A DNA stretch of 64,000 bases, taken from the NCBI GenBank assembly GCA_044342075.1, contig JBIIQM010000002.1, forward strand, positions 6,610 to 70,609, in the 5' to 3' direction. The translations under genes and the position numbers were made by a program. The notes under the pieces were generated by a model. The model was not told the DNA's origin and did not search any database. It saw nothing but the letters and a program-made list of their open reading frames with translations. Shown in pieces: positions 1-64,000 of the stretch. Every line of letters starts with the position of its first letter. Positions within the stretch are counted from its first letter, which is position 1. The stretch comes from Pirellulales bacterium (lineage in GTDB: Bacteria > Planctomycetota > Planctomycetia > Pirellulales > UBA1268).

Positions 1-350
1 TCTTCATGGAGGCCACGCTCGGGATGCTCGGCTTTTGGTTCCTCGAGGTCTCGAGCATCATCTTCGCCTACATGCTCGTGCAGTATCTCCTCTCGGGCCA
101 CATGTTTCCGCTCGACATGCTTGCCGGAATCCCCACCGGCATCGCGGGGATGAGCCTGGCCGATCTCGTCCGCTGGCTCCCCTTCGAATACACCGCCTAC
201 TTTCCGTCGGCTGTCTGGCTCGGCAAGATCCGCGGCGCGGAGCTCGCGCGATCGCTCATGATCGAGGCGGGCTGGGTCGTGGTGATGGCCGTCGCCTGTC
301 GCGTCGCCTGGTGGCGCGGGACGCGGCGGTACAGCGCGTTTGGAGGGTGA
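1..350 (+). CDS. ABC-2 type transporter permease, C-terminal fragment (5' end outside window)
   Basis: ORF is open to the window edge. Translation is TM-rich (GFWFLEVSSIIFAYMLVQYLLSGHMFP, WLPFEYTAYFPSAVWLG). It overlaps the next, similar permease gene by 11 nt, as in paired ABC-2 permease operons. Confidence 0.55.
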   Translation, partial: FMEATLGMLGFWFLEVSSIIFAYMLVQYLLSGHMFPLDMLAGIPTGIAGMSLADLVRWLPFEYTAYFPSAVWLGKIRGAELARSLMIEAGWVVVMAVACRVAWWRGTRRYSAFGG

Positions 351-1170
351 CGTGGGCCGCTACCTCTCGATCTTCGGCACCTTCGCGCGGGCGTGTCTCG
401 TGCGCGACATGACGTTTCGGGCGAACTTTTTGCTCGAGTGCGTCACCAGCATGGGCTGGATGTCGATGAACCTGGCGTTTTACCTGCTCGTCTTCACGTT
501 CACCGCCGAGATCGGCCGCAACACCGGCTGGACCCGGGAGCCGTTCTTCGCGTTCGTGGCGACCGGCCTGATCATCAACTCGATCGTGCAGGCCCTCTTC
601 ATGCCGAGTGCGGAGGAACTCACCGAGATGGTCCGCACCGGCGGCCTCGACGCCGTGCTCGTGCAGCCGCTCGACGCGCAGTTCCTGCTCTCGATGCACC
701 GGGTCGATTTTTCCGCGTTCGCCAACGGGCTCGTCGGCATCGGCTTGCTCGGCTGGGCGCTTGCCCGGATGGACCATGCGCCGACACCGGTCGCCTGGCT
801 GATCTACCCGCTCCTCATCCTCTGCGGTGTGGCGATCCTCTATTCGCTCGTGATCATGCTGGCCGCGGCCACGATTCTCATGGGCCGCAATCAGAGCCTC
901 TACGACTTCTGGTTCTATCTCACGAATTTCTCCCGCTATCCCGCCGAGATCTACGCCGGACCGTGGGGCGGCCCGCTTCGCGCCCTCTGCACGTTCGTGA
1001 TCCCGATCCTGCTCGTCGTGAACGTGCCGGCCCGCGTGATCGCCCAGCCGCTCACAGGCGAGGCCTGGTGGCCCGTCGTCGGCGCCGTGACGGCCGCCGT
1101 CGCGTCGCTCGTCGTCTCGCGGCTCGTCTTTCAGGCGGCCCTCTCCAAGTACCGCAGTGCGTCGAGTTGA
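340..1170 (+). CDS. ABC-2 type transporter permease
   Basis: 276-aa polytopic ORF. The block [35 protein letters not shown] resembles ABC2_membrane_6-type permeases. TTG start at 340; GTG at 352 is an alternative. Confidence 0.6.
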
Positions 1171-1175
1171 AGCCC

Positions 1176-2555
1176 ATGCGTTCCACCACGCTTGCCCTTC
1201 ACGAAGACACCGCCGCCACGCTCATCGGCGTGGCGATCGTCGCGCTCGCGCTGGCCGTGACCTCGTTCGCCCGCCCGGCGACGGATCCCGGCAGCCGTGA
1301 GAAATACCCGAAGGGCTGGCCCACGCCGCTTGCCGCGACGATCGACAAGCCGCAGACCTGGGCCGACTCGCCCGCGCAGGCGCTCGTCGACAAGAAGGGG
1401 AAAAACGTCGCCCGGCCGATCCTGCTCGGCATGGGCTGGGTCGTGCTGGTCAGCGCGGCCGGCGCGGTGCTCGGGGGCGGCACCCTGCGCCGCGTTGTGC
1501 CGGGCAGTCTCGCGATCGCGGGACTCGCCGGCCTGGCCTACCTCCTGTCGAGCCAGAAACTCATCCATTACTACAACCTCGAGTATCCGCTCTGGGCGTT
1601 GCTTGTCGGAATCCTCATCAGCAACACCGTGGGCGTGCCGCGGTGGCTCGCGCCTGCCCTTGGCGGGGAGTTTCTCATCAAGACGGGCCTCGTGATCTTC
1701 GGGGCGGAAGTGCTCTTCAGTCGGCTTCTCGAGCTTGGACTGCCGGGCGTGATGACCTCGTGGCTCGTGACGCCGGTCGTGCTCGTGGCCACCTATTGGG
1801 CGGGCGTGCATCTTCTGAGGATTCCGTCGCGGTCGCTCTGCATGGTCGTCTCGGCCGACATGTCGGTCTGCGGCGTCTCGGCGGCGATCGCGACGGCCGC
1901 GGCCTGCCGGGCGAAGAAGGAGGAACTCACTCTGGCGATCGGCCTGTCGCTCTTCTTCACCGTGATGATGATGGTGGCCATGCCGCCGCTCATCGCCTGG
2001 CTGGGGCTCGACCCGATCGTCGGCGGCGCCTGGCTCGGCGGCACGATCGACGCCACAGGGGCCGTCGTCGCGGCCGGCGAGTCGCTCGGCAAGGAGGCGG
2101 GCGAGGTGGCGGCGACGGTGAAGATGATCCAAAACTCGATGATCGGCGTGATCGCCTTCGCGGTGGCCGTCTATTGGGCCGGCTGGGTCGAGCGCGATGC
2201 AACCGCCCCCCGGGCGTCTCTCGCAGCGGAGGCATGGCAGCGGTTCCCGCGGTTCATTCTCGGTTTTCTCCTCATGTCGATCGTCTGCTCGTGGCTCTTC
2301 AGCCGCTCGCCCGAGCAGTCGCTCTGGGTCGATGGCGCCACGCTCGGCTTCACGTCGCGGCTGCGGGGCTGGCTCTTCTGTGCGGGCTTCGTCTGCATGG
2401 GGCTGGCCACCAACTTCCGCGAGCTTGCCCCGGTGCTCGCCAGCGGCCGGCCGCTCGTGCTCTACGTGGGGGGGCAGTTGCTCAACCTCGCCCTCACGCT
2501 CGCGATGGCGAGCCTCACGTTCGGCTGGCTATTTCGAAAGACGGTGGAGCCATGA
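1176..2555 (+). CDS. YeiH/UPF0324-family polytopic membrane protein
   Basis: ATG at 1176 lies in frame inside the 393..2555 ORF; the upstream part of that ORF overlaps the permease gene in another frame. Family-like blocks are [31 protein letters not shown] and [15 protein letters not shown]. Confidence 0.6.
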
Positions 2556-2571
2556 CCACCGTGGGACCGTG

Positions 2572-2796
2572 ATGAAAGACTTCGGCGGGATGGCGAGGTT
2601 CGTCGTTGCGATCGTCGGCCTGGCGATCGTCTGGCTCGTCGTGCTGCCGTGGATGCTCTGCTGCGGCCCGGTCGCCCGGCATGTGGACCGCATGGAGGAT
2701 CGGGGCGTGAACCCCGCCGCCATGTACTACACCGAGCTCGAGCGGCTGCCGCTGCGGCCGGGCTGGATCGAGCAGCGGATCGTGCTCTGGCCGTAG
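2572..2796 (+). CDS. small membrane protein, hypothetical
   Basis: ATG at 2572, 74 aa, with one hydrophobic helix (FVVAIVGLAIVWLVVLPWMLCC). It sits 16 nt after the preceding gene. Confidence 0.4.
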   Translation: MKDFGGMARFVVAIVGLAIVWLVVLPWMLCCGPVARHVDRMEDRGVNPAAMYYTELERLPLRPGWIEQRIVLWP

Positions 2797-2831
2797 CCCG
2801 GCGCCGGTCTCGTGACTACACTCCTCCCACC

Positions 2832-3695
2832 ATGCTCAAGCTCGCCTTCAGTTCCAACGCCTACCTCGACGTGCCGGTCGATCAGGCGATCGCGCGGATC
2901 GCCGGGTTCGGTTACCACGGCATCGAACTGCTCGCCGACGTGCCGCACGCCTGGCCGGCGGGCCTACTCGAGGAGCAGAAGGATCTGATCCGCCGAAGCC
3001 TCTCACAGCACCGGCTCGCGATCTCGAACATCAACGCGTTCATGATGAACGCCGTCGCCGACCCGCGGCAGCCCTACTGGCATCCCGGCTGGACCGACCC
3101 CGATCCCCACTACCGCGCGATCCGCCGCGAGCACACGAAGCGGGCGCTGCGGCTGGCGGCCGAACTCGGCGCGAAGTCGATCTCGACCGAGCCCGGCGGC
3201 GAGATCGCCGCGGGGCAGACCCGCGAGCAGGCCACCGACATCTTCTACGACGAGATCATGCCCGTCCTCGATGTGGCCGCCGCCTGCGGCGTCGCGCTCC
3301 TCATCGAGCCGGAGCCGGGCCTCCTGATCGAGAAGTTCGGCCAATACCTCGAGTTTGCCGAGCGGGTGAATCATCCGTCGCTCGGGCTCAACTTCGACAT
3401 CGGCCACGCCTACTGCGTGGGCGAGGATCCGGCCGAGTGGGTGCCGCGGATGAAGGCCCACACGCGGCACTACCACTTCGAAGACATCGCGGCCACGCGG
3501 GTGCATCACCACCTCGTGCCCGGCGAGGGCGCGATCGACTTCGACGGCGTCTTCAAGGCGATCGCATCGCATACGCCCGACATCTGGATCACGGTCGAAC
3601 TCTATCCCTATCGCGACCGTCCGGACGAGGCCGCCCGGGCCGCAAAGGCGCATCTTCGTTCCTGCGCCGCCCGCGCCGGCGTGGCCTTGGAGTAA
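2832..3695 (+). CDS. sugar phosphate isomerase/epimerase (xylose isomerase-like TIM barrel)
   Basis: 287 aa. Family-typical layout: LKLAFSSNAY...GYHGIELL, ...LLIEPEPG..., NFDIGHAYCVGEDP, ...ITVELYPY. Confidence 0.75.
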   Translation: MLKLAFSSNAYLDVPVDQAIARIAGFGYHGIELLADVPHAWPAGLLEEQKDLIRRSLSQHRLAISNINAFMMNAVADPRQPYWHPGWTDPDPHYRAIRREHTKRALRLAAELGAKSISTEPGGEIAAGQTREQATDIFYDEIMPVLDVAAACGVALLIEPEPGLLIEKFGQYLEFAERVNHPSLGLNFDIGHAYCVGEDPAEWVPRMKAHTRHYHFEDIAATRVHHHLVPGEGAIDFDGVFKAIASHTPDIWITVELYPYRDRPDEAARAAKAHLRSCAARAGVALE

Positions 3696-3699
3696 CACG

Positions 3700-4629
3700 A
3701 TGAAGACGCTGCTTGCATGGCTGCGGCTCCTGCGGCTGCCGAATCACGCCACCGTGGCGGCCGACATCCTCGCCGGATTCCTGATCGCATCGCAGGCGCG
3801 GGAGATCGCCGTGCCTCCGGCCCCCTTCTGGTGGGCGCTCGCCGCGGGGCTCTTCTTCTATGCCGCCGGCATGGTGCTCAACGACGTCTTCGACGTCGCG
3901 CTCGACCGGCGGGAACGGCCGGAGCGGCCGCTCCCCAGCGGTGCGATCGACGTCGCCACGGCGGCGGCCGTTGGCCAGCGGCTGCTCGGGTTTGGCGGCA
4001 TCTGCGCCTGCATCGCGGCTTTCATCTCGGGGCATGCGGCCGTCGCGCTCGTGGGCGCCGCGCTCACGGCCGCCATCTGGATCTACGACCGCCATGCGAA
4101 GGCGACCGCATTCGGGCCAACGGTGATGGGCTCCTGCCGCTCGCTCAGCTGGCTCCTCGGGATGACGGCTGCCGGTGGGCCGACCGGCCACGAATGGCTG
4201 ATCCCGCTCGGCATGGGCATGTATGCCGGTGGCATCACGCTCTTCGCCCGCGACGAGGCCGGCCAGAGCCGCCGCGGCGAACTTGCGATCGCGACGCTCG
4301 TCATGCTCACCGGCCTGGCCGTGGCGGCCGGGCACACCTGGCTGATGGCGAATGCGGGGGGCGGCGCGGGCTGGCTCCGCGGCGAAAGGCTCACCGCGTG
4401 GCTCCTGCTCTGGGGCCTTCTGGGCGGGTCGATCGCGGTCCGCAACCTGCTCGGCATCATCGACGCCACTGGCGGGCGCGTGCGGCAGGCCGTCGGCAAC
4501 GCGATCATGTCGATCATCACGCTCGACGCGGTGCTCGTGCTCGCCGCCTGTGGCGAACCCTGGGCGATCGTCGTGCTCACGCTGCTCGGGCCGTTCCTCT
4601 TCGGCCGGCAGTTAGTCTCCCCTACGTGA
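3700..4629 (+). CDS. UbiA-family prenyltransferase
   Basis: 309 aa, polytopic. N-terminal LRLLRLPNHATV and the Asp-rich motif LNDVFDVALDRRERPERPLPSG. Starts 4 nt after the upstream stop. Confidence 0.8.
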   Translation: MKTLLAWLRLLRLPNHATVAADILAGFLIASQAREIAVPPAPFWWALAAGLFFYAAGMVLNDVFDVALDRRERPERPLPSGAIDVATAAAVGQRLLGFGGICACIAAFISGHAAVALVGAALTAAIWIYDRHAKATAFGPTVMGSCRSLSWLLGMTAAGGPTGHEWLIPLGMGMYAGGITLFARDEAGQSRRGELAIATLVMLTGLAVAAGHTWLMANAGGGAGWLRGERLTAWLLLWGLLGGSIAVRNLLGIIDATGGRVRQAVGNAIMSIITLDAVLVLAACGEPWAIVVLTLLGPFLFGRQLVSPT

Positions 4630-4657
4630 CGGCCGCCCTCCCGGGCGAACGCCTCCC

Positions 4658-5521
4658 ATGCGGCTCGGCTACAGCACCAACAGCATCGGCGACATCGCCC
4701 CGCTCGACGCGCTGCCGATGCTCCGCGATCTGGGCTACCGCTCGATCGCGATCACGCTCGACCACCACGTGCTCAATCCCTTCGGGCCGGCGCTCGCCGA
4801 GGAGATCGACCGCTGGCGGCGGGGCCTTGCGGCCAACGGCATGGCCTCTGTGATCGAGACGGGAGCCCGCCACCTGCTCGATCCCGCCCGCAAGCACGAG
4901 CCGACGCTCGTCTCGGCCCACCGCGACGATCGCATCCGGCGGGTCGATTTTCTCCGCCGTGCGATCGACGTGGCGGCTGAACTGCAGGCCGGTTGCGTGT
5001 CGCTCTGGGCGGGCGTGGTCGCCGACTCGGCCGACGAGGAGACGATCTGGGGCCGGCTCGCGGACGGACTCGCCGCGGTGCTCGACCATGCAGGTAAACG
5101 TGGCGTCACGATCGGTTTCGAGCCGGAGCCCGGCATGTTCATCGACACGCTCGCCCGCCAGAGCCGGCTCGTCGAGCGGCTGGGCCGGCCGGACCATCTC
5201 AAACTCACGCTCGACATCGGCCACATGGAGTGCATGGGGGAGCGGCCGGCGGCGAGCGTGCTCGGGACCCGCGCCAGCGACGTCGTGAACGTGCACGTCG
5301 AAGACATGCTCCCCTCCCGTCACGAGCACCTGCCGCTGGGCTCGGGCACGGTCGATCTCGAGCCCGTGCTGACAACGCTCGCGCAAGCCGGCTACCGTGG
5401 CGGCCTGCACGTCGAATTGCCGCGGCAGTCACACCGCTGGCTCGAGACGGCCCGCCAATCGGCCCGCGTGATCAAAAAGGTGTCAGGACTCTTTTCCGGA
5501 CACTCGGTTTTCGGGAAATGA
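4658..5521 (+). CDS. sugar phosphate isomerase/epimerase (xylose isomerase-like TIM barrel), second copy
   Basis: 287 aa: RLGYSTNS...GYRSIAITLD, TIGFEPEPGMFI, LDIGHMECMGE, LHVELPRQ. The last ~17 codons come from the left arm of the 32-bp inverted repeat. Confidence 0.7.
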   Translation: MRLGYSTNSIGDIAPLDALPMLRDLGYRSIAITLDHHVLNPFGPALAEEIDRWRRGLAANGMASVIETGARHLLDPARKHEPTLVSAHRDDRIRRVDFLRRAIDVAAELQAGCVSLWAGVVADSADEETIWGRLADGLAAVLDHAGKRGVTIGFEPEPGMFIDTLARQSRLVERLGRPDHLKLTLDIGHMECMGERPAASVLGTRASDVVNVHVEDMLPSRHEHLPLGSGTVDLEPVLTTLAQAGYRGGLHVELPRQSHRWLETARQSARVIKKVSGLFSGHSVFGK

Positions 5522-5563
5522 CAGTGTTTGGCCGGAAAAGAGTCCTGACACCTTTTTGATCAC
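5468..5563. repeat. perfect 32-bp inverted repeat with 32-nt loop (hairpin, likely bidirectional terminator)
   Basis: 5468-5499 GTGATCAAAAAGGTGTCAGGACTCTTTTCCGG is the exact reverse complement of 5532-5563. It lies between convergent genes and is AT-richer than its surroundings. Confidence 0.85.
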
Positions 5564-7932
5564 AACACAGCCGAGCCACGTGGATTCAATGCGCCGCCCA
5601 CGACATCCACCGCCTTGAGGTCGAGATCCGCCACCGAGTAGATCGTGCTCCCGATTCGGGCGGTGCGCAGCAATCGAGAATCGTGCTCGACGGTGCCCAG
5701 TTCGGTGATGCCCGTGACCGGGTCGATGTCGAGCACCACGACGCCGGCACGCGTCTGCCATGTCGGGTCGCCATCGGGCGAATTGGCGGCCACCATCACG
5801 AACGATTGGACCGGCAGCGCGACGACGTCGAGCTCCGGGAAGAAGCCGAGGGCGTGGTGATCCCATTCGGCGTCCGACCACGACCAGCCCTCGGCAGGAT
5901 GATCGACGAGGAACGTGCCGACTTCCTTGGGAGCCGAGGCATCGCGGACGTCGAAGAGCGACACCTTCATACCGCGGGTGCGGCCCGTCTCCGGATCGGC
6001 GTCGCGGCCGATGCCCAGGAGGAAGCCGTCGTCGAGCGGCTGCAGGAAGCGGGAAAAGCCTGGCACCTTCAGCTCGCCCGCGATCCGGGGCGCCGTCGGC
6101 TGCGATAGATCGATCACGAAGAGCGGGTCAACCTGCTCGAACGTGACCATGTATGCCGTCTCGCCGACGAACCGGGCCGACATGATCGACTCGCCGGGCG
6201 CGATGTTTTCCACCGAGCCGACGACCGCGAGCGTGTCGCCCTGCGTGGCGAGCACGTAGACGGCGTTCGAACGGTTCATGGTCCAGGGCATGAAGGGCAG
6301 GGAGACGACGATATCAGGAGAGCCGACCGTCGGCGAAGCGTTGTCCGCTGCGGTTTCAAATGTCGTCTTCGTTACGGCGACGCGCAAGAAGTCTCCATTG
6401 TCATCGGCCGAGAACTGGTTGAGCAGGTGGCCGCTGAACGAGCCCGAGGCGATGAAGCGGGGCGCGGCGCCGGTGATGTCGAACCGCTGCACGTCGGTCC
6501 GCTCGCCGTGGATCCATTCCTGGCGCGGGCTGAAGACGTAGAGCTCCTCGGCGTTCATGTGCAGCGTCGAGGCGTAGCCGCCGATGACGGAGGTCGCACC
6601 GGCGATCGTGGGTGTCGCGGCATGCACGTTGACGAGCACGACCGACGTGAGGTTGACCTCGTTGCCCATGGCCGGGGAGAGCACGTCTTGGGGGCGGGAG
6701 ACGAGTTGCGGCGCCGACGTGGTCGACGTGCCGTCTGCCTTCGCCACGGTCGTCGTCCAGGTGGGCAGCATCCGTGCGACCGGTGCCTGGCGGATCCGCT
6801 TGGCGAGCGCCGCATCGGAAACGGGCGGGGCGGCGAACGCGACCCTCCCCTCCGGCATCACGGCCGGCATGATCGCGGGAGCGCCGTCCCAATAGCCGGC
6901 GAGCAGGTCGTTTTGCACGACGAGCGCGAGCCGGCCGGCCACCATCCGCGAATCGACGTAGGCGCCGTCGATGCGAGTGCTCGAAAGCAGCCGCGGTTCG
7001 GCCGGATCGGCGACGTCGTAGACCGTCACCTGCACCTGGCCCGCGTGCCGCATGCCGAGAAGCGGCATGATGCCTGGGTTGCCGGGCACGGCCGCCGGCG
7101 TCCAGACGCTCGAGAGCACCGTGAGCCGGCCCTCGTGGAGGTATTCCGCCAGCGGCCAGCCGTCGATCGTCGTGCGCGAGGCGACCACGGGGGCGTCGGC
7201 GTCTTGCGCGTCGACGATGACGAGCTCGTCGCGGGAGAGGATGTAGAGGTGGCGGCCGTCGTTTTCGATGATGTCGCCCTCGTCGACGCCGGCGACCTGC
7301 GTGTTGGTCTGGGAATGGCCGGGGGCCGTGTTGGCGATCGCGGTCGTCGAAACGGTCGTCGACGTGTCGTTCACCGCCAACACCGGTCCGTTCAGCCGGG
7401 CTCCGAAGCCCGTCGCCATGGCTCCGAGGCCGCCGCGGTTGCGGGCGGCGTTCACCAGATAGTCGCGGAAGGCCTCCGGCGTGCCGAGCCGGGCAAGCCG
7501 GTCCACGCGGGTGGCGCTCGTGACGCGGTCGCGGCCGCCGCCGGATTGGAAGGCATCGCGGCCGAGGCCGCCGTCGATCTGGTTGGTGCCGCGGCCTCCC
7601 TGCAGGAGGTCGTTGCCCAGGCCGCCCCTGATGGTGGTCGGGATCGCAATAACGCCGTTCTCTTGATTCACGCTGATCTCGTCGTTGCCGGCGCCGCCAT
7701 CGATCCTGATCTGCCTGACCGCCGAGATCGCGCGGGAAAACGTCACGGTGCCGTTCTCGACCACCTGCAAGACATTCGCGTCGTCGGCCGATCGCCGGAC
7801 TTCGATCACGTCGCTGGCCGCGGTGCCGCGGATGGCGAGGATGCCGCGGCCGAGCGTCGCCGTGAGCAGCGTGCGGGCCTCGAGGGTCTCGACGGAGAGC
7901 GTGTGGCGGCTGGAGCGGTGACGACGGTCCAT
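5560..7932 (-). CDS. secreted beta-propeller domain protein with N-terminal Gly/Asp-rich repeats
   Basis: Start taken at MDRRHRSSRHTLSVETLEARTLL (ATG at 7932). Repeats GGAGNDEI and GGLGNDLLQGGRGTNQIDGGLGRD. Blocks TNTQVAGVDEGDIIENDGRHLYIL and AYMVTFEQVDPLFVIDLSQPTAPRIAGELKVPGFSRFLQPL resemble the Beta_propel family. Confidence 0.65.
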   Translation of the reverse strand: MDRRHRSSRHTLSVETLEARTLLTATLGRGILAIRGTAASDVIEVRRSADDANVLQVVENGTVTFSRAISAVRQIRIDGGAGNDEISVNQENGVIAIPTTIRGGLGNDLLQGGRGTNQIDGGLGRDAFQSGGGRDRVTSATRVDRLARLGTPEAFRDYLVNAARNRGGLGAMATGFGARLNGPVLAVNDTSTTVSTTAIANTAPGHSQTNTQVAGVDEGDIIENDGRHLYILSRDELVIVDAQDADAPVVASRTTIDGWPLAEYLHEGRLTVLSSVWTPAAVPGNPGIMPLLGMRHAGQVQVTVYDVADPAEPRLLSSTRIDGAYVDSRMVAGRLALVVQNDLLAGYWDGAPAIMPAVMPEGRVAFAAPPVSDAALAKRIRQAPVARMLPTWTTTVAKADGTSTTSAPQLVSRPQDVLSPAMGNEVNLTSVVLVNVHAATPTIAGATSVIGGYASTLHMNAEELYVFSPRQEWIHGERTDVQRFDITGAAPRFIASGSFSGHLLNQFSADDNGDFLRVAVTKTTFETAADNASPTVGSPDIVVSLPFMPWTMNRSNAVYVLATQGDTLAVVGSVENIAPGESIMSARFVGETAYMVTFEQVDPLFVIDLSQPTAPRIAGELKVPGFSRFLQPLDDGFLLGIGRDADPETGRTRGMKVSLFDVRDASAPKEVGTFLVDHPAEGWSWSDAEWDHHALGFFPELDVVALPVQSFVMVAANSPDGDPTWQTRAGVVVLDIDPVTGITELGTVEHDSRLLRTARIGSTIYSVADLDLKAVDVVGGALNPRGSAVL

Positions 7933-8061
7933 GGGTGATCCTCGGGCGGTGGGAAAAGAAATCCCGCGAACCCTAGGATGGGCCCCCGCACGCCACAAGT
8001 AAAACTGGGCGACCCTCGGCCGGCAAGAAGCCCGATCAGGCAGGATGGCCAATCGGGGATG

Positions 8062-9120
8062 TCAGGCGTGCTTGGTCTCGTCGGCGCCGTGCTTCCGCTC
8101 GGGAAACATCAGCGACGCGGCCACGCTCGCGCCGATCAGCGTCACGATCACCAGAAGCGACACTGCCGGGTGCACGAGGTGCCCCTTCGCGTGGGCGTCC
8201 CAGCCGCCCCACTCGGCGAGCCACTCGGTGTGCCGCGCGGCCTCGGCGAGCATCTTGGCGCCGACGAAGACGAGCACGGCCGAGAGGCCGTAGTTCAGGA
8301 ACCGGAAGAGGTCCATGACGCCGGCGAGCAGGAAGTAGAGGGCGCGGAGGCCCATGATCGCGAATACGTTCGACGTGAACGCGATGAACCGCATGTAGGG
8401 CGTGCCCTTCTCGACGACGCCCAGGATGGCCGGGACGCTGTCGACCGCGAAGAGCACGTCGGTGCTTTCGACGACGAGCAGCACCAGAAACAGCGGCGTG
8501 GCCATGAGCCGGCCGTTTTCGCGGACGAAGAACTTGTCGCCGTCCGAATGGCTGGAAAGCGGGATGATCCGCTTGAAGAAGCGGATCATCGCGTTGTCGC
8601 CAGGCTCGTGATCCTTGTCGCCGAACGCGAGCTTGATGCCCGTGTAGAGGAGGAAGGCGCCGAAGAACCACATCACCCACTTGTAGCGCTCGACGAGCTC
8701 GGCCCCGAGCAGCACGAACGTGAGCCGCATGAGGACGGCGCCGAGGATGCCCCAGAAGAGCACGCGGTATTGATATTTGAGCGGCACGCCGAAATAGGCG
8801 AACACCACCGCGAAAACGAAGACGTTGTCCATCGACAACGACCACTCGACGAGATACCCGGTGAGAAACTCGAGGGCGGCCTTACCGCCCAGCCACCACC
8901 AGACGAGGCCGTTGAATGCGAAGGCGAGGGCCGACCAGAAGCAGGTCCAGAAGGCGCTCTCCCGCAGCGACGGCTCGCTCGCGTGCTTGTGGAACACGGT
9001 GAGGTCGAGCGTCAGCATCACCACCACGAAGGCGGCGAAGGCGGCCCAGTGAATGTTTTGAATGATGGCCGGGTCGGCCGCGGTGGAGAGGCCGAAGAGC
9101 AGGGGCAGGCAGGCGTGCAA
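8062..9120 (-). CDS. TerC-family integral membrane protein
   Basis: 352 aa: TGYLVEWSLSMDNVFVFAVVF, LVVESTDVLFAVDSVPAILGV, FTSNVFAIMGLRALYFLL. TTG start at 9120. Confidence 0.8.
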   Translation of the reverse strand: MHACLPLLFGLSTAADPAIIQNIHWAAFAAFVVVMLTLDLTVFHKHASEPSLRESAFWTCFWSALAFAFNGLVWWWLGGKAALEFLTGYLVEWSLSMDNVFVFAVVFAYFGVPLKYQYRVLFWGILGAVLMRLTFVLLGAELVERYKWVMWFFGAFLLYTGIKLAFGDKDHEPGDNAMIRFFKRIIPLSSHSDGDKFFVRENGRLMATPLFLVLLVVESTDVLFAVDSVPAILGVVEKGTPYMRFIAFTSNVFAIMGLRALYFLLAGVMDLFRFLNYGLSAVLVFVGAKMLAEAARHTEWLAEWGGWDAHAKGHLVHPAVSLLVIVTLIGASVAASLMFPERKHGADETKHA

Positions 9121-9214
9121 GGCGGTGTCTTCCGTGCAGGGCAGGGGGGAAAGCGGGGATGCGGAAGTGTAGCAGGCAGACCGGAAAGTGGCCTCTGCGG
9201 GAGCTACGGCCGGC

Positions 9215-9302
9215 GAGGCGAGCGGGTCGGCGGAAGCTCGACGAGCATTTGGCCCGAGTCCGCGAGGGACACCGCGAGGAGACTTCTGCCGCCCGCGAGC
9301 CG
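9215..9302. repeat. 88-nt structured intergenic repeat, copy A
   Basis: 78 of 88 positions are identical to 23403-23490. A 14-bp closing stem (GCGGGUCGGCGGAAG / CUUCUGCCGCCCGC) has one compensatory pair between copies. It lies 94 nt upstream of the TerC start. Confidence 0.8.
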
Positions 9303-9319
9303 CTTCGGGACGAAGTGGC

Positions 9320-9754
9320 CTACTTTGGGTGGTCGAGGGCGGCCACGAAACTGGCCGTCATCGCGGCGAAGACGTGGGAGATACGGTCCCATTCGCGGTC
9401 TTCCGCCTGGCAGAAGAAGAGGTAGATGGCCGACGGGGTCGAGAGCGTGCGGACGGCTGCCGTGTTGGTGAGATCGAGGCAGTAGAAGTTGAGATCGAAG
9501 CCGGGCAGCAAGTGGCCATCGACGGTGTCGCTGGCGGTTGCACTGTCGAGATCCTGGTATTCCTTCCGCATCTGCGCGACGACCGCCTTGGCGAGCGTCT
9601 CGGCCTCGCCGCCCGGCGCGTGGGCGCTCACCGCCCAGAAGCCGCCCTCCGGCGAATAGACGGTGACGGCGGCGTGGCGGCCCCCGGAGTCGTCGGTGTC
9701 GACCGACCAATTCTCGGGATAGTCGAAGGCGAGCCCGAACTGATTGAAACGCAT
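9320..9754 (-). CDS. hypothetical protein
   Basis: ATG at 9754 (MRFNQFGLAFDYPENWSV...), 144 aa. Codon usage is consistent with its neighbours. No family recognised. Confidence 0.45.
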   Translation of the reverse strand: MRFNQFGLAFDYPENWSVDTDDSGGRHAAVTVYSPEGGFWAVSAHAPGGEAETLAKAVVAQMRKEYQDLDSATASDTVDGHLLPGFDLNFYCLDLTNTAAVRTLSTPSAIYLFFCQAEDREWDRISHVFAAMTASFVAALDHPK

Positions 9755-9911
9755 CGGCAGGGTCCGTGGAGAGGGCGAAGAGCGGTATCTCGGCGGAGAA
9801 TTGTAGCGTTTTGCGTCGCCGGCAGCGGTCTGGACCGCCGCTTCGGCCCCCGCTATCGTCCCGCCGCTTCGGGCATGTGCCCGTGAGCACACCCTCGTGA
9901 CCTGAAAGCCG

Positions 9912-11870
9912 ATGGCGCAGTCGATCGGGACCAACTCTGCCGTCCACCGGGGCGCAGCCGCCCCCCGTGGCGGTTCCGTGCACGTGCTTGACTACCTCGT
10001 CCCGGCGACGATCCTGCTCGCCGTGCTGGTGGTGCTCGCGCCGGTGCCGGCGCCCGTCGTCGATCTGCTCTTGGCCGCGAACCTGACGGTGTCGGTGCTC
10101 GCGCTCCTGGGGGCGCTCGCCGCCCGCACGCCGCTCGAGATGAGCGTCTTCCCGACGTTCCTGCTCGGGGCCACGCTCGTCCGGCTCGTGCTCAACATCT
10201 CGACCACACGGTTGATTCTTTCGCGGGCCGCCATCGACGGCACTTCCGCCGCAGGCGAGGTCGTCGAGGCCTTCGGCCAGTTCGTGTCGGCCAACAACAT
10301 CGTGGTCGGAGGCGTGATCTTCGCGATCATCGCCATCGTCCAGTTCGTCGTCATCACGGCCGGTGCCACCCGCACCAGCGAAGTGGCGGCTCGCTTCACG
10401 CTCGACGGCCTGCCTGGCCGGCAGATGGCGATCGACGCCGATGTTTCCGCGGGCACGATCACCCGCGAGCAGGCCCGCGGCCTGCGGCTCGAACTACAGC
10501 GGCAGGCCGATTTCTTCGCCAGCATGGACGGCGCGAGCCGGTTCGTTCGCGGCGAGGCGGTGGCGAGCGTGATCATCACGCTGGTGAACCTGATCGGTGG
10601 GCTCGCGATCGGCATGCTGCAGCACGGCATGCCGCTGGCGAAGGCGGTCGACGTCTACTCCCGGCTGACGATCGGTGACGGCCTCGTGGGCGCGGTGCCT
10701 TCACTCTTCGTGGCCGTGGCCACCGGGCTCTTGATCTCGCGGTCGACCCAGGCGGTCAATCTCTCACAGGAGCTCGGCCGCCAGTTCGTGGCGCGGCCGC
10801 ACGTGCTGCTGATCACGGCCGTGTTCCTCGGGGTGCTCTCGCTCACCGGCATGCCGTTTGTGCCGCTCGCCGGCATGGCCGCCCTCACGCTCGTCGGGGC
10901 CTTCCTGCTTAGCCGCTCGGGCCGCGGGACGAACGCGGCATCCGCGGCACCGCAGGAATCGGCGCGGCCGGCCGAAAAACTCGCCGACGTGCTCACCGAC
11001 GACCGGATCGTGGTGGAACTTGGCCGTGGCCTGCTCGGCCTGGTGTCGGGCGCCGGTGCCCCGCTCCTGGAAAAGTCGCAGTCCCTCCGCTCGGCCGTGG
11101 CCGCGGACCTCGGCGTGGTCGTGCCCGCGATCGCGTTCAAGGACGACCTCGCGCTCGCCGATCGGGGCTATCGGATCACGCTGGCCGGGGAGCCGATCCA
11201 CGAGGCGGCCCTCGATTCGCGCCGCCGCGCGAGCGCCGCCGCCGACGCAGAGTCGCTCGCGGCCGACCTCGAGGCCGTTGTCCGGCGGCGTGCCGATGCG
11301 CTGCTCACCCGCGATGCCGCGGCGCGGCTCGTCGAATCACTTCGCGCATCGCAGCCGGCGCTCGTCGAACAGGTCGTGCCCGACGTGCTGACGGTGGCCC
11401 GCATCCAGCGGACGCTCCAGTGCCTCCTGCGGGAGGGCGTGCCGATCCGGCCGCTCGCGCCGCTGCTCGAGGTGATGGCCGACCATGCCGCGGAGGCGAA
11501 GGAGCCCGCAGCGCTCGCCGAACTCATGCGCCACGGCCTGTCGCGGACGATCTGCCGTCGGGTTCGCGACGGCGAGGGCAGGCTCATCGTGGTGAAACTC
11601 ACGAATCAGGCGACCGACGCCCTGCTCGCCGGCGGGGGCGCGGCCGCGAAGGCCGTCGTCGCCGACGTGCGCCGAGCGGTGCGTCCGCGGCTGGAGCGGG
11701 CCGCGCCGGCCGTGGTCGTCGTTGCCGCCGACCGCCGCCGCGCCGTGCGCGAGGCGCTGGCGAGGCCGCTGCCCGAGCTTGCGGTGCTCTCTCATGACGA
11801 GGTCGCCGACGAGGAGCGGGTAGAGGTCTTCGCGACGATCGGGGCGGCCGACGCCGCCCAGGCGGCGTGA
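9912..11870 (+). CDS. flhA: flagellar biosynthesis protein FlhA (FHIPEP/SctV family export-gate protein)
   Basis: 652 aa. FPTFLLGATLVRLVLNISTTRLIL, FVVITAGATRTSEVAARFTLDGLPGRQMAIDAD and MDGASRFVRGEAVA are canonical FHIPEP blocks. fliA and flgM follow. Confidence 0.85.
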   Translation: MAQSIGTNSAVHRGAAAPRGGSVHVLDYLVPATILLAVLVVLAPVPAPVVDLLLAANLTVSVLALLGALAARTPLEMSVFPTFLLGATLVRLVLNISTTRLILSRAAIDGTSAAGEVVEAFGQFVSANNIVVGGVIFAIIAIVQFVVITAGATRTSEVAARFTLDGLPGRQMAIDADVSAGTITREQARGLRLELQRQADFFASMDGASRFVRGEAVASVIITLVNLIGGLAIGMLQHGMPLAKAVDVYSRLTIGDGLVGAVPSLFVAVATGLLISRSTQAVNLSQELGRQFVARPHVLLITAVFLGVLSLTGMPFVPLAGMAALTLVGAFLLSRSGRGTNAASAAPQESARPAEKLADVLTDDRIVVELGRGLLGLVSGAGAPLLEKSQSLRSAVAADLGVVVPAIAFKDDLALADRGYRITLAGEPIHEAALDSRRRASAAADAESLAADLEAVVRRRADALLTRDAAARLVESLRASQPALVEQVVPDVLTVARIQRTLQCLLREGVPIRPLAPLLEVMADHAAEAKEPAALAELMRHGLSRTICRRVRDGEGRLIVVKLTNQATDALLAGGGAAAKAVVADVRRAVRPRLERAAPAVVVVAADRRRAVREALARPLPELAVLSHDEVADEERVEVFATIGAADAAQAA

Positions 11871-12054
11871 GGGCCGGGCAGCGCGACGGGCGGGCAGCGC
11901 GACGGGCTGGCCCGGGCCACCAGCGAAACACAACGCGAAAAACTGAGGAAATCAGCGAGAAAGTCAGGGTGCGCGGGCGCCCGAAAAAACGTTCAAGCCG
12001 AGGCGGCCGACCGGACGATGTTCTTCGGTTCGGCCGCCCAGCAGTAGCCCTTTC

Positions 12055-12849
12055 ATGGAGGAAGTCGTGGCGCATCAACTCACAGCCGACGAGATTCAGG
12101 ATCTTTGGAAGCGGTTCAAGGCCGACCAATCGGACGAGAGCCTGCGGAATCGCCTCATCGAGATCTACCTGCCGCTCGTGCGCTACAACGGCGAGCGGAT
12201 CTGGTCGCGGCTGCCCGACGGCGTCGAACTCGACGATCTCACCTCGGCCGGTACATTCGGCCTGATGGACGCGATCGACGCCTTCGACATGTCGCGGGGC
12301 GTGAAGTTCGAGACCTACTGCGTGCCGCGAATCCGCGGAGCCATGCTCGACGAGCTCCGGACGATGGACTGGGTGCCGCGGCTGGTGCGAAGCAAGGCGA
12401 GCAAGCTCAACGAGGCCGTGAAGACGCTCGAGGCGAAGCTTGGCCGGGCGCCCTCCGACGAGGAGGTCGCCGAGCACATGCAGCTCTCCCGCGAGGATTT
12501 CGAGAAGCTGCTCGTGGAGGCCAACGCGGCCAGCCTCGTGAGCCTCAACAAGAAGTGGTGCGAGACCGACAGTTCGAAGGATGTCCGCGAGATCGACATC
12601 CTCGAAGACAAGAAGGGGGATGACCCCACGCGTCGGATCCAAAAGGCCGATCTGATGCGGCTGGTCACCAAGGGCCTCAATCGCAACGAGCGGCTGATCA
12701 TCATCCTCTACTACTACGAGGAGCTGACGATGAAGGAGATCGGCGCCACGCTCGACCTCTCCGAAAGCCGCGTCAGCCAGATGCATAGCGCGATCGTCGA
12801 GCGGCTGCAAAATCAGCTCGAACGCCGGCGCCCCGAATTCGCGATGTGA
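12055..12849 (+). CDS. fliA: RNA polymerase sigma-28 factor FliA/WhiG family
   Basis: 264 aa. Region 2 (LIEIYLPLVRYNGERI, DDLTSAGTFGLMDAIDAFD, FETYCVPRIRGAMLDELR) and region 4 (ELTMKEIGATLDLSESRVSQMHS). GTG at 12067 behind GGAGGA is an alternative start. Confidence 0.85.
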   Translation: MEEVVAHQLTADEIQDLWKRFKADQSDESLRNRLIEIYLPLVRYNGERIWSRLPDGVELDDLTSAGTFGLMDAIDAFDMSRGVKFETYCVPRIRGAMLDELRTMDWVPRLVRSKASKLNEAVKTLEAKLGRAPSDEEVAEHMQLSREDFEKLLVEANAASLVSLNKKWCETDSSKDVREIDILEDKKGDDPTRRIQKADLMRLVTKGLNRNERLIIILYYYEELTMKEIGATLDLSESRVSQMHSAIVERLQNQLERRRPEFAM

Positions 12850-13181
12850 CAGGCCAGGAAGGCTGGGTGGTTTGCGGGCCTTTCGGGCCGGCATGATGAG
12901 GAAAACAGGTAAAAAAATTTTTAGTTGAAGTTCAGGCCGCGGCCGAACCGATGAAGATCGATCAGCCGCGGTGGAAGGACGGGTGAACCGTCCGGAAACC
13001 GTCCGACGACTGGTGTCGCCGGAACGCGAAAGCGCGGCAACAATAGAAGGAACAACAGGCGGCCGAAAAATTCCCAGACCCGACCGAACGATCCGGCACC
13101 ACGACGCGTATCAGCGTGTGGGCCGGGGGACAAGGGAATCAAAACACCGTCTGCCTAAAGCGGACCTCGAGGAGTGCAATC

Positions 13182-13463
13182 ATGAACATCTGGGGTGTCT
13201 TTTCGACGCATGGGGCTCAGGCGCTCGGTGGCGTGAAGGGCGTGGAGTCGGCGAAGGCCGCGCAGGCCGCCGCTCAGCAGGGCATCGGCGAAGTCCACGA
13301 CTCCGTCACGTTCTCGGTCGATGCGGTGCGGGCCGCCGAAGGGACCGCCGACATCCGCTTCGACAAGGTGAACGCGATCCGTGCGGCCATCGCCGACGGC
13401 TCGTACGAGACGCCCGAGAAGCTCGACCTCGCCCTCGAGCGGATGCTCGACCGGCTGGGCTGA
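13182..13463 (+). CDS. flgM: anti-sigma-28 factor FlgM
   Basis: 93 aa. C-terminal IRFDKVNAIRAAIADGSYETPEKLDLALERMLDRL matches the FlgM signature. Lies directly downstream of fliA. Confidence 0.7.
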   Translation: MNIWGVFSTHGAQALGGVKGVESAKAAQAAAQQGIGEVHDSVTFSVDAVRAAEGTADIRFDKVNAIRAAIADGSYETPEKLDLALERMLDRLG

Positions 13464-13535
13464 ACGGAGGATCCAAACTGCTGATCTGAGCGGCGCCGCT
13501 GACCTGAGCGGCGACTTTTCGCAGTGCGACACAAG

Positions 13536-13575
13536 AGCGGCTGGGCCGGCAACGGTCCAGCCGCTTTCCTTTTTG
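13536..13575 (+). terminator. rho-independent terminator after flgM
   Basis: 9-bp stem AGCGGCTGG (13536-13544) / CCAGCCGCT (13557-13565) with a 12-nt loop, followed by TTCCTTTTT. Confidence 0.55.
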
Positions 13576-13629
13576 GGGCGGGGCGATGCCGACGCTAGAC
13601 TGTGAGTGTCATCCCATCGCGGTTTTCTC

Positions 13630-14115
13630 ATGGCCATCGCACCTGACTTTTCGCTCGGCAAGGTCGACGTAGCGCTCACGCCGCAGGAGCGGTTTCAGGA
13701 GTATCTCCGCGCCCGCGGCAAGAAGATCACGCAGCCCCGGTTGCGGATCGTCGAGCACGTCTTGCGGCAGCACGAGCACTTCGACGCCGACAAGCTCGCC
13801 AGCGACTTGAAGGCCCCCAAGGCGACGGTCTACCGGGCCCTTGCCGACATGGTGGAGGCCGGGCTCCTCAAGGAGATGGAGATCGGCCGCAAGAAGGTCT
13901 ACGAGCATGACTACGGCTATCCGCAGCACGAGCACCTGCACTGCACGTCGTGCGACAAGCTGATCGAGTTTTCGAGCGACGAGCTCCTACGGATCCGCGA
14001 TGCCGTCTCCAGCCAGCACCAGTTCCGGCCCGAGAGCCTCACGCTGATCATCAGCGGCACCTGCGCCGATTGTCGCAGCGGCCGCAGCCGCTCCCGCCAC
14101 CAAGACCGGGTGTGA
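13630..14115 (+). CDS. Fur-family transcriptional regulator
   Basis: 161 aa: ITQPRLRIVEHVLRQHEHFDADKL, ATVYRALADMVEAGLL, HLHCTSCDKLIEF...SGTCADC (two Cys pairs). GTG at 13606 is an alternative start. Confidence 0.75.
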   Translation: MAIAPDFSLGKVDVALTPQERFQEYLRARGKKITQPRLRIVEHVLRQHEHFDADKLASDLKAPKATVYRALADMVEAGLLKEMEIGRKKVYEHDYGYPQHEHLHCTSCDKLIEFSSDELLRIRDAVSSQHQFRPESLTLIISGTCADCRSGRSRSRHQDRV

Positions 14116-14116
14116 C

Positions 14117-15559
14117 TTACACCCGCAGGGCCGATTCACCCGCGCGTTGCGGGCAGGCTTTCAACGCCTCGGCCACCGGGCCGGTGACGAATTCCTCGAC
14201 TTGGGCCGCGGCGCGGCCGGCGAGGCCTTGCACCTCCATCGCCGCGGCGAGATCGATCCCTTTGAAGGCCGGGTCGGCAGCCAGCCGTTCGGCGAGGTCG
14301 TTGTCGTGCCCCTCGCGCATCCGCGCCGTCGCCGCGTGGCTGTGGCGGCGGATCGCCTCGTGGAGTTCCTGGCGATCGCCGCCCCCCGTCGTGCCGGCCA
14401 TGAGGATCCGCTCGCTGGCGAGGAAGGGAAGATGCTGCTCGAGGTTGCGTCGGATGGCGCCCGGCAGCACCACGAGGCCGCCGGCGATGTTGGAGTAGAT
14501 CACGAGCTGCGCGTCGGTGGCGAGGAACGCCTGCGGAAGCACGAGCCGGCGCGGCGCCGAATCGTCGAGCGTCCGCTCGAACCACTGCGTGGCGGCGGTC
14601 TGCTCCGTCGTCGTCAGGAGCCCCATCACGAAGCGGCCAAGGCCGCACATCCGCTCCGCCCGCATCGGATTCCTCTTGTAGGGCATCGCGGACGAGCCGA
14701 CCTGCTCCGTCTCGAAGGGCTCCTCCATCTCGCCCCAGGCGGCCGCGAGCCGCAGGTCGTTGCCTGCCTTGTGGGTCGATTCGGAGATCCCGGCGAGCAC
14801 CGCCACGACCTGCGAGTCGACCTTGCGGGTGTAGGTCTGGCCGGTGACGTCGTAGGAGGCGTCGAAGCCGAGCTTCTTCGAGACGAGCTCGTCGAGCCGT
14901 CGGACCTTTGCGTGGTCGCCGGCGAAGAGCTCGAGGAAGCTCGCCTGGGTGCCGGTCGTGCCCTTCACGCCGCGGGCCCTGAGCGTGGCGCGGCGGTGGA
15001 GCACTTCATGCAGGTCGAGGAGCAGATCGTGAATCCAGAGAGAGATCCGCTTGCCGATCGTGGTCGGCTGCGCAGGCTGCAGGTGGGTGCGGCCGAGGCA
15101 GACGACGTCGCGGGTCTCGATCGCCTTCGCGGCGAGCCGTTCGATCACGGTGGCGAGCCGGGCGGCGACGAGGTCGAGCGACTCGCGCATCAGGATGAGA
15201 TCGGTGTTGTCGGTGACGTAGGCGCTCGTGGCGCCGAGGTGGAGGATGGGCTTCGCTTTCGGACAGGCGTCGCCGAAGGTGTGAAGGTGGGCGAAGACGT
15301 CGTGCCGCATCCGCTTCTCGTAGGCGGCCGCCTTGGCGAAGTCGATCGGCTCGAGATTCGCCCGCATCTCGGCGAGCTGTTCCGGCGAGATCGGCAGGCC
15401 GAGTTCGGCCTCCGCTTCGGCGAGCGCCAGCCAGGTCTGCCGCCAGAGCTTGTAGCGGTGGTTGTCGCTCCAGAGCCGCGTCATCTCCGCCGACGCATAG
15501 CGGGCGGCGAGCGGATTTTCCCAGATGTCCTTGGCGGGGGTGGGCAGGTCGGCATTCAC
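14117..15559 (-). CDS. purB: adenylosuccinate lyase
   Basis: 480 aa: RYASAEMTRLWSD, GRTHLQPAQPTTIGKR, GSSAMPYKRNPMRAERM. GTG start overlaps the holA stop (GTGA). Confidence 0.9.
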   Translation of the reverse strand: MNADLPTPAKDIWENPLAARYASAEMTRLWSDNHRYKLWRQTWLALAEAEAELGLPISPEQLAEMRANLEPIDFAKAAAYEKRMRHDVFAHLHTFGDACPKAKPILHLGATSAYVTDNTDLILMRESLDLVAARLATVIERLAAKAIETRDVVCLGRTHLQPAQPTTIGKRISLWIHDLLLDLHEVLHRRATLRARGVKGTTGTQASFLELFAGDHAKVRRLDELVSKKLGFDASYDVTGQTYTRKVDSQVVAVLAGISESTHKAGNDLRLAAAWGEMEEPFETEQVGSSAMPYKRNPMRAERMCGLGRFVMGLLTTTEQTAATQWFERTLDDSAPRRLVLPQAFLATDAQLVIYSNIAGGLVVLPGAIRRNLEQHLPFLASERILMAGTTGGGDRQELHEAIRRHSHAATARMREGHDNDLAERLAADPAFKGIDLAAAMEVQGLAGRAAAQVEEFVTGPVAEALKACPQRAGESALRV

Positions 15560-16707
15560 GGACGCACTCCTCGAGGCTTTGCGGGCGCCCTCTCGCGGTC
15601 GCCCGTCTGAGCCGCCATCTTGCAGAAGAGCCGCTCCAAGGCCAGCCTGGCGCGCAGGCCCCGCGAGGCATCGCTCTTGAGGCTGCGATCGAGATCGAAC
15701 AGCCAGACCGGCAGTTGCCTGGCGCGGCGCGCGCCGAGTTGCACGAGGGCCTCTCGGGCCTGGGCGACCGCCTTTGGCCAGGCGGCGACGCCCGCCTCAC
15801 GGACCGCCTGTTCGATTCCCGCAGGGCGACCGGCCCCGGCGGGCAGGGCGAGCAGTCGGGCCGCGGTCGAGAGCCGGCGCAGCACCGTCGTCGCCTGGGC
15901 CGCCAGTCCGATCGGGTTCTCGCCGGCATCGAGCAGGTCGGAGAGCTGGGCGATGGCGGCGCGGGCGTCGCCGCCGGCGGCGCCGTCGATCATGCTCCAG
16001 GCCGTCCGCTCCTGCGGGCTGCCGGCGAAATCATCGACCGCTTCGGGCGGAATCGCGGCCTTCTTCGCTGTCGGATCGATCGTCGCGGCGAGGCGGGCGA
16101 GCGCCTGATCCACCTGGCCCAGATTGTCGGCGAGTCGTTCGAGCAGCCGCTGCGCGGTGGCGGCCGCGAGCTGCACGCCGTGCCGCGACTGCGCCCACTG
16201 TCGCACCCACGGAGCGAGGTCGCCCCGCTGCGGGATCGACATGTCGATGACGAGGCCATGCTGGGCGGCCGCCTTCGCGAGCCTCGTGTTCGACGGCAGG
16301 CTCTTCACCTCCAGGATCACGAGGCCGCGGCGACCACGGGGCTTGCCGGCCAGGTCCTCGAGCAGGTTGCGAGCCTGCGACACGAAGGCGTCGGCTGAAC
16401 GGACGATGGCCGCCCGCGTCGCCCCGCCGAACAGCGGCACCGTGGCAGCTTCGTCGAAGACATCGCGGGGATCGGGCGATTCGTCACCGGCAAATTCGCG
16501 CCACGCCCAGGCCCGGTCGGCCTCGTCGGGGCAAAGCCGCTCGCGCAACAGCGCCAGCATGTGAAACGAGAGGAAGGGCTCGTCGCCGACGAGCACGACG
16601 ATCGACGGTTCACCGAGCGACCAGTCGTCGGGACGCGCGAGGATGTCGAGGGCCGACCGCGATTCTTGTTCGGCGGAGGTCTTGGATCGACTCTTGGATG
16701 CAGCCAC
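15556..16707 (-). CDS. holA: DNA polymerase III delta subunit
   Basis: 383 aa: VVLVGDEPFL, ATVPLFGGATRAAIVRSAD, LVILEVKSLPSNTRLAKAA. Layout is typical of HolA. Confidence 0.65.
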   Translation of the reverse strand: MAASKSRSKTSAEQESRSALDILARPDDWSLGEPSIVVLVGDEPFLSFHMLALLRERLCPDEADRAWAWREFAGDESPDPRDVFDEAATVPLFGGATRAAIVRSADAFVSQARNLLEDLAGKPRGRRGLVILEVKSLPSNTRLAKAAAQHGLVIDMSIPQRGDLAPWVRQWAQSRHGVQLAAATAQRLLERLADNLGQVDQALARLAATIDPTAKKAAIPPEAVDDFAGSPQERTAWSMIDGAAGGDARAAIAQLSDLLDAGENPIGLAAQATTVLRRLSTAARLLALPAGAGRPAGIEQAVREAGVAAWPKAVAQAREALVQLGARRARQLPVWLFDLDRSLKSDASRGLRARLALERLFCKMAAQTGDRERAPAKPRGVRP

Positions 16708-16776
16708 GGCGCACGGCTCCCGGAGAGGCCGGCTTCACGCCAGGCTCGTCCGTGAGCAGTGTAACGGGAAGGGCGT

Positions 16777-18534
16777 CTACGGAGCCGGGGCGGGGGAGAG
16801 CGGCCGGACGCCGCCGAGTTTTCCAGTGACCCGCGGCACGGCGACCGCGACGGCCTGCGGTGTCACGGTCTCGCCGATGTTGCCGGCCGCGTCGGCGGCT
16901 TCGGCCCGGATGTAGACCTTCGCCGGCACGCCGCGCGGCGGCTGCCAGCGATGCTCCCCCTGGCTTTCGAGCGATTCGGCGATCGTGGCCCAGGGGCCGG
17001 AAGAGTTTGGTGAATAGGAAAGCCGCGTGCTGCGCGGCACGAGCATCTGGTCGCGGGCCGTCCAGCGGATGACGACGCCCATCGGCTCGCCCGCCTTCGC
17101 CCGCGCCACTTCGATCAGTTCGAGCTCCGGCGTCTCGTCATCGACGCCCACCCAGCTATCGGGAGCGTCGCCCGACGTCGGTCCGCCGGCCGCGTTGGGC
17201 TGGTTGGAGACGACTTCGAGCCGGAATCCATAGAGGCCCGCCGCCGGGAGCGAGACGGCGATCGGGCTCGTCGTGTCGTCGTCGACGGCGGTGCGCTGCC
17301 AGGTGATGCCGCCGTCGCGCGTGCTCCAGAGTTCGACCCGCACCTCTCCGATGTCGGCCGCATCGGCCTGATAGTCGTAGTCCCAGCTGAACCGGCGCGA
17401 CCGGACGAGCTGGAGCGGCTTGCCGCGGTATTCGAGCGGCTGCTGCGGACCGGGCATCGCAAGGCCGCGATCGGCGCTCATGCCCGGCATGCCCGCTCCA
17501 CCCGGCAGGGCGAGTGCGTCGAGCGCCGCGCCGCCGGCCGACGGCGGAACCGTCGTGCCACCGGTGCCCACCGGCCTGACGAGCACGCTCTGGCCGCCGG
17601 ATGCCGTGGGGCTTTCGGCCGCCCAGGCGTTGGCGGGCTCGGCATTCCAGTCGCCGGCCGGCGTGGGACGGTGGGCCGAGGGCATCGCGGCCGCCCGCGG
17701 AGGCTCGAAACCGCCCGTCTCCTGAGCAGGCAAGGGTGGGGCGCCCAACTCGCGGGCGAGCGCGGCCTGATCGACCTGCGGATCGGTCGGATTGAGCGTG
17801 AACTGGCGCACCGTGTTGTTTCCGGACGAATCGGAGATCGCAATCCGCACCGTCATCGCCTCGACCTGTTCGCCGGCCCACCAGATCTCCTCACCGACCA
17901 TGTGCGCCGGCGACTCGCGCGAGAGGATGCCCACGGCGGCCACCTTCTTCCAGCCCTGGTCTCCCTTGCCACGGTATTCGAATGAGAGTGAGTCGAGCCG
18001 CAGCGAATCGTCCACGGCGGCGTAGCGGCAGATGATCTCGCCATCGGCGCCCTTCCAGACGCGGGCGGCGATCCTCGGTCCGGCGGCGTCCACGAGCACC
18101 CGCAGGTCGGGCCCCGCGCCGCCGCGCATGCGGCCCTTCGCGTCGATGGCCCGCAGGCGAAACCAGTATTCACCGTCGCTGCCCGCGCGATAAGAAAACG
18201 AGCCCGCATTCGGCGCTGCTTCTCCCGCCGGTTCCCAGGTCGCGCCCAGATCCTTCGAGACGCTGAGCGTGACCCGCTGGGCTGCCGTGTCGGGCGACTG
18301 CGACGGCGGTGGGCTGAAGGGGATCGAAAACACCTGGTGCTTCGTGCGCACCAGATCGGGTAGCGCAGGCGGCGGCGGCAGGCTGCCGTCGGCGGCACGG
18401 CCCGCGGTCGGGCCGGATGCTGCCGCGATGCCAATCGCGATCGCAAGCAGGGCGCGCGGAAGCCCCGCGCCGCGCCACCGCGGCTCGGCCTCCGACACAC
18501 GCCCCAGCAGACTGATTGAGCAGACCTTCGCCAT
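16777..18534 (-). CDS. secreted protein with two Asp-box (BNR-like) motifs
   Basis: ATG at 18534 (MAKVCSISLL...). Signal-like LLAIAIGIAAASGPTAGRAA. Motifs SKDLGATW and STRDGGITW. Central Pro/Gly/Ala-rich linker. Confidence 0.5.
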   Translation of the reverse strand: MAKVCSISLLGRVSEAEPRWRGAGLPRALLAIAIGIAAASGPTAGRAADGSLPPPPALPDLVRTKHQVFSIPFSPPPSQSPDTAAQRVTLSVSKDLGATWEPAGEAAPNAGSFSYRAGSDGEYWFRLRAIDAKGRMRGGAGPDLRVLVDAAGPRIAARVWKGADGEIICRYAAVDDSLRLDSLSFEYRGKGDQGWKKVAAVGILSRESPAHMVGEEIWWAGEQVEAMTVRIAISDSSGNNTVRQFTLNPTDPQVDQAALARELGAPPLPAQETGGFEPPRAAAMPSAHRPTPAGDWNAEPANAWAAESPTASGGQSVLVRPVGTGGTTVPPSAGGAALDALALPGGAGMPGMSADRGLAMPGPQQPLEYRGKPLQLVRSRRFSWDYDYQADAADIGEVRVELWSTRDGGITWQRTAVDDDTTSPIAVSLPAAGLYGFRLEVVSNQPNAAGGPTSGDAPDSWVGVDDETPELELIEVARAKAGEPMGVVIRWTARDQMLVPRSTRLSYSPNSSGPWATIAESLESQGEHRWQPPRGVPAKVYIRAEAADAAGNIGETVTPQAVAVAVPRVTGKLGGVRPLSPAPAP

Positions 18535-18729
18535 GTCTGCATGGATCGACCGTTGAAGGTGGTAAAGTCGCGTTTTTCCGGAAAGCCGAGGTGGACGTTT
18601 CCCAGCTTCGCGCGGCGGCGGGGAAGAGGAGCCTGCGGCACCGGTGGGCGGGAAAGACCGGTAAAATAGAGGACTTTTCTTTCTGGACCCGGCCCCCCCG
18701 GGGCTGCCATAATCCGGGCAGTTGCCGAC

Positions 18730-19005
18730 ATGGATGCCGGCGGCACACCCAAGACCGACTCGTGCTTCTGCGGCGGGAAAGTCGTGCAATCGTTCCTGAT
18801 CAGTGCCCTGATGCTGGCCGCCTTCGTGGCCGCCGGCATCGTTGCGATTGTCACAATCCGTTCGCGCTATCGAGGCCGCGGTGCGGAAGGTGGCGATTGG
18901 GAAAGCGCGCTTGCCGGCTACAAAAATCTCCGCGACAAGGGTGTGCTGAGCGATGAGGAATACCGAAAAATAAGAACGCTCGTGGAACCGCGAGCGGATC
19001 GTTGA
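18730..19005 (+). CDS. small membrane protein with SHOCT-like C-terminus
   Basis: One TM helix ([22 protein letters not shown]), then [25 protein letters not shown] at 18784 is an alternative start. Confidence 0.45.
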
Positions 19006-19040
19006 GATCGGGCGCCCGTCCAGGGAAAGGGAAAGAAAGC

Positions 19041-20330
19041 ATGCCTTCAGGGAAAGACGTCAACAATCTCGGCCGCCGCGGCACCGGGGGCACCACCAAG
19101 AAGAACGCCTTCTGTTCGTTCTGCCGCAAGAGTTACCGGGATGTCGGGCCGCTGGTCGAAGGCCCGGGCGACGTCTACATCTGCGGCGAATGCATCGAGC
19201 TCTGCCAGTCGATCCTCGACCAGGAGAAGCGACGCCGCGGCACGAGCAAACAACTCTTTGCGTCGATCCCCACGCCCCGGGAGATCGTGGCCCACCTCGA
19301 CGAATACGTGATCGGCCAGGAGCACGCCAAGCGGGTGCTCGCCGTGGCCGTCCACAGCCATTACAAGCGGCTCACGCTCGGCAGCGAGGGTTCCGACGTC
19401 GAGGTCGAGAAGTCCAACATCCTCCTGCTCGGCCCCACGGGCTGCGGCAAGACGCTCCTGGCCCGCACGCTTGCGAAGATGTTGAACGTGCCCTTCGCCA
19501 TCGGCGACGCGACCACGCTCACCGAGGCCGGCTACGTGGGCGAGGACGTGGAAAACCTGCTCCTGAAGCTGCTCAACGCGGCCGACTTCGACATCGAAGC
19601 CGCCCAGCGGGGCGTGCTCTACATCGACGAGATCGACAAGATCGGCAAGACGAGCCAAAACGTCTCGATCACCCGCGACGTCTCGGGCGAGGGCGTGCAG
19701 CAGGCGCTGCTCAAGATGCTCGAAGGCACCGTGGCCAACGTGCCCCCGCAGGGCGGCCGTAAGCACCCCGAGCAGCAATACATCCAGATCGACACCTCGA
19801 ACATCCTCTTCATCTGCGGCGGCACGTTCGTCGGCATCGACAAGATCATCGGCAAGCGGCTCGGCCGCAAGACGATCGGCTTCGGCCAGCCGTCCGGACA
19901 CAAGGGGGATGCGACGCTCGCGGAACTCCTGCCGCAGGTCGATTCCGACGACATCCTCGAGTTTGGGCTCATCCCGGAACTCGTCGGCCGGTTGCCCGTG
20001 ATCTCGTCGCTCAAGCCGCTCGACGACAAGGCCCTCGTGCAGGTGCTCAAGGACCCGAAGAACGCACTCGTGAAGCAGTATCAGAAGCTCTTCGGCATGG
20101 AGAACTGCCAGCTCGAGTTCACCGATGAGGCGCTTTATGCGATCGCCCGCAAGGCGATGAAGAAAGACACCGGCGCCCGCGGCCTGCGGTCGATCATCGA
20201 GGATGTCATGCTCGACGTGATGTTCGAGCTGCCCGATCATTCCGGCAGCTCCTACGTGATCACCGAGCGCAACGTCGAGGGCGTCGAGCCGGTCGTGCCG
20301 ATCCGCGAAGCCCGCACGAAGAGCGCGTAA
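19041..20330 (+). CDS. clpX: ATP-dependent Clp protease ATP-binding subunit ClpX
   Basis: 429 aa. Zinc finger CSFCRKS...[10 protein letters not shown], Walker [42 protein letters not shown]. Purine-rich RBS before the ATG at 19041. Confidence 0.95.
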
Positions 20331-20333
20331 TCG

Positions 20334-21002
20334 CTACGCGCCGTCGAGGATTCTCGCCGCGTCGCCGACGCCGAGCCGCGTGCAGCCCATGTCGAGATAC
20401 ATGACGGCATCATCCCAGGTGCGGATGCCGCCCGAGGCCTTCACGCCGAGCCGGCCGCCGACGGTGTCGAGCATGATCCGCACGGCGTCCGGCGTGGCCC
20501 CGTCCGTGCCGTAGCCGGTCGATGTCTTCACGAAGTCGGCTCCCGCCTGTTCGGCGAGCCGACAGGCCGTCGCGATCTCGTCAGGCGCGAGGAAGCAGGT
20601 CTCGAGGATCACCTTCACGAGGCCGCCGCCGCGTTTCGCCTCGGCGACCACCGCCGCGATGTCGTCGCGAACGCTCTCGTGATCCCCCGACAGAAACCGG
20701 CCGATGTTCATCACCATGTCGAGTTCGCGGGCGCCGTCGGCCAGCGCCAGCCGCGCCTCGAGCGCCTTCGTTTCTGGCCGGTGGCTGCCGTGCGGAAATC
20801 CGATCACGCTCGCCACCGTCACCGGGCTGCCCGCCACGAGCCGCGCGGCGGCCGCGACGTCGCACGGTCGCACGCAGATGCAGCCGACGCCGCGGTTGAC
20901 GCACATGGCGGCGTGGGCCGCGAGATCGCTCGATGTGTATTCGGGCCTGAGGACCGCGTGGTCGAGCGCTCGCGCGACGGCTGCGGCGGTGAAGGGGGGC
21001 AT
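20334..21002 (-). CDS. deoC: deoxyribose-phosphate aldolase
   Basis: 222 aa: VASVIGFPHG, LDMVMNIG, ADFVKTSTGY, GVKASGGIRT. Confidence 0.85.
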   Translation of the reverse strand: MPPFTAAAVARALDHAVLRPEYTSSDLAAHAAMCVNRGVGCICVRPCDVAAAARLVAGSPVTVASVIGFPHGSHRPETKALEARLALADGARELDMVMNIGRFLSGDHESVRDDIAAVVAEAKRGGGLVKVILETCFLAPDEIATACRLAEQAGADFVKTSTGYGTDGATPDAVRIMLDTVGGRLGVKASGGIRTWDDAVMYLDMGCTRLGVGDAARILDGA

Positions 21003-21018
21003 GCGAGGGAGGGGCGGT

Positions 21019-22125
21019 CTACGTGGCGAGCCGGCGGAGGGCCGCGATGCCGCGGTCGAGCATCGCGTCGCTCACGGTGTAGGCGATCCGGAAGTGGGTG
21101 TCGGCCGCTCCGAAGACGCTGCCCGGCACGACGAGCAGTTTCTCCTGCTCGACGGCCCGCTCGGCGAACGCCTTGCCGGAGCCGCCCGGGGCCTCGGGAT
21201 ACAGATAGAAGGCGCCTCCCGGCTGCACGAAGCGGTAATGGCCGCGGAGCCCATCCATGAGCTTGTCGCGCTTGCGGCGGCATTCGGCGAGCGGCACGTC
21301 CATCGGCGCGTCGAGGGCGGCGAGCGCGGCCCACTGGCCCACCTGCGGGGCGCAGACGAACGTGTATTGCTGCAGCATCGTGCAGGCGTCGATGACCGCC
21401 TTTGGACCGTGCACCCAGCCGACGCGCCAGCCGGTCATCGCGTGCGACTTCGAGAAGCCGTCGATTACGACCACCGACTCGGCATGGCGGGCGGGGGAGA
21501 CGAACGGCGCGTCGTAGCAGTAGGAGCGATAAAGCTCGTCGCTGATGAGCGTCACGCCGTGCCGATCGGCAAGCGCGGCGAGGTCGCGCACGGTGTCGGC
21601 GTCGGCCACCACGCCGGTGGGGTTCGCCGGGGTGTTGAGCAGGATCGCCCGGGTCGCGGGCGTGATCGCGGCCGCCACGCGATCGACGTCGATCCGAAAC
21701 GTGGGCGACGTGTCGATCACCACGCATCGCCCGCCGAGAAACTCCACGAGCGGGCGATACATCACGAACGCCGGCTCGAAGATGATCACCTCGTCGCCGG
21801 GATCGATCAGGGCCATGAGCGCGAGCACGAGCGCTCCGCTCGACCCGCTCGTCACGCAGAGCCGCCGGTCGCCCTGGCCGGTCTCGCGCCGCGCCTGCTC
21901 CTCGAGCCGGTCGCGCAGGGCCGCGATCCCCTGCGTCGGCGTGTAGCCGTTCCGGCCCGCGTCGATCGCCGTCTTGGCCGCCTCGCGGGCGGCGACGGGC
22001 ATCTCGAAATCGGGCTGGCCGATCGAAAGGTTGATCGGGTCCTGGAGCTTCGCCGCGAGGTCGAACACCTTGCGGATGCCCGACGAATCAAAGGCCGCAG
22101 CCCGCTTGGAAATGACGCGAGGCAC
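21019..22125 (-). CDS. class I/II pyridoxal-phosphate aminotransferase (aspartate aminotransferase-like)
   Basis: 368 aa: INLSIGQPDF, NGYTPTQG, LNTPANPTG, DGFSKSHAMTGWRVGW. GTG start at 22125 overlaps the upstream TAG stop by 1 nt. Confidence 0.85.
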   Translation of the reverse strand: MPRVISKRAAAFDSSGIRKVFDLAAKLQDPINLSIGQPDFEMPVAAREAAKTAIDAGRNGYTPTQGIAALRDRLEEQARRETGQGDRRLCVTSGSSGALVLALMALIDPGDEVIIFEPAFVMYRPLVEFLGGRCVVIDTSPTFRIDVDRVAAAITPATRAILLNTPANPTGVVADADTVRDLAALADRHGVTLISDELYRSYCYDAPFVSPARHAESVVVIDGFSKSHAMTGWRVGWVHGPKAVIDACTMLQQYTFVCAPQVGQWAALAALDAPMDVPLAECRRKRDKLMDGLRGHYRFVQPGGAFYLYPEAPGGSGKAFAERAVEQEKLLVVPGSVFGAADTHFRIAYTVSDAMLDRGIAALRRLAT

Positions 22126-23300
22126 TAGCCAGCTTTCCCGAAGATTTTGTCGAGCTGCTCGCCGAGTTTTTCGCCGCGGGCGTTGAGTGTGATCACGTTG
22201 CCGTCGCGGCCGATCAGGATGACGGTGGGAATCCCGCTGATGCCGTAGAAGGTCGAGAGCGGATGACGCCAGCCTTCGCCTTCGGGCTTTTCGTAGAGGA
22301 TCGGCCACGGGATCTTCTGGTCGGTGACGAATTTCTCGAGCGCCTCGCGGTCTTCGTCGAGGCTGACGCCCACCACCTCGAAGCCCTTGTCGTGATACTT
22401 CTCATACTGCTCGAGCACGTTGGGGATCTCGGCGACGCAGGGGCCGCACCAGGTGGCCCAGAAATCGACGAGCACCACCTTGCCGGCGAGCGTTTTCTGA
22501 TCGAACGGCTTGCCGTTCAGGAGCGTTCCCTTGATCTCCATCGGGTGCCCCGGGAGCGACAGCCGTCGCAGCGTGCCGGCAAAACTCTCCCCCATCGCGC
22601 GGATCTGCTCGTTGCCGCTCTTGGCGAAGAGCGGGCCGAACGACTTGTAGGCCTCGGCGGCGACCTGCTCGCCTCCCGGCAGTTGCTCGAAGGCGCTGGC
22701 CAGCTGCATGGCCAGGCCGGCGGTCTGCGGATCGTCGGGATCGGCGGCGAGCATCTCGCTTGTCTTCTTGACGATCCCCGGGCCGTTTTCCAGCTTGCCG
22801 GTCTGGAACATCTGCTGCGCCTCCGACACCAGCACGAGCCGCTTCGCCTCCTTGGCGAGTTCGGCCGACGGGCTGTTGACGAGCGTCTGGGCATAGGCGG
22901 CCATGTCGGTGGCGGCCTTCTCGTCGCCGAGCCGACCGAGCATCATCAGGCTCTCGAGCTTCATCTTGGCGGCTTCGTCGTGCAGTTTGTCGTTCGGCTT
23001 CACCTGCGCGAGGATCTTGTCGGCGGCCTGCAGCGACACGCCCGCCACCTCCTTCAGGTAGGCCATCATCTCCTGCCGCGACTTGGGGCGGTAATCGCTC
23101 TGCTTGAGGCCGTCGATGAACTTCATCAGCTCTTCGGGGCTCCCTTGTGGCAGCGGCGGCACCTTCGGCGGCCCGGCGGCCTCCTGCTCGGCCACGGCGC
23201 CCGGCTGCCGGGCCACTGCCGGCGCGACCGCCGCGACGACCACGAAAGTGAACAGAACGATGGTCGGGATGAGCGACTGTCGCGCAAGGGCGGAGAACAT
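22125..23300 (-). CDS. TlpA-like thiol:disulfide oxidoreductase (redoxin domain) with long N-terminal helical domain
   Basis: ATG at 23300. Signal/anchor LIPTIVLFTFVVVAAVAPAVA. C-terminal VLVDFWATWCGPCVAEIP and YGISGIPTVILIGRDG. Confidence 0.8.
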   Translation of the reverse strand: MFSALARQSLIPTIVLFTFVVVAAVAPAVARQPGAVAEQEAAGPPKVPPLPQGSPEELMKFIDGLKQSDYRPKSRQEMMAYLKEVAGVSLQAADKILAQVKPNDKLHDEAAKMKLESLMMLGRLGDEKAATDMAAYAQTLVNSPSAELAKEAKRLVLVSEAQQMFQTGKLENGPGIVKKTSEMLAADPDDPQTAGLAMQLASAFEQLPGGEQVAAEAYKSFGPLFAKSGNEQIRAMGESFAGTLRRLSLPGHPMEIKGTLLNGKPFDQKTLAGKVVLVDFWATWCGPCVAEIPNVLEQYEKYHDKGFEVVGVSLDEDREALEKFVTDQKIPWPILYEKPEGEGWRHPLSTFYGISGIPTVILIGRDGNVITLNARGEKLGEQLDKIFGKAG

Positions 23301-23402
23301 GACGGCCTCACTGAATGGAAATGTCGGACCTGAGCCAAAGATCGTAACGGCCCGCCCCGCGCCGGGGCAATCGAAGCGGTCTTCAAGGGGAGGCGAGAAG
23401 GG

Positions 23403-23490
23403 GAGGCGAGCGGGTCGGCGAAAGCTCGCGGAGCATTTGGACCGAGTCTTCGAGGGCCACCGCGACGCGACTTTTGCCGCCCGCGAGCCG
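23403..23490. repeat. 88-nt structured intergenic repeat, copy B
   Basis: Same orientation as copy A. Lies 102 nt upstream of the TlpA-like start and 29 nt before the start of the 23520 gene. Closing stem GCGGGUCGGCGAAAG / CUUUUGCCGCCCGC. Confidence 0.8.
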
Positions 23491-23519
23491 GCTTGGTTTG
23501 CCCGGGCTATACTTATGGC

Positions 23520-23792
23520 ATGAAGTTTCGCAGCGTCATTTTCGTGATCGCGGTGGGCCTGGCGGTCGTGGCGGCCGACGCTTTCGGCTGCCCCAACTGC
23601 AAAGACGCCGTCGCCGGCAGCGATCCCGAGGGGATGAACCTCGCCCGCGGCTACTTCTACAGCATCCTCATCATGCTCGCGATGCCCTTCACGCTCGTCG
23701 GCTCGTTCGGCGCCTACGTGTGGCGCGAGATGCGGCGGCAGAAGCGGGAGGCCTCGTCGATGCCGCCCCTTCCCGATCAACCGCTCTCTTGA
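23520..23792 (+). CDS. small exported/membrane protein with CPNC motif, hypothetical
   Basis: 90 aa. Signal peptide MKFRSVIFVIAVGLAVVAADA, then FGCPNCKD. C-terminal TM helix YFYSILIMLAMPFTLVGSFGAYVW. Confidence 0.5.
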   Translation: MKFRSVIFVIAVGLAVVAADAFGCPNCKDAVAGSDPEGMNLARGYFYSILIMLAMPFTLVGSFGAYVWREMRRQKREASSMPPLPDQPLS

Positions 23793-24840
23793 ACGCCTTG
23801 CCCGACGACCTGCCGGCCTCCGAGCCCGCGGCCAATGCGGCCGCGAAGGAACCGCGGCGTCGGCCTCGCAACTACTTCTCGCGGGGCGACAATCGCCGGC
23901 TGTTCTGGACGTTCATGCCCCCGGCGGTCGTGGTCTTCCTCGCGCTCAGCTGGATCGAGCGGGCATACTTCCACCCTCCGGGCCCGCCGCCGCCCGTCCA
24001 GGTCGATACGGTGCTCAAGTCGGCTGCCGTCGAACGCACGATCGACGACGCCGTGACGATCGAGGCCGAGCCGGAGCCGCTCGTGGCCGAGGCCGAAGAG
24101 CTCGGCGCCTCGTTGCACGCGCTCGAGACGGTGCGCGACGACACCGTCTTTCGCCCTGCGGACGACGAGGCGTGGTTTCAGATCTGGAGCAGGCTGCGGG
24201 CGGGCGACATGCAGGCCATGCGTCGGTCTGACGCGCAGCGGGTGAGTTTCGCGGAGCTCTATGGCCAGCCCCGCAGTTTCCGCGGCCGGCTCGTGCGATT
24301 CAGCGGCACGGTCCATCGGCTTCAGAAGGTGGAGGCCCCGCCGAACAACTACGCCATCGAAGCCTACTGGCAGGCGTGGGTCGAGCCCGACGACGGCCCC
24401 GCGTCGCCCATCGTGGTTTATTTTTACCGGCTGCCCGAGGGCATGCCCCACGGGATCAAGATTCGCGAGCCGGTCGAGGTGATCGGCTACTTCTTCAAGC
24501 GTTGGGCCTACCAGGCCACCGACACGATCCGCACGGCGCCGCTCGTGATGGCGATCGAGCCCATCTGGAAGCCCCACAAGCCACCGGCGCCGGGAGGCAC
24601 GGCGGCCAGCAGCATCGCGCTCTGGACGATCGCCGCGCTCGTGTCGATCACGCTCCTCGCCATGCGGCTGGCCAACTCGGGCGGACGCCGTCGAGAGGAG
24701 CCGCCCCCTTCCGATCTCTCGGCGGCGCTCTCGGACGTCGAGCTCTTTTCCCCGGAAGAAGCCCTGCGCACACTGGCCGCCGCCGACAAAGCCGCTGCCG
24801 GTAAGCCAGCGGATTCATCAGCCCCCAAGGAAGATGCTCC

Positions 24841-24844
<4 letters not shown>
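23789..24844 (+). CDS. bitopic membrane protein, hypothetical (paralogue of the next gene)
   Basis: TTG at 23789 overlaps the upstream stop (TTGA), so the start is uncertain. TM helices at LFWTFMPPAVVVFLALSWI and near the C-terminus. Shares a ...LPEGMPHGIKIREPVEVIGYFFKRWAY block with 24841..26187. Confidence 0.5.
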
Positions 24845-27238
<2,394 letters not shown>

Positions 27239-27259
27239 CCGGCGGGCTTGCCTGTCTTG

Positions 27260-27285
27260 CCCCGTCTTCCGGGGCCGCGTTTTCA
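27260..27285 (+). terminator. possible terminator after mdh
   Basis: GCCCCG-TCTTC-CGGGGC hairpin followed by CGCGTTTTC. The stem is short and the T-tract is weak. Confidence 0.35.
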
Positions 27286-27401
27286 CGCGCAATCCTGCCG
27301 TTGAAGGCGACGGAGCGTTCCACTACAAACCCAGGCGTGCAGGGGTTTTGCGACGTTCGCCGTCGCGCCCCGCCGCGCTTTCCCGTCGCGACAGGTGCCT
27401 G

Positions 27402-28088
27402 ATGAGAAGTCGAATGCCACGCCGCCTCGAGTCTCCTCGGCGCTCCGGCGACGCCAATGCCTGGCTCGGCGACGATCGGCTCTTCACTCCGCTCGGCTAC
27501 GAGCCCGGATACGACTATCCGCTGCTCGTCTGGCTCCCTGATCCGGCGAACGATCGGTTCGACCTCGGCCGCGCGATGAAGCGGGTCAGCCTGCGGAATT
27601 TTCTCGCGGTCGAGCCGGTGCTCGCCGCTGACGATGCCACCGCCGTCGATCGCGAAGACGCCGTCTGGCGTTCGATCGACCGCGTCTGCGACCGCGCGAG
27701 CGTCAATCCTTCGCGCATCTATCTCGTGGGGCAGGGGGGCGGTGGCACCGAAGCCTTCCGGATCGCCTGCCGCCATCCGCAGGCCTTCGGCGGCGTCGTT
27801 TCGCTCGGCGGCGTGTTTCCGCTCGAGGAAGGGCTCTTCTCGCGGCTCTTCGACGTGCGCCGGCTGCCGATGCTGCTCTGCTGCAACCGCGAGGCGTCGC
27901 CCGAAGCCGCCCGCCACACCGATCAGACGCTCCGGCTCTTCCACGCGGCCGGGGCGATGCTCGCCATGCGGATCTACCCCGGTTCCAATCCGCTCTCGAA
28001 GGCGGTGCTCGCCGACATCAACCGCTGGCTGATGGACGAAGTCTGTGGAACATCCGCGCCCGTGGCCGCATCGTGCGGCCGCGAGTGA
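27402..28088 (+). CDS. alpha/beta-hydrolase-fold protein (phospholipase/carboxylesterase-like) lacking the nucleophile serine
   Basis: PLLVWLPDP..., RIYLVGQGGGGTEAF stands where the family has G-x-S-x-G, then GGVVSLGG. ATG at 27402; TTG at 27348 is an alternative. Confidence 0.5.
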   Translation: MRSRMPRRLESPRRSGDANAWLGDDRLFTPLGYEPGYDYPLLVWLPDPANDRFDLGRAMKRVSLRNFLAVEPVLAADDATAVDREDAVWRSIDRVCDRASVNPSRIYLVGQGGGGTEAFRIACRHPQAFGGVVSLGGVFPLEEGLFSRLFDVRRLPMLLCCNREASPEAARHTDQTLRLFHAAGAMLAMRIYPGSNPLSKAVLADINRWLMDEVCGTSAPVAASCGRE

Positions 28089-28128
28089 GGCCTCCGATCC
28101 CGGGGCATCCCTGCCAAGGAAAGCTTGC

Positions 28129-28611
28129 ATGTCTGCCGAGCCCGAAGAGCCCCGCATCCTGCCGATGGTCCGCCCGCGAGGGCTGATCGAGTCGATCGTC
28201 GAGGAGGTGCTCGCGGCGCGGCGCGACCTACCCGTGGGCCCGCGCGGCTGCTCCGTCACGATCGACGTTGCCGACCGCCACGTGCTCCAGGTCGATCCCA
28301 CCGCGATCCGCGCGATCCTCACGCAGCTCGTCTCGGCCGCGCTCGACAACGCCGCCCTCACACAGGCCGGCGAGATGCCCGCGGAGCGCGAGGTCGTGGT
28401 CACGAGCGTCGAATATGCCGACACGATCGAGATCGAGGTGGCCGATTCTGGTCCCGCCGCTCCGCACACCGACTCGGCTACTGTCAAACAGGCCGTGCAG
28501 CCCCTGCTGGAGCAGGTCGGCGGCCGGCTCACCGCCGCGGCCTGCCCCGAGGGCGGGCGGGCGCTGACTCTTTCGCTGCCGCACCGGAGGCTGCGTCGCC
28601 GCGCCGCCTGA
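28129..28611 (+). CDS. stand-alone HATPase_c-like domain protein
   Basis: 160 aa. N-box-like IRAILTQLVSAALDNA, then IEIEVADSGPAAP and GGRLTAAACPEGGRALTLSLP. No DHp/His-phosphotransfer region and no sensor domain. Confidence 0.5.
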   Translation: MSAEPEEPRILPMVRPRGLIESIVEEVLAARRDLPVGPRGCSVTIDVADRHVLQVDPTAIRAILTQLVSAALDNAALTQAGEMPAEREVVVTSVEYADTIEIEVADSGPAAPHTDSATVKQAVQPLLEQVGGRLTAAACPEGGRALTLSLPHRRLRRRAA

Positions 28612-28655
28612 AGGGTGCCGCGGTTTCTATTCGTTTCTCTCAAGAAGGGCCGTGC

Positions 28656-30224
28656 ATGGACGCACACCATTCCTTCCCGCATCCCGGCCGTCGGCCGTTC
28701 GTCTCGCCCGCGCAGGTGATCGCGCTTGGCCTCGTGGCCGCGTCGGTCGGCTGGGCGGCCTGGCTCTTGCGCGACCGCCCGATCCGCGAGGAGACGGAGT
28801 TGCTCGCAGGCAGTGTGCTCCCCTCGTCGGAACTGGCGATCATGGAGGCGGCGTTCGACCGCGCCCAGCTCACCGACTACCGCACCGAAGGCGGGAAGGT
28901 CTACGTACCCCGCAGCCGGCAGAGCGCCTACATGCGGGCGCTCGTCGATGCCGAGGCGTTGCCGCGGGAGTTTGGCGGCAGCCTGCGGCGGGCGCTTGCC
29001 AACAACAGCCCGTGGCAGAGCAAGGCGGTGCAGTCCGAATTGCTGCGCGTGGCCACGCAGGACGAACTCTCGCTCGTGCTCTGTTCGATGCCGGGGATCG
29101 AACGCGCCGCGGTGCTCTACGACGTCGAGGAGCAGGCCGGCCTTGCCGGCGGCACCGTGAAGACGGCGAGCGTGAGCATTCGCACGCAGCCCGATGCCGA
29201 ACTCGACGCCACCCGCGTGCAGGCGATCCGCGTCCTCGTCGCCGCCTCGATCGCGGGTCTCTCCGCCGAACGGGTCGCCGTGACCGACCTACGCAGCGGC
29301 CGCGTCTTCGTCGGCCCGCTCGAGGACGAGGCCGCCGCTGCAGCCGATCCCGCACTTGGCCGGAAGCTCGCCTACGAGCGGGCGTTGGCCTCGAAGGTGC
29401 GGCAGTCGCTGGCGTTCGTGAAGGGGGCGATCGTCGATGTCACCATCGCGTTTGCCGAGCCCGCACCGCCCGTGGAGGCCGCCCCCGTTCCGGCATTGCC
29501 CCCCGCTGAGCCTGCGCAGAAGCCGGCCGACGCCAACGCCCCGGCGGAGATCACGATCGCGCCGGCTTTGGCCCCGGCCCCGGCCCCAGAGGCAAAGCCC
29601 GCGCGACTTGCCCGCGGCGACACGCTCGGCACGGTGCATGTCTCGATCGCGATCCCCGATACCTATCTGCAGGCGGCGCACGCGGCCCGTGAACGGGCCG
29701 GCCAGGGCCTGCCAAGCCGGGCCGCGGTCGAGGCGGCCGAGATCGAGCGGATCCGGTCGCTCGTCGCGCAGATGATGCCCGCCACCGTCGAGCCGGCAGG
29801 CCGGCGCGTGGTGATCACGAGTTTTCCGACAGCCGCGCCGGCGCAGCCGCGGCGCGACGCGTCCCGAACAACGGCGGAACCCGTGGCCGCGGGGAAAGCG
29901 TCCGATCAGAATGTCTCGCTCGCAGAACTGTTTGCCGACTTCACGAGCAGTGACAATCGGTTCGATGCCCGCAAGCTGCCGCGCGAGGTCTGGCTTGCCG
30001 GCTTGAGTGTGTGTGTCGGCCTCCTGGCCGGCATGCTCTGGTGGCTCGGTGCCCGCGGAAGCGACGCCCCGGCCGCGTACGCCGCGCCGCGACGGGCGAG
30101 CCATTCCCGGATCGATTGGTCGCAGGTGGACGAAGGCTCCGGTGACGATTTCGGCGACGATTTCGGCGACGAGGAGCCGGCCAGGGGCGCGGCATCGCGA
30201 CGCGAGAGCAGGGCTGCAGCATGA
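28656..30224 (+). CDS. fliF: flagellar MS-ring protein FliF-like (YscJ/FliF family)
   Basis: 522 aa. N-terminal TM helix (VIALGLVAASVGWAAWLL). LPSSELAIMEAAFDRAQLTDYRTEGGKVYVPRSRQSAYMRALVDAEALP and PGIERAAVLYD...ASVSIRTQP...VQAIRVLVAASIAGLSAERVAVTD match the FliF layout. C-terminal TM helix. Overlaps the next gene by 4 nt. Confidence 0.65.
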   Translation: MDAHHSFPHPGRRPFVSPAQVIALGLVAASVGWAAWLLRDRPIREETELLAGSVLPSSELAIMEAAFDRAQLTDYRTEGGKVYVPRSRQSAYMRALVDAEALPREFGGSLRRALANNSPWQSKAVQSELLRVATQDELSLVLCSMPGIERAAVLYDVEEQAGLAGGTVKTASVSIRTQPDAELDATRVQAIRVLVAASIAGLSAERVAVTDLRSGRVFVGPLEDEAAAAADPALGRKLAYERALASKVRQSLAFVKGAIVDVTIAFAEPAPPVEAAPVPALPPAEPAQKPADANAPAEITIAPALAPAPAPEAKPARLARGDTLGTVHVSIAIPDTYLQAAHAARERAGQGLPSRAAVEAAEIERIRSLVAQMMPATVEPAGRRVVITSFPTAAPAQPRRDASRTTAEPVAAGKASDQNVSLAELFADFTSSDNRFDARKLPREVWLAGLSVCVGLLAGMLWWLGARGSDAPAAYAAPRRASHSRIDWSQVDEGSGDDFGDDFGDEEPARGAASRRESRAAA

Positions 30225-31597
30225 TTTCGCCAGCATGGCCGCTGACCGGCGTTCACACCCGCCTGCGCGCGTGGGCCGCGGTGGCCATGATCTGCTTGGC
30301 GATGCCGACCGTGGCCTGCGGCGAAGATGCGGTTCCGATCGCGCCGGCGCCCCCTGCGGCCCGCTCGATCGAGCCCGTTGCATTCGTCCCCACGGAGACT
30401 GGGTTAGCGCCGGCGACCGGACGGCCGACCGCGCCGGCCCTCGTCGATTGGAAGATCCTCGGCATGCTGGCCGCCGGCTTTGCCGCCGTCGTGGCGCTAC
30501 GGCTGCTCGGCAAGCGCCGCGAGCCGACGCTGCCCCCCGATGTCTTCGACGTGCTCGGCACGGCTTCGCTCGGCGGCGCTCATTCGGTGCGGATCGTGCG
30601 GTTCGGCCCGAAGACGTTGCTCGTCAGCGTCTCGGCATCGGGCTGCCAGACGCTCTCCGAATTGAGTGATCCACAGGCCACCGCCTGCATCGCGGCCGCC
30701 TGCCGTGGCGTGCAGCCACCGCTGCGGCCCCGGCCCGCGCGGCCGTCCGGACCGCGCGCGGTCGCCTCCGCGCTGCTCGTGGCGGCCGCCCTTGCCTCAC
30801 CGGCGCTCGCCGCCGATCCACCCGCGGCCGACCCGGCGGCGGCAGCCGCAGTGGCGGCGGCCCCGGCAACACCACCCTCCGCGGCGCCCGCGACGGAATC
30901 GTCGTGGGCCGGCGTGCTTGGTCGCCTCGCCGGCACGCGGTCGCTCGACACGTCGCTTTCGGCCGCGGTCATGTTTGGCGTGGCGAGCCTCGCGCCCGCG
31001 GTGCTCCTGATGACGACGTCGTTCGTGCGGATGTCGGTCGTGCTCTCGCTTCTGCGGCAGGGGCTCGGCACGCAGCAGCTCCCCTCCAATCAGATCGTCA
31101 CGTCGCTGGCCATCTTTCTGTCGGCGATGGTGATGTGGCCGGTGTGGACGCAGGCCTACCGCGACGGCGTCGAGCCATACCAGCGAGGAGCCATCGAGCT
31201 GCCCGAGGCCTACGCCCGCGGCACGCTGCCGATCCGGCGCTGGATGGCCGGGCAGATCGAGCAGGCGGGCAACCGCGATACGATGCTCCTCTTCCTCTCG
31301 CGCCATCCCGCGGCGCCAAAGGAGATCAAGACGTACGACGACGTGCCCGTGGAGTCGCTCCTGCCGGCGTTCCTCGTCAGCGAGCTCGAGACGGCGTTTG
31401 CCATCGGCTTCCGGCTGCTGCTGCCGTTTCTCGTGCTCGATCTGATCGTGGCCACGCTCGTCGTCTCGACGGGGCTCGTCATGCTGCCCCCCACGCTCGT
31501 CTCGCTGCCGCTCAAGCTGCTCGTCTTCGTGATGGCCGACGGCTGGTCGCTCGTGGTGCGAACGCTGCTCGACAGCATGCTGCCCGCGGCCTCGTGA
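30221..31597 (+). CDS. fliP: FliO-FliP fusion protein (flagellar export gate)
   Basis: 458 aa. The N-terminal ~150 aa has a single TM helix plus VLGTASLGGAHSVRIVRFGPKTLLVSVSASGCQTLSEL, which is FliO-like. The C-terminal ~230 aa is FliP-like: LLMTTSFVRMSVVLSLLRQGLGTQQLPSNQIVTSLAIFLS, LLPAFLVSELETAFAIGFRLLLPFLVLDLIVATLVVSTGLVMLPP. Confidence 0.8.
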   Translation: MISPAWPLTGVHTRLRAWAAVAMICLAMPTVACGEDAVPIAPAPPAARSIEPVAFVPTETGLAPATGRPTAPALVDWKILGMLAAGFAAVVALRLLGKRREPTLPPDVFDVLGTASLGGAHSVRIVRFGPKTLLVSVSASGCQTLSELSDPQATACIAAACRGVQPPLRPRPARPSGPRAVASALLVAAALASPALAADPPAADPAAAAAVAAAPATPPSAAPATESSWAGVLGRLAGTRSLDTSLSAAVMFGVASLAPAVLLMTTSFVRMSVVLSLLRQGLGTQQLPSNQIVTSLAIFLSAMVMWPVWTQAYRDGVEPYQRGAIELPEAYARGTLPIRRWMAGQIEQAGNRDTMLLFLSRHPAAPKEIKTYDDVPVESLLPAFLVSELETAFAIGFRLLLPFLVLDLIVATLVVSTGLVMLPPTLVSLPLKLLVFVMADGWSLVVRTLLDSMLPAAS

Positions 31598-31632
31598 GCA
31601 GGCCCTCCGGCTTTCGGAAAGGAATGGTTGCG

Positions 31633-31887
31633 ATGGCCGAAGCCGACCTGGTGGAGATCGTGAGGCAGGCATTGCTCTCGGGCGTCCTCGTCATTGCGCC
31701 CGTGCTCGTCGTCTCGTTCGCGACGAGCGCCGTGATGGGGATCGTGCAGGCGTCCACCGGCATCCACGAACAGGTGGTGGGCCTCGTGCCCAGGCTTGTG
31801 GCGATCGCCGCGGTGCTCTTCGTCATGATGCCGTGGATGCTCGAGCGCATGGTCGATCTCGTCCGCAGCTGCGCCGGAGGTCCGTGA
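31633..31887 (+). CDS. fliQ: flagellar export gate protein FliQ
   Basis: 84 aa, two TM helices: VLVIAPVLVVSFATSAVMGIVQASTGIHEQVVGLVPRLVAIAAVLFV. ATG at 31624 is an alternative start. Confidence 0.75.
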   Translation: MAEADLVEIVRQALLSGVLVIAPVLVVSFATSAVMGIVQASTGIHEQVVGLVPRLVAIAAVLFVMMPWMLERMVDLVRSCAGGP

Positions 31888-31890
31888 GCC

Positions 31891-32673
31891 ATGGATGCCG
31901 CCGCGGTCTCGCCTGAGTCGCTCGTGGCAGCGGGAGTTTTTGCCCGCGTGCTCGTCGCCGTCGTCGCGGCGGCGACGGTGCTGCCGGGGCTCACGCTCCG
32001 CGGGCTGTTCGCGGTCGCACTCGGGCTCGCCGTGCTCGCCTTTCCGGCTGCGGCTGCCGCCTCGCCGCTCTCGGCCGCTGCGTCTGGCGGCTTTGCCCCG
32101 CTCGTGGTCGTCGCCGGCGAGGCGCTGGCGGGGCTCGCGATCGGCACCGCCATCGCAGCGATCGCATCGGCGGGAGCCTGGGCCGGCGGGATCCTCGGCA
32201 GCGTGGCCGGGCTCTCGTGGGCCGACGACTTCGCTCCCGAAGGGGATGCCCAGTCGGCCGGCATGGCGCGGCTCGCCTGGTGGGTGAGCTGCGGCGGCTT
32301 CATCGCCGCCGGCGGCCTCGGGGCGATCGCCGCGGGCCTCGTGGATAGCGTCCGCACGATGCCGATCGGCACGCTCCTCCCAGCGGCGGGCCCGGCTGCC
32401 TGGTCGCTGGCTGACATCGCGGTGCGGCTGCCCGCCGCGGCGCTGGCGCTGGCCGTCACGCTCGCGATCCCGGCGCTCGTCGCCGTCATCTGCTTCCACC
32501 TCACCTGTGCGATCTGCCTGCGGACGGTGCCGTTCACGCCGGCCAGCGGCATGCTGCAGGCGCTCGCGGCGCTCGTGCTGCTCGCCGTGGTGTATCTGGG
32601 GGCCGATGCCTGGTCGGGAGGCTTTGGCGTGATCGCCCAGGGGCCGATCGAAGAATGCTTCGGCGCGAGGTGA
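31891..32673 (+). CDS. fliR: flagellar export gate protein FliR
   Basis: 260 aa, polytopic, Gly/Ala-rich. Called from its position between fliQ and flhB and from overall helix spacing. Sequence similarity was judged by eye only. Confidence 0.6.
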   Translation: MDAAAVSPESLVAAGVFARVLVAVVAAATVLPGLTLRGLFAVALGLAVLAFPAAAAASPLSAAASGGFAPLVVVAGEALAGLAIGTAIAAIASAGAWAGGILGSVAGLSWADDFAPEGDAQSAGMARLAWWVSCGGFIAAGGLGAIAAGLVDSVRTMPIGTLLPAAGPAAWSLADIAVRLPAAALALAVTLAIPALVAVICFHLTCAICLRTVPFTPASGMLQALAALVLLAVVYLGADAWSGGFGVIAQGPIEECFGAR

Positions 32674-32677
32674 GACG

Positions 32678-33418
32678 ATGGCCGACGCTTCCGACCGCGT
32701 GATCCCCGCGACGCCGCGCCGCCGCGATGCTGCCCGCAAACAGGGCGCGATGCCCACGGCCGCCGTCTTCGCGGCGGTGGCGATGGCCGCGACGGCGCTC
32801 GTGCTCGTGCCGGGCTGGCTCACGCTCACCGTGCCGGCGGCGATCGACTTCTTTCGCCGCTCATTCGTCGCCGCGATCCGCGGGCCGGCCGACCCGCTCG
32901 CCGAGATGGTGCCGCCCCCCTTACAGCTCGTCGTGCCGACGGCCGCCGTCGTGCTCGCGGCCGCGGCCGTGGGGCTCGCGCTGCGGGCCGTGCTCGACGG
33001 CTCGGCCTGGCGGCTCGAAAGGGCCGCCCCCACGTGGCAGCGGATCGATCCGCTCAATGGCTTGTCGCGGATCTTTTCGGGGCAGACGGTCGCGGCGATC
33101 GTCACCAATGCCATCGGCCTCGCGGTGATCGTCGCGGCCGCCTGCTTCGCGGCGGCGCCCCTCGTCGGGCTCGTCGCGACCGCCGACGCGACGGCGGGCG
33201 TGGACCGTTGGCTCGGCGCCGTGCGGTCGCTGACGTTTCCCACCGTGGCCGCCGCCGCGGCCGTGGCGGCGGCGCAGTGGGGGCTCGCCCGGCTGCGGTT
33301 CGAGAAGCGGATCCGGATGACGCCGCAGGAATTCCAGGACGAGATGAAGAGCATGGAGGCCGACCCGAAGGTCCGCCTCAGGCGGGAGCAGGGGGCGCGT
33401 AGCCATACCGCTCGATGA
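32678..33418 (+). CDS. flhB: FlhB N-terminal (transmembrane) domain only; cytoplasmic NPTH domain absent
   Basis: 246 aa: PATPRRRDAARKQGAMPTA, RIDPLNGLSRIFSGQ, four TM helices, then KRIRMTPQEFQDEMKSMEADPKV and a stop 14 codons later. The 3' end overlaps the convergent sulfotransferase gene by 41 nt. Confidence 0.7.
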   Translation: MADASDRVIPATPRRRDAARKQGAMPTAAVFAAVAMAATALVLVPGWLTLTVPAAIDFFRRSFVAAIRGPADPLAEMVPPPLQLVVPTAAVVLAAAAVGLALRAVLDGSAWRLERAAPTWQRIDPLNGLSRIFSGQTVAAIVTNAIGLAVIVAAACFAAAPLVGLVATADATAGVDRWLGAVRSLTFPTVAAAAAVAAAQWGLARLRFEKRIRMTPQEFQDEMKSMEADPKVRLRREQGARSHTAR

Positions 33419-34514
33419 ACGGGCGCCAGCGGTGCGAAACCTCGGCCACGATCCGCGGATCGTGGGAGTAGGTGTTGGTGCGATAGCGCTTCATGGAGAG
33501 GGCCTGACGCTCGAAGTGCGGCAGCGCTCGGTCGAACCCGCCGAGCTCAAGGCGGTCATAGGCCTCGCGCAGGCGGGCCACCGGGTCGGCCACGAGGTCC
33601 TCGTAACGGATCTCGTGGAGGCTGCCCGGCGGGAGCGTCGTCCGGTCGCGTTCGAAGGCGGCATACATCTCGTCGAACGCGGCGAAGACATACCGCTCGA
33701 GCGATTCGCCGGTATCGATCTGCATCGCCTGCGAATGATGGAGCGACCGCCACAGCCGCATCGTCGAAGGGAAGACGACGAACGGGTCACGAACGACGTG
33801 GAGAAACCGTGCGCCCGGAAACATTTCGGCGAGCACCGCCATCCGCGCGGTATGCGGCGGGCTCTTGAGCACCGGGCGGCGTGGATCGCGGATCGCCAAG
33901 AGCGCGAGGAACCGGCGCATCGTCCGCTTCCATGTCGCGAGGTCTTCCGGAGAGAGCGTGGCGAGGTCGAGCGCCCGCGGCCGGTCGGGCGACGTCACCG
34001 GAAACGCCATGCGCCGGTATGGCGAAGGGGCGCCCATGTTGGCCAGCGCGAATTCGTCCTCCTGCGGACGGTGCCAGCCGGCCGAGACGTCGTCCATCGG
34101 CCGCTTCGACGGCATGATCCAGCTCAGGGCCGACGTCACCAGCTCCTCGGTGAGCAGGAAGTGGCCCGGGGCGAAGCATTGGTAGGTGGTCGGGCAGCAG
34201 AACCGATCGTCGAGCATGAGCAGCTCGTGAAGCAGCGTGGTGCCCGAGCGCCAGTGGCCGATGATGAAGAGCGGCGGATCGGTGGCCGGCGGGTTTTGCA
34301 ACTGCCGCCGGAACCGCGCCATCGAGAGCGGCTCGGCGACGGAGTTGAAGGCCGCGGCCACGGTGATCGTGCCCATCAGACCCCAGCGGGAAAGCGACGC
34401 GCGGCCACCATGCTCGGCGACGAGGCCGAGCCACGTCCCCAGGGGCATGCCGTGCCAAAACCGTGGGCTCCACCAGGGGTATGCGTGAAAGGTTTCCTTC
34501 GCCATGGCCGCCAT
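33378..34514 (-). CDS. sulfotransferase-family protein
   Basis: 378 aa. PAPS-binding-type motif FIIGHWRSGTTLLHELL, then VLKSPPHTARM. ATG at 34514 or 34505. Confidence 0.75.
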   Translation of the reverse strand: MAAMAKETFHAYPWWSPRFWHGMPLGTWLGLVAEHGGRASLSRWGLMGTITVAAAFNSVAEPLSMARFRRQLQNPPATDPPLFIIGHWRSGTTLLHELLMLDDRFCCPTTYQCFAPGHFLLTEELVTSALSWIMPSKRPMDDVSAGWHRPQEDEFALANMGAPSPYRRMAFPVTSPDRPRALDLATLSPEDLATWKRTMRRFLALLAIRDPRRPVLKSPPHTARMAVLAEMFPGARFLHVVRDPFVVFPSTMRLWRSLHHSQAMQIDTGESLERYVFAAFDEMYAAFERDRTTLPPGSLHEIRYEDLVADPVARLREAYDRLELGGFDRALPHFERQALSMKRYRTNTYSHDPRIVAEVSHRWRPFIERYGYAPPAPA

Positions 34515-34515
34515 G

Positions 34516-35055
34516 CTACTCAAGAATCGAGCCGGCTGGCGCGGCCCCGGCGATGTGCGGTGGATCGAGGGCTTTTTCGAGATCGGCGGCCACCGCCGCG
34601 GCGGTGGGCCGCCCGGTTTTGCGGATGGGCTCGCCGCCATCGACGGGCAGGATGACGAGCGTCGGAAAGGCCTTCACGCCGAACTGCCGGCAGATGTCGG
34701 CGTCGCGGTCGGCATCGACCATCACGCAGACGCTCCGTCGCGAAAGGCCGATCACCCGCTCGTTGGCGAGCGTCCGCTGGGTGAGCTCGGCGGAGAACCG
34801 GCACCAGTTGGCCTTGAAGATGAGCAACAGCGGCTTCCGCTCGGCGGCCGCCCGCTTCAGGCCGGCCTCATACCCGCTCACATATTCGATGCCATGCCCG
34901 GCGCCCGACCCGGCAGCCATTTCCGCGCCGCCGACGAGCAGGTCGGGCATGACGGGCAGCACCGCCTCGTCGCGGATGTCGCAGCCGACGAGCGCGAGGA
35001 GACATGCCGCCATGGCGCCGGCACGGGCAAGCAAGCGGTGGACTGGGGTTGCCAT
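34516..35055 (-). CDS. thioredoxin-fold lipoprotein (monothiol WCxxS variant)
   Basis: 179 aa. Lipobox LLALVGC. LLLIFKANWCRFSAEL stands where Trx has WCGPC, then FPTLVIL. The stop lies 1 nt from the sulfotransferase start. Confidence 0.55.
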   Translation of the reverse strand: MATPVHRLLARAGAMAACLLALVGCDIRDEAVLPVMPDLLVGGAEMAAGSGAGHGIEYVSGYEAGLKRAAAERKPLLLIFKANWCRFSAELTQRTLANERVIGLSRRSVCVMVDADRDADICRQFGVKAFPTLVILPVDGGEPIRKTGRPTAAAVAADLEKALDPPHIAGAAPAGSILE

Positions 35056-35163
35056 GCGGGGTTGGTAGGGGGGCGGCCGTGGGCTCACAACCCCGTTTCC
35101 GCCGTTTGCTCCCGACCTGGCAAGCGGGGCAGGGGGCGGTGCCCCGGCAATGCCGGTCGCGGG

Positions 35164-35181
35164 GATTCGGCGCGCCGAATC
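35164..35181. promoter_or_regulatory. 18-bp perfect palindrome in a divergent promoter region (possible operator)
   Basis: GATTCGGCGCGCCGAATC, between the divergent starts at 35055 (-) and 35233 (+). Confidence 0.3.
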
Positions 35182-35232
35182 GGCTCCGAAGCCGTTGTTG
35201 GCCGGCGGCCCGGCAGATACAGTCCGCCGCCC

Positions 35233-36045
35233 GTGGTTGCTCGCTTTTTTCTCGCCGCGTCATGCGCCGCCGCCGTGATCACTATCGCGTCGGTCGGATC
35301 GGGGTGCAGGCTCATGCCCCGCGGGCCGGTGCCTCAGGATCTCGCCGCAGCGCGGCGGCTCTCCAACGAGGGCCTCTCCGCGGCCGACCGCAACGATCTC
35401 CTGCGGGCCGAGGGGCTGCTGGAACGCGCCGTGAAGAGCTGCCCCACCGACGTCGATGCGCGGCGCCACTATGCCGACGTGCTCTGGAAGCGCGGCGAGC
35501 GTCTCGAGGCCGTGAGGCAGATCGCCGCGGCGCTGGAACTCTCGCCGGACGACGTCGGCCTCTCCATCGATGGCGGCCGGATGTACATGGAACTCGGACT
35601 GCTCGACGACGCCGACCGGCTCGCCGCCAACGCCGTGCGGGCCGCGCCGCGGTCGGCCGACGCCTGGCACCTGCACGGGCAGGTGGCCCTCGCCCGCGGC
35701 CGGTCCGAAGACGCGCTCGCCGACTTCCATCGGGCGCTGTCGATCGTGCCCGATGATCGCGAGGTGCTGCTGGCCACCGCCGAGGTCTATCGCAGTCTCG
35801 ATCGCCCGCAGCGGGCGCTCGCCACGCTCGGCATCCTGGGCGAAACCTACGGCCCGAATGGCACCCCGCCCAACGTGCTCGCGCTCGAAGGGATGGCGCT
35901 TGAATCGCTGGGCCGCCCTGCCGACGCGCTGGAGGCCTACCGTCAGGTGGTCGCCCGGGGCGGCGCGACGCCCGAGATCGAGAAGCGGCTCGCGGCGCTA
36001 TCGAGTGGCCCGGCCTCGGGCGAGCCCGCGGTCATTCGCCGGTAG
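35233..36045 (+). CDS. TPR-repeat lipoprotein
   Basis: GTG start. Lipobox-like ITIASVGSGC. Repeated A..Y/A..LG..P helical pairs (ARRHYADVLWKRGERLEA, DAWHLHGQVALARGRSEDALADFHRALSIVPDD). Confidence 0.6.
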   Translation: MVARFFLAASCAAAVITIASVGSGCRLMPRGPVPQDLAAARRLSNEGLSAADRNDLLRAEGLLERAVKSCPTDVDARRHYADVLWKRGERLEAVRQIAAALELSPDDVGLSIDGGRMYMELGLLDDADRLAANAVRAAPRSADAWHLHGQVALARGRSEDALADFHRALSIVPDDREVLLATAEVYRSLDRPQRALATLGILGETYGPNGTPPNVLALEGMALESLGRPADALEAYRQVVARGGATPEIEKRLAALSSGPASGEPAVIRR

Positions 36046-37702
36046 TCGTGCGGCCGGTGAGCAGGTCGAAGGCGCCGATCGCCGGCACGAGCAGGGCCGC
36101 CGTCGCGAAGCCGTAGGCGGCGGCCGTCACGAGCAGCACCTGCAGCGAGTTGCCCTGCAGGAATCCCGTGATCGCCACGAACGTCAAGCTCGGCAGGAGC
36201 GCGGCGGCCCAGGCGATCGCCGGCGAAGGATTGCGGGCGGAGAGCGCCGCGTAGAGCCCCACCGCGCCGCCGACGATCGCGGCAAGAAATGGCGCGAGCT
36301 GCAGCTCGAAACTCGAGCCGAAGGCCACCATGATCCGCATCGTGGTGGCCACGCCGACGAAGAGAAAGGCCACGGTGCCCAGCGCCACGGCGATCGCGCG
36401 CCGCGAAGACGGATAGGAAAGCCCGACGTGCAGCCCGAGCACGGCCGCGAAGAAGAGCAGGATCGCCATGCCGAGCGCCAGATAGAGGGCGTCTTCGGCG
36501 GTCGCGATGCCGGTCGCCGCAAGCGCCCCGGCGAGCGCGAGCGGCAGGATCACGATCTCGCGGGCCACGCCGAGCACGCCGAGCAGCTTGCCCCAGATGA
36601 ATTCCTCCGGCTCGAGATCGCTCACGAGCAGCAGGTCGAGCGAGCCGCGGTCGCGTTCGGTCGTCACGCTCGTCACGGCGAGGGCCGACACCGCCACGAG
36701 GCTCGCCAGCGCCATCGGCACCACGGCCACGGCCACGGCGAGACGATCGGGCCGCGCCGCGCGGGCCTCCGCCACGATCCCGGCCACCGCCGCGGCGAAG
36801 AGCACGAGCCAGGCGAGCCGCACGAGCAGGATCGCGCGGCCGTGGGCCCGCGTGCAGATCTCCCGCCAGAGGATCGGGTTTCTCCAGACCTCGCGGGATC
36901 GAGGCCGGGCGGCCAGCGGCTGGCCACCCGTCTGCTGCCGCGGCTCACCCGCAAGGCTCCAGCGGCGCACCTGCGCCATCGCGATCGCATTGGTGCCGAC
37001 GATGATCGCCGTGCAGAGGCCGAGGAAGGGCCAGAGAAGCGGCAGGCCGAAGGGCTTGAGCGCGGCGAATACGGCGCGGGCCGGCGAGACGATCGCGCCG
37101 GCGTCGGCGCCGAATCGCGCGGCGGCCAGTTCCCCGGCGGCCACCCAGGCCACGAGCGCAAACATCGTGATCGAGAGCGCCTGAAACGTGGTCTCCTTCC
37201 AGAAGGCGACGGTCGTGGCGATGCTCGCCGCGGCGAGCGCGGTCGCGGCCGTCACGGCGAAGAGCCGCGCGAGCTGCCCCGCCGTCACGCCGCCGAAAAG
37301 CCCGGCGATCGCGAAGACCGGCACGGCGGCGAGCAGCAACAGCATCACGCGCACGAGGCTGGCGGCGAGCTTGCCGAGCACGAGCTCGCGGTCGGAGAGC
37401 CGGCTGACGAGCAGGAGCTCGAGCGTGCGGCGATCCTTTTCCACGGTGACGGCCACGGCCCCCGTCAGGGCGGCGGCGAGCGTCGCCAGGCTGAGCTGGA
37501 GCGGGGCGAGAATCCGCAGGAGCGTGGCCCCGAACCGGGCGGTGTCGCCGGCCGTGGTGACCGATTGGGTGCCGGTGACCACGAGCCAGCAGGTGGCGAT
37601 GATCGCCAGGAGCGCGGCTGCATAGACCGCGCGGGCGACGAAGAGCCCACGGGCCCGCGGCGCAAATCTGATTTCTCGTTCGAAAACGGCTCCCAGCAGC
37701 AT
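36032..37702 (-). CDS. internally duplicated ABC-2-like permease (no ATPase gene adjacent)
   Basis: 556 aa, about 12 TM helices. The two halves each carry the E-[KR]-D-R-x-[ST]-L-[ED]-L-L-L-V-S motif (EKDRRTLELLLVS, ERDRGSLDLLLVS). Confidence 0.55.
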   Translation of the reverse strand: MLLGAVFEREIRFAPRARGLFVARAVYAAALLAIIATCWLVVTGTQSVTTAGDTARFGATLLRILAPLQLSLATLAAALTGAVAVTVEKDRRTLELLLVSRLSDRELVLGKLAASLVRVMLLLLAAVPVFAIAGLFGGVTAGQLARLFAVTAATALAAASIATTVAFWKETTFQALSITMFALVAWVAAGELAAARFGADAGAIVSPARAVFAALKPFGLPLLWPFLGLCTAIIVGTNAIAMAQVRRWSLAGEPRQQTGGQPLAARPRSREVWRNPILWREICTRAHGRAILLVRLAWLVLFAAAVAGIVAEARAARPDRLAVAVAVVPMALASLVAVSALAVTSVTTERDRGSLDLLLVSDLEPEEFIWGKLLGVLGVAREIVILPLALAGALAATGIATAEDALYLALGMAILLFFAAVLGLHVGLSYPSSRRAIAVALGTVAFLFVGVATTMRIMVAFGSSFELQLAPFLAAIVGGAVGLYAALSARNPSPAIAWAAALLPSLTFVAITGFLQGNSLQVLLVTAAAYGFATAALLVPAIGAFDLLTGRTTTGE

Positions 37703-37858
37703 CGGCGGCGCGGCCCAAGGGCCACGTTCTCAAGCGGTGTCGGTGGCGGAAACTCTTTGGTGCCGATAGGATAACGCAGGTCTTGGCCGGCGTGTTTGGG
37801 GCTGGGATCAAACCTTCAAATAGTTCTTCGTTGTGGCATGTATCAGGAGACCGTCCAA

Positions 37859-39229
37859 ATGACGATGCTCGGCAACAGGTGTTATGCGGCTTCGATGTTC
37901 GCGGCGAGCCTCGTGTTCGCGCTGGCCGGCGCCTCGGCCCATGCCCAGATCACCGCGCAGACGCTCATCGGCAAGGCAGTTTCCGATGACTCGCAGACCC
38001 AGGAGGTCACCGGCGCCATCAACCGCTTCCGCGACCGCGACATCGACGGCTGCCGTGCGATCCTCGAACGGGTGAAGAGCAACAACGCGAAGATGCCGCC
38101 GCCGGGCGTGATGATGGCGATGCTCTGGCTGAGCGTGAATCAGCTCGGCCCGGCGCGGGCCGAACTCGAGGAGGCGGTCATCAAGTTTCCGAAGGATCCC
38201 GAGCCCTACCTGATGATGGGCGATCTCGCGTTTCAGGATCGCCGCGTGACCGACGCCGACATGCTCTTTCAGAAGGCGACGCAACTGTCGGGTGAATACA
38301 CGGAGAATGCCAAGCGGAAGCGCGACTTCGAGATCCGCTGCCATGCCGGCAATGCCGCGGTGGCCGAGGCCCGCAAGCAGTGGGAGGCGGCGCAGGGCCA
38401 CCTCAAGAGCTGGATCGATCTCGATCCCGACAATGCCAGCGCCCACCAGCGGATGGGCATCGTGCTCTTCCAGTTGAGCAAGCCGCAGGAGGCGCTCGAG
38501 CAATTCCGCGAGGCGAAGAAGCTCGACACCAAGGCGGTGCAGCCGGAGCTGGCGATGGCGCGGCTCTATGACGACGCCAAGAAGCGCGAGACGGCCAAGA
38601 AGCTGATCGAGGCCGCCATCAAGGAGGCCCCGAAGGATCCCGCCGTGTTGCTGGCCGCGTCTCAGTGGTATCTTGGCCAGGGTGATCTCGAGCGGTCGAA
38701 GTCGATCGCCGACCAGGCCCTCACGATCGACGCCAAGAGCCTCGAGGGGAAGGTCGTCCGCGGCGCGATCGCCCGCGTGGCCCGCGATTACAAGGCGGCG
38801 GAGAAATTCTTCTACGACGCCCACGTGCAGTCGCCCGGCAACTTCCCCGCCTCCAACTCGCTGGCGCTCGTGCTCATCGAGTCGGACGACAAGGAATCCC
38901 GGCAGCGGGCACTGGAAATGGCTGAGGCCAACGTGGCGATGCACCGCGAGAATTCGCCGCAGCAGATCAACGCCCTCACGACGCTCGCCTGGGTCTATTA
39001 CAAGCTCGGCCGCCGCGAGGATGCCGAGAAGATCCTGGCGCAGATCACGCAGAACAACGCCCTGACTACTGACGGCGCCTACTACGTGGCCAAGCTCCTC
39101 TCCGACCGCGGTGAAAAGGACCGCGCGCGGAAGATCCTCGAGGAGGTGCTTGCCAACGAGCCGATGTTTGCCACGCGGCCCGACGCAGCTGACTTGCTGG
39201 CCAAGCTCAAGGGCGACGCCGGCGGCTGA
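37859..39229 (+). CDS. secreted TPR-repeat protein
   Basis: ATG at 37859 behind CAGGAGA-N8. Signal peptide ...SLVFALAGASAHA. Multiple TPR-like units along 456 aa. Confidence 0.7.
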   Translation: MTMLGNRCYAASMFAASLVFALAGASAHAQITAQTLIGKAVSDDSQTQEVTGAINRFRDRDIDGCRAILERVKSNNAKMPPPGVMMAMLWLSVNQLGPARAELEEAVIKFPKDPEPYLMMGDLAFQDRRVTDADMLFQKATQLSGEYTENAKRKRDFEIRCHAGNAAVAEARKQWEAAQGHLKSWIDLDPDNASAHQRMGIVLFQLSKPQEALEQFREAKKLDTKAVQPELAMARLYDDAKKRETAKKLIEAAIKEAPKDPAVLLAASQWYLGQGDLERSKSIADQALTIDAKSLEGKVVRGAIARVARDYKAAEKFFYDAHVQSPGNFPASNSLALVLIESDDKESRQRALEMAEANVAMHRENSPQQINALTTLAWVYYKLGRREDAEKILAQITQNNALTTDGAYYVAKLLSDRGEKDRARKILEEVLANEPMFATRPDAADLLAKLKGDAGG

Positions 39230-39230
39230 T

Positions 39231-39297
39231 GTAGGACAGGCTTCAGCCTGTCTCTTCTGCACAACGGGTCTACGCGACAGGCTGAAGCCTGTCCTAC
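39231..39297. repeat. REP doublet (REPIN-like), GTAG-headed family
   Basis: GTAGGACAGGCTTCAGCCTGTC (39231-39252), a 23-nt spacer, then the inverted unit GACAGGCTGAAGCCTGTCCTAC (39276-39297). Lies between convergent genes. Confidence 0.9.
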
Positions 39298-39647
39298 TGA
39301 GGAGGCGTCCGTATCCGTTCCTGCTCGAGCACGGGCATCGAGCGGATCGTGACGCCAGGCGCCGGCTGCTCCGCCGGCGGCATTCCCGACTGGGCGGGCA
39401 TACCGCGCCGCATCATCATCGCGCGATTCCGCGCCCGGATCCGGTCGCTGCGCAGCGGGATGCCCGGATAGGCCTCGATCGGCACCTCGAGGCTCGGCAG
39501 CCCGATCCGGCTGCCGTCGCCGAAGTAGGTAAACATCTCGATCGCACGCACTTCGCCAGGAATGGCAGCGAGCGAGATCGAAAGGAGCGAGAAGACCGCC
39601 GCCCGGCTGATGGTGCGATACACCACCGCCTGAAAACTCCGCCGCAT
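39294..39647 (-). CDS. small secreted protein, hypothetical
   Basis: ATG at 39647 (MRRSFQAVVYRTISRAAVFSLLSISLAAIPGEVRA...). The stop codon TAG lies inside the REP head. No family recognised. Confidence 0.4.
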   Translation of the reverse strand: MRRSFQAVVYRTISRAAVFSLLSISLAAIPGEVRAIEMFTYFGDGSRIGLPSLEVPIEAYPGIPLRSDRIRARNRAMMMRRGMPAQSGMPPAEQPAPGVTIRSMPVLEQERIRTPPQ

Positions 39648-39803
39648 GAAAAAATTCCGCTGGAGGTTCGTGCCGGCCACGGCATTCCTTCGTCCTCAAG
39701 CATCGGCAACCGGCCTGCGCGGGGTGACGATTTTCGGGCCAAACTGCCCGACCGGCACGACCGTCAAAGTCGGGGGCGGTCCACTCTGATGTAGGCTTGT
39801 TTC

Positions 39804-40694
39804 ATGCCGCTGCCCCTCGTCACCTGCATTGCCGCGATCGTTGCCGCAGGCTGTGCCGCCCTGGCTGCCTGGCGGGTGCGTGGCTCGACGGCCGTGCCTG
39901 CCGCATGGTGGGCGGTTGCCGCCTGCTTTGCGTTGGCTCTTGACGCGGGGAGCCGCGTGGGTGGCCCCACCGATCCCGCCGCGGCATCGCGGATGCGGCT
40001 CGTCGTGGCGGCGCTTGCCGTCTGCCCCGCGATGTCGCTCTTGGGCGCCAAGCGTCCGCAGCATGGCGTTTGGCAATTGATCGTGGCGTCGCTCGCCGTC
40101 GTGATCGCGATGCCCGCCCTCTCTGCCTGGCTCGTGCGGCCCGGCAGCCTGCCCGATGTCCACCTGCTCGGCCGGGGCTTCCTGGCCGTGCTCGCCGCCG
40201 TCGGCTGGATGAACTTTCTCGCCACGACGAACGGCATTTCAGCGACGGCGATCACTGCGGGCCAGCTGGCGGTGATCCGCCCCTTCCTTCCCGGCATCGC
40301 CACCGACCGGGCTCTGCCGCACGATTCGCTCGACTGTTTCGGGGCCTGCCTGATCGCCGCCGGAGCGGTGCTGGCGGCGGCGTGGCCGCTCGTGCGGCAA
40401 ACAAGCGCAGCGTCCGGCCGCAACGCCGCCGACGCCCTGAGCCGGTCGATCGACCCGCCGTTTCTCGCGCTCCGCGAGACGCTCGGCGCCGCCTGGGCGC
40501 TGCGGATCGCCGAACGCTTCGATTCGGTCGCCGCCGCCCGCGGCTGGCCCTGTCGTCTCGGGTTTCGCGGCGCCGAGGTCGGCGGCGACCCGGCTGATGA
40601 CTCGTGGCACCGCGACGCGCTGCGAGCCTTCAAGGCGCTCATGCATCGGTTCGTCGACGACGCCTGGCTCGCGCGGCACGGCTGGGGAGATTGA
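39804..40694 (+). CDS. polytopic membrane protein, hypothetical
   Basis: 296 aa. Six or more hydrophobic helices, then a soluble C-terminal ~90 aa. No family recognised. Confidence 0.45.
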   Translation: MPLPLVTCIAAIVAAGCAALAAWRVRGSTAVPAAWWAVAACFALALDAGSRVGGPTDPAAASRMRLVVAALAVCPAMSLLGAKRPQHGVWQLIVASLAVVIAMPALSAWLVRPGSLPDVHLLGRGFLAVLAAVGWMNFLATTNGISATAITAGQLAVIRPFLPGIATDRALPHDSLDCFGACLIAAGAVLAAAWPLVRQTSAASGRNAADALSRSIDPPFLALRETLGAAWALRIAERFDSVAAARGWPCRLGFRGAEVGGDPADDSWHRDALRAFKALMHRFVDDAWLARHGWGD

Positions 40695-40850
40695 GGGTCA
40701 TGCGGCTTGGAACGGCGTGTCGTTCGCGATCGCGCTAAGAATCTGCCGTGGGATGCATGCCCGCCAGTGGCCCCCGCGTCAGGAGGGCGGTAGACTTGCG
40801 GGCTGTTTCAGCGGAATTCTCTGAACCCTATTCCCTTTGAGGAGCCCCCC

Positions 40851-41183
40851 ATGGCCGATGAATCGAAGTCGCAGCGTGCCGCCGCCCCCGAACAGATGCA
40901 GGTGCCGGTCGATGAATCCCACATCGTCGCCCACTATGCCAACTTCTGCCGCGTGACCGGCACGCCCGAGGAGCTCATCGTCGACTTCGGCCTCAACAAG
41001 CAGGTCGCCGGCACGTCGCCCGAGACGATCCAGCTCACGCAGCGGATCATCGTGAACTTCTTCACCGCCAAGCGGCTCGCCTATGCCCTCGGCATGGCGG
41101 TGCAGCGTCATGAGCAGGCCTTCGGCATGCTCGAGACCGACGTGCAGAAGCGGGTTGTCCACCAGCAGCAGGCCAAGGCCTGA
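40851..41183 (+). CDS. DUF3467-like small protein
   Basis: 110 aa. GAGGAG RBS. YANFCRVTGTPEELIVDFGLN...IVNFFTAKRLAYAL resembles the DUF3467 core. Confidence 0.55.
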   Translation: MADESKSQRAAAPEQMQVPVDESHIVAHYANFCRVTGTPEELIVDFGLNKQVAGTSPETIQLTQRIIVNFFTAKRLAYALGMAVQRHEQAFGMLETDVQKRVVHQQQAKA

Positions 41184-41224
41184 TCCGGACGAGCCGGCCT
41201 CGCCCGGCCTGAAAACATCGCCCC

Positions 41225-43312
41225 ATGAGCACGGCCGACGAACAGGCGATCGAAGAGGCACGGCAGCAGATCCGTGCGCTCGTCGACGAGATCGAGACCC
41301 TCTCCCGCAACAATCTGGCGGAAGCGGATTTCTTTCGTGGCCTGCTCGATCGCGTGATCGAGGCGATGGGGGCCGTGGCGGGGCTCGTCTGGCTCATCGG
41401 CGAGCAGGGGCGGGTCGAGCCCGTCTGCCATGCGGGCATGCAGGGCACCGGCCTGACCGACGAGAAAGAATCGCAGGAGGCCCACGGCCGGCTCGTGCAG
41501 ACCCTGATCGGGAATCCGACGGGGCTGCTCGTGCCGCCGCGGGCCGGCCTCACCGGGCCCGACGGCAAGCCGGCCGCCGACAATCCGAGCGACCTGCTCG
41601 TCGTCTCTTCGCCGATCGATCGGGCGGGCAGTCGCGCCGGGCTGATCGAGGTCTTCCACCACCCGAATGCTCCCGACGTCGAGCGGGGCTATCTCAAGTT
41701 TCTCGAGCAGGTGTCGGCCGTGGCCGGCGGCTACCTCGAGCGACGGCAGCTCGTCACGCTCGACTCGCAGCAGGCGGCGCTCTCGCAGGTCGATCGGTTC
41801 AGCCGCGCGGTCCACGAATCGCTCGACCCCATCGCCACGGCATTCGTGCTGGCCAACGAGGCCCGGCGGATCATCGGCTGCGATCGGGTGAGCGTGCTCG
41901 TGAAGCGGCGGCGCAAACTCCGGCTCGAGGCGGTGAGCGGCCAGGAATCGATCGAGCGGCGGGCCACGGCCGTGCAGGCGATCGAGGCGATCGTCCGCGT
42001 GGTGGCGAAGGCAGGCGATCCACTCTGGCATCCGGATCCGGCGAAGGAACTCCCGCCGCAGATCGAGGAGGAGCTCGAGCACTACATCGACGAATCGCAT
42101 GCGACGGCGCTGGCGATCATCCCGCTTGAGAAGCCGCGGCCCACGCCGGTGGTAAAGCCGGGGGGCGTGGATGCGGTGGCCGTGGCGAAGGCGGAGGCGG
42201 CGCCGAAGCAGGTTCCCGAGCCGATCGGCGCGCTCGTCGCGGAATGGTTTTCGTCGAGCACGTTCGACGGGGGGAAGCGGGCCCGCGTGGAGCTCGTCGC
42301 GGAGCATGGCCGCGTGGCCCTTTCCAACGCGCTCGTCCACACGGGGCTGCCGTTCTACGGCGTCTTGAACCTGCTCGACAAATCGAAGGTGCTGACCACC
42401 GCCCGCAACCTGCCCCGCACCGTGCTCGCCGGTCTGGCGACGCTCGCCGGCATCCTCGCGCTGATTTTTATTCCGGCCGACCTGCGGCTCGAGGGGAAGG
42501 GCTCGCTCGAGCCGGTCCACCGCCGCGACGTCTTCGCGGAGATCCAGGGCGTGGTCGAGCGGCTCGAGCCCGGTCTCGAGCACGGCGCCGAGGTGAAGGA
42601 GGGGCAGCTCCTGGCCACGCTCCGCAACACCGATCTCGAGGTGGCGCTCACCGACGTGCTTGGCCGCAAGGCGTCGAGCGAGGAGCAGCTCGTGTCCACC
42701 CGCCGCGCCCTGCTCGAAGACAGCAAGATTTCGGCCGACGAAAAGACCCGCATGGCCGGCCGGGCCGCCCAGCTCCAGCGGGAGATCGAGAGCCTCGAGG
42801 AGCAGCGGAAGCTCTACGAGACGAAGAAGAAAGACCTCCTCGTGCGCAGCCCGATCGACGGCGTGATCGTGACCTGGCAGGTTCGCGATCGGCTGATCCT
42901 CAGGCCGGTGGAGCAGGGGCAGGTGCTCATGAGCGTGGCCGACAAGACCGGCCCTTGGGAGCTCGAGGTCCACATGCCCGACGACCGGCTCGGCCACATC
43001 AATCGCGCCGCGATGGCCGCGAAGCAGGCCGCCCGCGAGCTCGAGGTGGATTACATCCTGGCCACCGATCCCGGCACGCGGCACCGGGGCACCGTCAAGG
43101 AGATCCACGAGCAGGCCGAGGTTCGGGGCGAGCAAGGCAATACGGTGCTCGTGCGGGTCACGATCGATCCCAGCCGCCACGAGAAGGAAGAGCTTGGTGC
43201 GGGGGCGAGCGTCACGGCGCGGATCAACTGTGGCAAGCGTCCGCTCGGCTATGTCTGGTTTCACGACGTGCTTTCATTCATCCAATCGCAGATCCTCTTC
43301 CGGCTCTGGTGA
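41225..43312 (+). CDS. GAF-GAF-TM-HlyD membrane fusion (periplasmic adaptor) protein
   Basis: 695 aa. Two GAF-like regions (...AVAGLVWLIGEQGRVEP...AGLIEVFHH; ...FVLANEARRIIGCDRVSVLV...IGALVAEWF). One TM helix (VLAGLATLAGILALIFI). HlyD lipoyl/coiled-coil/barrel (VKEGQLLATLRN, long heptad stretch, LVRSPIDGVIVTW). Confidence 0.7.
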   Translation: MSTADEQAIEEARQQIRALVDEIETLSRNNLAEADFFRGLLDRVIEAMGAVAGLVWLIGEQGRVEPVCHAGMQGTGLTDEKESQEAHGRLVQTLIGNPTGLLVPPRAGLTGPDGKPAADNPSDLLVVSSPIDRAGSRAGLIEVFHHPNAPDVERGYLKFLEQVSAVAGGYLERRQLVTLDSQQAALSQVDRFSRAVHESLDPIATAFVLANEARRIIGCDRVSVLVKRRRKLRLEAVSGQESIERRATAVQAIEAIVRVVAKAGDPLWHPDPAKELPPQIEEELEHYIDESHATALAIIPLEKPRPTPVVKPGGVDAVAVAKAEAAPKQVPEPIGALVAEWFSSSTFDGGKRARVELVAEHGRVALSNALVHTGLPFYGVLNLLDKSKVLTTARNLPRTVLAGLATLAGILALIFIPADLRLEGKGSLEPVHRRDVFAEIQGVVERLEPGLEHGAEVKEGQLLATLRNTDLEVALTDVLGRKASSEEQLVSTRRALLEDSKISADEKTRMAGRAAQLQREIESLEEQRKLYETKKKDLLVRSPIDGVIVTWQVRDRLILRPVEQGQVLMSVADKTGPWELEVHMPDDRLGHINRAAMAAKQAARELEVDYILATDPGTRHRGTVKEIHEQAEVRGEQGNTVLVRVTIDPSRHEKEELGAGASVTARINCGKRPLGYVWFHDVLSFIQSQILFRLW

Positions 43313-43319
43313 GGCCCCC

Positions 43320-44231
43320 ATGCCCGTGCGACTCCTGCTTCTTGCTTCGATTGTGATCTCCTGTCAGCTCGCCGCCTTTGCCGAGGCTCCCGGCTCGTCG
43401 GAGCCGGTGCTCGAGCGGTGCCTCGTCTCGCTCGTGGAAGAGGCGAAGGTGCCGGCCCGCGAGCCGGGCGTGCTCGTGGAGCTCACCGTCCGCGAAGGGG
43501 CCACGGTCCGCCGCGGCGACGTGATCGCGAAGATCGACGACGACCAGCCACAGATGGAGAAGCGGAAGGCGAAGGCGGAGCACGACCAGGCGATCGCGAA
43601 GGCCGAGAGCGACGTCGACGTGCGGTATTCCATCACCGCCGAGCAGGTGGCGGAGGCCGAGCACAAAAAGGCTCTTGAGTCGCATGCGAAGGTGCCGGGG
43701 AGCGTGACGGAGGTCGAGCGGGCCCGGCTGATGCTCAACGAGCGAAAGAGCGAGCTGCAGATCGAACAGGCCGAGCTCGAGCGGCGGATGGCGACGCTCG
43801 CGGCCGCGTCGAAGGGAGTGGAGCTCGAAGCGGCCGAAAACGCGATCGAGCGGCGGCTGATCAAGAGCCCGCTCGACGGCGTGGTCGTGCAGATTTTCCC
43901 GCACCAGGGGGAGTGGATGCAGCCGGGCGACCCGCTGGCCCGCGTCGTCCGCGCCGACAAGCTCCGCGTGGAGGGCTACGTCGATTCGAGCCGGTTCGGT
44001 CCCGAGGAGGTTCGCGATCGGCCGGTGACGGTGGAGGTGAAGCTCGCCGACGACCGCAAGGAAACATTCGCGGGCCGGATCGTGTTCACGAGCCCGCTGG
44101 TGGAAAGCGGCGGTGATTACCGCGTGTTCGCCGAAGTGGAAAACCGCCAGGCCCCCGGTTCCGGCCAGTGGCTCCTGCGCGCCGGCCAGACCGCCCGCAT
44201 GACGATCCACTCCTCCCAACCACCGAAGTAG
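43320..44231 (+). CDS. HlyD-family periplasmic adaptor protein
   Basis: 303 aa. Signal peptide MPVRLLLLASIVISCQLAAFA, then VREGATVRRGDVIAKIDD, a coiled coil, and LIKSPLDGVVVQI. The TAG stop lies in the REP head. Confidence 0.75.
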   Translation: MPVRLLLLASIVISCQLAAFAEAPGSSEPVLERCLVSLVEEAKVPAREPGVLVELTVREGATVRRGDVIAKIDDDQPQMEKRKAKAEHDQAIAKAESDVDVRYSITAEQVAEAEHKKALESHAKVPGSVTEVERARLMLNERKSELQIEQAELERRMATLAAASKGVELEAAENAIERRLIKSPLDGVVVQIFPHQGEWMQPGDPLARVVRADKLRVEGYVDSSRFGPEEVRDRPVTVEVKLADDRKETFAGRIVFTSPLVESGGDYRVFAEVENRQAPGSGQWLLRAGQTARMTIHSSQPPK

Positions 44232-44280
44232 GACAGGCTTCAGCCTGTCGTTGTTCATGACAGGCTGAAGCCTGTCCTAC
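44228..44280. repeat. REP doublet (REPIN-like) inside the operon
   Basis: Units at 44228-44249 and 44259-44280 in inverted orientation, with the 9-nt spacer GTTGTTCAT. Confidence 0.9.
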
Positions 44281-44285
44281 TCCTC

Positions 44286-46520
44286 ATGTCCACCGCCGCC
44301 GACGCCTTTCGTTCGAGCACCACCAGGCCGGTGAGCCTCAAGCGGCGAGGCGATCTCGTCACGAACCGGCAGGTCTACCAGGGGCAGGCCTGGTGGGTGG
44401 TGAAAGACCCGATCTCACTCCACTACTTCCGGTTCCGCCCGGAGGAGTATTGGCTGCTCGACATGCTCGACGGCCAGAAGAGCCTGGAGGTGCTCAAGGA
44501 GCAGTTCGAGGCGAAGTTTCCGCCGCGGCGGATCACGGTGGAGGAGCTCTCGCGGTTCGTCGCCACGCTCCACCGCTCGGGGCTCGTGATCGGCGACCGC
44601 CCGGGGCAGGGTCCGCAGCTTTTCGAGCGGCGTCGGCAGCGGATCTGGAAGCAGTGGATGGCGTGGCTCGCGAACATCATGTCGATGCGGTTTCGCGGCA
44701 TCGATCCCGACCGGCTGCTCACGCGGCTCGATCCCTGGTTTGGCTGGCTCTTCTCGCCGCCGGCAATCGTCTGCATGCTGGCGTTCGTGGCGAGCGCCGT
44801 CCTGCTCGTGCTCGTGAATTTCGACACGTTCCGGTCGAAGCTGCCGGAGTTTCATCAGTTCTTCGCCGCGGGCAACTGGCTCTACCTGGCGATCGCGCTG
44901 GGCGTCACGAAGGTGCTGCATGAATTCGGCCACGGCCTTTCCTGCAAGCATTACGGCGGGGAATGCCACGAGATGGGCATGATGCTGCTCGTCTTCACCC
45001 CCTGCCTTTATTGCGACGTCTCCGACAGCTGGATGCTCCCCTCGAAGTGGAAGCGGGCGGCGATCGGAGCGGCGGGGATGTATGTGGAGGTGATCATCGC
45101 CTCGATCGCCACCTTCCTCTGGTGGAACTCGCATCCGGGCATCTTCAACCAGCTCTGCCTCGACGTGATGTTCGTCTCGAGTGTGTCGACGATCCTCTTC
45201 AATGCCAACCCGCTTTTGCGCTACGACGGCTACTACATCCTCTCCGACGTCCTCGAGATCCCGAACCTGCGGCAGAAGGCGACGACGATTCTCGGGCGGA
45301 TCGCGAGCCGCTGGTGCCTCGGCATCAAGCAGCCGGAGGACCCCTTCCTGCCGCAGCGGAATCGCGGCCTCTTCGCCCTCTACGCCGTGGCGTCGAGCCT
45401 CTACGGCTGGTTCGTGTCGCTCTCGATCTTTCTCTTCGTCTGGAGCGTCTTCAAGCCGTATCGGCTGGAGGTGCTGGGGCAGATCCTCGCGGGCGCGGCG
45501 CTCTGGGGCTTGGTGGTGAAGCCGATTCACGGGATGATCAAGTTTCTGAACGTGCCCGGGAGGCGCGACGAAGTGAAGACCAAAAACCTCGTGTTCACCG
45601 CGATCGTGGCGGCGGCCCTCGCCGGGGCGATCGCGCTCATTCCCCTGCCGCAGCGGGTCTGGTGCGCCGCCGAACTGCGGCCGCGCGGCGAGGAGACGGT
45701 CTATGTGACGGTGCCGGGGCGGCTCGAGAGCCTCGCCGTGAAGCCCGGCAGCCTCGTGAAGAAGGGGGACGAGATCGCCCGGCTGTCGAGTATCGACCTC
45801 GACCTCGAGATTGCGGATCTCGAGGGGAAGGCGTCACAATCGCGGTCGCGGCTCAACAGCCTCGAGCGGGAGCGGTTTACCGACCCGGCCGCCGGTCTCG
45901 AGATCGGCACGGTGGAGGAATCGCTCAAGAGCGTCGAGGAACAGCTCGACAAGAAGCGGAAAGACCGTCGCGATCTCGTGCTCGTGGCCCCGCGCGACGG
46001 CATCGTGCTGCCGGCGCCGGCGGTCGCGCCGCCGAAGGATGGCTCGGGACGGCTGCCCCCGTGGAGTGGCAACGCGCTCAAAGACAAGAACCTCGGAGCA
46101 ACCTTCCTCGAAGGCACGGTGCTCTGCATGGTGGGGGAGCCGGAGAAATTCGAGGCGGTGATGGTGGTGGACCAATCGGAGGTGGAGTTCATCGCGAAGG
46201 GGCAGCAGGTGGATCTCAAGCTCGATTCGTTCCCCTGGCAGACGTTCACGGGCACGGTCGCGGAAATCGCGGAGACCCACATCGAAAGCAGTTCCGAGCG
46301 GCTGAGCGTGAAGGCGGGCGGCCAGGTGCCGACGGAGACGACGGAGGAGGGCCGCGAGCAGCCGATCTCGACGAGCTATGAGGCGATGATGTCGCTCGAC
46401 GACACGGAGGCCGTGCTCACGCCGGGCATGCGTGGCACCGCGCGGATCAAGGTGGGCAGCCGCACCGTGGGCCAGTGGCTCCTCCGCCTCATCTGGCAAA
46501 CCTTCAACTTCCGCATGTAG
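44286..46520 (+). CDS. PqqD-like domain / M50 (site-2 protease family) metalloprotease / HlyD adaptor fusion protein
   Basis: 744 aa. N-terminal WWVVKDPISLHYFRFRPEEYWLLDMLDGQKSLEVLKEQF...LSRFVATLHRSGLV. Zinc motif LHEFGHGLSCKHYG. Second S2P motif NANPLLRYDGYYILSD within a polytopic region. C-terminal VKKGDEIARLSS, coiled coil, LVAPRDGIVL. Confidence 0.75.
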   Translation: MSTAADAFRSSTTRPVSLKRRGDLVTNRQVYQGQAWWVVKDPISLHYFRFRPEEYWLLDMLDGQKSLEVLKEQFEAKFPPRRITVEELSRFVATLHRSGLVIGDRPGQGPQLFERRRQRIWKQWMAWLANIMSMRFRGIDPDRLLTRLDPWFGWLFSPPAIVCMLAFVASAVLLVLVNFDTFRSKLPEFHQFFAAGNWLYLAIALGVTKVLHEFGHGLSCKHYGGECHEMGMMLLVFTPCLYCDVSDSWMLPSKWKRAAIGAAGMYVEVIIASIATFLWWNSHPGIFNQLCLDVMFVSSVSTILFNANPLLRYDGYYILSDVLEIPNLRQKATTILGRIASRWCLGIKQPEDPFLPQRNRGLFALYAVASSLYGWFVSLSIFLFVWSVFKPYRLEVLGQILAGAALWGLVVKPIHGMIKFLNVPGRRDEVKTKNLVFTAIVAAALAGAIALIPLPQRVWCAAELRPRGEETVYVTVPGRLESLAVKPGSLVKKGDEIARLSSIDLDLEIADLEGKASQSRSRLNSLERERFTDPAAGLEIGTVEESLKSVEEQLDKKRKDRRDLVLVAPRDGIVLPAPAVAPPKDGSGRLPPWSGNALKDKNLGATFLEGTVLCMVGEPEKFEAVMVVDQSEVEFIAKGQQVDLKLDSFPWQTFTGTVAEIAETHIESSSERLSVKAGGQVPTETTEEGREQPISTSYEAMMSLDDTEAVLTPGMRGTARIKVGSRTVGQWLLRLIWQTFNFRM

Positions 46521-46596
46521 GGTAGGCTTCAGCCTGCCAAAAAGTAGGACAGGCTTCAGCCTGTCGGTATTCATGACAGGCTGAAGCCTGTCCTAC
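46517..46596. repeat. REP cluster (3 units)
   Basis: Variant GTAGGGTAGGCTTCAGCCTGCC (46517-46538), a canonical unit (46544-46565), the spacer GGTATTCAT, and an inverted canonical unit (46575-46596). Confidence 0.9.
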
Positions 46597-46599
46597 CTC

Positions 46600-47460
46600 A
46601 TGCCCACGCTCGACCGCATCACGCTCTACCCCGTCAAAAGCCTCGACGGCGTCGAGGTGGCCGAGGCCCGCGTGATCCCCTCGGGCGCTCTCGAAAACGA
46701 CCGCCGCTGGCGGCTCGTGGATCTCGACGGCCGCGTCGTGAACGCCAAGCGCACGGCTGCGTTTCACTCGATCCGCGCTCAGTTCGACCTCGCAGAGAAA
46801 CTGATCTCGCTATCCCGCTGGGCCGATCCGCCATCGGCCGCGGCCGCCACGTTCCCGCTCGTGCCTGGACCGGAGGGACCGTGCGAGTGGCTCGCAGACG
46901 CCCTGGGCGTGAAGGTCCTGCTGGAAGAGCGGCATGACGGCGGCTTCCCTGACGACCGCGACGCGCCCGGCCCCACGCTCATCTCGACGGCGAGCCTCGA
47001 GGAAGTGGCCCGCTGGTTTGGTTTCGATCTCGCGGAGAGCCGCAGGCGGTTTCGGGCCAATCTCGAGATCGGCGGCTGCGATGCCTTTTGGGAAGACACG
47101 CTCGCAAGCCCCGCGCCAGCCCGTCTGCCACCGTTGCTCGGCGAATTGTCGCCAGACCTGCCAGGCGATCCCTACGCCGACCTGCCGCCGGCGGAGCCCC
47201 GGGAATTCTCGATCGGCGCGGCGAGGTTCCTGGCGACGAATGTCTGCAAGCGGTGCGTGGTGCCGAGCCGCGATAGCAAAACCGCGGCAGTGACGGCCCA
47301 CTTCCGCGACGCCTTCGAAGCCCGGCGGGGCAGGAGCCTGCGGGCCGACGTGGATGCCATCGGGTGGAACCACCTCCACCGGCTGGGCGTAAACACGCGC
47401 GCCGCCGGGGCGGGGGGGCGGATTGCCCTATCTGATGGGTTTTTCGAGTTACGACGGTAA
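46600..47460 (+). CDS. MOSC domain-containing protein
   Basis: 286 aa. ITLYPVKSLDGV (MOSC N-terminal beta-barrel), RFRANLEI, and CKRCVVPSRD (conserved Cys). Confidence 0.75.
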   Translation: MPTLDRITLYPVKSLDGVEVAEARVIPSGALENDRRWRLVDLDGRVVNAKRTAAFHSIRAQFDLAEKLISLSRWADPPSAAAATFPLVPGPEGPCEWLADALGVKVLLEERHDGGFPDDRDAPGPTLISTASLEEVARWFGFDLAESRRRFRANLEIGGCDAFWEDTLASPAPARLPPLLGELSPDLPGDPYADLPPAEPREFSIGAARFLATNVCKRCVVPSRDSKTAAVTAHFRDAFEARRGRSLRADVDAIGWNHLHRLGVNTRAAGAGGRIALSDGFFELRR

Positions 47461-47597
47461 CGCGGATTCGGCTCTGGGGTCCGGCTTGTTCAACTCCACT
47501 CGGGGGCCCGGCAGAAACCGCGTTGTTGTCCCTTGGCGTCCGCGGCGGTGATGCGGCTCGCGCCTCGGTCAGCGATGGCGTCGTCGCGGCAGTCTGA

Positions 47598-50096
47598 TCA
47601 CGGAGCCGGGAGCGGAACGATCAACGCCGGATTGTAGTTCGGCGGCGGCGGCGGTGGCGTGAGCGGCGAGGTCGTTCCGGTATTGACCGGATTGAAGATC
47701 GGGTTTGTCGTGACCGTCGCGTTTCTGTTCAATGCGACCAGGTTGTCTTGGCTGGCTGCCTTTATGCTGAGCGAATTCAGGCCCGCGGTGGTGTTGCTCG
47801 TGGTCAGATAGATGTCGGACCGGACCGTAGCCGGGCTCGTGATGCCACCGGCCGTGCCGGTGGCGACGGCCGTTGTCCCGCGGACGGCGATCGTGTTGCC
47901 GACGATATTCGCATTGATCACACCGGAATCACCGGCCGCGGTGCCCGAGCCGTTGATCGCCAGGTTGATGCCGTTCCCGCCAAACGGGGCGATGAGTTTG
48001 TTTTGGTTAATCGTGAGGTTGAGCTGTTCACCCGCATTCGGTGCGGAGCCTTGCACGCCGATTGCGGCGGTGATCGTTGAACCCACCACCTGAACCGTCG
48101 AGGTGCCGGTGGTTTGAGTGACTCCGGCAATCACCGGCGCACCCGACACCTCCACGCCGTACAACCCTACTCTCGTGATCGTCGACGACTGGACGATCGC
48201 ATTCGCGCCGGTCACGGTCACGCCTGCCCCCGTGGTGCCATCGATCGCGCTGTTCGCCAAGCGGACGCGGCCTTCGCCCGCAATCGCATTGGCGACGACG
48301 GCTGACCCAGATGTATTTTTGATCGTGGAGTTCGAGATGTTGACGAACGGATTGCCCACGATCGCCCCTGTCGAATCTTGGCCATCCACGACGAATCCAT
48401 CGGCGGTCAGGTTCGTCAGTGCCATGTTTGTGAAGTCGAACGTGCCACCGTTGCCCTGCTGATCTGCGATGACTACGCCCGTCTGGCTTGGGGCGGTGCC
48501 ATTGATCCGCACGTCATTGACCGTCGCCCGACCGCCTGCTGGCATGCCGCTGCCGTCGGAGATGCCTACCGTGGCTCCCGTAATCTGTAGGTGATCAACC
48601 GTTGCATTGGTGGCGGAGCCATTCGTGAGGTCGATAGCCGCGATCGCTGAGGGATTGGCAGAGTTCGTGATGACGGGATATCGCGGTGATCCGGCTGCCG
48701 TCCAAATCGGGACGAAGCCACAGTTGACCGTCGGCACCTGCAGCGACGTGCCTTCGCCAACCAGGTATTGGTTGTCGGCATTGAAGATGAACCCGCCCGC
48801 GTAAGGCGAGTTGAGACTGTTGCCCTGGTGCACGAAAACGATGTCGTAGGGCCGGTTGGCGGCGCTATTTGCGTTGCGGGCCGTAGCTGCCGGGCTGCCG
48901 TCTGTCGCCAGCCGCGTGAAAGGCGATTCGGCGGTGCCGTTGCCAGCCGGTGCGTCCGTGGCCGAGTTGTCCACGTGGATGACGCGCCAGGGAGTATTTG
49001 TAAACGGATTGATCGCTTGCTCCGGCGCCTGGTGGGCGCGCACGATGTGCTCGTTGCGCATCATCGGCTGCTCCATCTGGTCGGGCACGTTGCGGCGGCG
49101 GCTGCCGCCCATGCGGTAGGTGAGCCGCGCGAAGCCGGTCGAATCGAAGTAGCTGTCGTTGTTGTATTGCAGCGAGAAATCCCAGTTGCGGATGAGCGTG
49201 AGGTCGAGGCGGGTGTAGACACCGCCGAAGAAGGGCACCACATCCTGCCCGTTGGCGAGGTTGTAGCGGGCGTTGCCAAACGTATAGCCGCCCACGCTCA
49301 CCATGCCGGCCCAGTCGGCGAGGCCCGGGACATACGCACCGACTTCAAGATCGGCTCCGGCCAGCGCCGCGTTGATGCCTGGCGTGCAGAGCAGCGACTG
49401 GCCCACGAACGGGCCCATCGTCTGGGCCGTCGTGCCCACGGGGATGTAGCCATTGGATCGCAGGTTGCCGTAGTCGGTGAGGAACTCGCCCGACACGCCC
49501 ACCTGGTTGTAGCTCTGGCCGCCGGCGAAGATGTAGCTGCCGCTCGAGTCGGTGATCGTCGTGTCGGCATACTGGTTTTGGTCGCCGTCGTAATCCCAGT
49601 AGACGCCGATGCCACCGATCGCCCCGCCGAAGAACTGCTTCCGGACGAGGCCCACGTTCGAGAAGAAGCCGCCGTAATTCGAGAGGTGGCTGCGCAGATC
49701 GGCCGACCAGATGCCGCCCAGATCGTCTTCGGCATAAGGAATGAAGCCGCCGAGCGTCATGTAGCTGCCCTGGTAGCCGAGGCCGCGGTCGGCCGCGTTC
49801 AAGCCCCAGTACATCCAGCCGGGGCCATTTGCCTCGAGTTCGCGAAACCGAGCGATGCCGCTATTCACGAGACCGCCCACGGGCGCCATCGCGCCCTGGC
49901 CCGAGGCCCCGCCGATCATGCCGCTGCCCACCTGGGCATGGCTCACCATGGGGCCGTCCGCGACAAACGCCGCGACGAGCATCATTGTGAGGACCTTGCG
50001 GGTGCCGCGTTTGAAGGCCGCGGCCCGGCGTTTGATCGCCCGCAGCCTGGCAATGGCTCGTTTCCTACCTGTGCGGGTGGCGGCTGTTTTGCTCAT
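47598..50096 (-). CDS. inverse-autotransporter-like outer membrane protein with parallel beta-helix passenger
   Basis: ATG at 50096. Signal region VLTMMLVAAFVADGPMVSHA. The N-terminal part carries intimin/invasin beta-domain-like blocks (NVGLVRKQF, GIGVYWDYDGD, VGVSGEFLTDYGNLRSNGYIPVG, ADLEVGAYVPGL, MMRNEHIVRAH). About 400 aa of G/T/N/A-rich beta-helix-type repeats follow, then a Pro-rich tail. Confidence 0.6.
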   Translation of the reverse strand: MSKTAATRTGRKRAIARLRAIKRRAAAFKRGTRKVLTMMLVAAFVADGPMVSHAQVGSGMIGGASGQGAMAPVGGLVNSGIARFRELEANGPGWMYWGLNAADRGLGYQGSYMTLGGFIPYAEDDLGGIWSADLRSHLSNYGGFFSNVGLVRKQFFGGAIGGIGVYWDYDGDQNQYADTTITDSSGSYIFAGGQSYNQVGVSGEFLTDYGNLRSNGYIPVGTTAQTMGPFVGQSLLCTPGINAALAGADLEVGAYVPGLADWAGMVSVGGYTFGNARYNLANGQDVVPFFGGVYTRLDLTLIRNWDFSLQYNNDSYFDSTGFARLTYRMGGSRRRNVPDQMEQPMMRNEHIVRAHQAPEQAINPFTNTPWRVIHVDNSATDAPAGNGTAESPFTRLATDGSPAATARNANSAANRPYDIVFVHQGNSLNSPYAGGFIFNADNQYLVGEGTSLQVPTVNCGFVPIWTAAGSPRYPVITNSANPSAIAAIDLTNGSATNATVDHLQITGATVGISDGSGMPAGGRATVNDVRINGTAPSQTGVVIADQQGNGGTFDFTNMALTNLTADGFVVDGQDSTGAIVGNPFVNISNSTIKNTSGSAVVANAIAGEGRVRLANSAIDGTTGAGVTVTGANAIVQSSTITRVGLYGVEVSGAPVIAGVTQTTGTSTVQVVGSTITAAIGVQGSAPNAGEQLNLTINQNKLIAPFGGNGINLAINGSGTAAGDSGVINANIVGNTIAVRGTTAVATGTAGGITSPATVRSDIYLTTSNTTAGLNSLSIKAASQDNLVALNRNATVTTNPIFNPVNTGTTSPLTPPPPPPNYNPALIVPLPAP

Positions 50097-50248
50097 CGGA
50101 GTCGGATCCCTGGCGGTCGCCGGTTGGTCGAACGGGGCGATCCCCACGCGGAAAAACCGGCATGATCGTCAGGAGTGATCGACCCACCGCGACCGGATCC
50201 ATGAGAATTTCCGGCAGAGAGGCCGAGGGTTGCCCAGGTTAACAGGGA

Positions 50249-50357
50249 GTAGGACGGGCTTTAGCCTGTCGGAACATGGCAGGCTGGAAGCCTGCCCCAC
50301 CGGAGACAGGCTGAAGCCTGTCCTACTTGGGGAGACAGGCACGGAGGCCTGTCCTAC
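50249..50357. repeat. REP cluster (4 units)
   Basis: 50249-50270 GTAGGACGGGCTTTAGCCTGTC. 50278-50300 GGCAGGCTGGAAGCCTGCCCCAC (GTGG head on the other strand). 50305-50326 is canonical. 50334-50357 GACAGGCACGGAGGCCTGTCCTAC. Confidence 0.85.
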
Positions 50358-51958
50358 GAGACGCGGAAGCGGCTGATGGTGTCGGTGAGGCCGTCCACCG
50401 AGTGGCCCATGTGCTGTGAGGCGGCCTTGAATTCCTTCAGGGCCTCGGCGGCCGCGTGGGAGCCTTCTTTGAGCGTCATGAGGGCCTCGGTGATCTGGGC
50501 GGCTCCGGCAGCCTGGGCCTTCATCCCCTGATTCACGTGCTCGAACCGGCCCGTCAGGCCGTGCACCTTGTCGATCACGTCGGCGAATTGCGCACTGATC
50601 CCATTTACTCGCTCCACGCCCGTCTTCACCTCCGCCGCAAACCGGTCCATCTCCATCACGCCCGCATTCACCGCCTGCTGCATCTGCTCGACGAGCCGCT
50701 CGATGTCGAGCGTGGCCACGGCCGTCTGATCGGCGAGCCGGCGGATCTCCCGGGCCACCACGATGAAACCCTGCCCATATTCCCCCGCCTTCTCCGCCTC
50801 GATCGCGGCGTTGATCGAAAGCAGGTTCGTCTGGTCGGCCACCTTCGTGATCGTGGTGATCACCATGTTGATGTCTTCCGCCCGCTGCCGGATCGCCGCC
50901 AGCCGCTCCGAGAAATCGGTCGTCGTCTTTTCGAGATGGGCCATCGTCTCGCCGATCCCCACGAGATTCTCCCGGCCTGCGTCGGCCACGGTTGCCGTGT
51001 CGGCCGCCACGCCCGCCACCTCGTCCATCGTGCCGAGCAGTTCCTGGCCTGTCACGGCGATCTGACGGCTGGCCACCGCCGCCTCGCTCGTGCTCGCGCC
51101 GAGCGAACTGATCGCGTGCTCCTGCTGGCGGCCCGCGGCCGAGAGTTGCTTGGCCGTGGCATTCAGATCGAGGCTCGATTGCTTCACCTGCGAGACAATG
51201 GCCCGCAGGCTCGCCGTCATGCCGCCGATGTCGCGGAGCAACTGGCCCGTCTCGTCGCTGCCACGCATATCGATCGCGCCGGTGAGGTCGCCGGCGGCCA
51301 CGCGGCGCGAGGCGTCGACAGCCTTCGCGATCCGGCCGGTGAGCGTCGTTGTGAGCCACGCGAGCAGCGCCAGCACGCCCGCCATCCCGGTGGCGGCCAC
51401 GGCTCCACTCATGAGGAGCGGCCGGCGGACACGGCTCAAGACATCGTCGAGCTGCGCCTGCAAGACGACCGTCCACGAGCGGGCAGGCAGTTTCGCCGCG
51501 GCGTAGAGCAGGGGGGCGCCCGTCACCGGGTCGGCGGCCTGCACGATCCGGGCGGTCGTCACGGCCCGATTGAATTCATCGAGGACCTTTGCATAGGGCG
51601 TGTCGGCGATCAGTTTGCCGCTGAGGTCGGCCGTGGCCACCGTCGCAGCGATCAGCCGCCCTTCGCGGTCAATCACGAAGAGCTCCGGATGCCAGCCGGC
51701 CCGCTGCTGCTCGCGCTTGTCGGCCTGGAGCCGCGCCGCCACGGCGTCGGCCGCAGCCTGATCCGCCGCGGGGCCTTGGCAATCGAATTCGCCGGCGATC
51801 CGCCGCACCCGCTCCACGAGCACCTCCTCGCTAAAGGAGAGCAGCATCGACTGCATCCGGCTGTAGTTGAGCCAGAGCACCGTCGCAAAGATGAGGAGCG
51901 CCGGCAGGATGCCGAGCAGGAGCATCCGCAGCCGGATGCCGATGGCGGGGAACTGCAT
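50354..51958 (-). CDS. methyl-accepting chemotaxis protein
   Basis: 534 aa. Two TM helices flanking a periplasmic domain, a HAMP-like segment, and the signalling-domain core [39 protein letters not shown]. Confidence 0.85.
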
Positions 51959-52077
51959 GGTGGTGGGTCCGGGGAAAGGCCTGTTTTCCGAGGCAACCAT
52001 AGGTTACTTTCCGGGCCGGCCGCTTGCGGCTCGCCTGGGCCCCTCTTTCCCGAAAAACCCGCACAACCCGCCCCGCC

Positions 52078-52689
52078 ATGCCCCATCCCGCCGCTTGGCA
52101 GCTTCAAGACCACGACGCCCTGCTCTTCGACTGCGACGGCACGCTCGCCGACACCATGCCCGCCCACTACCGGGCCTGGCTCCATGTGACGGAGGCCCAC
52201 GGCATCGCCTTCGACGAAGACCGCTTCTATTCGATGGGGGGCCGGCCCACCCGCGACATCGTCGCGACGCTCGCCCGCGAGCGGGGCATCGAGATCGACG
52301 TCGATCACGCCGTCCATATGAAAGAGACCTCGTTCCTCGCCCAGCTCGACCGGATCGAGGCGATCGATCCGGTGGTGGACGTGGTGCTGCGGTCGCGCGG
52401 CCGCGTGCCGATGGCAGTGGTGACCGGGGGCTACCGGAATGTCTGCCTGCAGATTCTCGAGCGGGTGGGGATCGCCGACTGCTTCGACACGATCGTGGCC
52501 AGCGAAGACACGAGCAAACACAAGCCCGACCCCGATCCATTTCTCGAGGCCGCCCGCAGGCTGGGCGCCCGGCCGGAGCGGTGCGTGGTTTGGGAAGACA
52601 GCGACCTCGGCATTGCGGCCGCCCGCGCAGGCGGCATGGAGTGGATCGATGTGCGGTCGTTTCATAGGCCGAAGCGGGTGACGGGATGA
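52078..52689 (+). CDS. HAD-superfamily hydrolase (beta-phosphoglucomutase-like subfamily IA)
   Basis: 203 aa: LLFDCDGTLADT (motif I), AVVTGG (motif II), KHKPDPDPFL, WEDSDLGIAAARAAGM-like motif III/IV. Confidence 0.8.
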   Translation: MPHPAAWQLQDHDALLFDCDGTLADTMPAHYRAWLHVTEAHGIAFDEDRFYSMGGRPTRDIVATLARERGIEIDVDHAVHMKETSFLAQLDRIEAIDPVVDVVLRSRGRVPMAVVTGGYRNVCLQILERVGIADCFDTIVASEDTSKHKPDPDPFLEAARRLGARPERCVVWEDSDLGIAAARAGGMEWIDVRSFHRPKRVTG

Positions 52690-52692
52690 CGT

Positions 52693-52740
52693 GACAGGCT
52701 GAAGCCTGTTTGACTTTTGACAGGCTGAAGCCTGTCCTAC
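52693..52740. repeat. REP cluster (2 direct units)
   Basis: 52693-52714 GACAGGCTGAAGCCTGTTTGAC (degenerate head), TTTT, then a canonical unit at 52719-52740. It ends 2 nt before the ilvA-like start. Confidence 0.85.
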
Positions 52741-52742
52741 TT

Positions 52743-53960
52743 ATGCACACATTTGCGATCACAGACATTCGTGCGGCGCATGAGCGGATCCGCTCCGGGA
52801 TCTACCGGTCACCGTGCCCGAAGAGCATCGCGCTTTCCGACCTCACGGGCTCGGAGATCTTCTGCAAGCTCGACCTTTTGCAGCGGACCGGCTCGTTCAA
52901 GGAACGCGGTGCCCGCAACGCGCTTCTCCTCCTCGACGACGCGCAGAAAGCCCGTGGTGTGGTGGCTGCCTCCGCGGGCAATCACGCGCTTGGCCTGGCC
53001 TACCACGGCCGGCTGCTTGGCATCCCGGTGACCGTCGTGATGCCGCGGTTTGCGCCGCTGGTGAAGGTGGCGACCTGCCGACGGCTGGGCGCGACGGTGA
53101 TCCTCGAAGGGGAAACATTCGACGACGCTCGCCGGCTGGCCGTGGAGATCGCCGCCCGCGACCAGCTCAACCGCATCCACGGCTTTGACGACCTGCGGGT
53201 GATCGCGGGGCAGGGGACGATGGGCCTCGAGATCCTCGAAGATGTGCCCGATGCCGACGCGATCATCGTGCCCTGCGGCGGGGCCGGCCTGCTCGCCGGT
53301 GTGGCCACGGCCGCCAAGGCGTTGCGGCCCGATATCAAGATCATCGCCGTCGAGCCGGCGGCCGCCGCGAGCTTTTCGGCATCGCTCGCCGCGGGCAAGC
53401 CCGTGCAGGTGGCGATCCGCCCCACGCTCGCCGACGGCCTCGCCGTCGGGAAGGTGGGCGAGACGTCGTTTCCGATCGCGGCGCCGCTCGTCGATCGCGT
53501 GGTCACCGTCGGCGAGGACAGCCTGTCGCTCGCCGTGCTGCGGCTCTTGGAGCTTGAGAAGACGGTGGTCGAGGGAGCGGGCGCGGCGTCGCTTGCAGGC
53601 GTGATGCAGCTCGTCGCCGAGGGCTGCGACGACCTCCGTGGCCGGAAGGTGGTGCTCCTGCTCTGCGGCGGCAACATCGATCTCTCGATTCTCGACCGCG
53701 TGATCGACCACGGGCTCGCCGCCGACGGCCGCCGCTGGCGATTCACCACGCAGGTGAGCGACCGCCCCGGCGGCATCGCAAAACTCACGGCCGCGATCGC
53801 GGCGGCGGGCGCGAGCGTGCAGGAGATCGTGCACGACCGGGCTTTTTCCGGCCCGGACGTCTTTTCGACGAGCGTGCAGGTGACCGTCGAGACGGCCGAC
53901 CGCGACCATGTGGGGGCCCTTGCCCGTCGGCTCGAGGCCGATGGTTTTACCGTCAAGTAG
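52743..53960 (+). CDS. ilvA: threonine ammonia-lyase (threonine dehydratase), short form with one regulatory domain
   Basis: 405 aa: LQRTGSFKERGA (PLP lysine), ASAGNHALGLAY, PCGGAGLLAG, and a C-terminal ACT-like domain. Confidence 0.85.
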   Translation: MHTFAITDIRAAHERIRSGIYRSPCPKSIALSDLTGSEIFCKLDLLQRTGSFKERGARNALLLLDDAQKARGVVAASAGNHALGLAYHGRLLGIPVTVVMPRFAPLVKVATCRRLGATVILEGETFDDARRLAVEIAARDQLNRIHGFDDLRVIAGQGTMGLEILEDVPDADAIIVPCGGAGLLAGVATAAKALRPDIKIIAVEPAAAASFSASLAAGKPVQVAIRPTLADGLAVGKVGETSFPIAAPLVDRVVTVGEDSLSLAVLRLLELEKTVVEGAGAASLAGVMQLVAEGCDDLRGRKVVLLLCGGNIDLSILDRVIDHGLAADGRRWRFTTQVSDRPGGIAKLTAAIAAAGASVQEIVHDRAFSGPDVFSTSVQVTVETADRDHVGALARRLEADGFTVK

Positions 53961-54130
53961 GGTAGGCTTCAGCCTGCCACTCTTAGACCGCTTCCAAAGT
54001 AGACCGCTTCGTCCCGAAGCGGATCTGGTTCCGCTTGAGGATCAAGCGGACTACTCTGGCAGGCTGAAGTCTGTCCTACTTTGACAGGCTGAAGCCTGTC
54101 CTACGCCAGACAGGCTGAAGCCTGTCCTAC
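53957..54130. repeat. composite REP cluster (two GTAG-headed families)
   Basis: Variant unit at 53957-53978. Family-2 hairpins GTAGACCGCTTCG-TCC-CGAAGCGGATCT (53999-54026) and the inverted GTAGTCCGCTTGA-TCC-TCAAGCGGAAC (54029-54054, other strand). A degenerate unit at 54058-54079 and canonical units at 54083-54104 and 54109-54130. Confidence 0.85.
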
Positions 54131-54249
54131 TTTGCGGGCTGGGCAAGCTGCGCGGGCGGAGGGATTTCCGCTGTTTTTCTGCGTTAGTGGCTGCCGATAC
54201 CTCTCCGATGGTGCGTTCGGCCGGGACGCTCCAGCAGGAGACTTCTTTC

Positions 54250-54408
54250 ATGGTCACTCACTCGAGCAGCCTGTTGGTCGAGCCGGCCCGCCAGATCCCA
54301 TCCTCATCCGGGCCGAACCAGGAACGCGAGCAATTGCGCCGCGAACTCCTGCGTCGGATCATCGACAGGGAGACGAGGCGGCAAGCCCTTCGCGGCTCGC
54401 CGCAATGA
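54250..54408 (+). CDS. possible 52-aa protein, hypothetical
   Basis: ATG preceded by CAGGAGA-N8, the same spacing as the protease gene 30 nt downstream. Arg/Glu-rich helix QLRRELLRRIIDRETRRQAL. No family recognised. Confidence 0.3.
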   Translation: MVTHSSSLLVEPARQIPSSSGPNQEREQLRRELLRRIIDRETRRQALRGSPQ

Positions 54409-54438
54409 CTCCCGGAGCCACATCAGGAGATCACTCGT

Positions 54439-55521
54439 ATGCGAAACACATGCGGCACGATCATCCTGGCGGCCTCCCTCGCGATCGTCGGCGTGGCCCT
54501 CCGGCCCGCGGCTGCCCAGCAGCCGTTCTGGGGCTGGTCCACACAGCCGGCCGCGAGCACGAAATGGTCGCCTGAGCTCTTTGCCGACTACATCGGCACG
54601 GGGCAGACGCCGCACCCCGCGGTCGCGCGGATCGTCGCCCCCGAAAACTCGGGCACCTCGCTCGGCTCGGGTGTGCTCGTCGACGTGAATCGCAACCAGG
54701 GGCTCGTGCTCACCAACTGGCACGTGATCCGTGACAGCCGCTCCGCCGTGCTCGTGCAATTCCCCGATGGCTTTCAGTCGGCCGGTACCGTCGTCCGCTG
54801 GGACGAGCCGTGGGACCTGGCGGCGATCGTCATCTGGAAGCCGAACGCCACGCCCATCACGCTCGCCGACAAGCAGCCCGAACTCGGCGAGCCGCTCACG
54901 ATCGCCGGCTACGGCCGCGGGCCATTCCGCGCGGAGACGGGGCCTTGCACGCAATACCTCGCGCCGGGCTCCGGCTATCCGCTGGAATTCGTCGAGCTCT
55001 CGGCGACCGCCCGGCAGGGCGATTCCGGCGGGCCGATCCTCAACGCGCAGGGGCAGCTCGCCGGCGTGCTCTTCGGGCAGAACGACGGCCGCACGATCGG
55101 CAGCTGCTCCACGCGGCTGCGGACCTTTCTCGCGGGCGTGGGCTCCCGCGGCTTTCAGGGCATGCCGATCGCCGAATTCTCGCGCGAGCCGGCGCTGGCC
55201 CGCAGCCTCGGCACGCCGGCTGGGCAGGATCGCACCCGGCTGGCGTCGGTCACCGATGCCGAGGTGCCCGACGTCGTCCAGCGGTCGACCCACGTGGCCG
55301 CGCCGCTCTCGATGCCACCATCGCCGCCGTTTGGCCAGCAGTCCGGCTATCCACAAGAGTGGGAGGGCCCGGACAGCGAGCCGGCACTAGCCGACCTGCT
55401 CGACCCGCGGAGCAACCGCGATGCGATGCTTTCGGCCGGTGGCGGGCTCGCCATGGCGATCCTCGGGCTGCGGACGATTTTCGGCGGCCGCCGGCGGGAG
55501 TTGGGCGACGCAGCCGGCTGA
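54439..55521 (+). CDS. trypsin-like serine protease (S1C-like) with C-terminal membrane anchor
   Basis: 360 aa. Signal peptide, then GSGVLVD...VLTNWHV (His), WDLAAI (Asp) and RQGDSGGPIL (Ser). C-terminal GGGLAMAILGLRTIFGG. Confidence 0.7.
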   Translation: MRNTCGTIILAASLAIVGVALRPAAAQQPFWGWSTQPAASTKWSPELFADYIGTGQTPHPAVARIVAPENSGTSLGSGVLVDVNRNQGLVLTNWHVIRDSRSAVLVQFPDGFQSAGTVVRWDEPWDLAAIVIWKPNATPITLADKQPELGEPLTIAGYGRGPFRAETGPCTQYLAPGSGYPLEFVELSATARQGDSGGPILNAQGQLAGVLFGQNDGRTIGSCSTRLRTFLAGVGSRGFQGMPIAEFSREPALARSLGTPAGQDRTRLASVTDAEVPDVVQRSTHVAAPLSMPPSPPFGQQSGYPQEWEGPDSEPALADLLDPRSNRDAMLSAGGGLAMAILGLRTIFGGRRRELGDAAG

Positions 55522-55536
55522 TGTAAAACGCATGGC

Positions 55537-56784
55537 ATGACGCCGCAGCACTTCAGGATCGCCGCGCTCCTCCTGCTCGCCTGCTCGGCCACGGCCGCGG
55601 CGGAACAGATTCCCGAATGGCCCGGCTACCGTGGCCCGACCGGCGACGGCCATGCGGTCGCCGCGAACCTTCCGCTCGATCTCAACGCCCCAACGAACCT
55701 CGCCTGGAAGACGCCGATCCCGGGCGTCGGCTGGAGCACGCCCGTCGTCCTCGGCGAGCAGATCTGGATGACCACGGCCACGCCCGACGGCACGTCGCTT
55801 CGCGCCGTCTGCGTAAACCGCCGCTCAGGCGCGATCGAGCGCGACATCGAGGTCTTCCGCGTCGAGAAGCCGATAGAGATTCACAAGAAAAATTCCCACG
55901 CCTCGCCCACGCCGGTGATCGAAGCCGGCCGGCTCTACGTCCACTACGGCACCAACGGCACGGCGGCGATCGACACGTCGTCGGGCGGCGTCCTCTGGCG
56001 CGACACCACCCATCCGCTCGAGCACTACGTGGGACCCGGCAGCTCGCCCGTGCTCTACGGCGACCTGCTCATCCTCACCTGCGACGGCGCCGACGTGCAA
56101 TTCTCGGTGGCGCTCGACAAGCGCACGGGCAAGGAAGTCTGGAAGGCCGCGCGATCAGGGAAGCTCCGTGACGATCCGGACGTGCGCAAGAGTTTTTCGA
56201 CGCCCGCGATCCTCCGCGTGGGCGATCGTGACGAGCTTGTGACTCCCGCCGCGGATCACGTCTACGCCTACGATCCGGCCACCGGCCGCGAACTCTGGCA
56301 GCTCGACTACGAGGGCTTTTCGGTGGTGCCCAGGCCCGTCGCGGCCCACGGCCTCGTCTTTGTGTGCACGGGCTTCAACACGCCGCGGCTCCTCGCGATT
56401 CGGCAAGGAGGAGAGGGGCGGCTCGCCGCCGACGCGGTGGCCTGGGAGGAACGCAGCCAGATTCCGGCCAATCCCTCGCCGCTCATCGTGGGCGATGCGA
56501 TCTACGTGGTGAGCGACCGCGGCGTCGCCACCTGCCTCGACGCCCGCACCGGGAAGGAACGCTGGCGGCATCGCGTCGGCGGCAACTATTCCGCGTCGCC
56601 GCTCTATGCCGACGGCAAGATCTTCCTCGCGAGCGAGGAGGGAGTGATCACGGTCATCGAGCCGGCGGCCGCCTACCGCGAGGTGGCCAAGAGCGACCTC
56701 GCGGCGCGGATCATGGCATCGCCAATCGCGATCGGCGACGAGCTCATCATCCGCACCGCCGACGACCTGCGACTCTACAAGTAG
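55537..56784 (+). CDS. PQQ-like beta-propeller repeat protein
   Basis: 415 aa. Signal peptide, WPGYRGPTGDG, and repeated ...G..LW+ / ...TG+E.W+ blades (SSGGVLWRD, RTGKEVWKA, ATGRELWQL, RTGKERWRH). Confidence 0.75.
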   Translation: MTPQHFRIAALLLLACSATAAAEQIPEWPGYRGPTGDGHAVAANLPLDLNAPTNLAWKTPIPGVGWSTPVVLGEQIWMTTATPDGTSLRAVCVNRRSGAIERDIEVFRVEKPIEIHKKNSHASPTPVIEAGRLYVHYGTNGTAAIDTSSGGVLWRDTTHPLEHYVGPGSSPVLYGDLLILTCDGADVQFSVALDKRTGKEVWKAARSGKLRDDPDVRKSFSTPAILRVGDRDELVTPAADHVYAYDPATGRELWQLDYEGFSVVPRPVAAHGLVFVCTGFNTPRLLAIRQGGEGRLAADAVAWEERSQIPANPSPLIVGDAIYVVSDRGVATCLDARTGKERWRHRVGGNYSASPLYADGKIFLASEEGVITVIEPAAAYREVAKSDLAARIMASPIAIGDELIIRTADDLRLYK

Positions 56785-56902
56785 GGTAGGCTTCAGCCTG
56801 CCAACGCAGAAAGTAGGGTAGGCTTCAGCCTGCCAAATGCGGCCCCGATTCATTGGCAGGCCAAAGGCTACCTATGAAAAGGCAGCCTAAAGGCTACCCT
56901 AC
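56781..56902. repeat. REP cluster (2 variant + 2 degenerate units)
   Basis: GTAGGGTAGGCTTCAGCCTGCC at 56781-56802 and 56813-56834. Degenerate inverted units at 56855-56875 and 56881-56902. Lies between convergent genes. Confidence 0.85.
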
Positions 56903-57435
56903 CGGGCCTTCTTCGTAACCGTGACCTTCTTGATCGTCACGGGCTCGACGGGGCGGTCGCCGCCGCCGGTCTTCACGTTGCCGATCGCCTTCACCACGTC
57001 GAGGCTCGCCGCATCGGCGGTGCGGCCGAAGACGGTGTATTGGTTGTCGAGGTGCGGCACCCGCTCGAGGCAGATGAAGAACTGGCTGCCGGCCGAGTTG
57101 GGGTCGTTCGTGCGGGCCATCGACAAGACGCCCGGTTCGTGCGGCGTGCGGTTGAACTCGGCGGGGATCTTGTAGCCCGGGCCGCCGGTGCCCGTGCCCT
57201 CGGGGCAGCCTCCCTGGATCATGAAGCCCTTGATGATCCGGTGGAAGCAGCCGCTGTCGTAGAACCCGCTCTCGGCGAGCGCCACCATGTTGCGGACGTG
57301 GCCGGGGGCCACTTTCGAGTCGAGGGCGAGGCGGATCGGGCCGGCGCTCGTGTCGAGCGTCACCTCGTAGTCAAAACCATCGAGATCGACGGCCTTGGCG
57401 GCCTTCTGCAGATCGGCGGCGGACGGCTTGGGCAT
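56899..57435 (-). CDS. ppiB: peptidyl-prolyl cis-trans isomerase, cyclophilin type
   Basis: 178 aa: FHRIIKGFMIQGGCP, GVLSMARTNDPNSAGSQFFI, YTVFGR. Confidence 0.9.
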   Translation of the reverse strand: MPKPSAADLQKAAKAVDLDGFDYEVTLDTSAGPIRLALDSKVAPGHVRNMVALAESGFYDSGCFHRIIKGFMIQGGCPEGTGTGGPGYKIPAEFNRTPHEPGVLSMARTNDPNSAGSQFFICLERVPHLDNQYTVFGRTADAASLDVVKAIGNVKTGGGDRPVEPVTIKKVTVTKKAR

Positions 57436-57470
57436 GAAAACTCCTCCTGGGGCTGTTAGGCTCGACGAGC

Positions 57471-58634
57471 ATGCGAGTTGATGCTTCCGGCACCCTCACC
57501 GACGGCGATCTCTCCGGGCGCAGGCTGGGAGGATACCGGCTCCTGCGCCGGCTTGGAAGTGGCGCGATGGCCGACGTCTATCTGGCCGAGCAGGAATCGC
57601 TCGGCCGGCAGGTGGCCGTGAAGGTGCTCGCGCCGCGCACGGCCGCGGAACCGATCGCCGTGCAGCGGTTTACGCAGGAGGCCCGCGCCGCCGCCGCGCT
57701 CATCCACGGCCACATCGTGCAGATCCACGAGGTGGCCTGCATCGACGGCATTCACTTTCTCGCCGAGGAATACGTGGCGGGGCCGACACTGAAGGCCTGG
57801 CTCGAGGCCCGCGGTCCGCTTGACGCCGCGCAGGCCGTCGCCTTGCTCGGTCAGGTCGGCTCGGCGCTTGCGCGGGCGGCGGAGCAGGGGGTTGTGCACC
57901 GCGACATCAAGCCCGAGAACCTTCTCGTCACGTCGGCCGGGGAGGTGAAGGTGGCCGACTTCGGGCTCGCCCGTGTGCTCGATGCCGCCGACGGCCTCGG
58001 TCTCACGCAACACGGCATGACGCTTGGCACGCCGCTCTACATGAGCCCCGAGCAGGCCGAGGGCAAATCTGTCGATGCGCGGAGCGATCTCTATTCGCTC
58101 GGGGCCACGGTCTATCATCTCCTCGCCGGCCGGCCGCCTTTCAATGGCACGACGAGCCTGGCCGTGGCGATGGCCCACATCAAGGAGCCGCTCACGCCGA
58201 TCGCGTCATTGCGGCCCGAGTTGCCTGCTGAACTGGCCGCGATCGTCGATCGGCTGCTTGCGAAGGATCCCGCGGCGCGGTTTCAGTCGCCGGGGGATCT
58301 TTTGCGGGCCGTGGAACGATGTGAGGCAATACTCGAAGCGGGCTCGCGGCACGGCCCGTCGCCGTTGGCCTGGACGGCGGGGTCGGAATGGGGCAGGCCA
58401 GGGCTGCCGCAGCGCGGTGGCATGGGGCAAGCGCGGCAGCCGGTGCGGACGCAGGAACTGCGCGACGCGACGGTGCGGTTGCAGGCGGCGATGGAGCGGG
58501 AGCATCTGGAGCGGGATTCTTCGCGCAGGATCTGGATGGCGACGGCTGCGGCGGCCGTCGCGGCGACGATCGCGGGGTTTCTGGCCGGCCGCGCACGGCC
58601 GCGGGGCCCGGCCCGCATTCGGCCGCCGCGGTAG
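57471..58634 (+). CDS. serine/threonine protein kinase (Hanks type)
   Basis: 387 aa: LGSGAMADVYLA, VAVKVL, HRDIKPENLLV, DFGLAR, SPEQ. C-terminal TM helix. Confidence 0.85.
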   Translation: MRVDASGTLTDGDLSGRRLGGYRLLRRLGSGAMADVYLAEQESLGRQVAVKVLAPRTAAEPIAVQRFTQEARAAAALIHGHIVQIHEVACIDGIHFLAEEYVAGPTLKAWLEARGPLDAAQAVALLGQVGSALARAAEQGVVHRDIKPENLLVTSAGEVKVADFGLARVLDAADGLGLTQHGMTLGTPLYMSPEQAEGKSVDARSDLYSLGATVYHLLAGRPPFNGTTSLAVAMAHIKEPLTPIASLRPELPAELAAIVDRLLAKDPAARFQSPGDLLRAVERCEAILEAGSRHGPSPLAWTAGSEWGRPGLPQRGGMGQARQPVRTQELRDATVRLQAAMEREHLERDSSRRIWMATAAAAVAATIAGFLAGRARPRGPARIRPPR

Positions 58635-58692
58635 CGGTTTTTGCCGGCAAAGGACGGTTTGCGGCGGTTTGGAGCGGGGTGTTCAAGTTTGC

Positions 58693-58720
58693 TTGACACC
58701 CCGTCCGACACTCTTACAGT
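58693..58720 (+). promoter_or_regulatory. sigma-70-like promoter for the tRNA gene
   Basis: TTGACA (58693-58698), 16 nt, then TACAGT (58715-58720). It ends 14 nt before the tRNA 5' end. Confidence 0.5.
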
Positions 58721-58734
58721 TTCAGAGACTACCT

Positions 58735-58807
58735 GCCCCCATCGTCTAGTGGCCCAGGACGTCGGGTTCTCAGTCCGAAAACCGGGGTTCGACTCCCCGT
58801 GGGGGTA
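58735..58807 (+). tRNA. tRNA-Glu (anticodon CUC)
   Basis: Hand-folded cloverleaf. Acceptor GCCCCCA/UGGGGGU with a G1-U72 wobble. D arm GUCU-AGUGGCCCA-GGAC. Anticodon arm UCGGG-UUCUCAG-UCCGA. Variable loop AAAC. T arm CGGGG-UUCGACU-CCCCG. Discriminator A, no encoded CCA. The D arm is near-identical to E. coli tRNA-Glu. Confidence 0.85.
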
Positions 58808-60011
58808 CTTCGACGGCCGTATCGCTCGCAAACGCGGGAGATACGGCCGTCTGCGTTTCTAGATGCACCTCGATGCAGTCCAGTGCATGGGGAAGTTGCG
58901 TCGCTTTTTGCGTCGCTTTTTGGAAGTGCTCGTCGGTCACCTGCAGGTAGTGCTTCTTGGCGACTGCCTGCGAGTTGCCGATCCAGTCGCAGACCACGTG
59001 GAGCGGATAGTCGTTGGCCAAATCCGTCTCCCGGCTGGCTCGCAGGTTGTGAAACAGCCGCGGCCATGGCTCGAGTTTGGCAATCTCGACGATGCGGAGG
59101 AGTTGCGTCCGCAGGTTGGCGTCCTTGGATCGGTAGCGGCCGATCACGTGCACGGCCCCCGGCTCGGCCTGCTCAAACGCAGTTTCGAGGTACGGGCGGA
59201 GTTCTGGAAATATCGGGATCGTCCGGGCCCTCGTCTTCGACTCGCGGACGATGATCCGGTCCTGCTCCCAGTCGACGTCGCTCCACCGCAGTCCGAGCGT
59301 CTCCGAAGGGCACCGAAGGCCACCGAACCGACTGAGGGCGAAGATGAGCCGCCACTCGTTGTCTGGGCAGGCGTCCAGAACGGCCCTCGCCATCTCGCGA
59401 GTGACGTAAAAACTCCGGGAAGAGTTCGACTGGCCGCCGGCGCTCACGTCGGCAAATGGGTTGGTGTCGATGAGTCCGTGCCGCTGCGCGGCCTTGAATA
59501 CCTGCCGGGCACGCTTCACCTCGCGAGCCACGGTGACGCGAGAGTAACCATCCCGAATGAGCTGCTCCTTGTAGGCGTCGGCGTCTCCTGCGTTAACGGA
59601 CTCCATCGGGCGGTCTTTGCCGAAAAACTCGGTCAGAATCCGTTGGGACTGCCGCAGGTTGCGGATAGTATTCGGCCGAAGCCCCGCACGGCCCTCGATG
59701 TATTTGGTCAGGAAGTCATTCAGAGTGGACGCAGGGGCCTCTGTCGCCGCCTCCGGGACACGGTGCGGCACGAGACCTGCTCTCGCCAGCCGGGCGTGGA
59801 AGTCGTTGCTGAGAGATGCCAGCCAGCACGCGGTCTCGGCGTCGATGGGCAGCCCGGCGATGGCCGTCGAGAGAAGCCGCTCGACGCGCACCTTCACGCC
59901 GTCGGCAGTCGACTTCGGCACCTTGCCGAGCCGGAGCGTCTGTCGCCCGCGCGTCGGGTGCCTGAAGTGAATCTTTCGCCGTCCGTTGCTGTCGCTAGAA
60001 ACGCTTGCCAT
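58770..60011 (-). CDS. int: tyrosine-type site-specific integrase
   Basis: 413 aa. Catalytic-domain blocks LSRFGGLRCPSE (Arg), HNLRASRET (His-x-x-Arg) and AKKHYLQV (Tyr). The last ~13 codons are read through the antisense of the tRNA 3' half. Confidence 0.85.
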   Translation of the reverse strand: MASVSSDSNGRRKIHFRHPTRGRQTLRLGKVPKSTADGVKVRVERLLSTAIAGLPIDAETACWLASLSNDFHARLARAGLVPHRVPEAATEAPASTLNDFLTKYIEGRAGLRPNTIRNLRQSQRILTEFFGKDRPMESVNAGDADAYKEQLIRDGYSRVTVAREVKRARQVFKAAQRHGLIDTNPFADVSAGGQSNSSRSFYVTREMARAVLDACPDNEWRLIFALSRFGGLRCPSETLGLRWSDVDWEQDRIIVRESKTRARTIPIFPELRPYLETAFEQAEPGAVHVIGRYRSKDANLRTQLLRIVEIAKLEPWPRLFHNLRASRETDLANDYPLHVVCDWIGNSQAVAKKHYLQVTDEHFQKATQKATQLPHALDCIEVHLETQTAVSPAFASDTAVEVPPRGVEPRFSD

Positions 60012-60050
60012 TTCACTTCTCCCGGTAGTCCTCGAGCCCCTTCCCTACCT

Positions 60051-60401
60051 TTAAAACGGTGGAGGGTAGTTCACCTTCCCGCAGGACTTGCACGTCCATG
60101 GTTCGGTCGTGCCGTCTCGGACTGGTATGCCTTTTAATACGCGAGCCCCGCACTCGCAGGCGATCCCTGCGTCCGGCCCCGCCACGGTTTTTCTGTCATA
60201 GTCCCGAGCCGTCGGGGGCAGTTGCGGCCTCTGTGCAGCCCCGCCCGAGAGCAGATCGAGGATTTCGGCCTTCATCGACCGAATCCATGCGGCGAGCAGG
60301 GGCGGCATGGCATGACGGGGCCAGTAGCGAACCTCCCCACCCTCTGCCTTCAGGACGAGACCGATTCGCTTGGCTTCAGCGAGCACCTCCGTCGCGTTCA
60401 T
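60051..60401 (-). CDS. hypothetical protein with TubC_N-like helical motif and C-terminal Cys-pair zinc-ribbon-like motif
   Basis: ATG at 60401 directly follows the upstream stop. EVLAEAKRIGLVLKAEGGEVRYWPRHAMPPLLAAWIRSMKAEILDLL, then CECGARV...CKSCGK. Confidence 0.45.
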   Translation of the reverse strand: MNATEVLAEAKRIGLVLKAEGGEVRYWPRHAMPPLLAAWIRSMKAEILDLLSGGAAQRPQLPPTARDYDRKTVAGPDAGIACECGARVLKGIPVRDGTTEPWTCKSCGKVNYPPPF

Positions 60402-62752
60402 ATGGCCCCCCAATCGGATTCGGCTACGTTCCCGCTGTCTACGTCTACATCATCTACACTTTGTGCCGCGCTGCTCTCAGGGGGCGACTTGAGGACAAAC
60501 CGTGTCGTCCGGCCTGCTTCCTGCCATGCCCCGCACCCGGCCGCCACGAGGGATTCTAGGGCTTTTCTGGCGGCGACGGCCGTCTCGAAACCGCGCATGC
60601 CCTGCTGCACCTCCCGCGTGGTCGCTGATCCGCCGCGTTTGCCGATCCAATCTAAAAGCCGCCGCTGCTCGGCGGCGCTGTCGTTCTCATGGAGCATCGC
60701 GTAGATACGCCGCGCCTCGCGTTTGAACCACTCAGTCACTTCGATCGCACTCGCCATGCTTTTTCCGTCCGCCTCACACTCGTCGTGCATAGTCTCGCCT
60801 GCGACAACACGGATGCCGTGGATGACCAGGGCAATGCGCAGCGGGACCTCCTCCAGTTTCGACCAAGCGGATGCAAGGTCGCCCGAGAGGTCGCGCGCCT
60901 CGTGGTTGTGGCGATCGAAGAACTCTTGATACATCGCTTTCGCTTCGGGGGACGGTCGCACCACCAGCGGACGAAACGTGCCCTCACCCCCAGACAGATC
61001 GGGCGTCATTGCAAATAGCCGTAGGATCACGGCCTCGTACATGTCCTTGATCTCCGGCGCAATCTCTGCCTCCGACCACTTCTTCGCTCGGCGCGGTGGG
61101 CAGGCCAGCAGAAAACGTGCCAGGAGCCCGGCATCGCGATGCTCCTGCGTGAAGCAGCGCCGCAGAATTGCCGGCTGAATCCCTCCGACGATGCAAACGG
61201 CGGCCTGCGCGACGCGAAGCGTCGGCAGGTCGCCTGTCTTCCTGTCGACGATCAGATTCTCAGCGCTGTAGAGCGATAGGTACCTCGCAGCGTCACCCTG
61301 GCTCTTTCCGTTGCCGTATCGCTCGAAGGCTTGGAGCCAGCCGGCGAGTTCGTCGACCGCCAGCAAAGCGCCGCGCGGGTTCCCAGCAAGCCGTGACGCG
61401 AGCGCCTCCAAGGTGATGTCCTTCAGCAGGAATCGCTCCTGCTGTGGGGGCTTGGGGCGCACGGGTGCTTCGTCGCCGCCTTTTCTACTTTTGAAGAGAG
61501 CAAGGTCTCGCTCATACGCGGCGAGTTGCTGTTCGTGCTCGAGTCGCTTCTGCTCAAAGTCGCTGAACGCCTCCTCATCGCGCAGGCCGGTTGCCTGTAG
61601 TGCTAGTTTCTGAGCAGGCGTTTTCGCGCTGCCACTCTCGCCAACAACGGCGCACCACAGTATCGGTGGCACCAGCCAGTCTCGTTTCGCTTGGAGGCGT
61701 CGCGAATTGCCGATGGCGGCGCCACATGCGGCGAGCGCCGGAAGCGCGATGTAACTGGCATCGCAGCCGATCGCGCTGGCGCCGGCATTCACGAGGCGAG
61801 CCAGCGGCGCGGGGAGAGCGTGCACGGGGAAGGGCTCGTACGGCGCGAAGCCGTCTTCCGGCTCTGGGCCGTCGAGGTGTGGTGTCTCGGCGATTTCGCG
61901 GTCGACCCGCTCCCGCAGCTTCCCCATCGCGCTGGCGTCAGCGCCTTCGACGAGGTCTGCGATGTCGCCACCGACCGAAAGCCCCCCCAGTGCCACAATC
62001 CGCACCCGGGCCGGAGGCGAGAGCGAGAGAAGGTTGTCGGCCACGTCGTCGGCGTAGTCATAGCCCGCTTCGTCGTTGTCCGGCAGAATGATTACGCCCT
62101 TTCCCGCGAGCGGAGACCAATCTGTTTTTCTGGCGGCCTTCGCACCGCCGGCCGATGTGGTCGCGACGTATCCAAGCAGTCTGGCAGCATCTGCCGCCTT
62201 CTCTCCCTCTACCACGACGACCGTGCTGGCTTCGGCGATCGCCGTCATGCCGAAAACTGGTCGCGGCTCCGGCATCGCATCCAAGCACCAACCGCCGCTG
62301 CGGAGAGACACGGGACGGTAGGTCTTGCCCTCGGCAAGATCGAATCGCAGCACGGCACCGACTGGCTCGCCAGTCGCGTTGTGATAAATCCAGTAGCGGC
62401 AGGTTGCGCGAAGCCTTTTCTCCACAGCATTGATCGCCTCGCTGAGCGTGCCGAACAGCACAGGATTGCGCTGTTTGTTTCGCCGCGCGTTAGGCCGCGG
62501 ACCGGGGCGCTCCGGTGCCACGGAGGGCAGCTCATTGGCCGGCATAAGGTCCCGCATCTCGACGCCCAGGGCACGCACGACATCCGGCGTAGCGCAGCCG
62601 GCATGGCAGTGAACGAGCACCTTTCCGTCCTCCGCCTCTTTGATCGAGAGGCTGGGGTTGCGGTCGTCGTGCGCGGGGCATCGGGCCTGCCAGCCATTGT
62701 GGCCATGGCGGGCGTCGGGTAGTCGATCAAGAATTCGGGCGAGAGGCGTCAT
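60398..62752 (-). CDS. Toprim-domain primase fused to DUF3987-like (YfjI-like) domain
   Basis: 784 aa. Zinc motif WQARCPAHDDRNPSLSI...VHCHAGC. Toprim-like VVVVEGEKAADAA...IILPDNDEAGYDYA. P-loop-like VVGESGSAKTP within a DUF3987-like region. Confidence 0.7.
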   Translation of the reverse strand: MTPLARILDRLPDARHGHNGWQARCPAHDDRNPSLSIKEAEDGKVLVHCHAGCATPDVVRALGVEMRDLMPANELPSVAPERPGPRPNARRNKQRNPVLFGTLSEAINAVEKRLRATCRYWIYHNATGEPVGAVLRFDLAEGKTYRPVSLRSGGWCLDAMPEPRPVFGMTAIAEASTVVVVEGEKAADAARLLGYVATTSAGGAKAARKTDWSPLAGKGVIILPDNDEAGYDYADDVADNLLSLSPPARVRIVALGGLSVGGDIADLVEGADASAMGKLRERVDREIAETPHLDGPEPEDGFAPYEPFPVHALPAPLARLVNAGASAIGCDASYIALPALAACGAAIGNSRRLQAKRDWLVPPILWCAVVGESGSAKTPAQKLALQATGLRDEEAFSDFEQKRLEHEQQLAAYERDLALFKSRKGGDEAPVRPKPPQQERFLLKDITLEALASRLAGNPRGALLAVDELAGWLQAFERYGNGKSQGDAARYLSLYSAENLIVDRKTGDLPTLRVAQAAVCIVGGIQPAILRRCFTQEHRDAGLLARFLLACPPRRAKKWSEAEIAPEIKDMYEAVILRLFAMTPDLSGGEGTFRPLVVRPSPEAKAMYQEFFDRHNHEARDLSGDLASAWSKLEEVPLRIALVIHGIRVVAGETMHDECEADGKSMASAIEVTEWFKREARRIYAMLHENDSAAEQRRLLDWIGKRGGSATTREVQQGMRGFETAVAARKALESLVAAGCGAWQEAGRTTRFVLKSPPESSAAQSVDDVDVDSGNVAESDWGAI

Positions 62753-62975
62753 CGTTGGAATCCCTTCCAGTGTTAGAGTTCTGAGCGAGCCAGTTACGCA
62801 GTGCTTCCACGGGGTAGACGACGGCACGCCCCACGCGCACGTGAGGGATGTCGCCGTGTTTCGTCTGTGTCGCGAGCAGTCGCTCGCTGATGCCGAGCAT
62901 CTCCGCTGCCGCGGTGGCCCTCACCGCGAGCGTCGGCGGGCGTTCGCAGCAGCGATCGAAGAGGGGGCTACTCAT
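62727..62975 (-). CDS. excisionase-family helix-turn-helix DNA-binding protein
   Basis: 82 aa. VRATAAAEMLGISERLLATQTKHGDIPHVRVGRAVVYPVEALRNWL matches the excisionase/MerR-type HTH pattern. Confidence 0.6.
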   Translation of the reverse strand: MSSPLFDRCCERPPTLAVRATAAAEMLGISERLLATQTKHGDIPHVRVGRAVVYPVEALRNWLAQNSNTGRDSNDDASRPNS

Positions 62976-63162
62976 CCCTGCACCTCGCTTCGAGTGGCGG
63001 CTGCGACCGAAACTGCACGATGACCCCGAGGGCGAAGAGGGCGTCGGCATGCTTGGCGGCCTCATTCGGCCGGCCCATACGCCATTCGTAAATGAGCTGG
63101 TTGAAGAGGCAGGCGATTTCTCGCCCCCCGTGTGCGTCGGGCACCCGTTCGTCATTTGCCAT
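62968..63162 (-). CDS. hypothetical protein
   Basis: 64-aa ORF (MANDERV...) bridging the two HTH genes with small overlaps. No family recognised. Confidence 0.3.
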   Translation of the reverse strand: MANDERVPDAHGGREIACLFNQLIYEWRMGRPNEAAKHADALFALGVIVQFRSQPPLEARCRDE

Positions 63163-63400
63163 CGCGGTGCCCCCCATTCACGTCGTTGAAGGCAGAGCGA
63201 CGGGCGACGGTCGGCAGACACCCGGCCAGAATCCAATTGGCAATATCGTCCCGCCGCCAACGCACTGCGCCGCCGATCCGGAGGGGCTGTGGTGCTATCC
63301 GATCAGCCACGAGCCGCCACCACGTCCGCTTCGAGACGCCAATGAGCGCGGCAGCCTCGTCGGCTCGCAGAAGTGCGGGCTCGACATCACGAACAATCAT
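63152..63400 (-). CDS. AlpA/excisionase-like helix-turn-helix protein
   Basis: 82 aa. LLRADEAAALIGVSKRTWWRLVADRIAPQPLRIGGAVRWRRDDIANWI matches the AlpA-type pattern. Confidence 0.6.
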   Translation of the reverse strand: MIVRDVEPALLRADEAAALIGVSKRTWWRLVADRIAPQPLRIGGAVRWRRDDIANWILAGCLPTVARRSAFNDVNGGHRDGK

Positions 63401-63490
63401 CTTGTCACCTCACATCCTGTGTTACTCACGCTCGCTGCGTGCGTGACCCCAGGATTGAGGCAAAAGAGAAGTCCGACAAATGTGCGGCGA

Positions 63491-63516
63491 ACGAGAATGG
63501 ACGCGTCCATTCTCGT
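63491..63516. promoter_or_regulatory. 26-bp perfect palindrome (operator-like)
   Basis: ACGAGAATGGACGCGTCCATTCTCGT, upstream of the AlpA-like gene within the island. Confidence 0.45.
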
Positions 63517-63590
63517 GAATGTCAGAAAACGCCAGTCAACGCCGGCGACTGCACTCCGACTGCAAATGAGAACGGACTTGCATGAGATCA

Positions 63591-63608
63591 AGAGTGGACG
63601 TCCACTCT
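63591..63608. promoter_or_regulatory. 18-bp perfect palindrome related to 63491-63516 (operator-like)
   Basis: AGAGTGGACGTCCACTCT shares the TGGACG/CGTCCA core. A half-site-like GAGAACGGAC lies at 63567-63576. Confidence 0.4.
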
Positions 63609-63655
63609 AGCGACTGTTTCCCTTAGCCCCCATGGAGAGTGCGGGCATCCGACGG

Positions 63656-63961
63656 CTACTTCGCCCGAGCCTTAGCCTTCTTCTCCTTGCGTCGCCGCAG
63701 TCGGCCCCGATGCCTTTCGCGTAACCGTTCAACTTCATCAAGGTTAAAGCCTTTTGCTGCGGCAAAGTCGGCGATATGGAAGCGTCGCTTTGCGCGACCG
63801 CAGTCTCGCTTATATTCTTCAATCATCTGGGCGAAGGCTTCGAGGGCGACCTCCGACACTTCACTCTTTTCATTCGCCGCGTTCTCTATGATCTGCGAGT
63901 GACCGGCCGGCTGGTGTGTCGCGGCCAACGATCCTGTCAATGTCAGGAATGCTGGCTCCAA
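63656..63961 (-). CDS. hypothetical protein (Lys/Arg-rich C-terminus)
   Basis: 101-aa ORF co-directional with the island genes, in a lower-GC context. No family recognised, and a competing + strand ORF exists. Confidence 0.3.
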   Translation of the reverse strand: MEPAFLTLTGSLAATHQPAGHSQIIENAANEKSEVSEVALEAFAQMIEEYKRDCGRAKRRFHIADFAAAKGFNLDEVERLRERHRGRLRRRKEKKAKARAK

Positions 63962-64000
63962 ATCGACGAGGATGTCGTCGAGCGCCAGTTGTGACGCAAG

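Follow-up and report, generated by a model that had tools for sequence, protein, structure and literature searches.

RAYT enzymes are HUH/Y1 nucleases related to TnpA of IS200/IS605, and a RAYT (TnpA-REP) gene flanked by its own REPs is termed a 'REPtron'. The repeats described here resemble most closely the GTAG-tagged REP superfamily (Di Nocera, De Gregorio & Rocco 2013, BMC Genomics 14:522; PMC3733652), with SMAG of Stenotrophomonas and GTAG-1 of Pseudomonas among its families. GTAG REPs were reported there for the PVC superphylum and Planctomycetes, a description of which the first-pass annotation was not aware. As in that superfamily, an unpaired GTAG lies by a short GC-rich stem-loop, copies number in the hundreds, whether single, in dimers or clustered, most dimers are 'HH', with the GTAG termini outside, the flanking ORF often takes its TAG stop from the GTAG terminus, and tyrosine transposase genes are associated. 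The dimer spacer has a mode of 9 nt here, as against mostly 20–100 bp in PMC3733652, and it is conserved in length and mostly not in sequence. The strings GACAGGC and GTAGGAC are absent from the main text of that paper.

The REP unit GTAGGACAGGCTTCAGCCTGTC (22 nt) has four unpaired bases (the GTAG head) followed by a hairpin with 7 bp in the stem and 4 nt in the loop; a single unit folds with −6.9 kcal/mol (z −4.4), in agreement with the first-pass description. Stem changes in the genome include compensated ones, from A–T to G–C in 129–130 units and from G–C to C–G in seven, together with wobble pairs on the GTAG strand (T·G in 129 units, G·T in 52). No T-run follows the hairpin in the main-family consensus.

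The assembly (G000; 3.28 Mb, 172 contigs, 93% complete) contains 647 matches to GTAGGACAGGCTTCAGCCTGTC at three or fewer mismatches, 340 of them exact, on 116 contigs, so the family is not local. A palindrome-aware version of the genome-wide count that had been called for gives 665 main-family units in 377 clusters, and the unit is the commonest 16-mer of the genome. These 22-nt repeats are thus real and form a family of small DNA hairpins of the mobile type (REPs) that extends over the whole genome, dispersed as the first-pass annotation had supposed.

The window, i.e. the whole 64-kb stretch analysed, contains 17 matches at the same threshold, all within 39231–56834, and none was obtained in 100 shuffles. 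Reading of the seven clusters by eye gives 21 main-family units, a count that takes in the degenerate or variant units 52693–52714, 50334–50357, 56855–56875 and 56881–56902; about 20 copies had been announced. The clusters also hold one GTGG-headed unit of a sister family and one pair of a second GTAG-headed family. As noted earlier, the flanks (1–39230 and 56903–64000) contain no main-family unit. No REP-free run of the assembly is longer than the one of 45.9 kb that includes 1–39230, and the window's dense 18 kb fall in the top bin for unit counts; the distribution per 18 kb across the assembly (mean 2.0, variance 2.9) is only mildly overdispersed.

The first cluster is a pair of canonical units: 39231–39252 (+) begins 1 nt past the TGA stop of gene 37796–39229, and its inverted partner 39276–39297 (−), across a 23-nt spacer, provides with its head TAG (39296–39294) the stop of the minus-strand gene 39294–39680. 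In the second, the head TAG (44229–44231) of canonical unit 44228–44249 (+) is the stop of gene 43194–44231; the canonical inverted partner 44259–44280 (−) follows after a 9-nt spacer, GTTGTTCAT, and the 53-nt doublet folds with −27.7 kcal/mol. The third opens with a subfamily unit, GTAGGGTAGGCTTCAGCCTGCC (46517–46538, +; A–T to G–C compensated, with a T·G wobble), whose head TAG ends gene 44286–46520, followed by canonical unit 46544–46565 (+) and its canonical inverted partner 46575–46596 (−) with the 9-nt spacer GGTATTCAT. The fourth is mixed: the variant GTAGGACGGGCTTTAGCCTGTC at 50249–50270 (+), a sister-family unit GTGGGGCAGGCTTCCAGCCTGCC with a GTGG head and 5-nt loop at 50278–50300 (−), nested between two main-family units, canonical unit 50305–50326 (−), and a variant with a 6-nt loop, GTAGGACAGGCCTCCGTGCCTGTC, at 50334–50357 (−), whose head TAG (50356–50354) ends the minus-strand gene 50354–52000. 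The GTGG-headed copy had been read as a variant of the main family; it is present, and belongs to the sister family.

The fifth cluster combines a degenerate unit with a decayed head, GTCAAACAGGCTTCAGCCTGTC (52693–52714, −), and canonical unit 52719–52740 (−). The sixth contains a subfamily unit GTAGGGTAGGCTTCAGCCTGCC at 53957–53978 (+), with its head TAG as stop of gene 52710–53960, the inverted pair of the second GTAG-headed family (GTAGACCGCTTCGTCCCGAAGCGGATC and partner, 53999–54054), the variant GTAGGACAGACTTCAGCCTGCC at 54058–54079 (−), canonical unit 54083–54104 (−) in a direct array with 3–4-nt spacers, and canonical unit 54109–54130 (−). The second family has about 57 copies genome-wide and flanks a more distant RAYT in the congener G009. 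The seventh cluster has two GTAGGGTAGGCTTCAGCCTGCC units, 56781–56802 (+), whose head TAG is the stop of gene 55537–56784, and 56813–56834 (+), then a degenerate unit at 56855–56875 (−; GGCAGGCCAAAGGCTACCTAT on the plus strand) and the compensated variant GTAGGGTAGCCTTTAGGCTGCC at 56881–56902 (−), whose head TAG (56901–56899) ends the minus-strand gene 56899–57435.

The inverted doublets in the window fold into hairpins of 22–24 bp (−25.6 to −27.7 kcal/mol, z −8.8 to −12.4), much as predicted (22 bp). Genome-wide, inverted pairs have the GTAG outward in 177 cases and inward in four, with a spacer mode of 9 nt; direct arrays have 3–5-nt spacers, and spacers of 30–36 nt between two main-family units usually contain one unit of the GTGG family. 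The endings in CAT noticed in the window (GTTGTTCAT, GGTATTCAT, GGAACAT) are as described there and are not a family trait (7 of 102 short spacers genome-wide). As in the REPINs of Pseudomonas fluorescens (Bertels & Rainey 2011, PMC3116915), two inverted REPs make one long hairpin, populations of near-identical copies exist beside a single RAYT, and inheritance looks vertical and lineage-restricted. Unlike in that system, the master spacer TTGATTGAT is found in only about 21–23 of the 54 dimers with a 9-nt spacer, the remainder having unrelated spacers of the same length, and there are many singlets (173) and direct arrays (107 adjacent direct pairs). Per-site diversity is 0.52 in dimer spacers and 0.04–0.05 in units; selection or conversion may act on the units. 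Since common spacers are few and singlets and direct arrays many, the doublet is not established as the sole replicating entity here: comparison of the spacers supports that role for only a subset of dimers. The mosaic cluster at 50249–50357 recalls the mixed REP types in BIMEs of Enterobacteria, but two REP types do not alternate regularly here, nor do linkers fall into fixed classes.

Main-family units favour gene 3′ ends. According to a crude GC3-based caller, which is not an annotation, 612 of the 665 units (about 92%) lie outside gene calls. Of the convergent gaps, 37% (143 of 388) contain a cluster, compared with 13% of tandem gaps (171 of 1342) and 6% of divergent gaps (21 of 377), and the head of singlets adjoins a gene 3′ end in 92 cases versus 25. 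In 216 units, of which seven belong to the window, the head TAG terminates a coding-like ORF in frame; the other two frames give 11 and 5 such cases.

As stated in the first-pass annotation, the window contains no RAYT gene; a Y1 gene of another class lies 5.7 kb before it. RAYT-like genes are nevertheless present in the genus, and the proposed search for one flanked by the units was successful in five congeners (G010, G002, G012, G007 and G008), where an HUH/Y1 protein that matches the RAYT model of NCBIfam is flanked by GTAGGACAGGCTTCAGCCTGTC; the G006 locus is also GTAGGACAGGCTTCAGCCTGTC-flanked, its gene having a TGA and a frame break. The G010 protein (175 aa) carries HUH (NHVHLVF) and Tyr (NYVEFNPVKAGL) motifs and has arrays of the unit on both sides. 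No RAYT flanked by the exact GTAGGACAGGCTTCAGCCTGTC unit is found in the present assembly. Its RAYT (C94:30308–30928), at msrB–argF on contig C94, is flanked by the GTGG-headed sister family GTGGGGCAGGCTTCCAGCCTGCC and is 40–47% identical to the GTAGGACAGGCTTCAGCCTGTC-carrying lineage; tblastn with all genus RAYTs detected only this gene and three Y1 genes of another class. The msrB–argF site is conserved, carrying the RAYT in six species, one per genome for the clade; in G011, two RAYTs coexist at different loci. Between this genome and G010, identity reaches 87% in the msrB flank and 93% in the argF flank, whereas the RAYT/REP segment between them has no nucleotide similarity, and in the tree the resident RAYT is placed outside the clade (support 99/96) that includes every GTAGGACAGGCTTCAGCCTGTC-flanked RAYT. 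The RAYT bracketed by exactly the main-family hairpins is found in sister species and is replaced by a different RAYT in this genome. Units are no more frequent at contig ends than expected (13 against 13.7), so that assembly breaks caused by REPs do not account for the missing gene.

The RAYT loci of the genus resemble the REPtron (E. coli YafM, PDB 4ER8, PMC3479197; Nunvar 2010, PMC2817692; Ton-Hoang 2012, PMC3333891), in which an HUH/Y1 protein is likewise bracketed by inverted GT[AG]G-headed REPs. E. coli TnpA-REP (4ER8) is the only match in the PDB (E 1.5e-11), and the NCBIfam model REP_Tyr_transpos (cut-off 80 bits) is passed by the proteins of G010 (83.5 bits) and G000 (81.0 bits). The HUH and Tyr motifs are invariant in 10 genus RAYTs. 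Every RAYT lineage of the genus is bracketed by GT[AG]G hairpins of its own, as are 47 of 80 relatives from other phyla. Unlike the 165-aa chain of 4ER8, the genus proteins have 175–235 aa, their N-terminal RRRxLPHYD motif is followed by a variable insert, and Pfam Y1_Tnp misses the G000 protein entirely; the family flanking the resident RAYT is also not the dominant one.

The main-family unit is present in all 15 congeners (11–567 copies each), and none was found in 25 genomes of other genera apart from one match with one mismatch; among the genomes tested, the family is restricted to one genus of freshwater Planctomycetia. Comparison of orthologous intergenic regions, also suggested earlier, shows that species differ: at each of the six window sites that allowed comparison, the number of units or their family is not the same as in G010, G014 or G002 (the G002 match for 46517–46596 could not be placed), and empty orthologous sites are present in G001, G006, G002 and G010. 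This gain, loss and REP-family turnover fits mobility, and to that extent the view of an active or recently active REPIN population stands; the doublet as its replicating entity is the part backed for a subset only.

Local tandem or segmental duplication confined to the 18 kb, to which the position of all window copies within 39231–56902 might point, is refuted by dispersal on 116 contigs and presence in all 15 congeners, and has a negligible probability; the genome does encode RAYT-like genes. It is very improbable that the family is mobilised by any of the three Y1 enzymes that belong to another class. These proteins of about 224 aa have HUH (NHWHFV) and Tyr (RYVERN) motifs and the RAYT model as best NCBIfam match, and one is encoded on the window's own contig (C125:237–911), but they score only 61–68 bits, form a distant outgroup in the tree, and are flanked by other inverted repeats without GTAG (AAAGGTGTCAGGACTCTTTT, AAAGGGGACGCAGCTCATTT, GGGGACGGGAGCGGAT), with no main-family unit nearby. 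It is somewhat less improbable, and still unlikely, that the host keeps and multiplies the hairpins through roles at mRNA 3′ ends, in translation termination or in DNA topology, with no current part for a RAYT in their spread. Such roles are among those discussed for REPs in PMC3733652, and the strong 3′-end bias and flush contact with stop codons agree with them. Wobbles on the GTAG strand, being mismatches on the opposite strand, are compatible with a single-stranded, possibly RNA, form, but their counts trace to two subfamilies and are effectively two events. The lack of a T-run also speaks against host selection, which leaves unexplained 340 identical 22-mers at unrelated sites, the own family around each RAYT gene and the same-site family turnover between species.

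A more serious, though doubtful, possibility is that the family is orphaned, its cognate RAYT having been lost when the msrB–argF cassette was replaced, so that the roughly 665 units would be a non-replicating legacy not yet decayed. The dissimilar segment between conserved flanks, the position of the resident RAYT in the tree, the failure to find a further copy and the unenriched contig ends all favour it. Against it, 340 of the 665 units, about half, remain exact copies, G000 exceeds its nearest relatives in the number of units where sites were compared, an assembly 93% complete in 172 contigs may lack a gene of 0.7 kb, and two RAYTs can coexist, as in G011.

Very probably, then, the family represents GTAG-tagged-superfamily REPs of a REP/RAYT system inherited within one genus of freshwater Planctomycetia. 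In single-stranded DNA, the 7-bp hairpin with its 4-nt loop and unpaired 5′ GTAG would be what RAYT enzymes recognise, cut and rejoin, and new sites would receive units by copying in trans, a chemistry that we infer. Units would persist where they are harmless, just after genes, and as they often lie flush with the coding sequence, the head TAG becomes the stop codon. Because the RAYT at msrB–argF in this genome comes from a different lineage and has sister REPs of its own, the main family may be cross-mobilised by the C94 RAYT, served by an unassembled cognate RAYT, or recently orphaned. In all, the REP/RAYT system described here is an ordinary one; GTAG REPs of Planctomycetes, with their use as TAG stops, were already published in 2013 (PMC3733652).

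The 22-nt main unit GTAGGACAGGCTTCAGCCTGTC, with its GTAG head, has 17 matches in the window at up to three mismatches, against none in 100 shuffles, and these matches span positions 39231–56834. When the seven clusters are read base by base, 21 main-family units are counted, in line with the figure of about 20 given in the first-pass annotation. They include degenerate or variant units at 52693–52714 and 56855–56875, a variant with a 6-nt loop at 50334–50357 and, at 56881–56902, a variant whose stem is compensated to GGTAGCC/GGCTGCC. The same reading places a GTGG-headed unit with a 5-nt loop, from a sister family, at 50278–50300, and an inverted pair of a second GTAG-headed family at 53999–54054. 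This second GTAG family (GTAGACCGCTTCGTCCCGAAGCGGATC) has about 57 copies; in the window it occurs at 53999–54054, nested in a main-family cluster, and at 9300–9323.

Repetitive extragenic palindromes (REPs) are short (20–40 nt) imperfect palindromes that form stem-loops. The main unit, at 22 nt, folds as single-stranded DNA into four free bases followed by a 7-bp stem and a 4-nt loop (−6.9 kcal/mol, z −4.4), and changes in its stem are compensated. The unpaired GT[AG]G head is conserved: GTAG is the head of 630 of the 733 core matches and GTGG of 19, and the other REP families of the genus keep this head with differing stems. Inverted doublets, previously described as able to form 22-bp hairpins, fold into hairpins of 22–24 bp (−25.6 to −27.7 kcal/mol). 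The three spacers quoted earlier as ending in CAT are correct, but only seven of the 102 short spacers genome-wide have this ending, and it was rejected as a signature of the family.

The window corresponds to positions 6610–70609 of contig C125. The assembly (3.28 Mb, 172 contigs, 67.6% G+C, estimated to be 93% complete) contains 647 matches to the main unit at up to three mismatches, 340 of them exact, and its commonest 16-mer is the core of this unit. A census that handles the palindromic core correctly, and accepts as a unit a head within one change of GTAG, gives 665 main-family units (630 GTAG, 19 GTGG) in 377 clusters, comprising 173 singlets, 145 doublets and 59 larger groups. The units are dispersed on 116 of the 172 contigs, and local duplication, the explanation that confinement to this region would have favoured, is therefore ruled out. 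The dense 18-kb part of the window falls in the top bin of the genome, with per-18-kb counts mildly overdispersed (mean 2.0, variance 2.9), and the longest unit-free stretch of the assembly is the first 45.9 kb of the window's contig. The window is unusual in degree only.

Adjacent inverted pairs almost always have their GTAG ends outward (177 pairs, against four inward). The most frequent spacer between them is 9 nt (54 pairs), and direct neighbours are separated by 3–5 nt. Spacers of 30–36 nt usually hold a single GTGG-family unit with a main-family unit on either side, as at 50249–50326. The first-pass annotation had proposed doublets of the REPIN type. Among the 54 dimers with a 9-nt spacer, 21–23 share TTGATTGAT within one or two changes, corresponding to a 53-nt REPIN-like master; the remaining dimers have unrelated spacer sequences. 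Because most spacers are unrelated and per-site diversity is 0.52 in the spacers against 0.04–0.05 in the units, the doublet is supported as a unit of copying for a subset only. Within the stem, pair 6–21 is A–T in 500 units and G–C in 129, and pair 10–17 is G–C in 652 units and C–G in seven. Wobbles on the GTAG strand, T.G in 129 units and G.T in 52, become mismatches when read on the other strand; since two subfamilies account for them, these counts are a hint rather than a test.

Genes were called with a crude, home-made GC3-based caller (2279 genes, 84% coding). By these calls, 612 of the 665 units are extragenic, and their clusters lie mainly 3' of genes: they occupy 143 of 388 convergent gaps (37%), 171 of 1342 tandem gaps (13%) and 21 of 377 divergent gaps (6%). 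Among singlets within 40 nt of a gene 3' end, 92 have the head facing the gene and 25 have it facing away. The head's TAG serves as the in-frame stop of a coding-like ORF in 216 units; the other two frames give 11 and five. The crude calls give TAG as 776 of 2166 stops, a high share for a genome of this G+C content, and REP heads are the source of 216 of these 776 (about 28%). In the window, seven genes end in a REP-head TAG: four on the plus strand (44231, 46520, 53960 and 56784) and three on the minus strand (39294, 50354 and 56899).

Intrinsic terminators consist of a GC-rich hairpin followed by a T-run. In the GTAG orientation the consensus flanks contain no T-run 3' of the hairpin, and the reverse orientation offers only CTACTT; a reading of the units as intrinsic transcription terminators was thus rejected. 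The orientation of units relative to replication direction, with GC skew as a proxy, gives no signal (p = 0.37); this proxy is uninformative, because gene strand likewise does not follow the skew. GTAG REP termini often supply flanking ORFs with a TAG stop, as described by Di Nocera et al. 2013 (PMC3733652).

Comparison of orthologous intergenic regions, suggested in the first-pass annotation, revealed differences in presence, unit number and family between species. Six of the window sites could be placed; there, the congeners G010, G014 and G002 all differ from the genome under study in unit number, variant or family; the flanking genes at the compared sites are 88–94% identical to it (G010, G014). 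The site at 44228–44280 carries a doublet, which is absent from G010 and is a singlet in G002. The four units at 50249–50357 correspond to a plain doublet in G010 and to nothing in G002, and the six hairpins at 53957–54130 to one each in G014 and G010. Orthologues of this last site are empty in G001 (GGC TAG) and G006 (CGG TAA). The gene at 44286–46520 ends in ATG TAG in every species, and different GTAG-headed families sit on that GTAG according to the species, a pattern that fits either insertion beside a GTAG already there or an old REP site whose occupant was replaced repeatedly. A longer palindrome family (GTAGGCAAAACATGGACCTCCGGTCCATTTTTGCC...) was seen at the orthologues of sites 44228 and 46517 in G010, G008 and G006 (extracted loci L128, L130 and L133). 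In G014, the orthologue of site 53957 (L144 / L161) is a hairpin headed on both sides (GTAGGACAGGCTGAAGCCTGTCCTAC), a perfect 26-nt palindrome that could have arisen by collapse of a doublet or as an excision footprint.

REP-associated tyrosine transposases (RAYTs) differ from IS200/IS605 enzymes in being single-copy, at a conserved chromosomal position and vertically inherited. A search across the genus yielded a weak Pfam Y1_Tnp match in G010 that is flanked by the main unit. It is a 175-aa RAYT with the motifs NHVHLVF and NYVEFNPVKAGL, located between msrB-like and argF-like genes, with five main units upstream and three downstream. The main unit also flanks RAYT relatives in G002, G012, G007 and G008, and these five congeners thus have the arrangement of a REPtron, a RAYT flanked by inverted REPs of the same family. 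In G006, which has 46 units only, main units surround a RAYT homologue that is probably a pseudogene because it contains an in-frame TGA and a frame break. Different families flank other RAYTs in the genus: GTAGCGACAGGCCTCCAGGCCTGTCG, GTAG-headed, for G011b; GTAGGTGCAGACTGGCAGTCTGCAC, also GTAG-headed, for G011a and G005; and GTAGACCGCTTGCTCCGCAAGCGGATC, the second family of window 53999–54054, for G009. The G009 enzyme is a distant, 222-aa RAYT, and no RAYT of its type was found in the assembly under study.

The HUH residues H113 and H115 and the tyrosine Y185 are invariant in the RAYT alignment. The NCBIfam model REP_Tyr_transpos (NF047646, cut-off 80) is passed by the enzymes of G010 (83.5 bits) and of the genome under study (81.0 bits), and the sole PDB relative is Escherichia coli TnpA-REP (4ER8, E 1.5e-11). 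The nearest relatives belong to Pirellulaceae, Gemmataceae and other Planctomycetota metagenome-assembled genomes. GT[AG]G hairpins occur on either side of the gene in 47 of 80 relatives, which come from Planctomycetota, Acidobacteriota, Verrucomicrobiota, Chloroflexota and Ignavibacteria. Two side observations concern the genus RAYTs. A GTGTAC-rich near-palindrome (GGTAGTGTACGCTAGTATACGCG, GTAATGTACAAATGTACAT) lies 20–40 nt before the start of every one of them, whichever REP family flanks it (about 1455–1480 in the extracted locus L018, about 30268–30290 on contig C94 of the genome under study), and may be a conserved operator or promoter element. The frame of the G007 RAYT (L021) continues through three downstream REP units, giving a REP-encoded tail (…VGQASACQNVGQASACQTMNDRLKPVLHDMP).

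In the genome under study, the sole member of the RAYT clade lies at C94:30308–30928, in the msrB–argF site. It is missed by the Pfam Y1_Tnp model and came to light only through tblastn with a congener protein. The order msrB–RAYT–argF is shared with G010, G002, G008 and G011b, and G007 keeps the msrB side only. The expectation that a RAYT would be flanked by main units, which holds in the five congeners, fails here: the C94 gene is flanked instead by the GTGG family, as GTGG(G/C)GCAGGCTTC(C/T)AGCCTGC(C/T). This family, present only in the genome under study (55 copies), G009 (15) and G014 (12), differs from the main family by two compensated stem pairs, one loop base and one head base. The C94 enzyme is 40–47% identical to the G010-type enzymes. 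In the tree, the RAYTs flanked by the main unit (G010, G002, G007, G012 and G008) fall in a clade supported 99/96, which also takes in G011b, whose REP family differs; the C94 RAYT is excluded from it and groups, with moderate support (85/84), among Pirellulaceae-type RAYTs. Between this genome and G010, the msrB flank is 87% and the argF flank 93% identical, but no nucleotide similarity is seen in the cassette they enclose.

Conserved flanks, a dissimilar cassette and an enzyme outside the main clade suggest that the msrB–argF site has passed between RAYT lineages. We tentatively propose, as a reading somewhat short of even probability, that the cassette was swapped between lineages, each with its own REP family, leaving this genome with the 'wrong' RAYT and about 665 main units. 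It is possible that these units are moved by the incoming C94 enzyme (cross-mobilization), or that the family is just orphaned. Possibly, too, they are served by a RAYT missing from the incomplete assembly. However, units are no more frequent at contig ends than expected (13 observed, 13.7 expected); breaks caused by REPs therefore do not readily account for a missing RAYT and were rejected as the reason.

Three longer Y1 genes also bear on the source of the enzyme. With Pfam Y1_Tnp, full genes are detected in the assembly at C125:237–911 and on contigs C101 and C33. They encode proteins of about 224 aa that score 61–68 bits with the NCBIfam RAYT model, under its cut-off, and were rejected as the cognate enzyme since all are flanked by non-GTAG inverted repeats; they are a different system. 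The gene at C125:237–911 (224-aa Y1/HUH, 5.7 kb before the window) is bracketed by inverted AAAAGGTGTCAGGACTCTTTT, present in about 79 copies genome-wide. Arms of this repeat at window positions 5476–5495 and 5536–5555 form an inverted repeat between two convergent genes, and its pairing with a Y1 gene recurs in G014 and G012. The repeat appears to represent a second family, without GTAG, that has a tyrosine nuclease of its own. At C101:1300–3348, AAAGGGGACGCAGCTCATTTCG inverted repeats, of which the genome has about 58 copies, flank a second class-2 Y1 gene. The contig end holds another, truncated copy of this gene, and a toxin–antitoxin-like pair (GNAT-type acetyltransferase) separates the two copies. 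The third gene, at C33:3982–4665, is flanked by GGGGACGGGAGCGGAT arms.

With up to one mismatch allowed, every one of the 15 other species in the genus carries the main unit (11–567 copies), one of the congener contigs being JAPLNR010000035.1 of Planctomycetia bacterium LacPavin_0818_WC50_MAG_66_15. In 25 genomes of other genera of the family and order, it gave a single one-mismatch hit (G024). A RAYT is expected to cleave and rejoin its own REP on single-stranded DNA. Very probably, the main family belongs to the GTAG superfamily of REPs and owes its copies to a RAYT acting in trans. The enzyme would act on the single-stranded hairpin with its GTAG, and copies would persist where they are harmless, at gene 3' ends; this cut-and-copy chemistry is inferred from the precedents of E. 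coli and IS200/IS605. The main family is an already described kind of element. The first-pass annotation knew of no description in planctomycetes, but GTAG repeats were reported for the PVC superphylum and Planctomycetes by Di Nocera et al. 2013 (PMC3733652); a text search of the main text of that paper did not find the stem sequence of the main unit.

Work on REPs and RAYTs has been mostly in Proteobacteria, and here a large, clean population is found in one freshwater planctomycete genus, where several GTAG-headed families reside side by side and each has a RAYT lineage of its own. TAG stops supplied by REPs bear on the annotation of gene ends in these metagenome-assembled genomes, and on their stop-codon statistics. 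What is less ordinary is the proposed exchange of the RAYT cassette, which deprives the dominant REP family of its usual enzyme in the assembly. If true, this swap would be a natural experiment in REP–RAYT specificity: either the enzyme cross-mobilizes a differing family, or the decay of an orphaned population could be timed against the sister species. A cassette swap at a conserved site would thus give a handle on the co-evolution of REP families and their enzymes.

Follow-up and report, generated by a model that had tools for sequence, protein, structure and literature searches.

The planctomycete repeats analysed here most resemble the GTAG-tagged REP superfamily of Di Nocera, De Gregorio & Rocco (2013, BMC Genomics 14:522). 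That account describes short, high-copy hairpins that carry GTAG unpaired at one of their ends and have G·T pairs in the stem; most lie 3′ of ORFs, and they occur singly, in inverted pairs or in clusters. It also reports that GTAG REPs supply TAG stop codons; as far as we could see, it contains neither a frequency of such stops nor a frame test or orthologue comparison. In Escherichia coli, the solved RAYT–REP complex shows that GTAG is bound base-specifically, as a guide-like part of the REP, and that cleavage occurs elsewhere, at CT (Messing et al. 2012, NAR 40:9964). Binding, CT cleavage and strand transfer have been demonstrated for E. coli only. E. coli REPs that follow a stop codon at less than 16 nt reduce translation, according to the work as cited in PMC12306157. 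In Pseudomonas fluorescens, inverted REP doublets form REPINs (Bertels & Rainey 2011). The IS200/IS605 elements (IS608, ISDra2) resemble REP systems in that their transposases belong to the Y1 family, their ends are hairpins and their chemistry is single-stranded. Their target tetra- or pentanucleotide lies outside the element, as in insertion 3′ of TTAC, and a separate guide is found at the hairpin foot.

Here we describe a planctomycete that is a new and extreme instance of the published supply of stop codons by GTAG REPs. We did not find its hairpin sequences described in the literature that we searched, in which the sequences themselves were not used as queries.

REP heads stop seven genes in the window

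The host is an uncultured freshwater planctomycete with a 3.28-Mb genome of 68% G+C (assembly 93% complete). An earlier note on the window, the 64,000-nucleotide stretch that was analysed, claimed that seven genes take their stop codon from the TAG in the GTAG head of a repeat unit. We verified all seven; in each case the head immediately precedes a REP hairpin. Two family A1 units (GTAG-GACAGGCTTCAGCCTGTC) form a heads-out pair at 39231-39252 (+) and 39276-39297 (−). The head of the first lies 1 nt past the stop of a TPR protein (TGA 39227-39229, then T, then GTAG) and has no stop role; the head TAG of the second (39294-39296) ends a 128-aa ORF (39294-39680, −) for which we found no Pfam match. 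Another A1 unit (44228-44249, +) provides the stop, TAG 44229-44231, of an HlyD_3 adaptor (43320-44231), and the head end of its inverted A1 partner in a REPIN-like pair (44259-44280, −) is 5 nt upstream of ATG 44286. That ATG opens a Peptidase_M50/HlyD fusion (44286-46520), stopped by TAG 46518-46520 in the head of a family B unit (GTAG-GGTAGGCTTCAGCCTGCC; 46517-46538, +). A heads-out A1 pair follows at 46544-46596 (46544-46565, +; 46575-46596, −), ending 3 nt upstream of ATG 46600. The REP pairs at 44226-44280 and 46542-46596 share 96% identity over 55 nt, and heads-out pairs appear, judging from this identity, to have been copied as one unit, as REPINs are.

A family F unit (GTAG-GACAGGCCTCCGTGCCTGTC; 50334-50357, −) supplies TAG 50354-50356 as the stop of a HAMP/MCPsignal protein (50354-52000). 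Next to it lies a cluster (50249-50326) of an A2-like unit (50249-50270, +), a GTGG-headed family E unit (50278-50300, −) and an A1 unit (50305-50326, −). A HAD hydrolase ends in TGA 52687-52689, followed by 'cg' and then an inverted REP, tail-first; the two inverted A1 units at this place (52693-52740, −), the first with a decayed GTCA head, end 2 nt upstream of ATG 52743. This ATG, and not position 52710 as noted earlier, is the start of the 405-aa PALP/ACT (ilvA-like) protein (52743-53960), whose stop, TAG 53958-53960, lies in a family B head (53957-53978, +). Further on are a heads-out pair that belongs to a second type of GTAG hairpin (53999-54054; family C, GTAG-ACCGCTTCGTCCCGAAGCGGATC, + and GTAGTCCGCTTGATCCTCAAGCGGAAC, −) and a tandem array of three A1-type units (54058-54130, −; period 25-26 nt) that has 2, 3 or 4 units depending on the strain. 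The PQQ propeller (55537-56784) is stopped by TAG 56782-56784 in the first of two tandem B units (56781-56834, +), and the cyclophilin (56899-57435) by TAG 56899-56901 in the outer head of two tandem B-variant units (56855-56902, −; GTAGGGTAGCCTTTAGGCTGCC and an ATAG-headed unit), an array of which two strains carry a single unit. The two exceptions among repeat-flanked gene ends, TGA at 39229 and at 52689, are real and as first described.

Head TAGs coincide with stop codons genome-wide

We catalogued at least 886 REP units in seven families and 458 clusters, without using the head as a criterion, and called genes with our own caller. The units are palindromic stem-loops with a stem of 7-8 bp, a loop of 3-7 nt and a folding energy of −12 to −15 kcal/mol. 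They are present in high copy, mostly outside genes and 3′ of ORFs (519 intergenic, 293 flush with a stop and 74 overlapping called genes). GTAG heads predominate in families A1 (414/458), A2 (83/85), B (134/148), C (50/65), D (36/41) and F (29/34), and all 55 family E units carry GTGG. Where a REP is flush with a gene end, its head TAG serves as the stop codon. This count of 293 among the 886 units is a lower bound, because the REP variant of the cyclophilin is absent from the catalogue. In the histogram of offsets between head TAG and stop, the next most frequent values after 0 were +4 (21 units) and +3 (15 units), and downstream offsets held about 5 units per position. Measured against other GTAGs outside coding sequence, as the earlier note had proposed, REP heads coincided with stops twice as often (40% versus 20%; Fisher odds ratio 2.8, p = 1e-24), an outcome that favours the observation over the refuting condition set in that note. 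At least one stop was touched by 255 of the 458 clusters (56%), and a REP-head TAG stopped about 12% of all genes, or about one in nine. This load, together with a share of TAG stops that tracks REP density, distinguishes the planctomycete from what the Di Nocera account, as far as we could see, describes.

The coincidence is frame specific and depends on the GTAG head. ORFs read through into a REP in another frame in only about 8-16 cases; read-through in the other two frames is about 30 times rarer than use of the stop frame. The second TAG of family B served as a stop 8 times, and a TGA in the loop or tail of inverted units did so in about 14 genes. By contrast, no GTGG-headed family E unit abutted a stop (minimum distance 20 nt), nor did any of the GTGG-headed units of the congener G008 (distance 5-18 nt). 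REP offsets at gene starts showed no spike comparable to that at stops.

It might be argued that stops are so rare at 68% G+C that any ORF, even a spurious one, runs on to the AT-richer head of a REP; an ORF is taken to end where a stop first occurs in its frame, and extragenic TAGs, to which those of REP heads belong, are few. We consider this artefact extremely improbable, given that one frame of three is used. Moreover, REP-stopped genes are of normal length, their coding scores are normal too, and orthologues are as frequent for them as for the rest of the genes; they are not spurious ORFs. They also carry Pfam domains, and their orthologues with a REP-free gene end stop at or near the same residue. 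Random insertion with subsequent tolerance is unable to give 293 units at offset 0 against about 5 per downstream position, which counts against the explanation that we prefer unless something is added to it, be it positive selection, some targeting or a bias in fusion.

The units are also oriented, with 432 heads toward gene ends and 82 not. Neighbouring units were arranged in tandem (211), heads-out (210, typically with a 9-nt spacer) or, in only 7 cases, heads-in. Clusters are heads-outward, and the outer GTAG therefore faces each neighbouring gene. The heads-out pairs are shared with the P. fluorescens REPINs; unlike there, long tandem arrays with unit-wise copy variation are as common as doublets here, and the units are only presumably mobile.

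REP units turn over at gene ends

We compared gene ends with those of the closest relative, G010, by an automated count of 49 clean presence/absence sites. The stop codon was at the same position at 28 of these sites. The empty alleles ended in TAG (26), TGA (15) or TAA (8), and their stop was preceded by G in 41/49 compared with a baseline of 34%; at the same-codon sites, the empty allele was G-TAG in 15/28. Three outgroups gave polarity at 30 sites only. They indicated gains that replaced G-TGA or G-TAA without moving the stop, gains from C-TAA or C-TGA, and some gains accompanied by truncation.

An older comparison was provided by G008, in which GTAG-headed REPs are nearly absent. Its orthologue was longer for 37 of 72 REP-stopped genes (51%) but only 93 of 438 controls (21%; p = 3e-7), with a median of 4 residues. 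Relatives in which the ilvA-like gene end is REP-free likewise encode longer C-terminal tails. The last codon of REP-stopped genes was AAG in 35% of cases, compared with 13% expected. The G008 length bias and the AAG excess support the suggestion made earlier that insertions replaced native gene ends. The earlier note had set an unchanged stop against an altered C terminus as alternative outcomes of an orthologue comparison; both occur. Stop position is conserved in recent events, older comparisons show a bias towards shorter proteins, and the units turn over.

REP–stop junctions were invariant across strains and the arrays behind them varied. Among orthologous pairs of REP-stopped genes, GTAG was kept and the hairpin class differed in 28 of the 38 pairs that could be classified. 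At gene end g264, two additional tandem units overwrite 'TGAtctcccag', and in one strain the PQQ stop is followed by GTAG-cg-GTAG-hairpin. An 11-nt difference at g1397 fuses the T of TGA with the head's AG, and at g817 the two genomes compared have TGA-GTAG and TAG. Across four congeners, the TAG share of stops climbed with GTAG-REP density and nearly doubled, being 19, 27.5, 32 and 35% at 9, 38, 196 and 241 units per Mb.

GTAG is probably part of the repeat unit

The earlier note had favoured GTAG as a pre-existing insertion target. The hairpin alone would be mobile and insert 3′ of a genomic GTAG, G+TAG stops would be the main tolerated targets, and excision would leave GTAG behind. This would account for the constancy of GTAG next to changing hairpin classes and for the finding that GTAG stands at the same codon in 8/72 G008 orthologues of REP-stopped genes, compared with 20/438 controls (p = 0.04), although 8/72 is also a small share for a target. 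About half of the empty G010 alleles are G-TAG (26/49, compared with about 14% of non-REP stops genome-wide), as a target predicts, and this observation counts against the explanation that we prefer. The remaining 23 empty alleles carry TGA or TAA, mostly as G-TGA or G-TAA, and the outgroup gains from stops other than G-TAG and the shortening of half of the REP-stopped proteins also run counter to a target. So does the structure of the unit. Each unit in a tandem array carries its own GTAG, and strain indels are of 26 nt, comprising head, hairpin and spacer, and already point against a target. Positions −1 to −3 are conserved and family specific, with A at −1 of the head in 63-74% of units and CCG before GTGG in family E. 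For IS200/IS605 elements, the empty site already contains the flanking tetranucleotide before insertion, and the copied DNA does not include it; neither holds for GTAG here, as empty sites often lack it, and it occupies the position of the guide, as in E. coli. We therefore regard a target role for GTAG as quite improbable.

As in E. coli (Messing et al. 2012; Nunvar et al. 2010), a GTAG hairpin foot occurs together with a REP-flanked, single-copy Y1 HUH transposase gene, TnpA-REP or RAYT. In this genome (G000), the RAYT gene (C94:~30297-30958; HUH motif HLHWI, tyrosine motif YVENNPVKAG) is, unlike in E. coli, flanked by GTGG-headed family E units. It was the only RAYT found in the 93%-complete assembly, where we found none with GTAG-family flanks, a point against our preferred explanation. 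The RAYT gene of G010 (C81:10757-11281) is flanked by GTAG-headed family A units. CT is not conserved 5′ of GTAG here, where the adjacent base is A. By analogy with E. coli, GTAG may be the tetranucleotide read by RAYT, which probably moves the units.

How REP heads may become stop codons

We propose, with a probability of about 0.65, that a REP/REPIN population gains, loses and swaps units at gene ends and overwrites the native ends. GTAG would be the 5′ foot of each unit, copied with the hairpin and 1-3 upstream bases. Intrusion into an ORF would be harmless only if the TAG is in frame and either coincides with the native stop or precedes it by a few codons, and selection against read-through and non-stop products would clear the other frames. 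The junctions would overwrite the last base and the native stop codon, whether TGA, TAA or TAG, or else a short C-terminal tail that the protein can spare, and would persist as the hairpin behind them turns over.

It is possible, although we lean against it, that the joining is directed by sequence, the head preferentially pairing or recombining with G-T-R-R during RAYT integration, or by slippage or deletion between the stop and a REP lying a few bases 3′ of it, so that its TAG lands on the old stop. The excess of G before the stop in empty alleles, the unchanged stop position in most recent events, the g1397 and g817 junctions and the ranking of offsets +3 and +4 directly after 0 are all consistent with such joining. 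A simple microhomology ratchet, however, predicts that G-preceded stops should be depleted where an unfused head lies 0-12 nt downstream, and they are not (50% G). G also precedes about 50% of TAG and TAA stops in G008, despite its near lack of GTAG REPs, and truncating events would require another route.

Another explanation, which we find rather unlikely, is that fusions are regulatory and positively selected, with a stop-adjacent hairpin protecting the mRNA 3′ end or tuning termination or translation. A −12 kcal/mol hairpin begins at the base right after the TAG, and family B, about half of whose units are fused to a stop, pairs fully only on the mRNA strand of the upstream gene. The orientation of heads toward gene ends and the strain-invariant junctions would also fit. 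The translation-lowering E. coli REPs, as cited in PMC12306157, similarly place a hairpin immediately after the stop; there the REP follows the stop, whereas here it contains the stop, at zero spacing. However, GTGG-headed units show no preference for stop proximity, and the strand asymmetry of family B suits single-strand DNA recognition by RAYT equally well. Under our preferred reading, too, the hairpin placed directly after the stop codon may have an effect, if it has any.

A more speculative extension, which we judge unlikely, is that REPs home to stop codons, RAYT–REP integration or recombination preferring G-T-R-R, that is, G plus any stop. If so, TGA and TAA would be converted into the element's TAG without a shift in codon position, and G-TAG or G-TAA would remain once the hairpin had decayed or been lost. 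About 12% of genes would then have a hairpin at their termination site, and a mobile element family, rather than mutation bias or release-factor selection, would set the stop-codon usage of the genus.

REP heads as stop codons in the window and across the genome

The window (C125:6610–70609) belongs to a 3.28-Mb assembly of 172 contigs (G000; 67.6% G+C, 93% complete), and relatives of one of its proteins occur in freshwater-lake metagenome-assembled genomes labelled Pirellulales, Planctomycetia or Planctomycetaceae. From 39.2 to 56.9 kb, we found at least 25 short hairpin units (REPs) in which a head, GTAG (rarely GTGG, ATAG or GTCA), stands directly 5′ of a 7–8-bp stem. As an earlier note had claimed, seven genes end at the TAG of such a head: on the forward strand, those for the HlyD adaptor (44229–44231), the M50 fusion (46518–46520), the ilvA-like protein (53958–53960) and the PQQ propeller (56782–56784); on the reverse strand, a gene ending at 39294–39296 and those for the MCP (50354–50356) and the cyclophilin (56899–56901). 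The two gene ends described as exceptions, at 39229 and 52689, are indeed TGA. The gene identities also held (HlyD_3; Peptidase_M50 fused to HlyD; PALP with ACT; HAMP/MCPsignal; PQQ; Pro_isomerase), and the 128-aa open reading frame (ORF) had no Pfam match. The start of the ilvA-like gene, previously placed at 52710, is instead the ATG at 52743. Three REP clusters end 2–5 nt from the next ATG (cluster end/ATG: 44280/44286, 46596/46600 and 52740/52743), and thus leave no space for a Shine–Dalgarno sequence.

For the genome-wide count, we called 2,618 genes (90% coding density) with our own codon log-odds caller trained on G000, and catalogued REPs by seven hairpin cores with up to two mismatches, without requiring a head. 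This yielded 886 units (A1, 458; B, 148; A2, 85; C, 65; E, 55; D, 41; F, 34), of which 84% have a GTAG head; family E has GTGG throughout. In 293 of the 886 units, the head TAG terminated a called gene of the same strand, a lower bound because the REP variant of the cyclophilin gene lies outside the catalogue and about 35 further G-TAG stops precede uncatalogued hairpins. Measured from the nearest stop, head TAGs fell at offset zero 293 times, at +3 15 times and at +4 21 times, and then about five times per position, whereas random insertion combined with tolerance predicts only a few tens at offset zero. Among non-coding GTAGs, 40% of those in REP heads were used as stops, compared with 20% of the others (Fisher odds ratio 2.8, p = 1e-24), so that heads coincide with stops more often than intergenic GTAGs in general. 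At least one stop was supplied by 255 of 458 REP clusters, and two stops by 38. Where a REP lay within 80 nt of a gene end (n = 514), its head pointed toward the gene in 432 cases and its tail in 82. Genes stopped by a REP had normal length and coding score, and had orthologues as often as other genes. These data confirm that the coincidence of stops with REP heads is real and highly non-random.

A GTAG-tagged REP superfamily that includes Planctomycetes has been described, with GTAG termini that often give flanking ORFs a TAG stop (Di Nocera et al. 2013). That survey devotes one sentence to the matter; we found neither quantification nor mechanism in it, nor in the papers searched on REP-associated tyrosine transposases (RAYTs), REPINs (a preprint) and RepRanger. 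REP-supplied stops are therefore already known in kind, and G000 is a new and extreme case.

Dependence on reading frame and head type

The coincidence is specific to the frame, as ORFs cross a REP head in either other frame in only about 8–16 cases. Use as a stop extends to other parts of the element: the second TAG of family B (GTAGGGTAGG) serves as the stop of 8 genes, and about 14 genes end in a TGA provided by inverted units, either by the loop (GGCTGAAGCC) or as T followed by the GAC of the tail. Any REP triplet able to act as a stop is thus sometimes so used.

One possible explanation for the excess at offset zero is pure compaction, in which REPs are merely pushed against genes. This is ruled out, because GTGG-headed units were never flush with a stop and REP-adjacent gene starts showed no spike genome-wide, with 25 of 129 within 6 nt. 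Family E units lie at least 20 nt from stops, mostly behind a fused GTAG unit. A congener with almost no GTAG-headed REPs (G008) carries the same A-type hairpin with a GTGG head, in units 5–18 nt from stops, and serves as a natural control for what the head does. Within G008 (loci L042–L081), GTGG heads 21 of the 26 copies of the GACAGGCTTCAGCCTGTC hairpin; copies are few overall and supply no stops.

The head as a probable part of the element

The earlier note had suggested that GTAG might be an insertion target rather than part of the element. An A precedes GTAG in 63–74% of units, fused or unfused, position −2 is A in 38–63% depending on the family, and CCG precedes GTGG in 76–89% of family E units. 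Neighbouring units are arranged in tandem (211), heads-out (210) or, in 7 cases, heads-in, and every tandem unit has its own head. At gene g264 in the numbering of our caller, G000 has two additional tandem units, each with GTAG, where the closest sampled relative (G010) has 'TGAtctcccag'.

We found contigs from other samples whose cyclophilin or ilvA-like protein is identical, and which so come from near-identical strains; the MCP and the 128-aa ORF had no exact database record. These strains, from other lake metagenomes (loci L243–L258), differ from the window by complete units of 26 nt comprising head, hairpin and spacer, with 2, 3 or 4 units at 54058–54130 and 1 or 2 at 56855–56902, and some have B-type units in place of A-type units. 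In one strain the PQQ stop reads 'aag TAG cg GTAG CACAGGC...', a new unit placed, with its own head, behind the old stop. The stop junctions are constant among strains while the arrays behind them vary in 26-nt steps. Persistence of a stable junction as the units behind it turn over is a possible contributor to the excess at offset zero, and may combine with other causes. Beside the start of the cyclophilin gene (L243, L244), a protein kinase is called as 387 aa or 355 aa depending on the strain, with a spacer of 35 nt or 131 nt accordingly.

In the E. coli RAYT–REP structure, GTAG is a guide-like 5′ part of the REP that is bound base-specifically, and cleavage occurs at CT elsewhere (PMC3479197). 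Compared with IS200/IS605 elements, GTAG occupies the guide position and not the target position. Several lines of evidence, namely the head on each unit, the conserved 5′ bases, the strain indels that include the head and the E. coli RAYT, point to GTAG as part of the element and disfavour a pre-existing insertion target.

Probable overwriting of gene ends by REPs

The REP family is confined to the genus: GTAGGRYAGGC..GCCTGYC occurs 592 times in G000 and 3–455 times in 12 congeners, with one chance-like match in 8 genomes of the order's other genera. We compared gene ends with relatives sampled in part (0.4–0.8 Mb each), of which G010 is the closest (~89% nucleotide identity, ~820 kb sampled). 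By automated classification, 58 gene ends have a REP-supplied stop in both G000 and G010, and 10 of 38 classifiable pairs share the hairpin class. At 49 clean sites, where the classifier found a REP-supplied stop in one genome and no REP-like sequence in the other, the stop was at the same codon in 28. The empty alleles, the versions of these gene ends that lack the REP, had TAG (26), TGA (15) or TAA (8), a split that varies with the scoring of decayed units (with the same list, a stricter manual pass counted TAA and TGA more often), and G preceded the stop in 41 of 49. Clean empty-site junctions were few between these two genomes, most differing intergenic regions being different elements and not simple insertions.

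Using G002, G012 and G011 as outgroups at 30 polymorphic sites, we found changes in both directions. At g98, g264, g558 and g1744, one lineage no longer has the intact ancestral REP stop, through loss or decay, and the codon that was TAG is now TAA or TGA. At g384, g819, g26 and g882, a REP stop arose from G-TGA or G-TAA without a shift of the codon; at g944, g1816 and g2048 it arose from C-TAA or C-TGA, the last base changing synonymously to G; and at g405, g817, g1045 and g320 the gain shortened or rewrote the C terminus.

Over a longer span, 800 kb of G008 provided orthologues of 72 REP-stopped genes. The G008 protein was longer in 37 of 72, compared with 93 of 438 controls (p = 3e-7; median difference 4 residues), and ended at the same residue in 25 of 72, compared with 273 of 438 (p = 2e-5); G-TAG stood at the same codon in 8 of 72 and 20 of 438, respectively (p = 0.04), and TGA was the stop of 64% of the orthologues of REP-stopped genes. 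Across about 50 relatives, ilvA-like genes ending without a REP have longer, variable tails and mostly TGA, and the clade that bears the REP has tails truncated at 0, +4 or +6 codons, always with AAG or CAG, TAG and the REP. AAG is the last sense codon of 35% of REP-stopped genes and of 13% of other genes with G-ending last codons, an excess that agrees with the REP's own 5′ flank.

In these comparisons, recent events usually keep the position of the stop and rewrite the codon, the loss of a short tail is a tendency of the proteins over longer spans, and a pre-existing GTAG is common but not required. The earlier note had proposed such comparisons of orthologues; its alternative, that insertions replaced native gene ends, is supported by the longer G008 orthologues and the AAG excess.

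It is possible that sequence-directed joining of the head at G-T-R-R, alone or together with other causes, accounts for the excess at offset zero. Consistent with this are the G that precedes the stop of empty alleles, the secondary offset peaks at +3 and +4, and g1397, where an 11-nt difference links the T of TGA with the head's AG; however, genes with an unfused head nearby were not depleted in G-preceded stops. A simple GT-microhomology ratchet is not supported, as it predicts no G-preceded stops near unfused REPs and 50% of these have G. A further possible cause, which may act in combination, is that hairpins at the stop are selected for: the hairpin (−12 kcal/mol) begins at the base after the stop, and family B is fully paired on the sense strand only.

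Transposases and other repeats

The RAYT proper of G000 lies at about 30297–30958 of contig C94, between family E (GTGG) units; it was missed by the Pfam Y1_Tnp HMM search and found by tblastn with the G010 RAYT (40% identity), a 175-aa protein encoded between GTAG family A units. RAYT homologues occur in 10 of 14 congeners (41–72% identity), and we found none flanked by GTAG-family REPs in the 93%-complete G000 assembly. The three Pfam Y1_Tnp matches of G000 were rejected as RAYTs, as all lie between unrelated terminal inverted repeats (AAAAGGTGTCAGGACTC..., AAAAGGGGACGCAGCTC..., GGGGACGGGAGCGGAT); in this they resemble the TIRYTs (TIR-associated tyrosine transposases) reported by Di Nocera et al. 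A 35-nt inverted repeat, GTGATCAAAAAGGTGTCAGGACTCTTTTCCGGACA, at 5468–5563 of the window is one of a family with about 77 copies; on the same contig, some 6 kb before the window begins (C125:237–911), it flanks a Y1_Tnp gene of 224 aa. The Y1_Tnp genes on C101 and C33 have other flanking inverted repeats, starting GGGGAC.

Further repeats were noted near gene ends and elsewhere. A 91-nt direct repeat (88% identical; window 9212–9302 and 23400–23490) has a core, GGCCCGAGTCCGCGAGG, that occurs 13 times in G000 and also downstream of gene ends in congeners. Many gene ends on G000 contigs outside the window and in G010, G002 and G011 (for example, L024 and L183–L242) have behind them an element of about 100 nt, starting ...CAACTCGCCCAACCCGGCTCGGGGCTGC...; the element is conserved across congeners, its core occurs 43 times in G000, and REPs are often inserted between it and the stop. 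A repeat of about 130–160 nt (...AGCCCCCGGCGGGAGCCGGTGGGGTGACGC...), at about 26521–26678 and 31498–31628 of C105, also begins directly after a stop codon, and G010 has REP pairs at these intergenic sites.

REP load and stop-codon usage

Stop-codon usage co-varies with REP load across four related genomes, which are not independent points. G008, with 9 GTAG-REP units per Mb and REP-head stops in 0.2% of genes, uses TGA in 75%, TAG in 19% and TAA in 6% of genes; the corresponding values are 38 per Mb and 3.4% in G002 (TGA 60%, TAG 27.5%, TAA 12%), 196 per Mb and 10.6% in G010 (54%, 32% and 14%), and 241 per Mb and 12.1% in G000 (53%, 35% and 13%). Without REP-supplied stops, the TAG share is still 24–26% in the three REP-bearing genomes, compared with 19% in G008, and the TAA share is twice as high. 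This residual excess is compatible with relics of decayed heads but does not prove them, because G also precedes about half of the TAG and TAA stops in G008.

About one gene in nine of G000 thus stops at a REP head, and a non-coding mobile element rewrites gene ends while the gene is retained. For annotation in this lineage, a TAG stop followed by GACAGGC..., GGTAGGC... or ACCGCTT... is REP-borne, and the last residue of REP-stopped proteins (often Lys) may be REP-borne too. With GTAG and GTGG heads on the same hairpin, and both REP-rich and REP-poor species, the genus offers natural contrasts for studying how REPs are placed and whether a hairpin at the stop affects termination.

Follow-up and report, generated by a model that had tools for sequence, protein, structure and literature searches.

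Gene content and layout of the operon

Four co-directional genes (g1 to g4) lie on the + strand of the window, by which we mean the whole 64-kb stretch of planctomycete DNA analyzed here. Their open reading frame (ORF) coordinates agree with the arrangement given in the original prediction, with spacers of 41, 7, and 54 nt. The mechanical ORF of g3 begins upstream, with a TTG at position 43194, and we count this protein from its ATG. The genes, the domains of g4, and the repeats are as follows.

40851-41183, + strand: g1, DUF3467 protein of 110 aa, putative cytoplasmic accessory component
41225-43312, + strand: g2, long adaptor of 695 aa, GAF–TM–HlyD
43320-44231, + strand: g3, short adaptor of 303 aa counted from ATG, MFP module
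44232-44276, no strand assigned: pair of REP-like hairpins, GACAGGC-N4-GCCTGTC, occupying the g3-g4 spacer
44286-46520, + strand: g4, RRE/PqqD-like–M50/site-2-protease–MFP adaptor fusion of 744 aa
44343-44600, + strand: RRE/PqqD-like winged-helix domain of g4, ~aa 20-105 (AF2 and profile)
44919-44933, + strand: zinc-site motif HEFGH of g4, aa 212-216, invariant in 31 relatives
45201-45230, + strand: second M50 motif of g4, NANPLLRYDG, aa 306-315, which supplies the third zinc ligand
45642-46520, + strand: periplasmic MFP module of g4, ~aa 453-744 (Foldseek; Pfam HlyD_3/HlyD_D23)
46548-46592, no strand assigned: second pair of REP-like GACAGGC-N4-GCCTGTC hairpins, beginning 28 nt past the g4 stop codon

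The REP-like hairpin is present in 12 copies in the 64-kb window, compared with 0.03 expected by chance, and the operon may end at the pair after g4. Within or adjoining the operon, we found no gene for TolC, for a SecA-like protein, or for an ABC, RND, or MFS pump, and neither TolC nor a SecA-like gene was found anywhere in the window. The lack of a transporter in or beside the operon, which was central to the original prediction, holds true here and across about 100 related loci. PADLOC anti-phage models gave zero matches for g1 to g4 or the upstream ORF.

A membrane protease fused to an RRE domain and an adaptor

The g4 protein matched Peptidase_M50 at 28.0 bits (Pfam cutoff, 27.2), and an M50 match was obtained in all 31 of its relatives. 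Residues H212, E213, and H216 and residues N306, N308, P309, D314, and G315 are invariant among these 31 diverse relatives, and the catalytic motifs are also kept in seven proteobacterial homologues. By sequence, the M50/site-2-type zinc protease is catalytically intact.

The PqqD model of Pfam matched 14 of the 31 relatives, the g4 protein of the window not being among the matches. A profile built from the first 132 aa of g4 matched PqqD over its full length (3g2b; E = 2.5e-5), the lasso-peptide RRE TfuB1 (6jx3_B; E = 5.8e-5), and TbiB1. In the AF2 model (pLDDT, 85), the N-terminal domain adopts the beta3-alpha3 arrangement typical of RREs: three strands (residues 25-31, 34-41, and 46-50) precede three helices (52-60, 67-77, and 85-97). 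The profile searches thus upheld both the PqqD-like and the M50 assignments, and we regard the N terminus as a PqqD-like RRE domain that is predicted, from profile and model, to bind a leader.

The MFP module of g4 consists of lipoyl, alpha-hairpin (aa 503-562), and beta-barrel parts and a C-terminal amphipathic tail. In Foldseek searches, this part of the protein matched MacA, MexA, AcrA, and EmrA (E = 5e-14 to 1e-9). The protease fusion is the sole polytopic inner-membrane component of the multi-adaptor assembly.

Two further adaptors and a DUF3467 protein

HlyD_3 exceeded its cutoff in g2, g3, and g4 alike, which identifies three distinct proteins that each bear an MFP/HlyD adaptor module. 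The long adaptor, g2, which also exceeded the cutoff for HlyD_D23, has a cytoplasmic N-terminal part that contains a GAF domain (~aa 200-345) and crosses the membrane at a single strong TM segment (aa 396-422). Its periplasmic part is a HlyD/MFP module whose C-terminal tail (CGRRSLGYVWFHDV...F..W) is conserved. The GAF score of the window protein (20.0 bits) falls below the Pfam gathering cutoff of 22.4; GAF was matched in seven of nine g2 orthologues (best E = 3.8e-6), the proteobacterial counterparts exceed the cutoff (27 to 55 bits), and a profile of the N-terminal half of g2 matched cyanobacteriochrome GAF structures in the PDB (E = 7.7e-6). Of the two GAF domains called originally, these results support the second but not clearly the first (~aa 40-175); the DUF3467, HlyD, PqqD-like, and M50 calls all stood. 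The GAF region could be a docking or regulatory module. Ligand gating of the protease, as originally proposed, may be suggested by one feature, the presence of the GAF fold.

The short adaptor, g3, matched RND_mfp (TIGR01730) at 105 bits (cutoff, 94.9) and the Pfam models HlyD_3 and Biotin_lipoyl_2. Its N-terminal segment, MPVRLLLLASIVISC, is hydrophobic and is a signal peptide or lipobox-like sequence, with VISC as a possible lipobox.

The g1 protein matched DUF3467 (PF11950) at 74 bits (cutoff, 25; E = 1e-20), and it is 31 to 35% identical to DUF3467 proteins encoded in homologous clusters of Thalassospira, Mesorhizobium, and Methylosinus. Its AF2 core (pLDDT, 80 to 88), formed by three strands and a long helix, had no significant match to PDB folds. 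The original prediction offered this protein as a candidate substrate or partner. Because all 11 of the plasmid-borne DUF3467 genes in PLSDB lie inside export clusters of the kind described here, we favor a partner and reject a substrate. The gene recurs within homologous clusters of Alphaproteobacteria as an accessory component (4 of 12 proteobacterial loci) and is missing from many other clusters, including most planctomycete triads outside this clade. We speculate that DUF3467 could act as a cytoplasmic chaperone or adaptor that serves the cargo or the motor.

The g2-g3-g4 triad is conserved across Planctomycetota

The order g2-g3-g4 recurs in every related locus that we examined, and the arrangement is therefore not a product of chance. 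In five planctomycete loci (L081, L082, L085, L086, and L087), the triad is present at 35 to 52% identity with unrelated flanks; relatives at this level of identity may be paralogues with different roles. With E below 1e-30, the search gave 4,627 clusters (50% identity), and of the 150 best almost every one is full length. It had been held against the prediction in advance that the genes might not be syntenic outside this genome, an objection that fails because they are syntenic far beyond it.

At about 90 planctomycete loci, we found no ABC, RND, or MFS pump in the cluster. In one of the planctomycete loci, L086, a truncated SecA paralogue adjoins the triad, and the co-directional order is a gene for a 1,295-aa protein (...ILEPRQML), a 67-aa ORF, the SecA-like gene, and the triad. 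ECF sigma genes lie within 10 kb of the triad in two planctomycete loci.

Proteobacterial plasmids carry the triad beside giant genes

The same triad is found on alphaproteobacterial and enterobacterial plasmids, including in 24 of 5,426 complete E. coli genomes; the proteobacterial g4-type fusions align over 94 to 99% of the query at 26 to 30% identity. We counted cluster contents in 12 intact proteobacterial loci, all from plasmids. A giant ORF adjoins the triad in 12 of 12 (nine annotated genes encoding 2,347 to 12,737 aa and three unannotated ORFs of at least 1,893 to 3,342 aa); in E. coli, the neighbor is a gene for a 4,459-aa Ig-like protein. Six of the 12 loci have an adjoining TolC gene, and six have a gene for a truncated SecA-like ATPase; six clusters, including that of E. 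coli, have no adjacent ATPase. An ABC, RND, or MFS pump was found in none of them.

The SecA-like paralogue (~616 to 660 aa) contains SecA_DEAD, PP_bind, and P-loop regions only, without the scaffold/wing and C-terminal domains. Its members scored 547 to 642 bits against SecA and SecA2 equivalog models with cutoffs of 814 to 862 bits, below all of them. This truncated paralogue is likely the motor of the system.

These clusters also bear on the possibility, raised with the original prediction, that a dedicated ABC transporter and outer-membrane factor always accompany the genes and are merely displaced here. The ABC part of that possibility does not hold, since an ABC transporter is never beside the cluster in relatives; the outer-membrane part does for half of the proteobacterial clusters, in which TolC is adjacent. 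An outer-membrane factor thus appears to belong to the system, with TolC presumably unlinked in this planctomycete.

Candidate cargo proteins with a putative N-terminal leader

In seven of the eight giant N termini that we read, LEPRxLLSAD or LEPRMMFDGA comes after a basic stretch; the LEPR motif was not found at the annotated start of the giant neighbor in Alisedimentitalea. The NCBIfam LEPR-XLL model (NF012209), which describes an N-terminal 24-residue motif with a cutoff of 17 bits, was passed by the giants of Thalassospira (27.5 bits), Methylosinus (29.1), Mesorhizobium (34.1), and Tistrella (18.3). Those of Niveispirillum (15.7) and Kosakonia (16.0) scored slightly under the cutoff, and the cutoff was not reached by the E. 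coli giant neighbor or by seven planctomycete leaders tested (best, 12.5 bits), the candidate in the window included.

We did not find a cargo gene directly beside the window operon. Six-frame translation of the 64-kb window gave a single match to the leader motif.

5560-7932, - strand: tentative candidate cargo, beta-propeller/RTX protein of 790 aa, ~33 kb from the operon

Its N terminus, MDRRHRSSRHTLSVETLEARTLLTA, has a basic stretch and then an LExR-LL motif, and the protein matched Beta_propel (5.7e-119) and HemolysinCabind. In a six-frame translation of 1.24 Mb, a strict version of the motif had five matches, all five at the N termini of long ORFs. Among close relatives, a variable slot directly downstream of the operon holds 16 leader-type genes in 354 kb, compared with one doubtful match in 260 kb on the upstream side (binomial P of ~0.001, for loci that are not independent). 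Leader-bearing genes also adjoin the triad in several planctomycete relatives. The likely cargo consists of secreted repeat proteins of large or giant size that have a basic N terminus and a LEPRxLL-type motif. A leader-bearing substrate, as the original prediction had it, is suggested by the logic of an RRE paired with a protease.

A proposed pump-less export apparatus and its alternatives

We postulate that the operon probably encodes the inner-membrane and periplasmic core of an envelope-spanning, pump-less protein export apparatus of a tripartite (type I-like) kind. This reading is based on domain identity and gene neighborhood, from which we infer all of the mechanistic steps.

An alternative hypothesis, which we consider unlikely, is that the triad is an accessory of an unlinked ABC (type I) or RND/MFS pump, with a protease fusion that merely trims or checks the cargo. 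Adaptors ordinarily require a pump, type I systems typically export giant adhesins with RTX or Ig repeats, and half of the proteobacterial loci have no adjacent ATPase of their own. An ATPase-less ABC-2 permease at 36032-37702 on the - strand, 3 kb upstream of the operon, is indeed the nearest transporter-like gene, as originally noted; however, it lies on the opposite strand, and its linkage to the operon is restricted to a close clade. The hypothesis must also account for a pump gene that is missing from every proteobacterial and planctomycete cluster counted above, although TolC and SecA-like genes are frequent in the proteobacterial ones, and for a cargo signal that is N-terminal, unlike the C-terminal signal of type I substrates.

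It is quite improbable, in our view, that the triad is a RiPP-type module in which a small ribosomal peptide is bound through its leader by the RRE, relieved of that leader by the M50 domain in the manner of YydH or MpaP, and exported by the adaptors. The curated families nearest to g4 aa 31-380 are the daptide metalloprotease MpaP (NF041824; E = 1e-55) and then YydH/LiaK (NF058609; E = 2e-13), and the RRE is most like PqqD and lasso-peptide B1 proteins. Both family scores, however, are far under their cutoffs (189 versus 300 bits and 50.6 versus 225 bits). There are no daptide genes near g4, and the radical-SAM and ABC neighbors typical of YydH/LiaK were not found beside it. In about 100 loci, no modification enzyme (such as radical SAM, YcaO, or dehydratase) lies beside the triad, and a search for small leader-like ORFs, proposed as a check on the original prediction, yielded no conserved precursor-like ORF upstream of it. 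The constant proteobacterial neighbor is a giant ORF and not a small precursor, so we disfavor a small peptide as the cargo; this alternative is the one that comes near to the original prediction.

Regulated intramembrane proteolysis or envelope surveillance, in which the M50 domain would cut a regulator such as an anti-sigma factor or clear membrane proteins while the adaptors and GAF domain act as sensors and not as a conduit, is the classic mode of site-2 proteases and would suit both the nearby ECF sigma genes and the high, housekeeping-like conservation of the triad, but we hold it to be very unlikely, given that no PDZ or anti-sigma partner was found, that the sigma linkage is inconsistent, that the RRE suggests recognition of a peptide leader, and that three MFP modules together with TolC, giant secreted proteins, and a SecA-like ATPase bearing a preprotein-binding domain make up a secretion signature.

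In the export mechanism that we prefer, the cytoplasmic RRE would bind the cargo at its basic, LEPRxLL-type N-terminal leader, in the way that RREs recognize the leaders of RiPPs, and the M50 core would cut the leader at the membrane, where the conserved proline could be the helix breaker that site-2 proteases require for cleavage. A SecA-like motor, where present, would push the unfolded protein outward, and a duct formed by the three adaptors would carry it to an outer-membrane channel, either of the TolC type or of another kind. For this planctomycete, we would place the genes for the cargo, for the outer-membrane component, and for any motor elsewhere in the genome. Strong conservation of the triad together with the lack of a fixed cargo neighbor suggests that it serves many leader-bearing proteins here.

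We give an even chance to the broader proposal that this is an undescribed Gram-negative secretion type, in which an RRE-site-2-protease-adaptor fusion and two further adaptors form the inner-membrane core, a truncated SecA paralogue supplies the power in many lineages, TolC or another outer-membrane channel is used, and a LEPRxLL-type leader is recognized on giant adhesin-like proteins and removed from them. No prior description of such an export system was found in the searchable literature. If the proposal is correct, a membrane protease takes the place of the transporter pump in a new class of bacterial protein secretion that spans Planctomycetota and alphaproteobacterial and E. coli plasmids, and a SecA relative operates outside the Sec translocon. 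RiPP-style leader recognition would for the first time be seen at work in the export of whole proteins, and the system would explain the exit of giant "LEPR-XLL" and "DUF4347" proteins, which are without normal signal peptides. Functions would follow for DUF3467 and for thousands of proteins annotated as "HlyD family," "biotin/lipoyl-binding protein," or "PqqD family." In Planctomycetota, a phylum in which secretion is poorly understood, the triad would represent a core envelope function and may offer leader-bearing exoproteins a general way out of the cell. E. coli plasmids carry this system as well, so the hypothesis is directly testable in a standard host.

Comparison with known systems

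Type I systems (HlyB-HlyD-TolC, LapBCE, and SiiCDF) share with the triad a periplasm-spanning HlyD/MFP adaptor and, in the proteobacterial homologues, TolC. Their cargo genes likewise lie beside the machinery and encode giant, repeat-rich, often calcium-binding or Ig-like proteins. They differ in having an HlyB-type ABC transporter, of which the 12 proteobacterial and ~90 planctomycete triad loci have none, and in having one adaptor-bearing protein compared with three. The polytopic inner-membrane component of the triad is instead an M50 protease with a cytoplasmic RRE, its motor, where encoded, is a SecA paralogue, and its candidate signal is a basic N-terminal leader with LEPRxLL, in contrast to the uncleaved C-terminal signal of type I cargo. 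In structure, the adaptor modules are matched best by those of tripartite efflux systems (MacAB-TolC, AcrAB-TolC, and EmrAB-TolC), and g3 resembles adaptors of the lipoprotein type, among them AcrA and MexA; these systems have a pump subunit and small-molecule substrates, whereas the triad is without a pump and is associated with giant proteins.

Accessory SecA2 systems likewise encode a dedicated SecA paralogue together with very large surface proteins. The paralogue of the triad is truncated and tied to MFP proteins and TolC, while those systems are tied to SecY2/Asp proteins.

Among leader peptidases, YydH/LiaK and the daptide protease MpaP are homologous to g4 in the N-terminal domain and M50 core (aa 31-380 for NF041824), and they probably share with it the role of cleaving off a leader at the membrane in a step that is coupled to export. 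They lack the fused MFP module of g4, and their clusters hold small precursors, tailoring enzymes, and ABC exporters, whereas triad clusters hold none of these and have giant proteins as neighbors. The lasso-peptide B1/B2 proteins and PqqD have the same RRE fold, also paired with a leader peptidase. The lasso-peptide partner is a cytoplasmic cysteine protease and that of the g4 RRE is a membrane zinc protease. The leader to which the g4 RRE presumably binds would belong to a protein hundreds to thousands of residues long, with lengths in the thousands for the proteobacterial clusters.

RESULTS

Gene content and domain architecture of the operon

The operon lies in a window of ~68% G+C and consists of four genes:

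40851 to 41183, forward strand: g1, DUF3467 protein, 110 aa
41225 to 43312, forward strand: g2, long GAF-TM-HlyD adaptor, 695 aa
43320 to 44231, forward strand: g3, short HlyD/MFP adaptor, 303 aa counted from ATG
44286 to 46520, forward strand: g4, fusion of a PqqD-like RRE domain, an M50/site-2 protease, and a HlyD/MFP adaptor, 744 aa

The original prediction had spaced these ORFs 41, 7, and 54 nt apart, gaps that we reproduced exactly, and its overall account of four forward-strand ORFs, their domains, and their pump-free surroundings was confirmed. No pump, TolC, or SecA-like gene was found near the operon or elsewhere in the 64-kb window. The g1 product matched DUF3467 at 74 bits. In g2, a single strong transmembrane segment (amino acids 396 to 422) is followed by HlyD_3 and HlyD_D23 modules. 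Two GAF domains had been proposed for this protein, of which one was supported and the second was not. The GAF score of g2 alone is 20 bits, under the cutoff of 22.4; GAF was found in 7 of 9 orthologues, a g2 profile matched GAF structures in the PDB (E=7.7e-6), and the proteobacterial counterparts of g2 exceed the cutoff. The short adaptor, g3, has a signal- or lipobox-like N terminus and passes the TIGR01730 cutoff.

The M50 active site of g4 is intact, with H212, E213, H216, N306, N308, P309, and D314 invariant among 31 relatives of 35 to 52% identity, and its C-terminal module has structural matches to MacA, MexA, and AcrA. The predicted structure of the N-terminal domain runs through three strands and then three helices, which is the RRE order. 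Because the adaptor module accounted for most of what a Foldseek search with the complete g4 structure returned, leaving the RRE and M50 parts unprobed, a profile-against-PDB search was used for the RRE; the N-terminal profile matched PqqD at E=2.5e-5 and TfuB1, a lasso-peptide RRE, at E=5.8e-5. Pfam PqqD was detected in 14 of the 31 relatives. Among curated families, g4 comes nearest to MpaP (the daptide protease) and YydH/LiaK, with scores far under the cutoff in each case, and the June 2026 NCBIfam library contains no model naming g1 or g4. A check for a role in anti-phage defense gave no PADLOC hits.

Directly after the HExxH helix, g4 of the planctomycete clade also carries conserved C220, C227, H228, C240, and C243 (amino acids 220 to 243; window 44943 to 45014), a cluster that may form a second metal site or a disulfide set and that is missing from proteobacterial homologues.

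Conservation of the triad in Planctomycetota

Clustered at 90%, the g4 family numbers at least 6,997 relatives, and at 50% identity it forms 4,627 clusters with E<1e-30; the best 150 hits are nearly all ~740 aa long and aligned end to end. The 80 reference-genome loci found with g4, all from Planctomycetota MAGs with 72 to 98% identity, are uninformative on functional linkage because the entire neighborhood is syntenic. Distant planctomycete loci (35 to 52% identity) have completely different flanks and retain the triad order, namely, a GAF adaptor of ~660 to 695 aa, an adaptor of ~300 aa, and an RRE-M50-adaptor of ~740 aa. The conserved unit is the g2-g3-g4 triad. None of these distant loci encodes a pump or outer-membrane factor, and a search ahead of g2 found no small precursor ORF shared among them. 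In one distant locus (L087), a 673-aa gene without a family match lies on the opposite strand (7749 to 9770, reverse) and splits the triad between the short adaptor and the protease fusion.

Related clusters on proteobacterial plasmids

A tblastn search of PLSDB plasmids with g4 recovered full-length fusions of the same type from Alphaproteobacteria and Enterobacteriaceae (94 to 99% coverage, 26 to 30% identity), and we inspected 12 intact clusters. All 12 encode the RRE-M50-adaptor fusion, a long adaptor (with GAF in the forms of 516 to 630 aa), and an adjoining giant ORF. In nine clusters, the giant ORFs carry a gene annotation (2,347 to 12,737 aa); those of Rhodobacteraceae M382, Tistrella, and Ensifer, at least 1,893 to 3,342 aa long, were found by ORF scan where annotation was absent. 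The short adaptor was annotated or detected in nine clusters and was not identified in three Rhodobacterales clusters (Rhodobacteraceae M382, Alisedimentitalea, and Pseudosulfitobacter). TolC is encoded in 6 of the 12, as is a SecA paralogue of 616 to 660 aa, and DUF3467 is encoded in 4; an ABC, RND, or MFS pump is encoded in none. A typical order, in Methylosinus, is giant protein, DUF3467, GAF adaptor, RRE/M50/adaptor, SecA-like protein, short adaptor, and TolC. The catalytic motifs of g4 are kept throughout the proteobacterial homologues, and g2 aligns to the Mesorhizobium GAF adaptor through the GAF region. Among complete Escherichia coli genomes, 24 of 5,426 contain the system, mostly on plasmids, and its genes there are unnamed. 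NZ_CP081687 and NZ_CP030920 are examples of E. coli records with the plasmid cluster, whose giant neighbor is a 4,459-aa Ig-like protein.

The SecA paralogue has DEAD motor, preprotein-binding, and P-loop domains, lacks the scaffold/wing, and falls under the SecA cutoffs. Two copies appear to be misannotated truncated SecA paralogues: Methylosinus WP_244635385 (L089 10192 to 12108; "prepilin peptidase") and Mesorhizobium WP_164752926 (L094 11108 to 13069; "DEAD/DEAH box helicase"), both of which match SecA models at E values of ~1e-180. Three tandem ~225-aa "tail fiber protein" genes follow the cluster in Kosakonia cowanii (L104 14074 to 16181), and a 294-aa hypothetical protein follows that in Niveispirillum; any of these could be additional cargo or accessory components.

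The DUF3467 protein is missing beside five more distant planctomycete triads, an absence from which it could be read as a clade-specific passenger. That reading was dropped because DUF3467 recurs in the proteobacterial clusters, where its proteins are 31 to 35% identical to g1; all 11 DUF3467 genes on PLSDB plasmids have such a cluster or its remnants within ~3 kb. A SecB-like identity was also set aside as unsupported: a fold search with a moderate model (pLDDT 64) gave no significant match. Its best hit was Pur-alpha (E=0.2), and SecB did not appear in the results.

Leader-bearing proteins as candidate cargo

Of the eight giant-protein N termini read, seven open with a basic stretch that leads into LEPRxLLSAD or LEPRMMFDGA. 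These leaders are without a normal Sec hydrophobic core and correspond to NCBIfam NF012209 ("LEPR-XLL"), whose cutoff was passed in four cases and narrowly missed in two. A six-frame search for the strict motif in 1.24 Mb of loci plus the window gave five hits, every one at the N terminus of a long ORF. In the distant planctomycete locus L086, a 1,295-aa FG-GAP/Big_1 protein (start ...RRSSKPRSHAPACIEILEPRQML) is followed codirectionally by a 67-aa ORF, a SecA-like gene, and the triad. The 67-aa ORF (4888 to 5091) sits where other clusters have DUF3467, to which it has no detectable similarity.

In the window's close relatives, the slot directly after the operon and its MOSC neighbor is variable: it holds differing genes whose common feature is a basic N terminus followed by LE[PSRAT]R. 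We counted 16 convincing leader genes in 354 kb downstream versus a single questionable one over 260 kb upstream (binomial P of ~0.001, for loci that are related and nonindependent). The planctomycete leaders fall short of the threshold of the curated LEPR-XLL model, so their assignment is by motif resemblance and positional enrichment. In the window itself the slot is empty; the full 64 kb encodes a single leader-type protein, a beta-propeller/RTX protein of 790 aa (5560 to 7932, reverse strand; start MDRRHRSSRHTLSVETLEARTLLTA). A family of ~600- to 830-aa proteins recurs downstream of the operon in six close relatives (L002, L003, L028, L032, L048, and L051); the end of their N termini, "...E(T/S/A/M)LERRDCPA...," is a separate form of the leader motif that contains cysteine.

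REP-like elements and flanking genes

The window contains 12 copies of a REP-like element, versus 0.03 expected by chance, arranged as six palindrome pairs (GACAGGC-N4-GCCTGTC):

39235 to 39293
44232 to 44276
46548 to 46592
50253 to 50322
52693 to 52736
54083 to 54126

All are intergenic; one occupies the entire g3-g4 gap and another sits after g4. They may be transcript-end or transcript-stability elements.

The ABC-2 permease, TPR proteins, MOSC protein, and two further neighbors were rejected as parts of the system, being linked within the close clade only; no homologues of any of them were found in the proteobacterial clusters. The two further neighbors are as follows:

39804 to 40694, forward strand: 296-aa polytopic membrane protein, no family match, ending 156 nt before the codirectional g1
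47598 to 50147, reverse strand: 849-aa protein, signal peptide, weak inverse-autotransporter beta-domain match

The 296-aa ORF is kept in 47 close relatives, with its forward frame conserved better than the overlapping reverse frame, and is missing from the distant and proteobacterial clusters. Paralogues of the 849-aa protein sharing "GPGWLYYGINAADRGLGYNGSYMTLGGFIPY" recur in the relatives' variable slot (L021 14034 to 16316, L030 5752 to 8058, L063 6502 to 9198, and L073 6649 to 8859); the 849-aa protein might serve as an outer-membrane barrel partner.

Other genes in the window are as follows:

9912 to 11870, 28125 to 30224, and 50354 to 52000: flagellar export genes (FlhA and a FliF-like gene) and a methyl-accepting chemotaxis protein gene
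60398 to 62827: DUF3987/Toprim gene, toward the window's low-G+C end (0.62 to 0.64), a possible sign of a mobile element

DISCUSSION

The triad is conserved across phyla and is constantly associated with giant ORFs, LEPR-type leaders being present on seven of the eight N termini read. It is frequently associated with TolC, a SecA paralogue, and DUF3467, and a pump is consistently missing from its loci. We think it somewhat probable that the triad serves as a dedicated apparatus for the export and processing of large leader-bearing proteins, and we hold each single mechanistic step with less confidence than the apparatus as a whole. We propose that the RRE would bind the cargo leader and the M50 protease would cleave it, that the three adaptors would build a periplasmic duct, and that the SecA paralogue, where present, could drive translocation. 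The DUF3467 protein might act as a chaperone or adaptor, and GAF as a docking or regulatory module.

Three other explanations fit the neighborhood data less well than an export apparatus does: that the triad processes RiPP peptides, that it signals through regulated proteolysis, or that it is accessory to an unlinked pump. The original prediction, a ligand-gated protease and adaptor assembly processing and exporting a peptide or protein, with DUF3467 as candidate substrate or partner, was right in outline, with its cargo, DUF3467 role, outer-membrane factor, and motor now corrected.

The export hypothesis is of high interest because it is specific and directly testable in E. coli. We found no description of such a system in the searchable full-text literature, although subscription journals might hold one; as far as can be checked, it is undescribed. 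The g4 protease is related to the RiPP proteases YydH and MpaP and lies outside both families. In its predicted working mode, the triad system comes closest to type I and tripartite systems. The ABC transporter that defines type I is missing from the triad system, which, unlike type I, would use an N-terminal leader.
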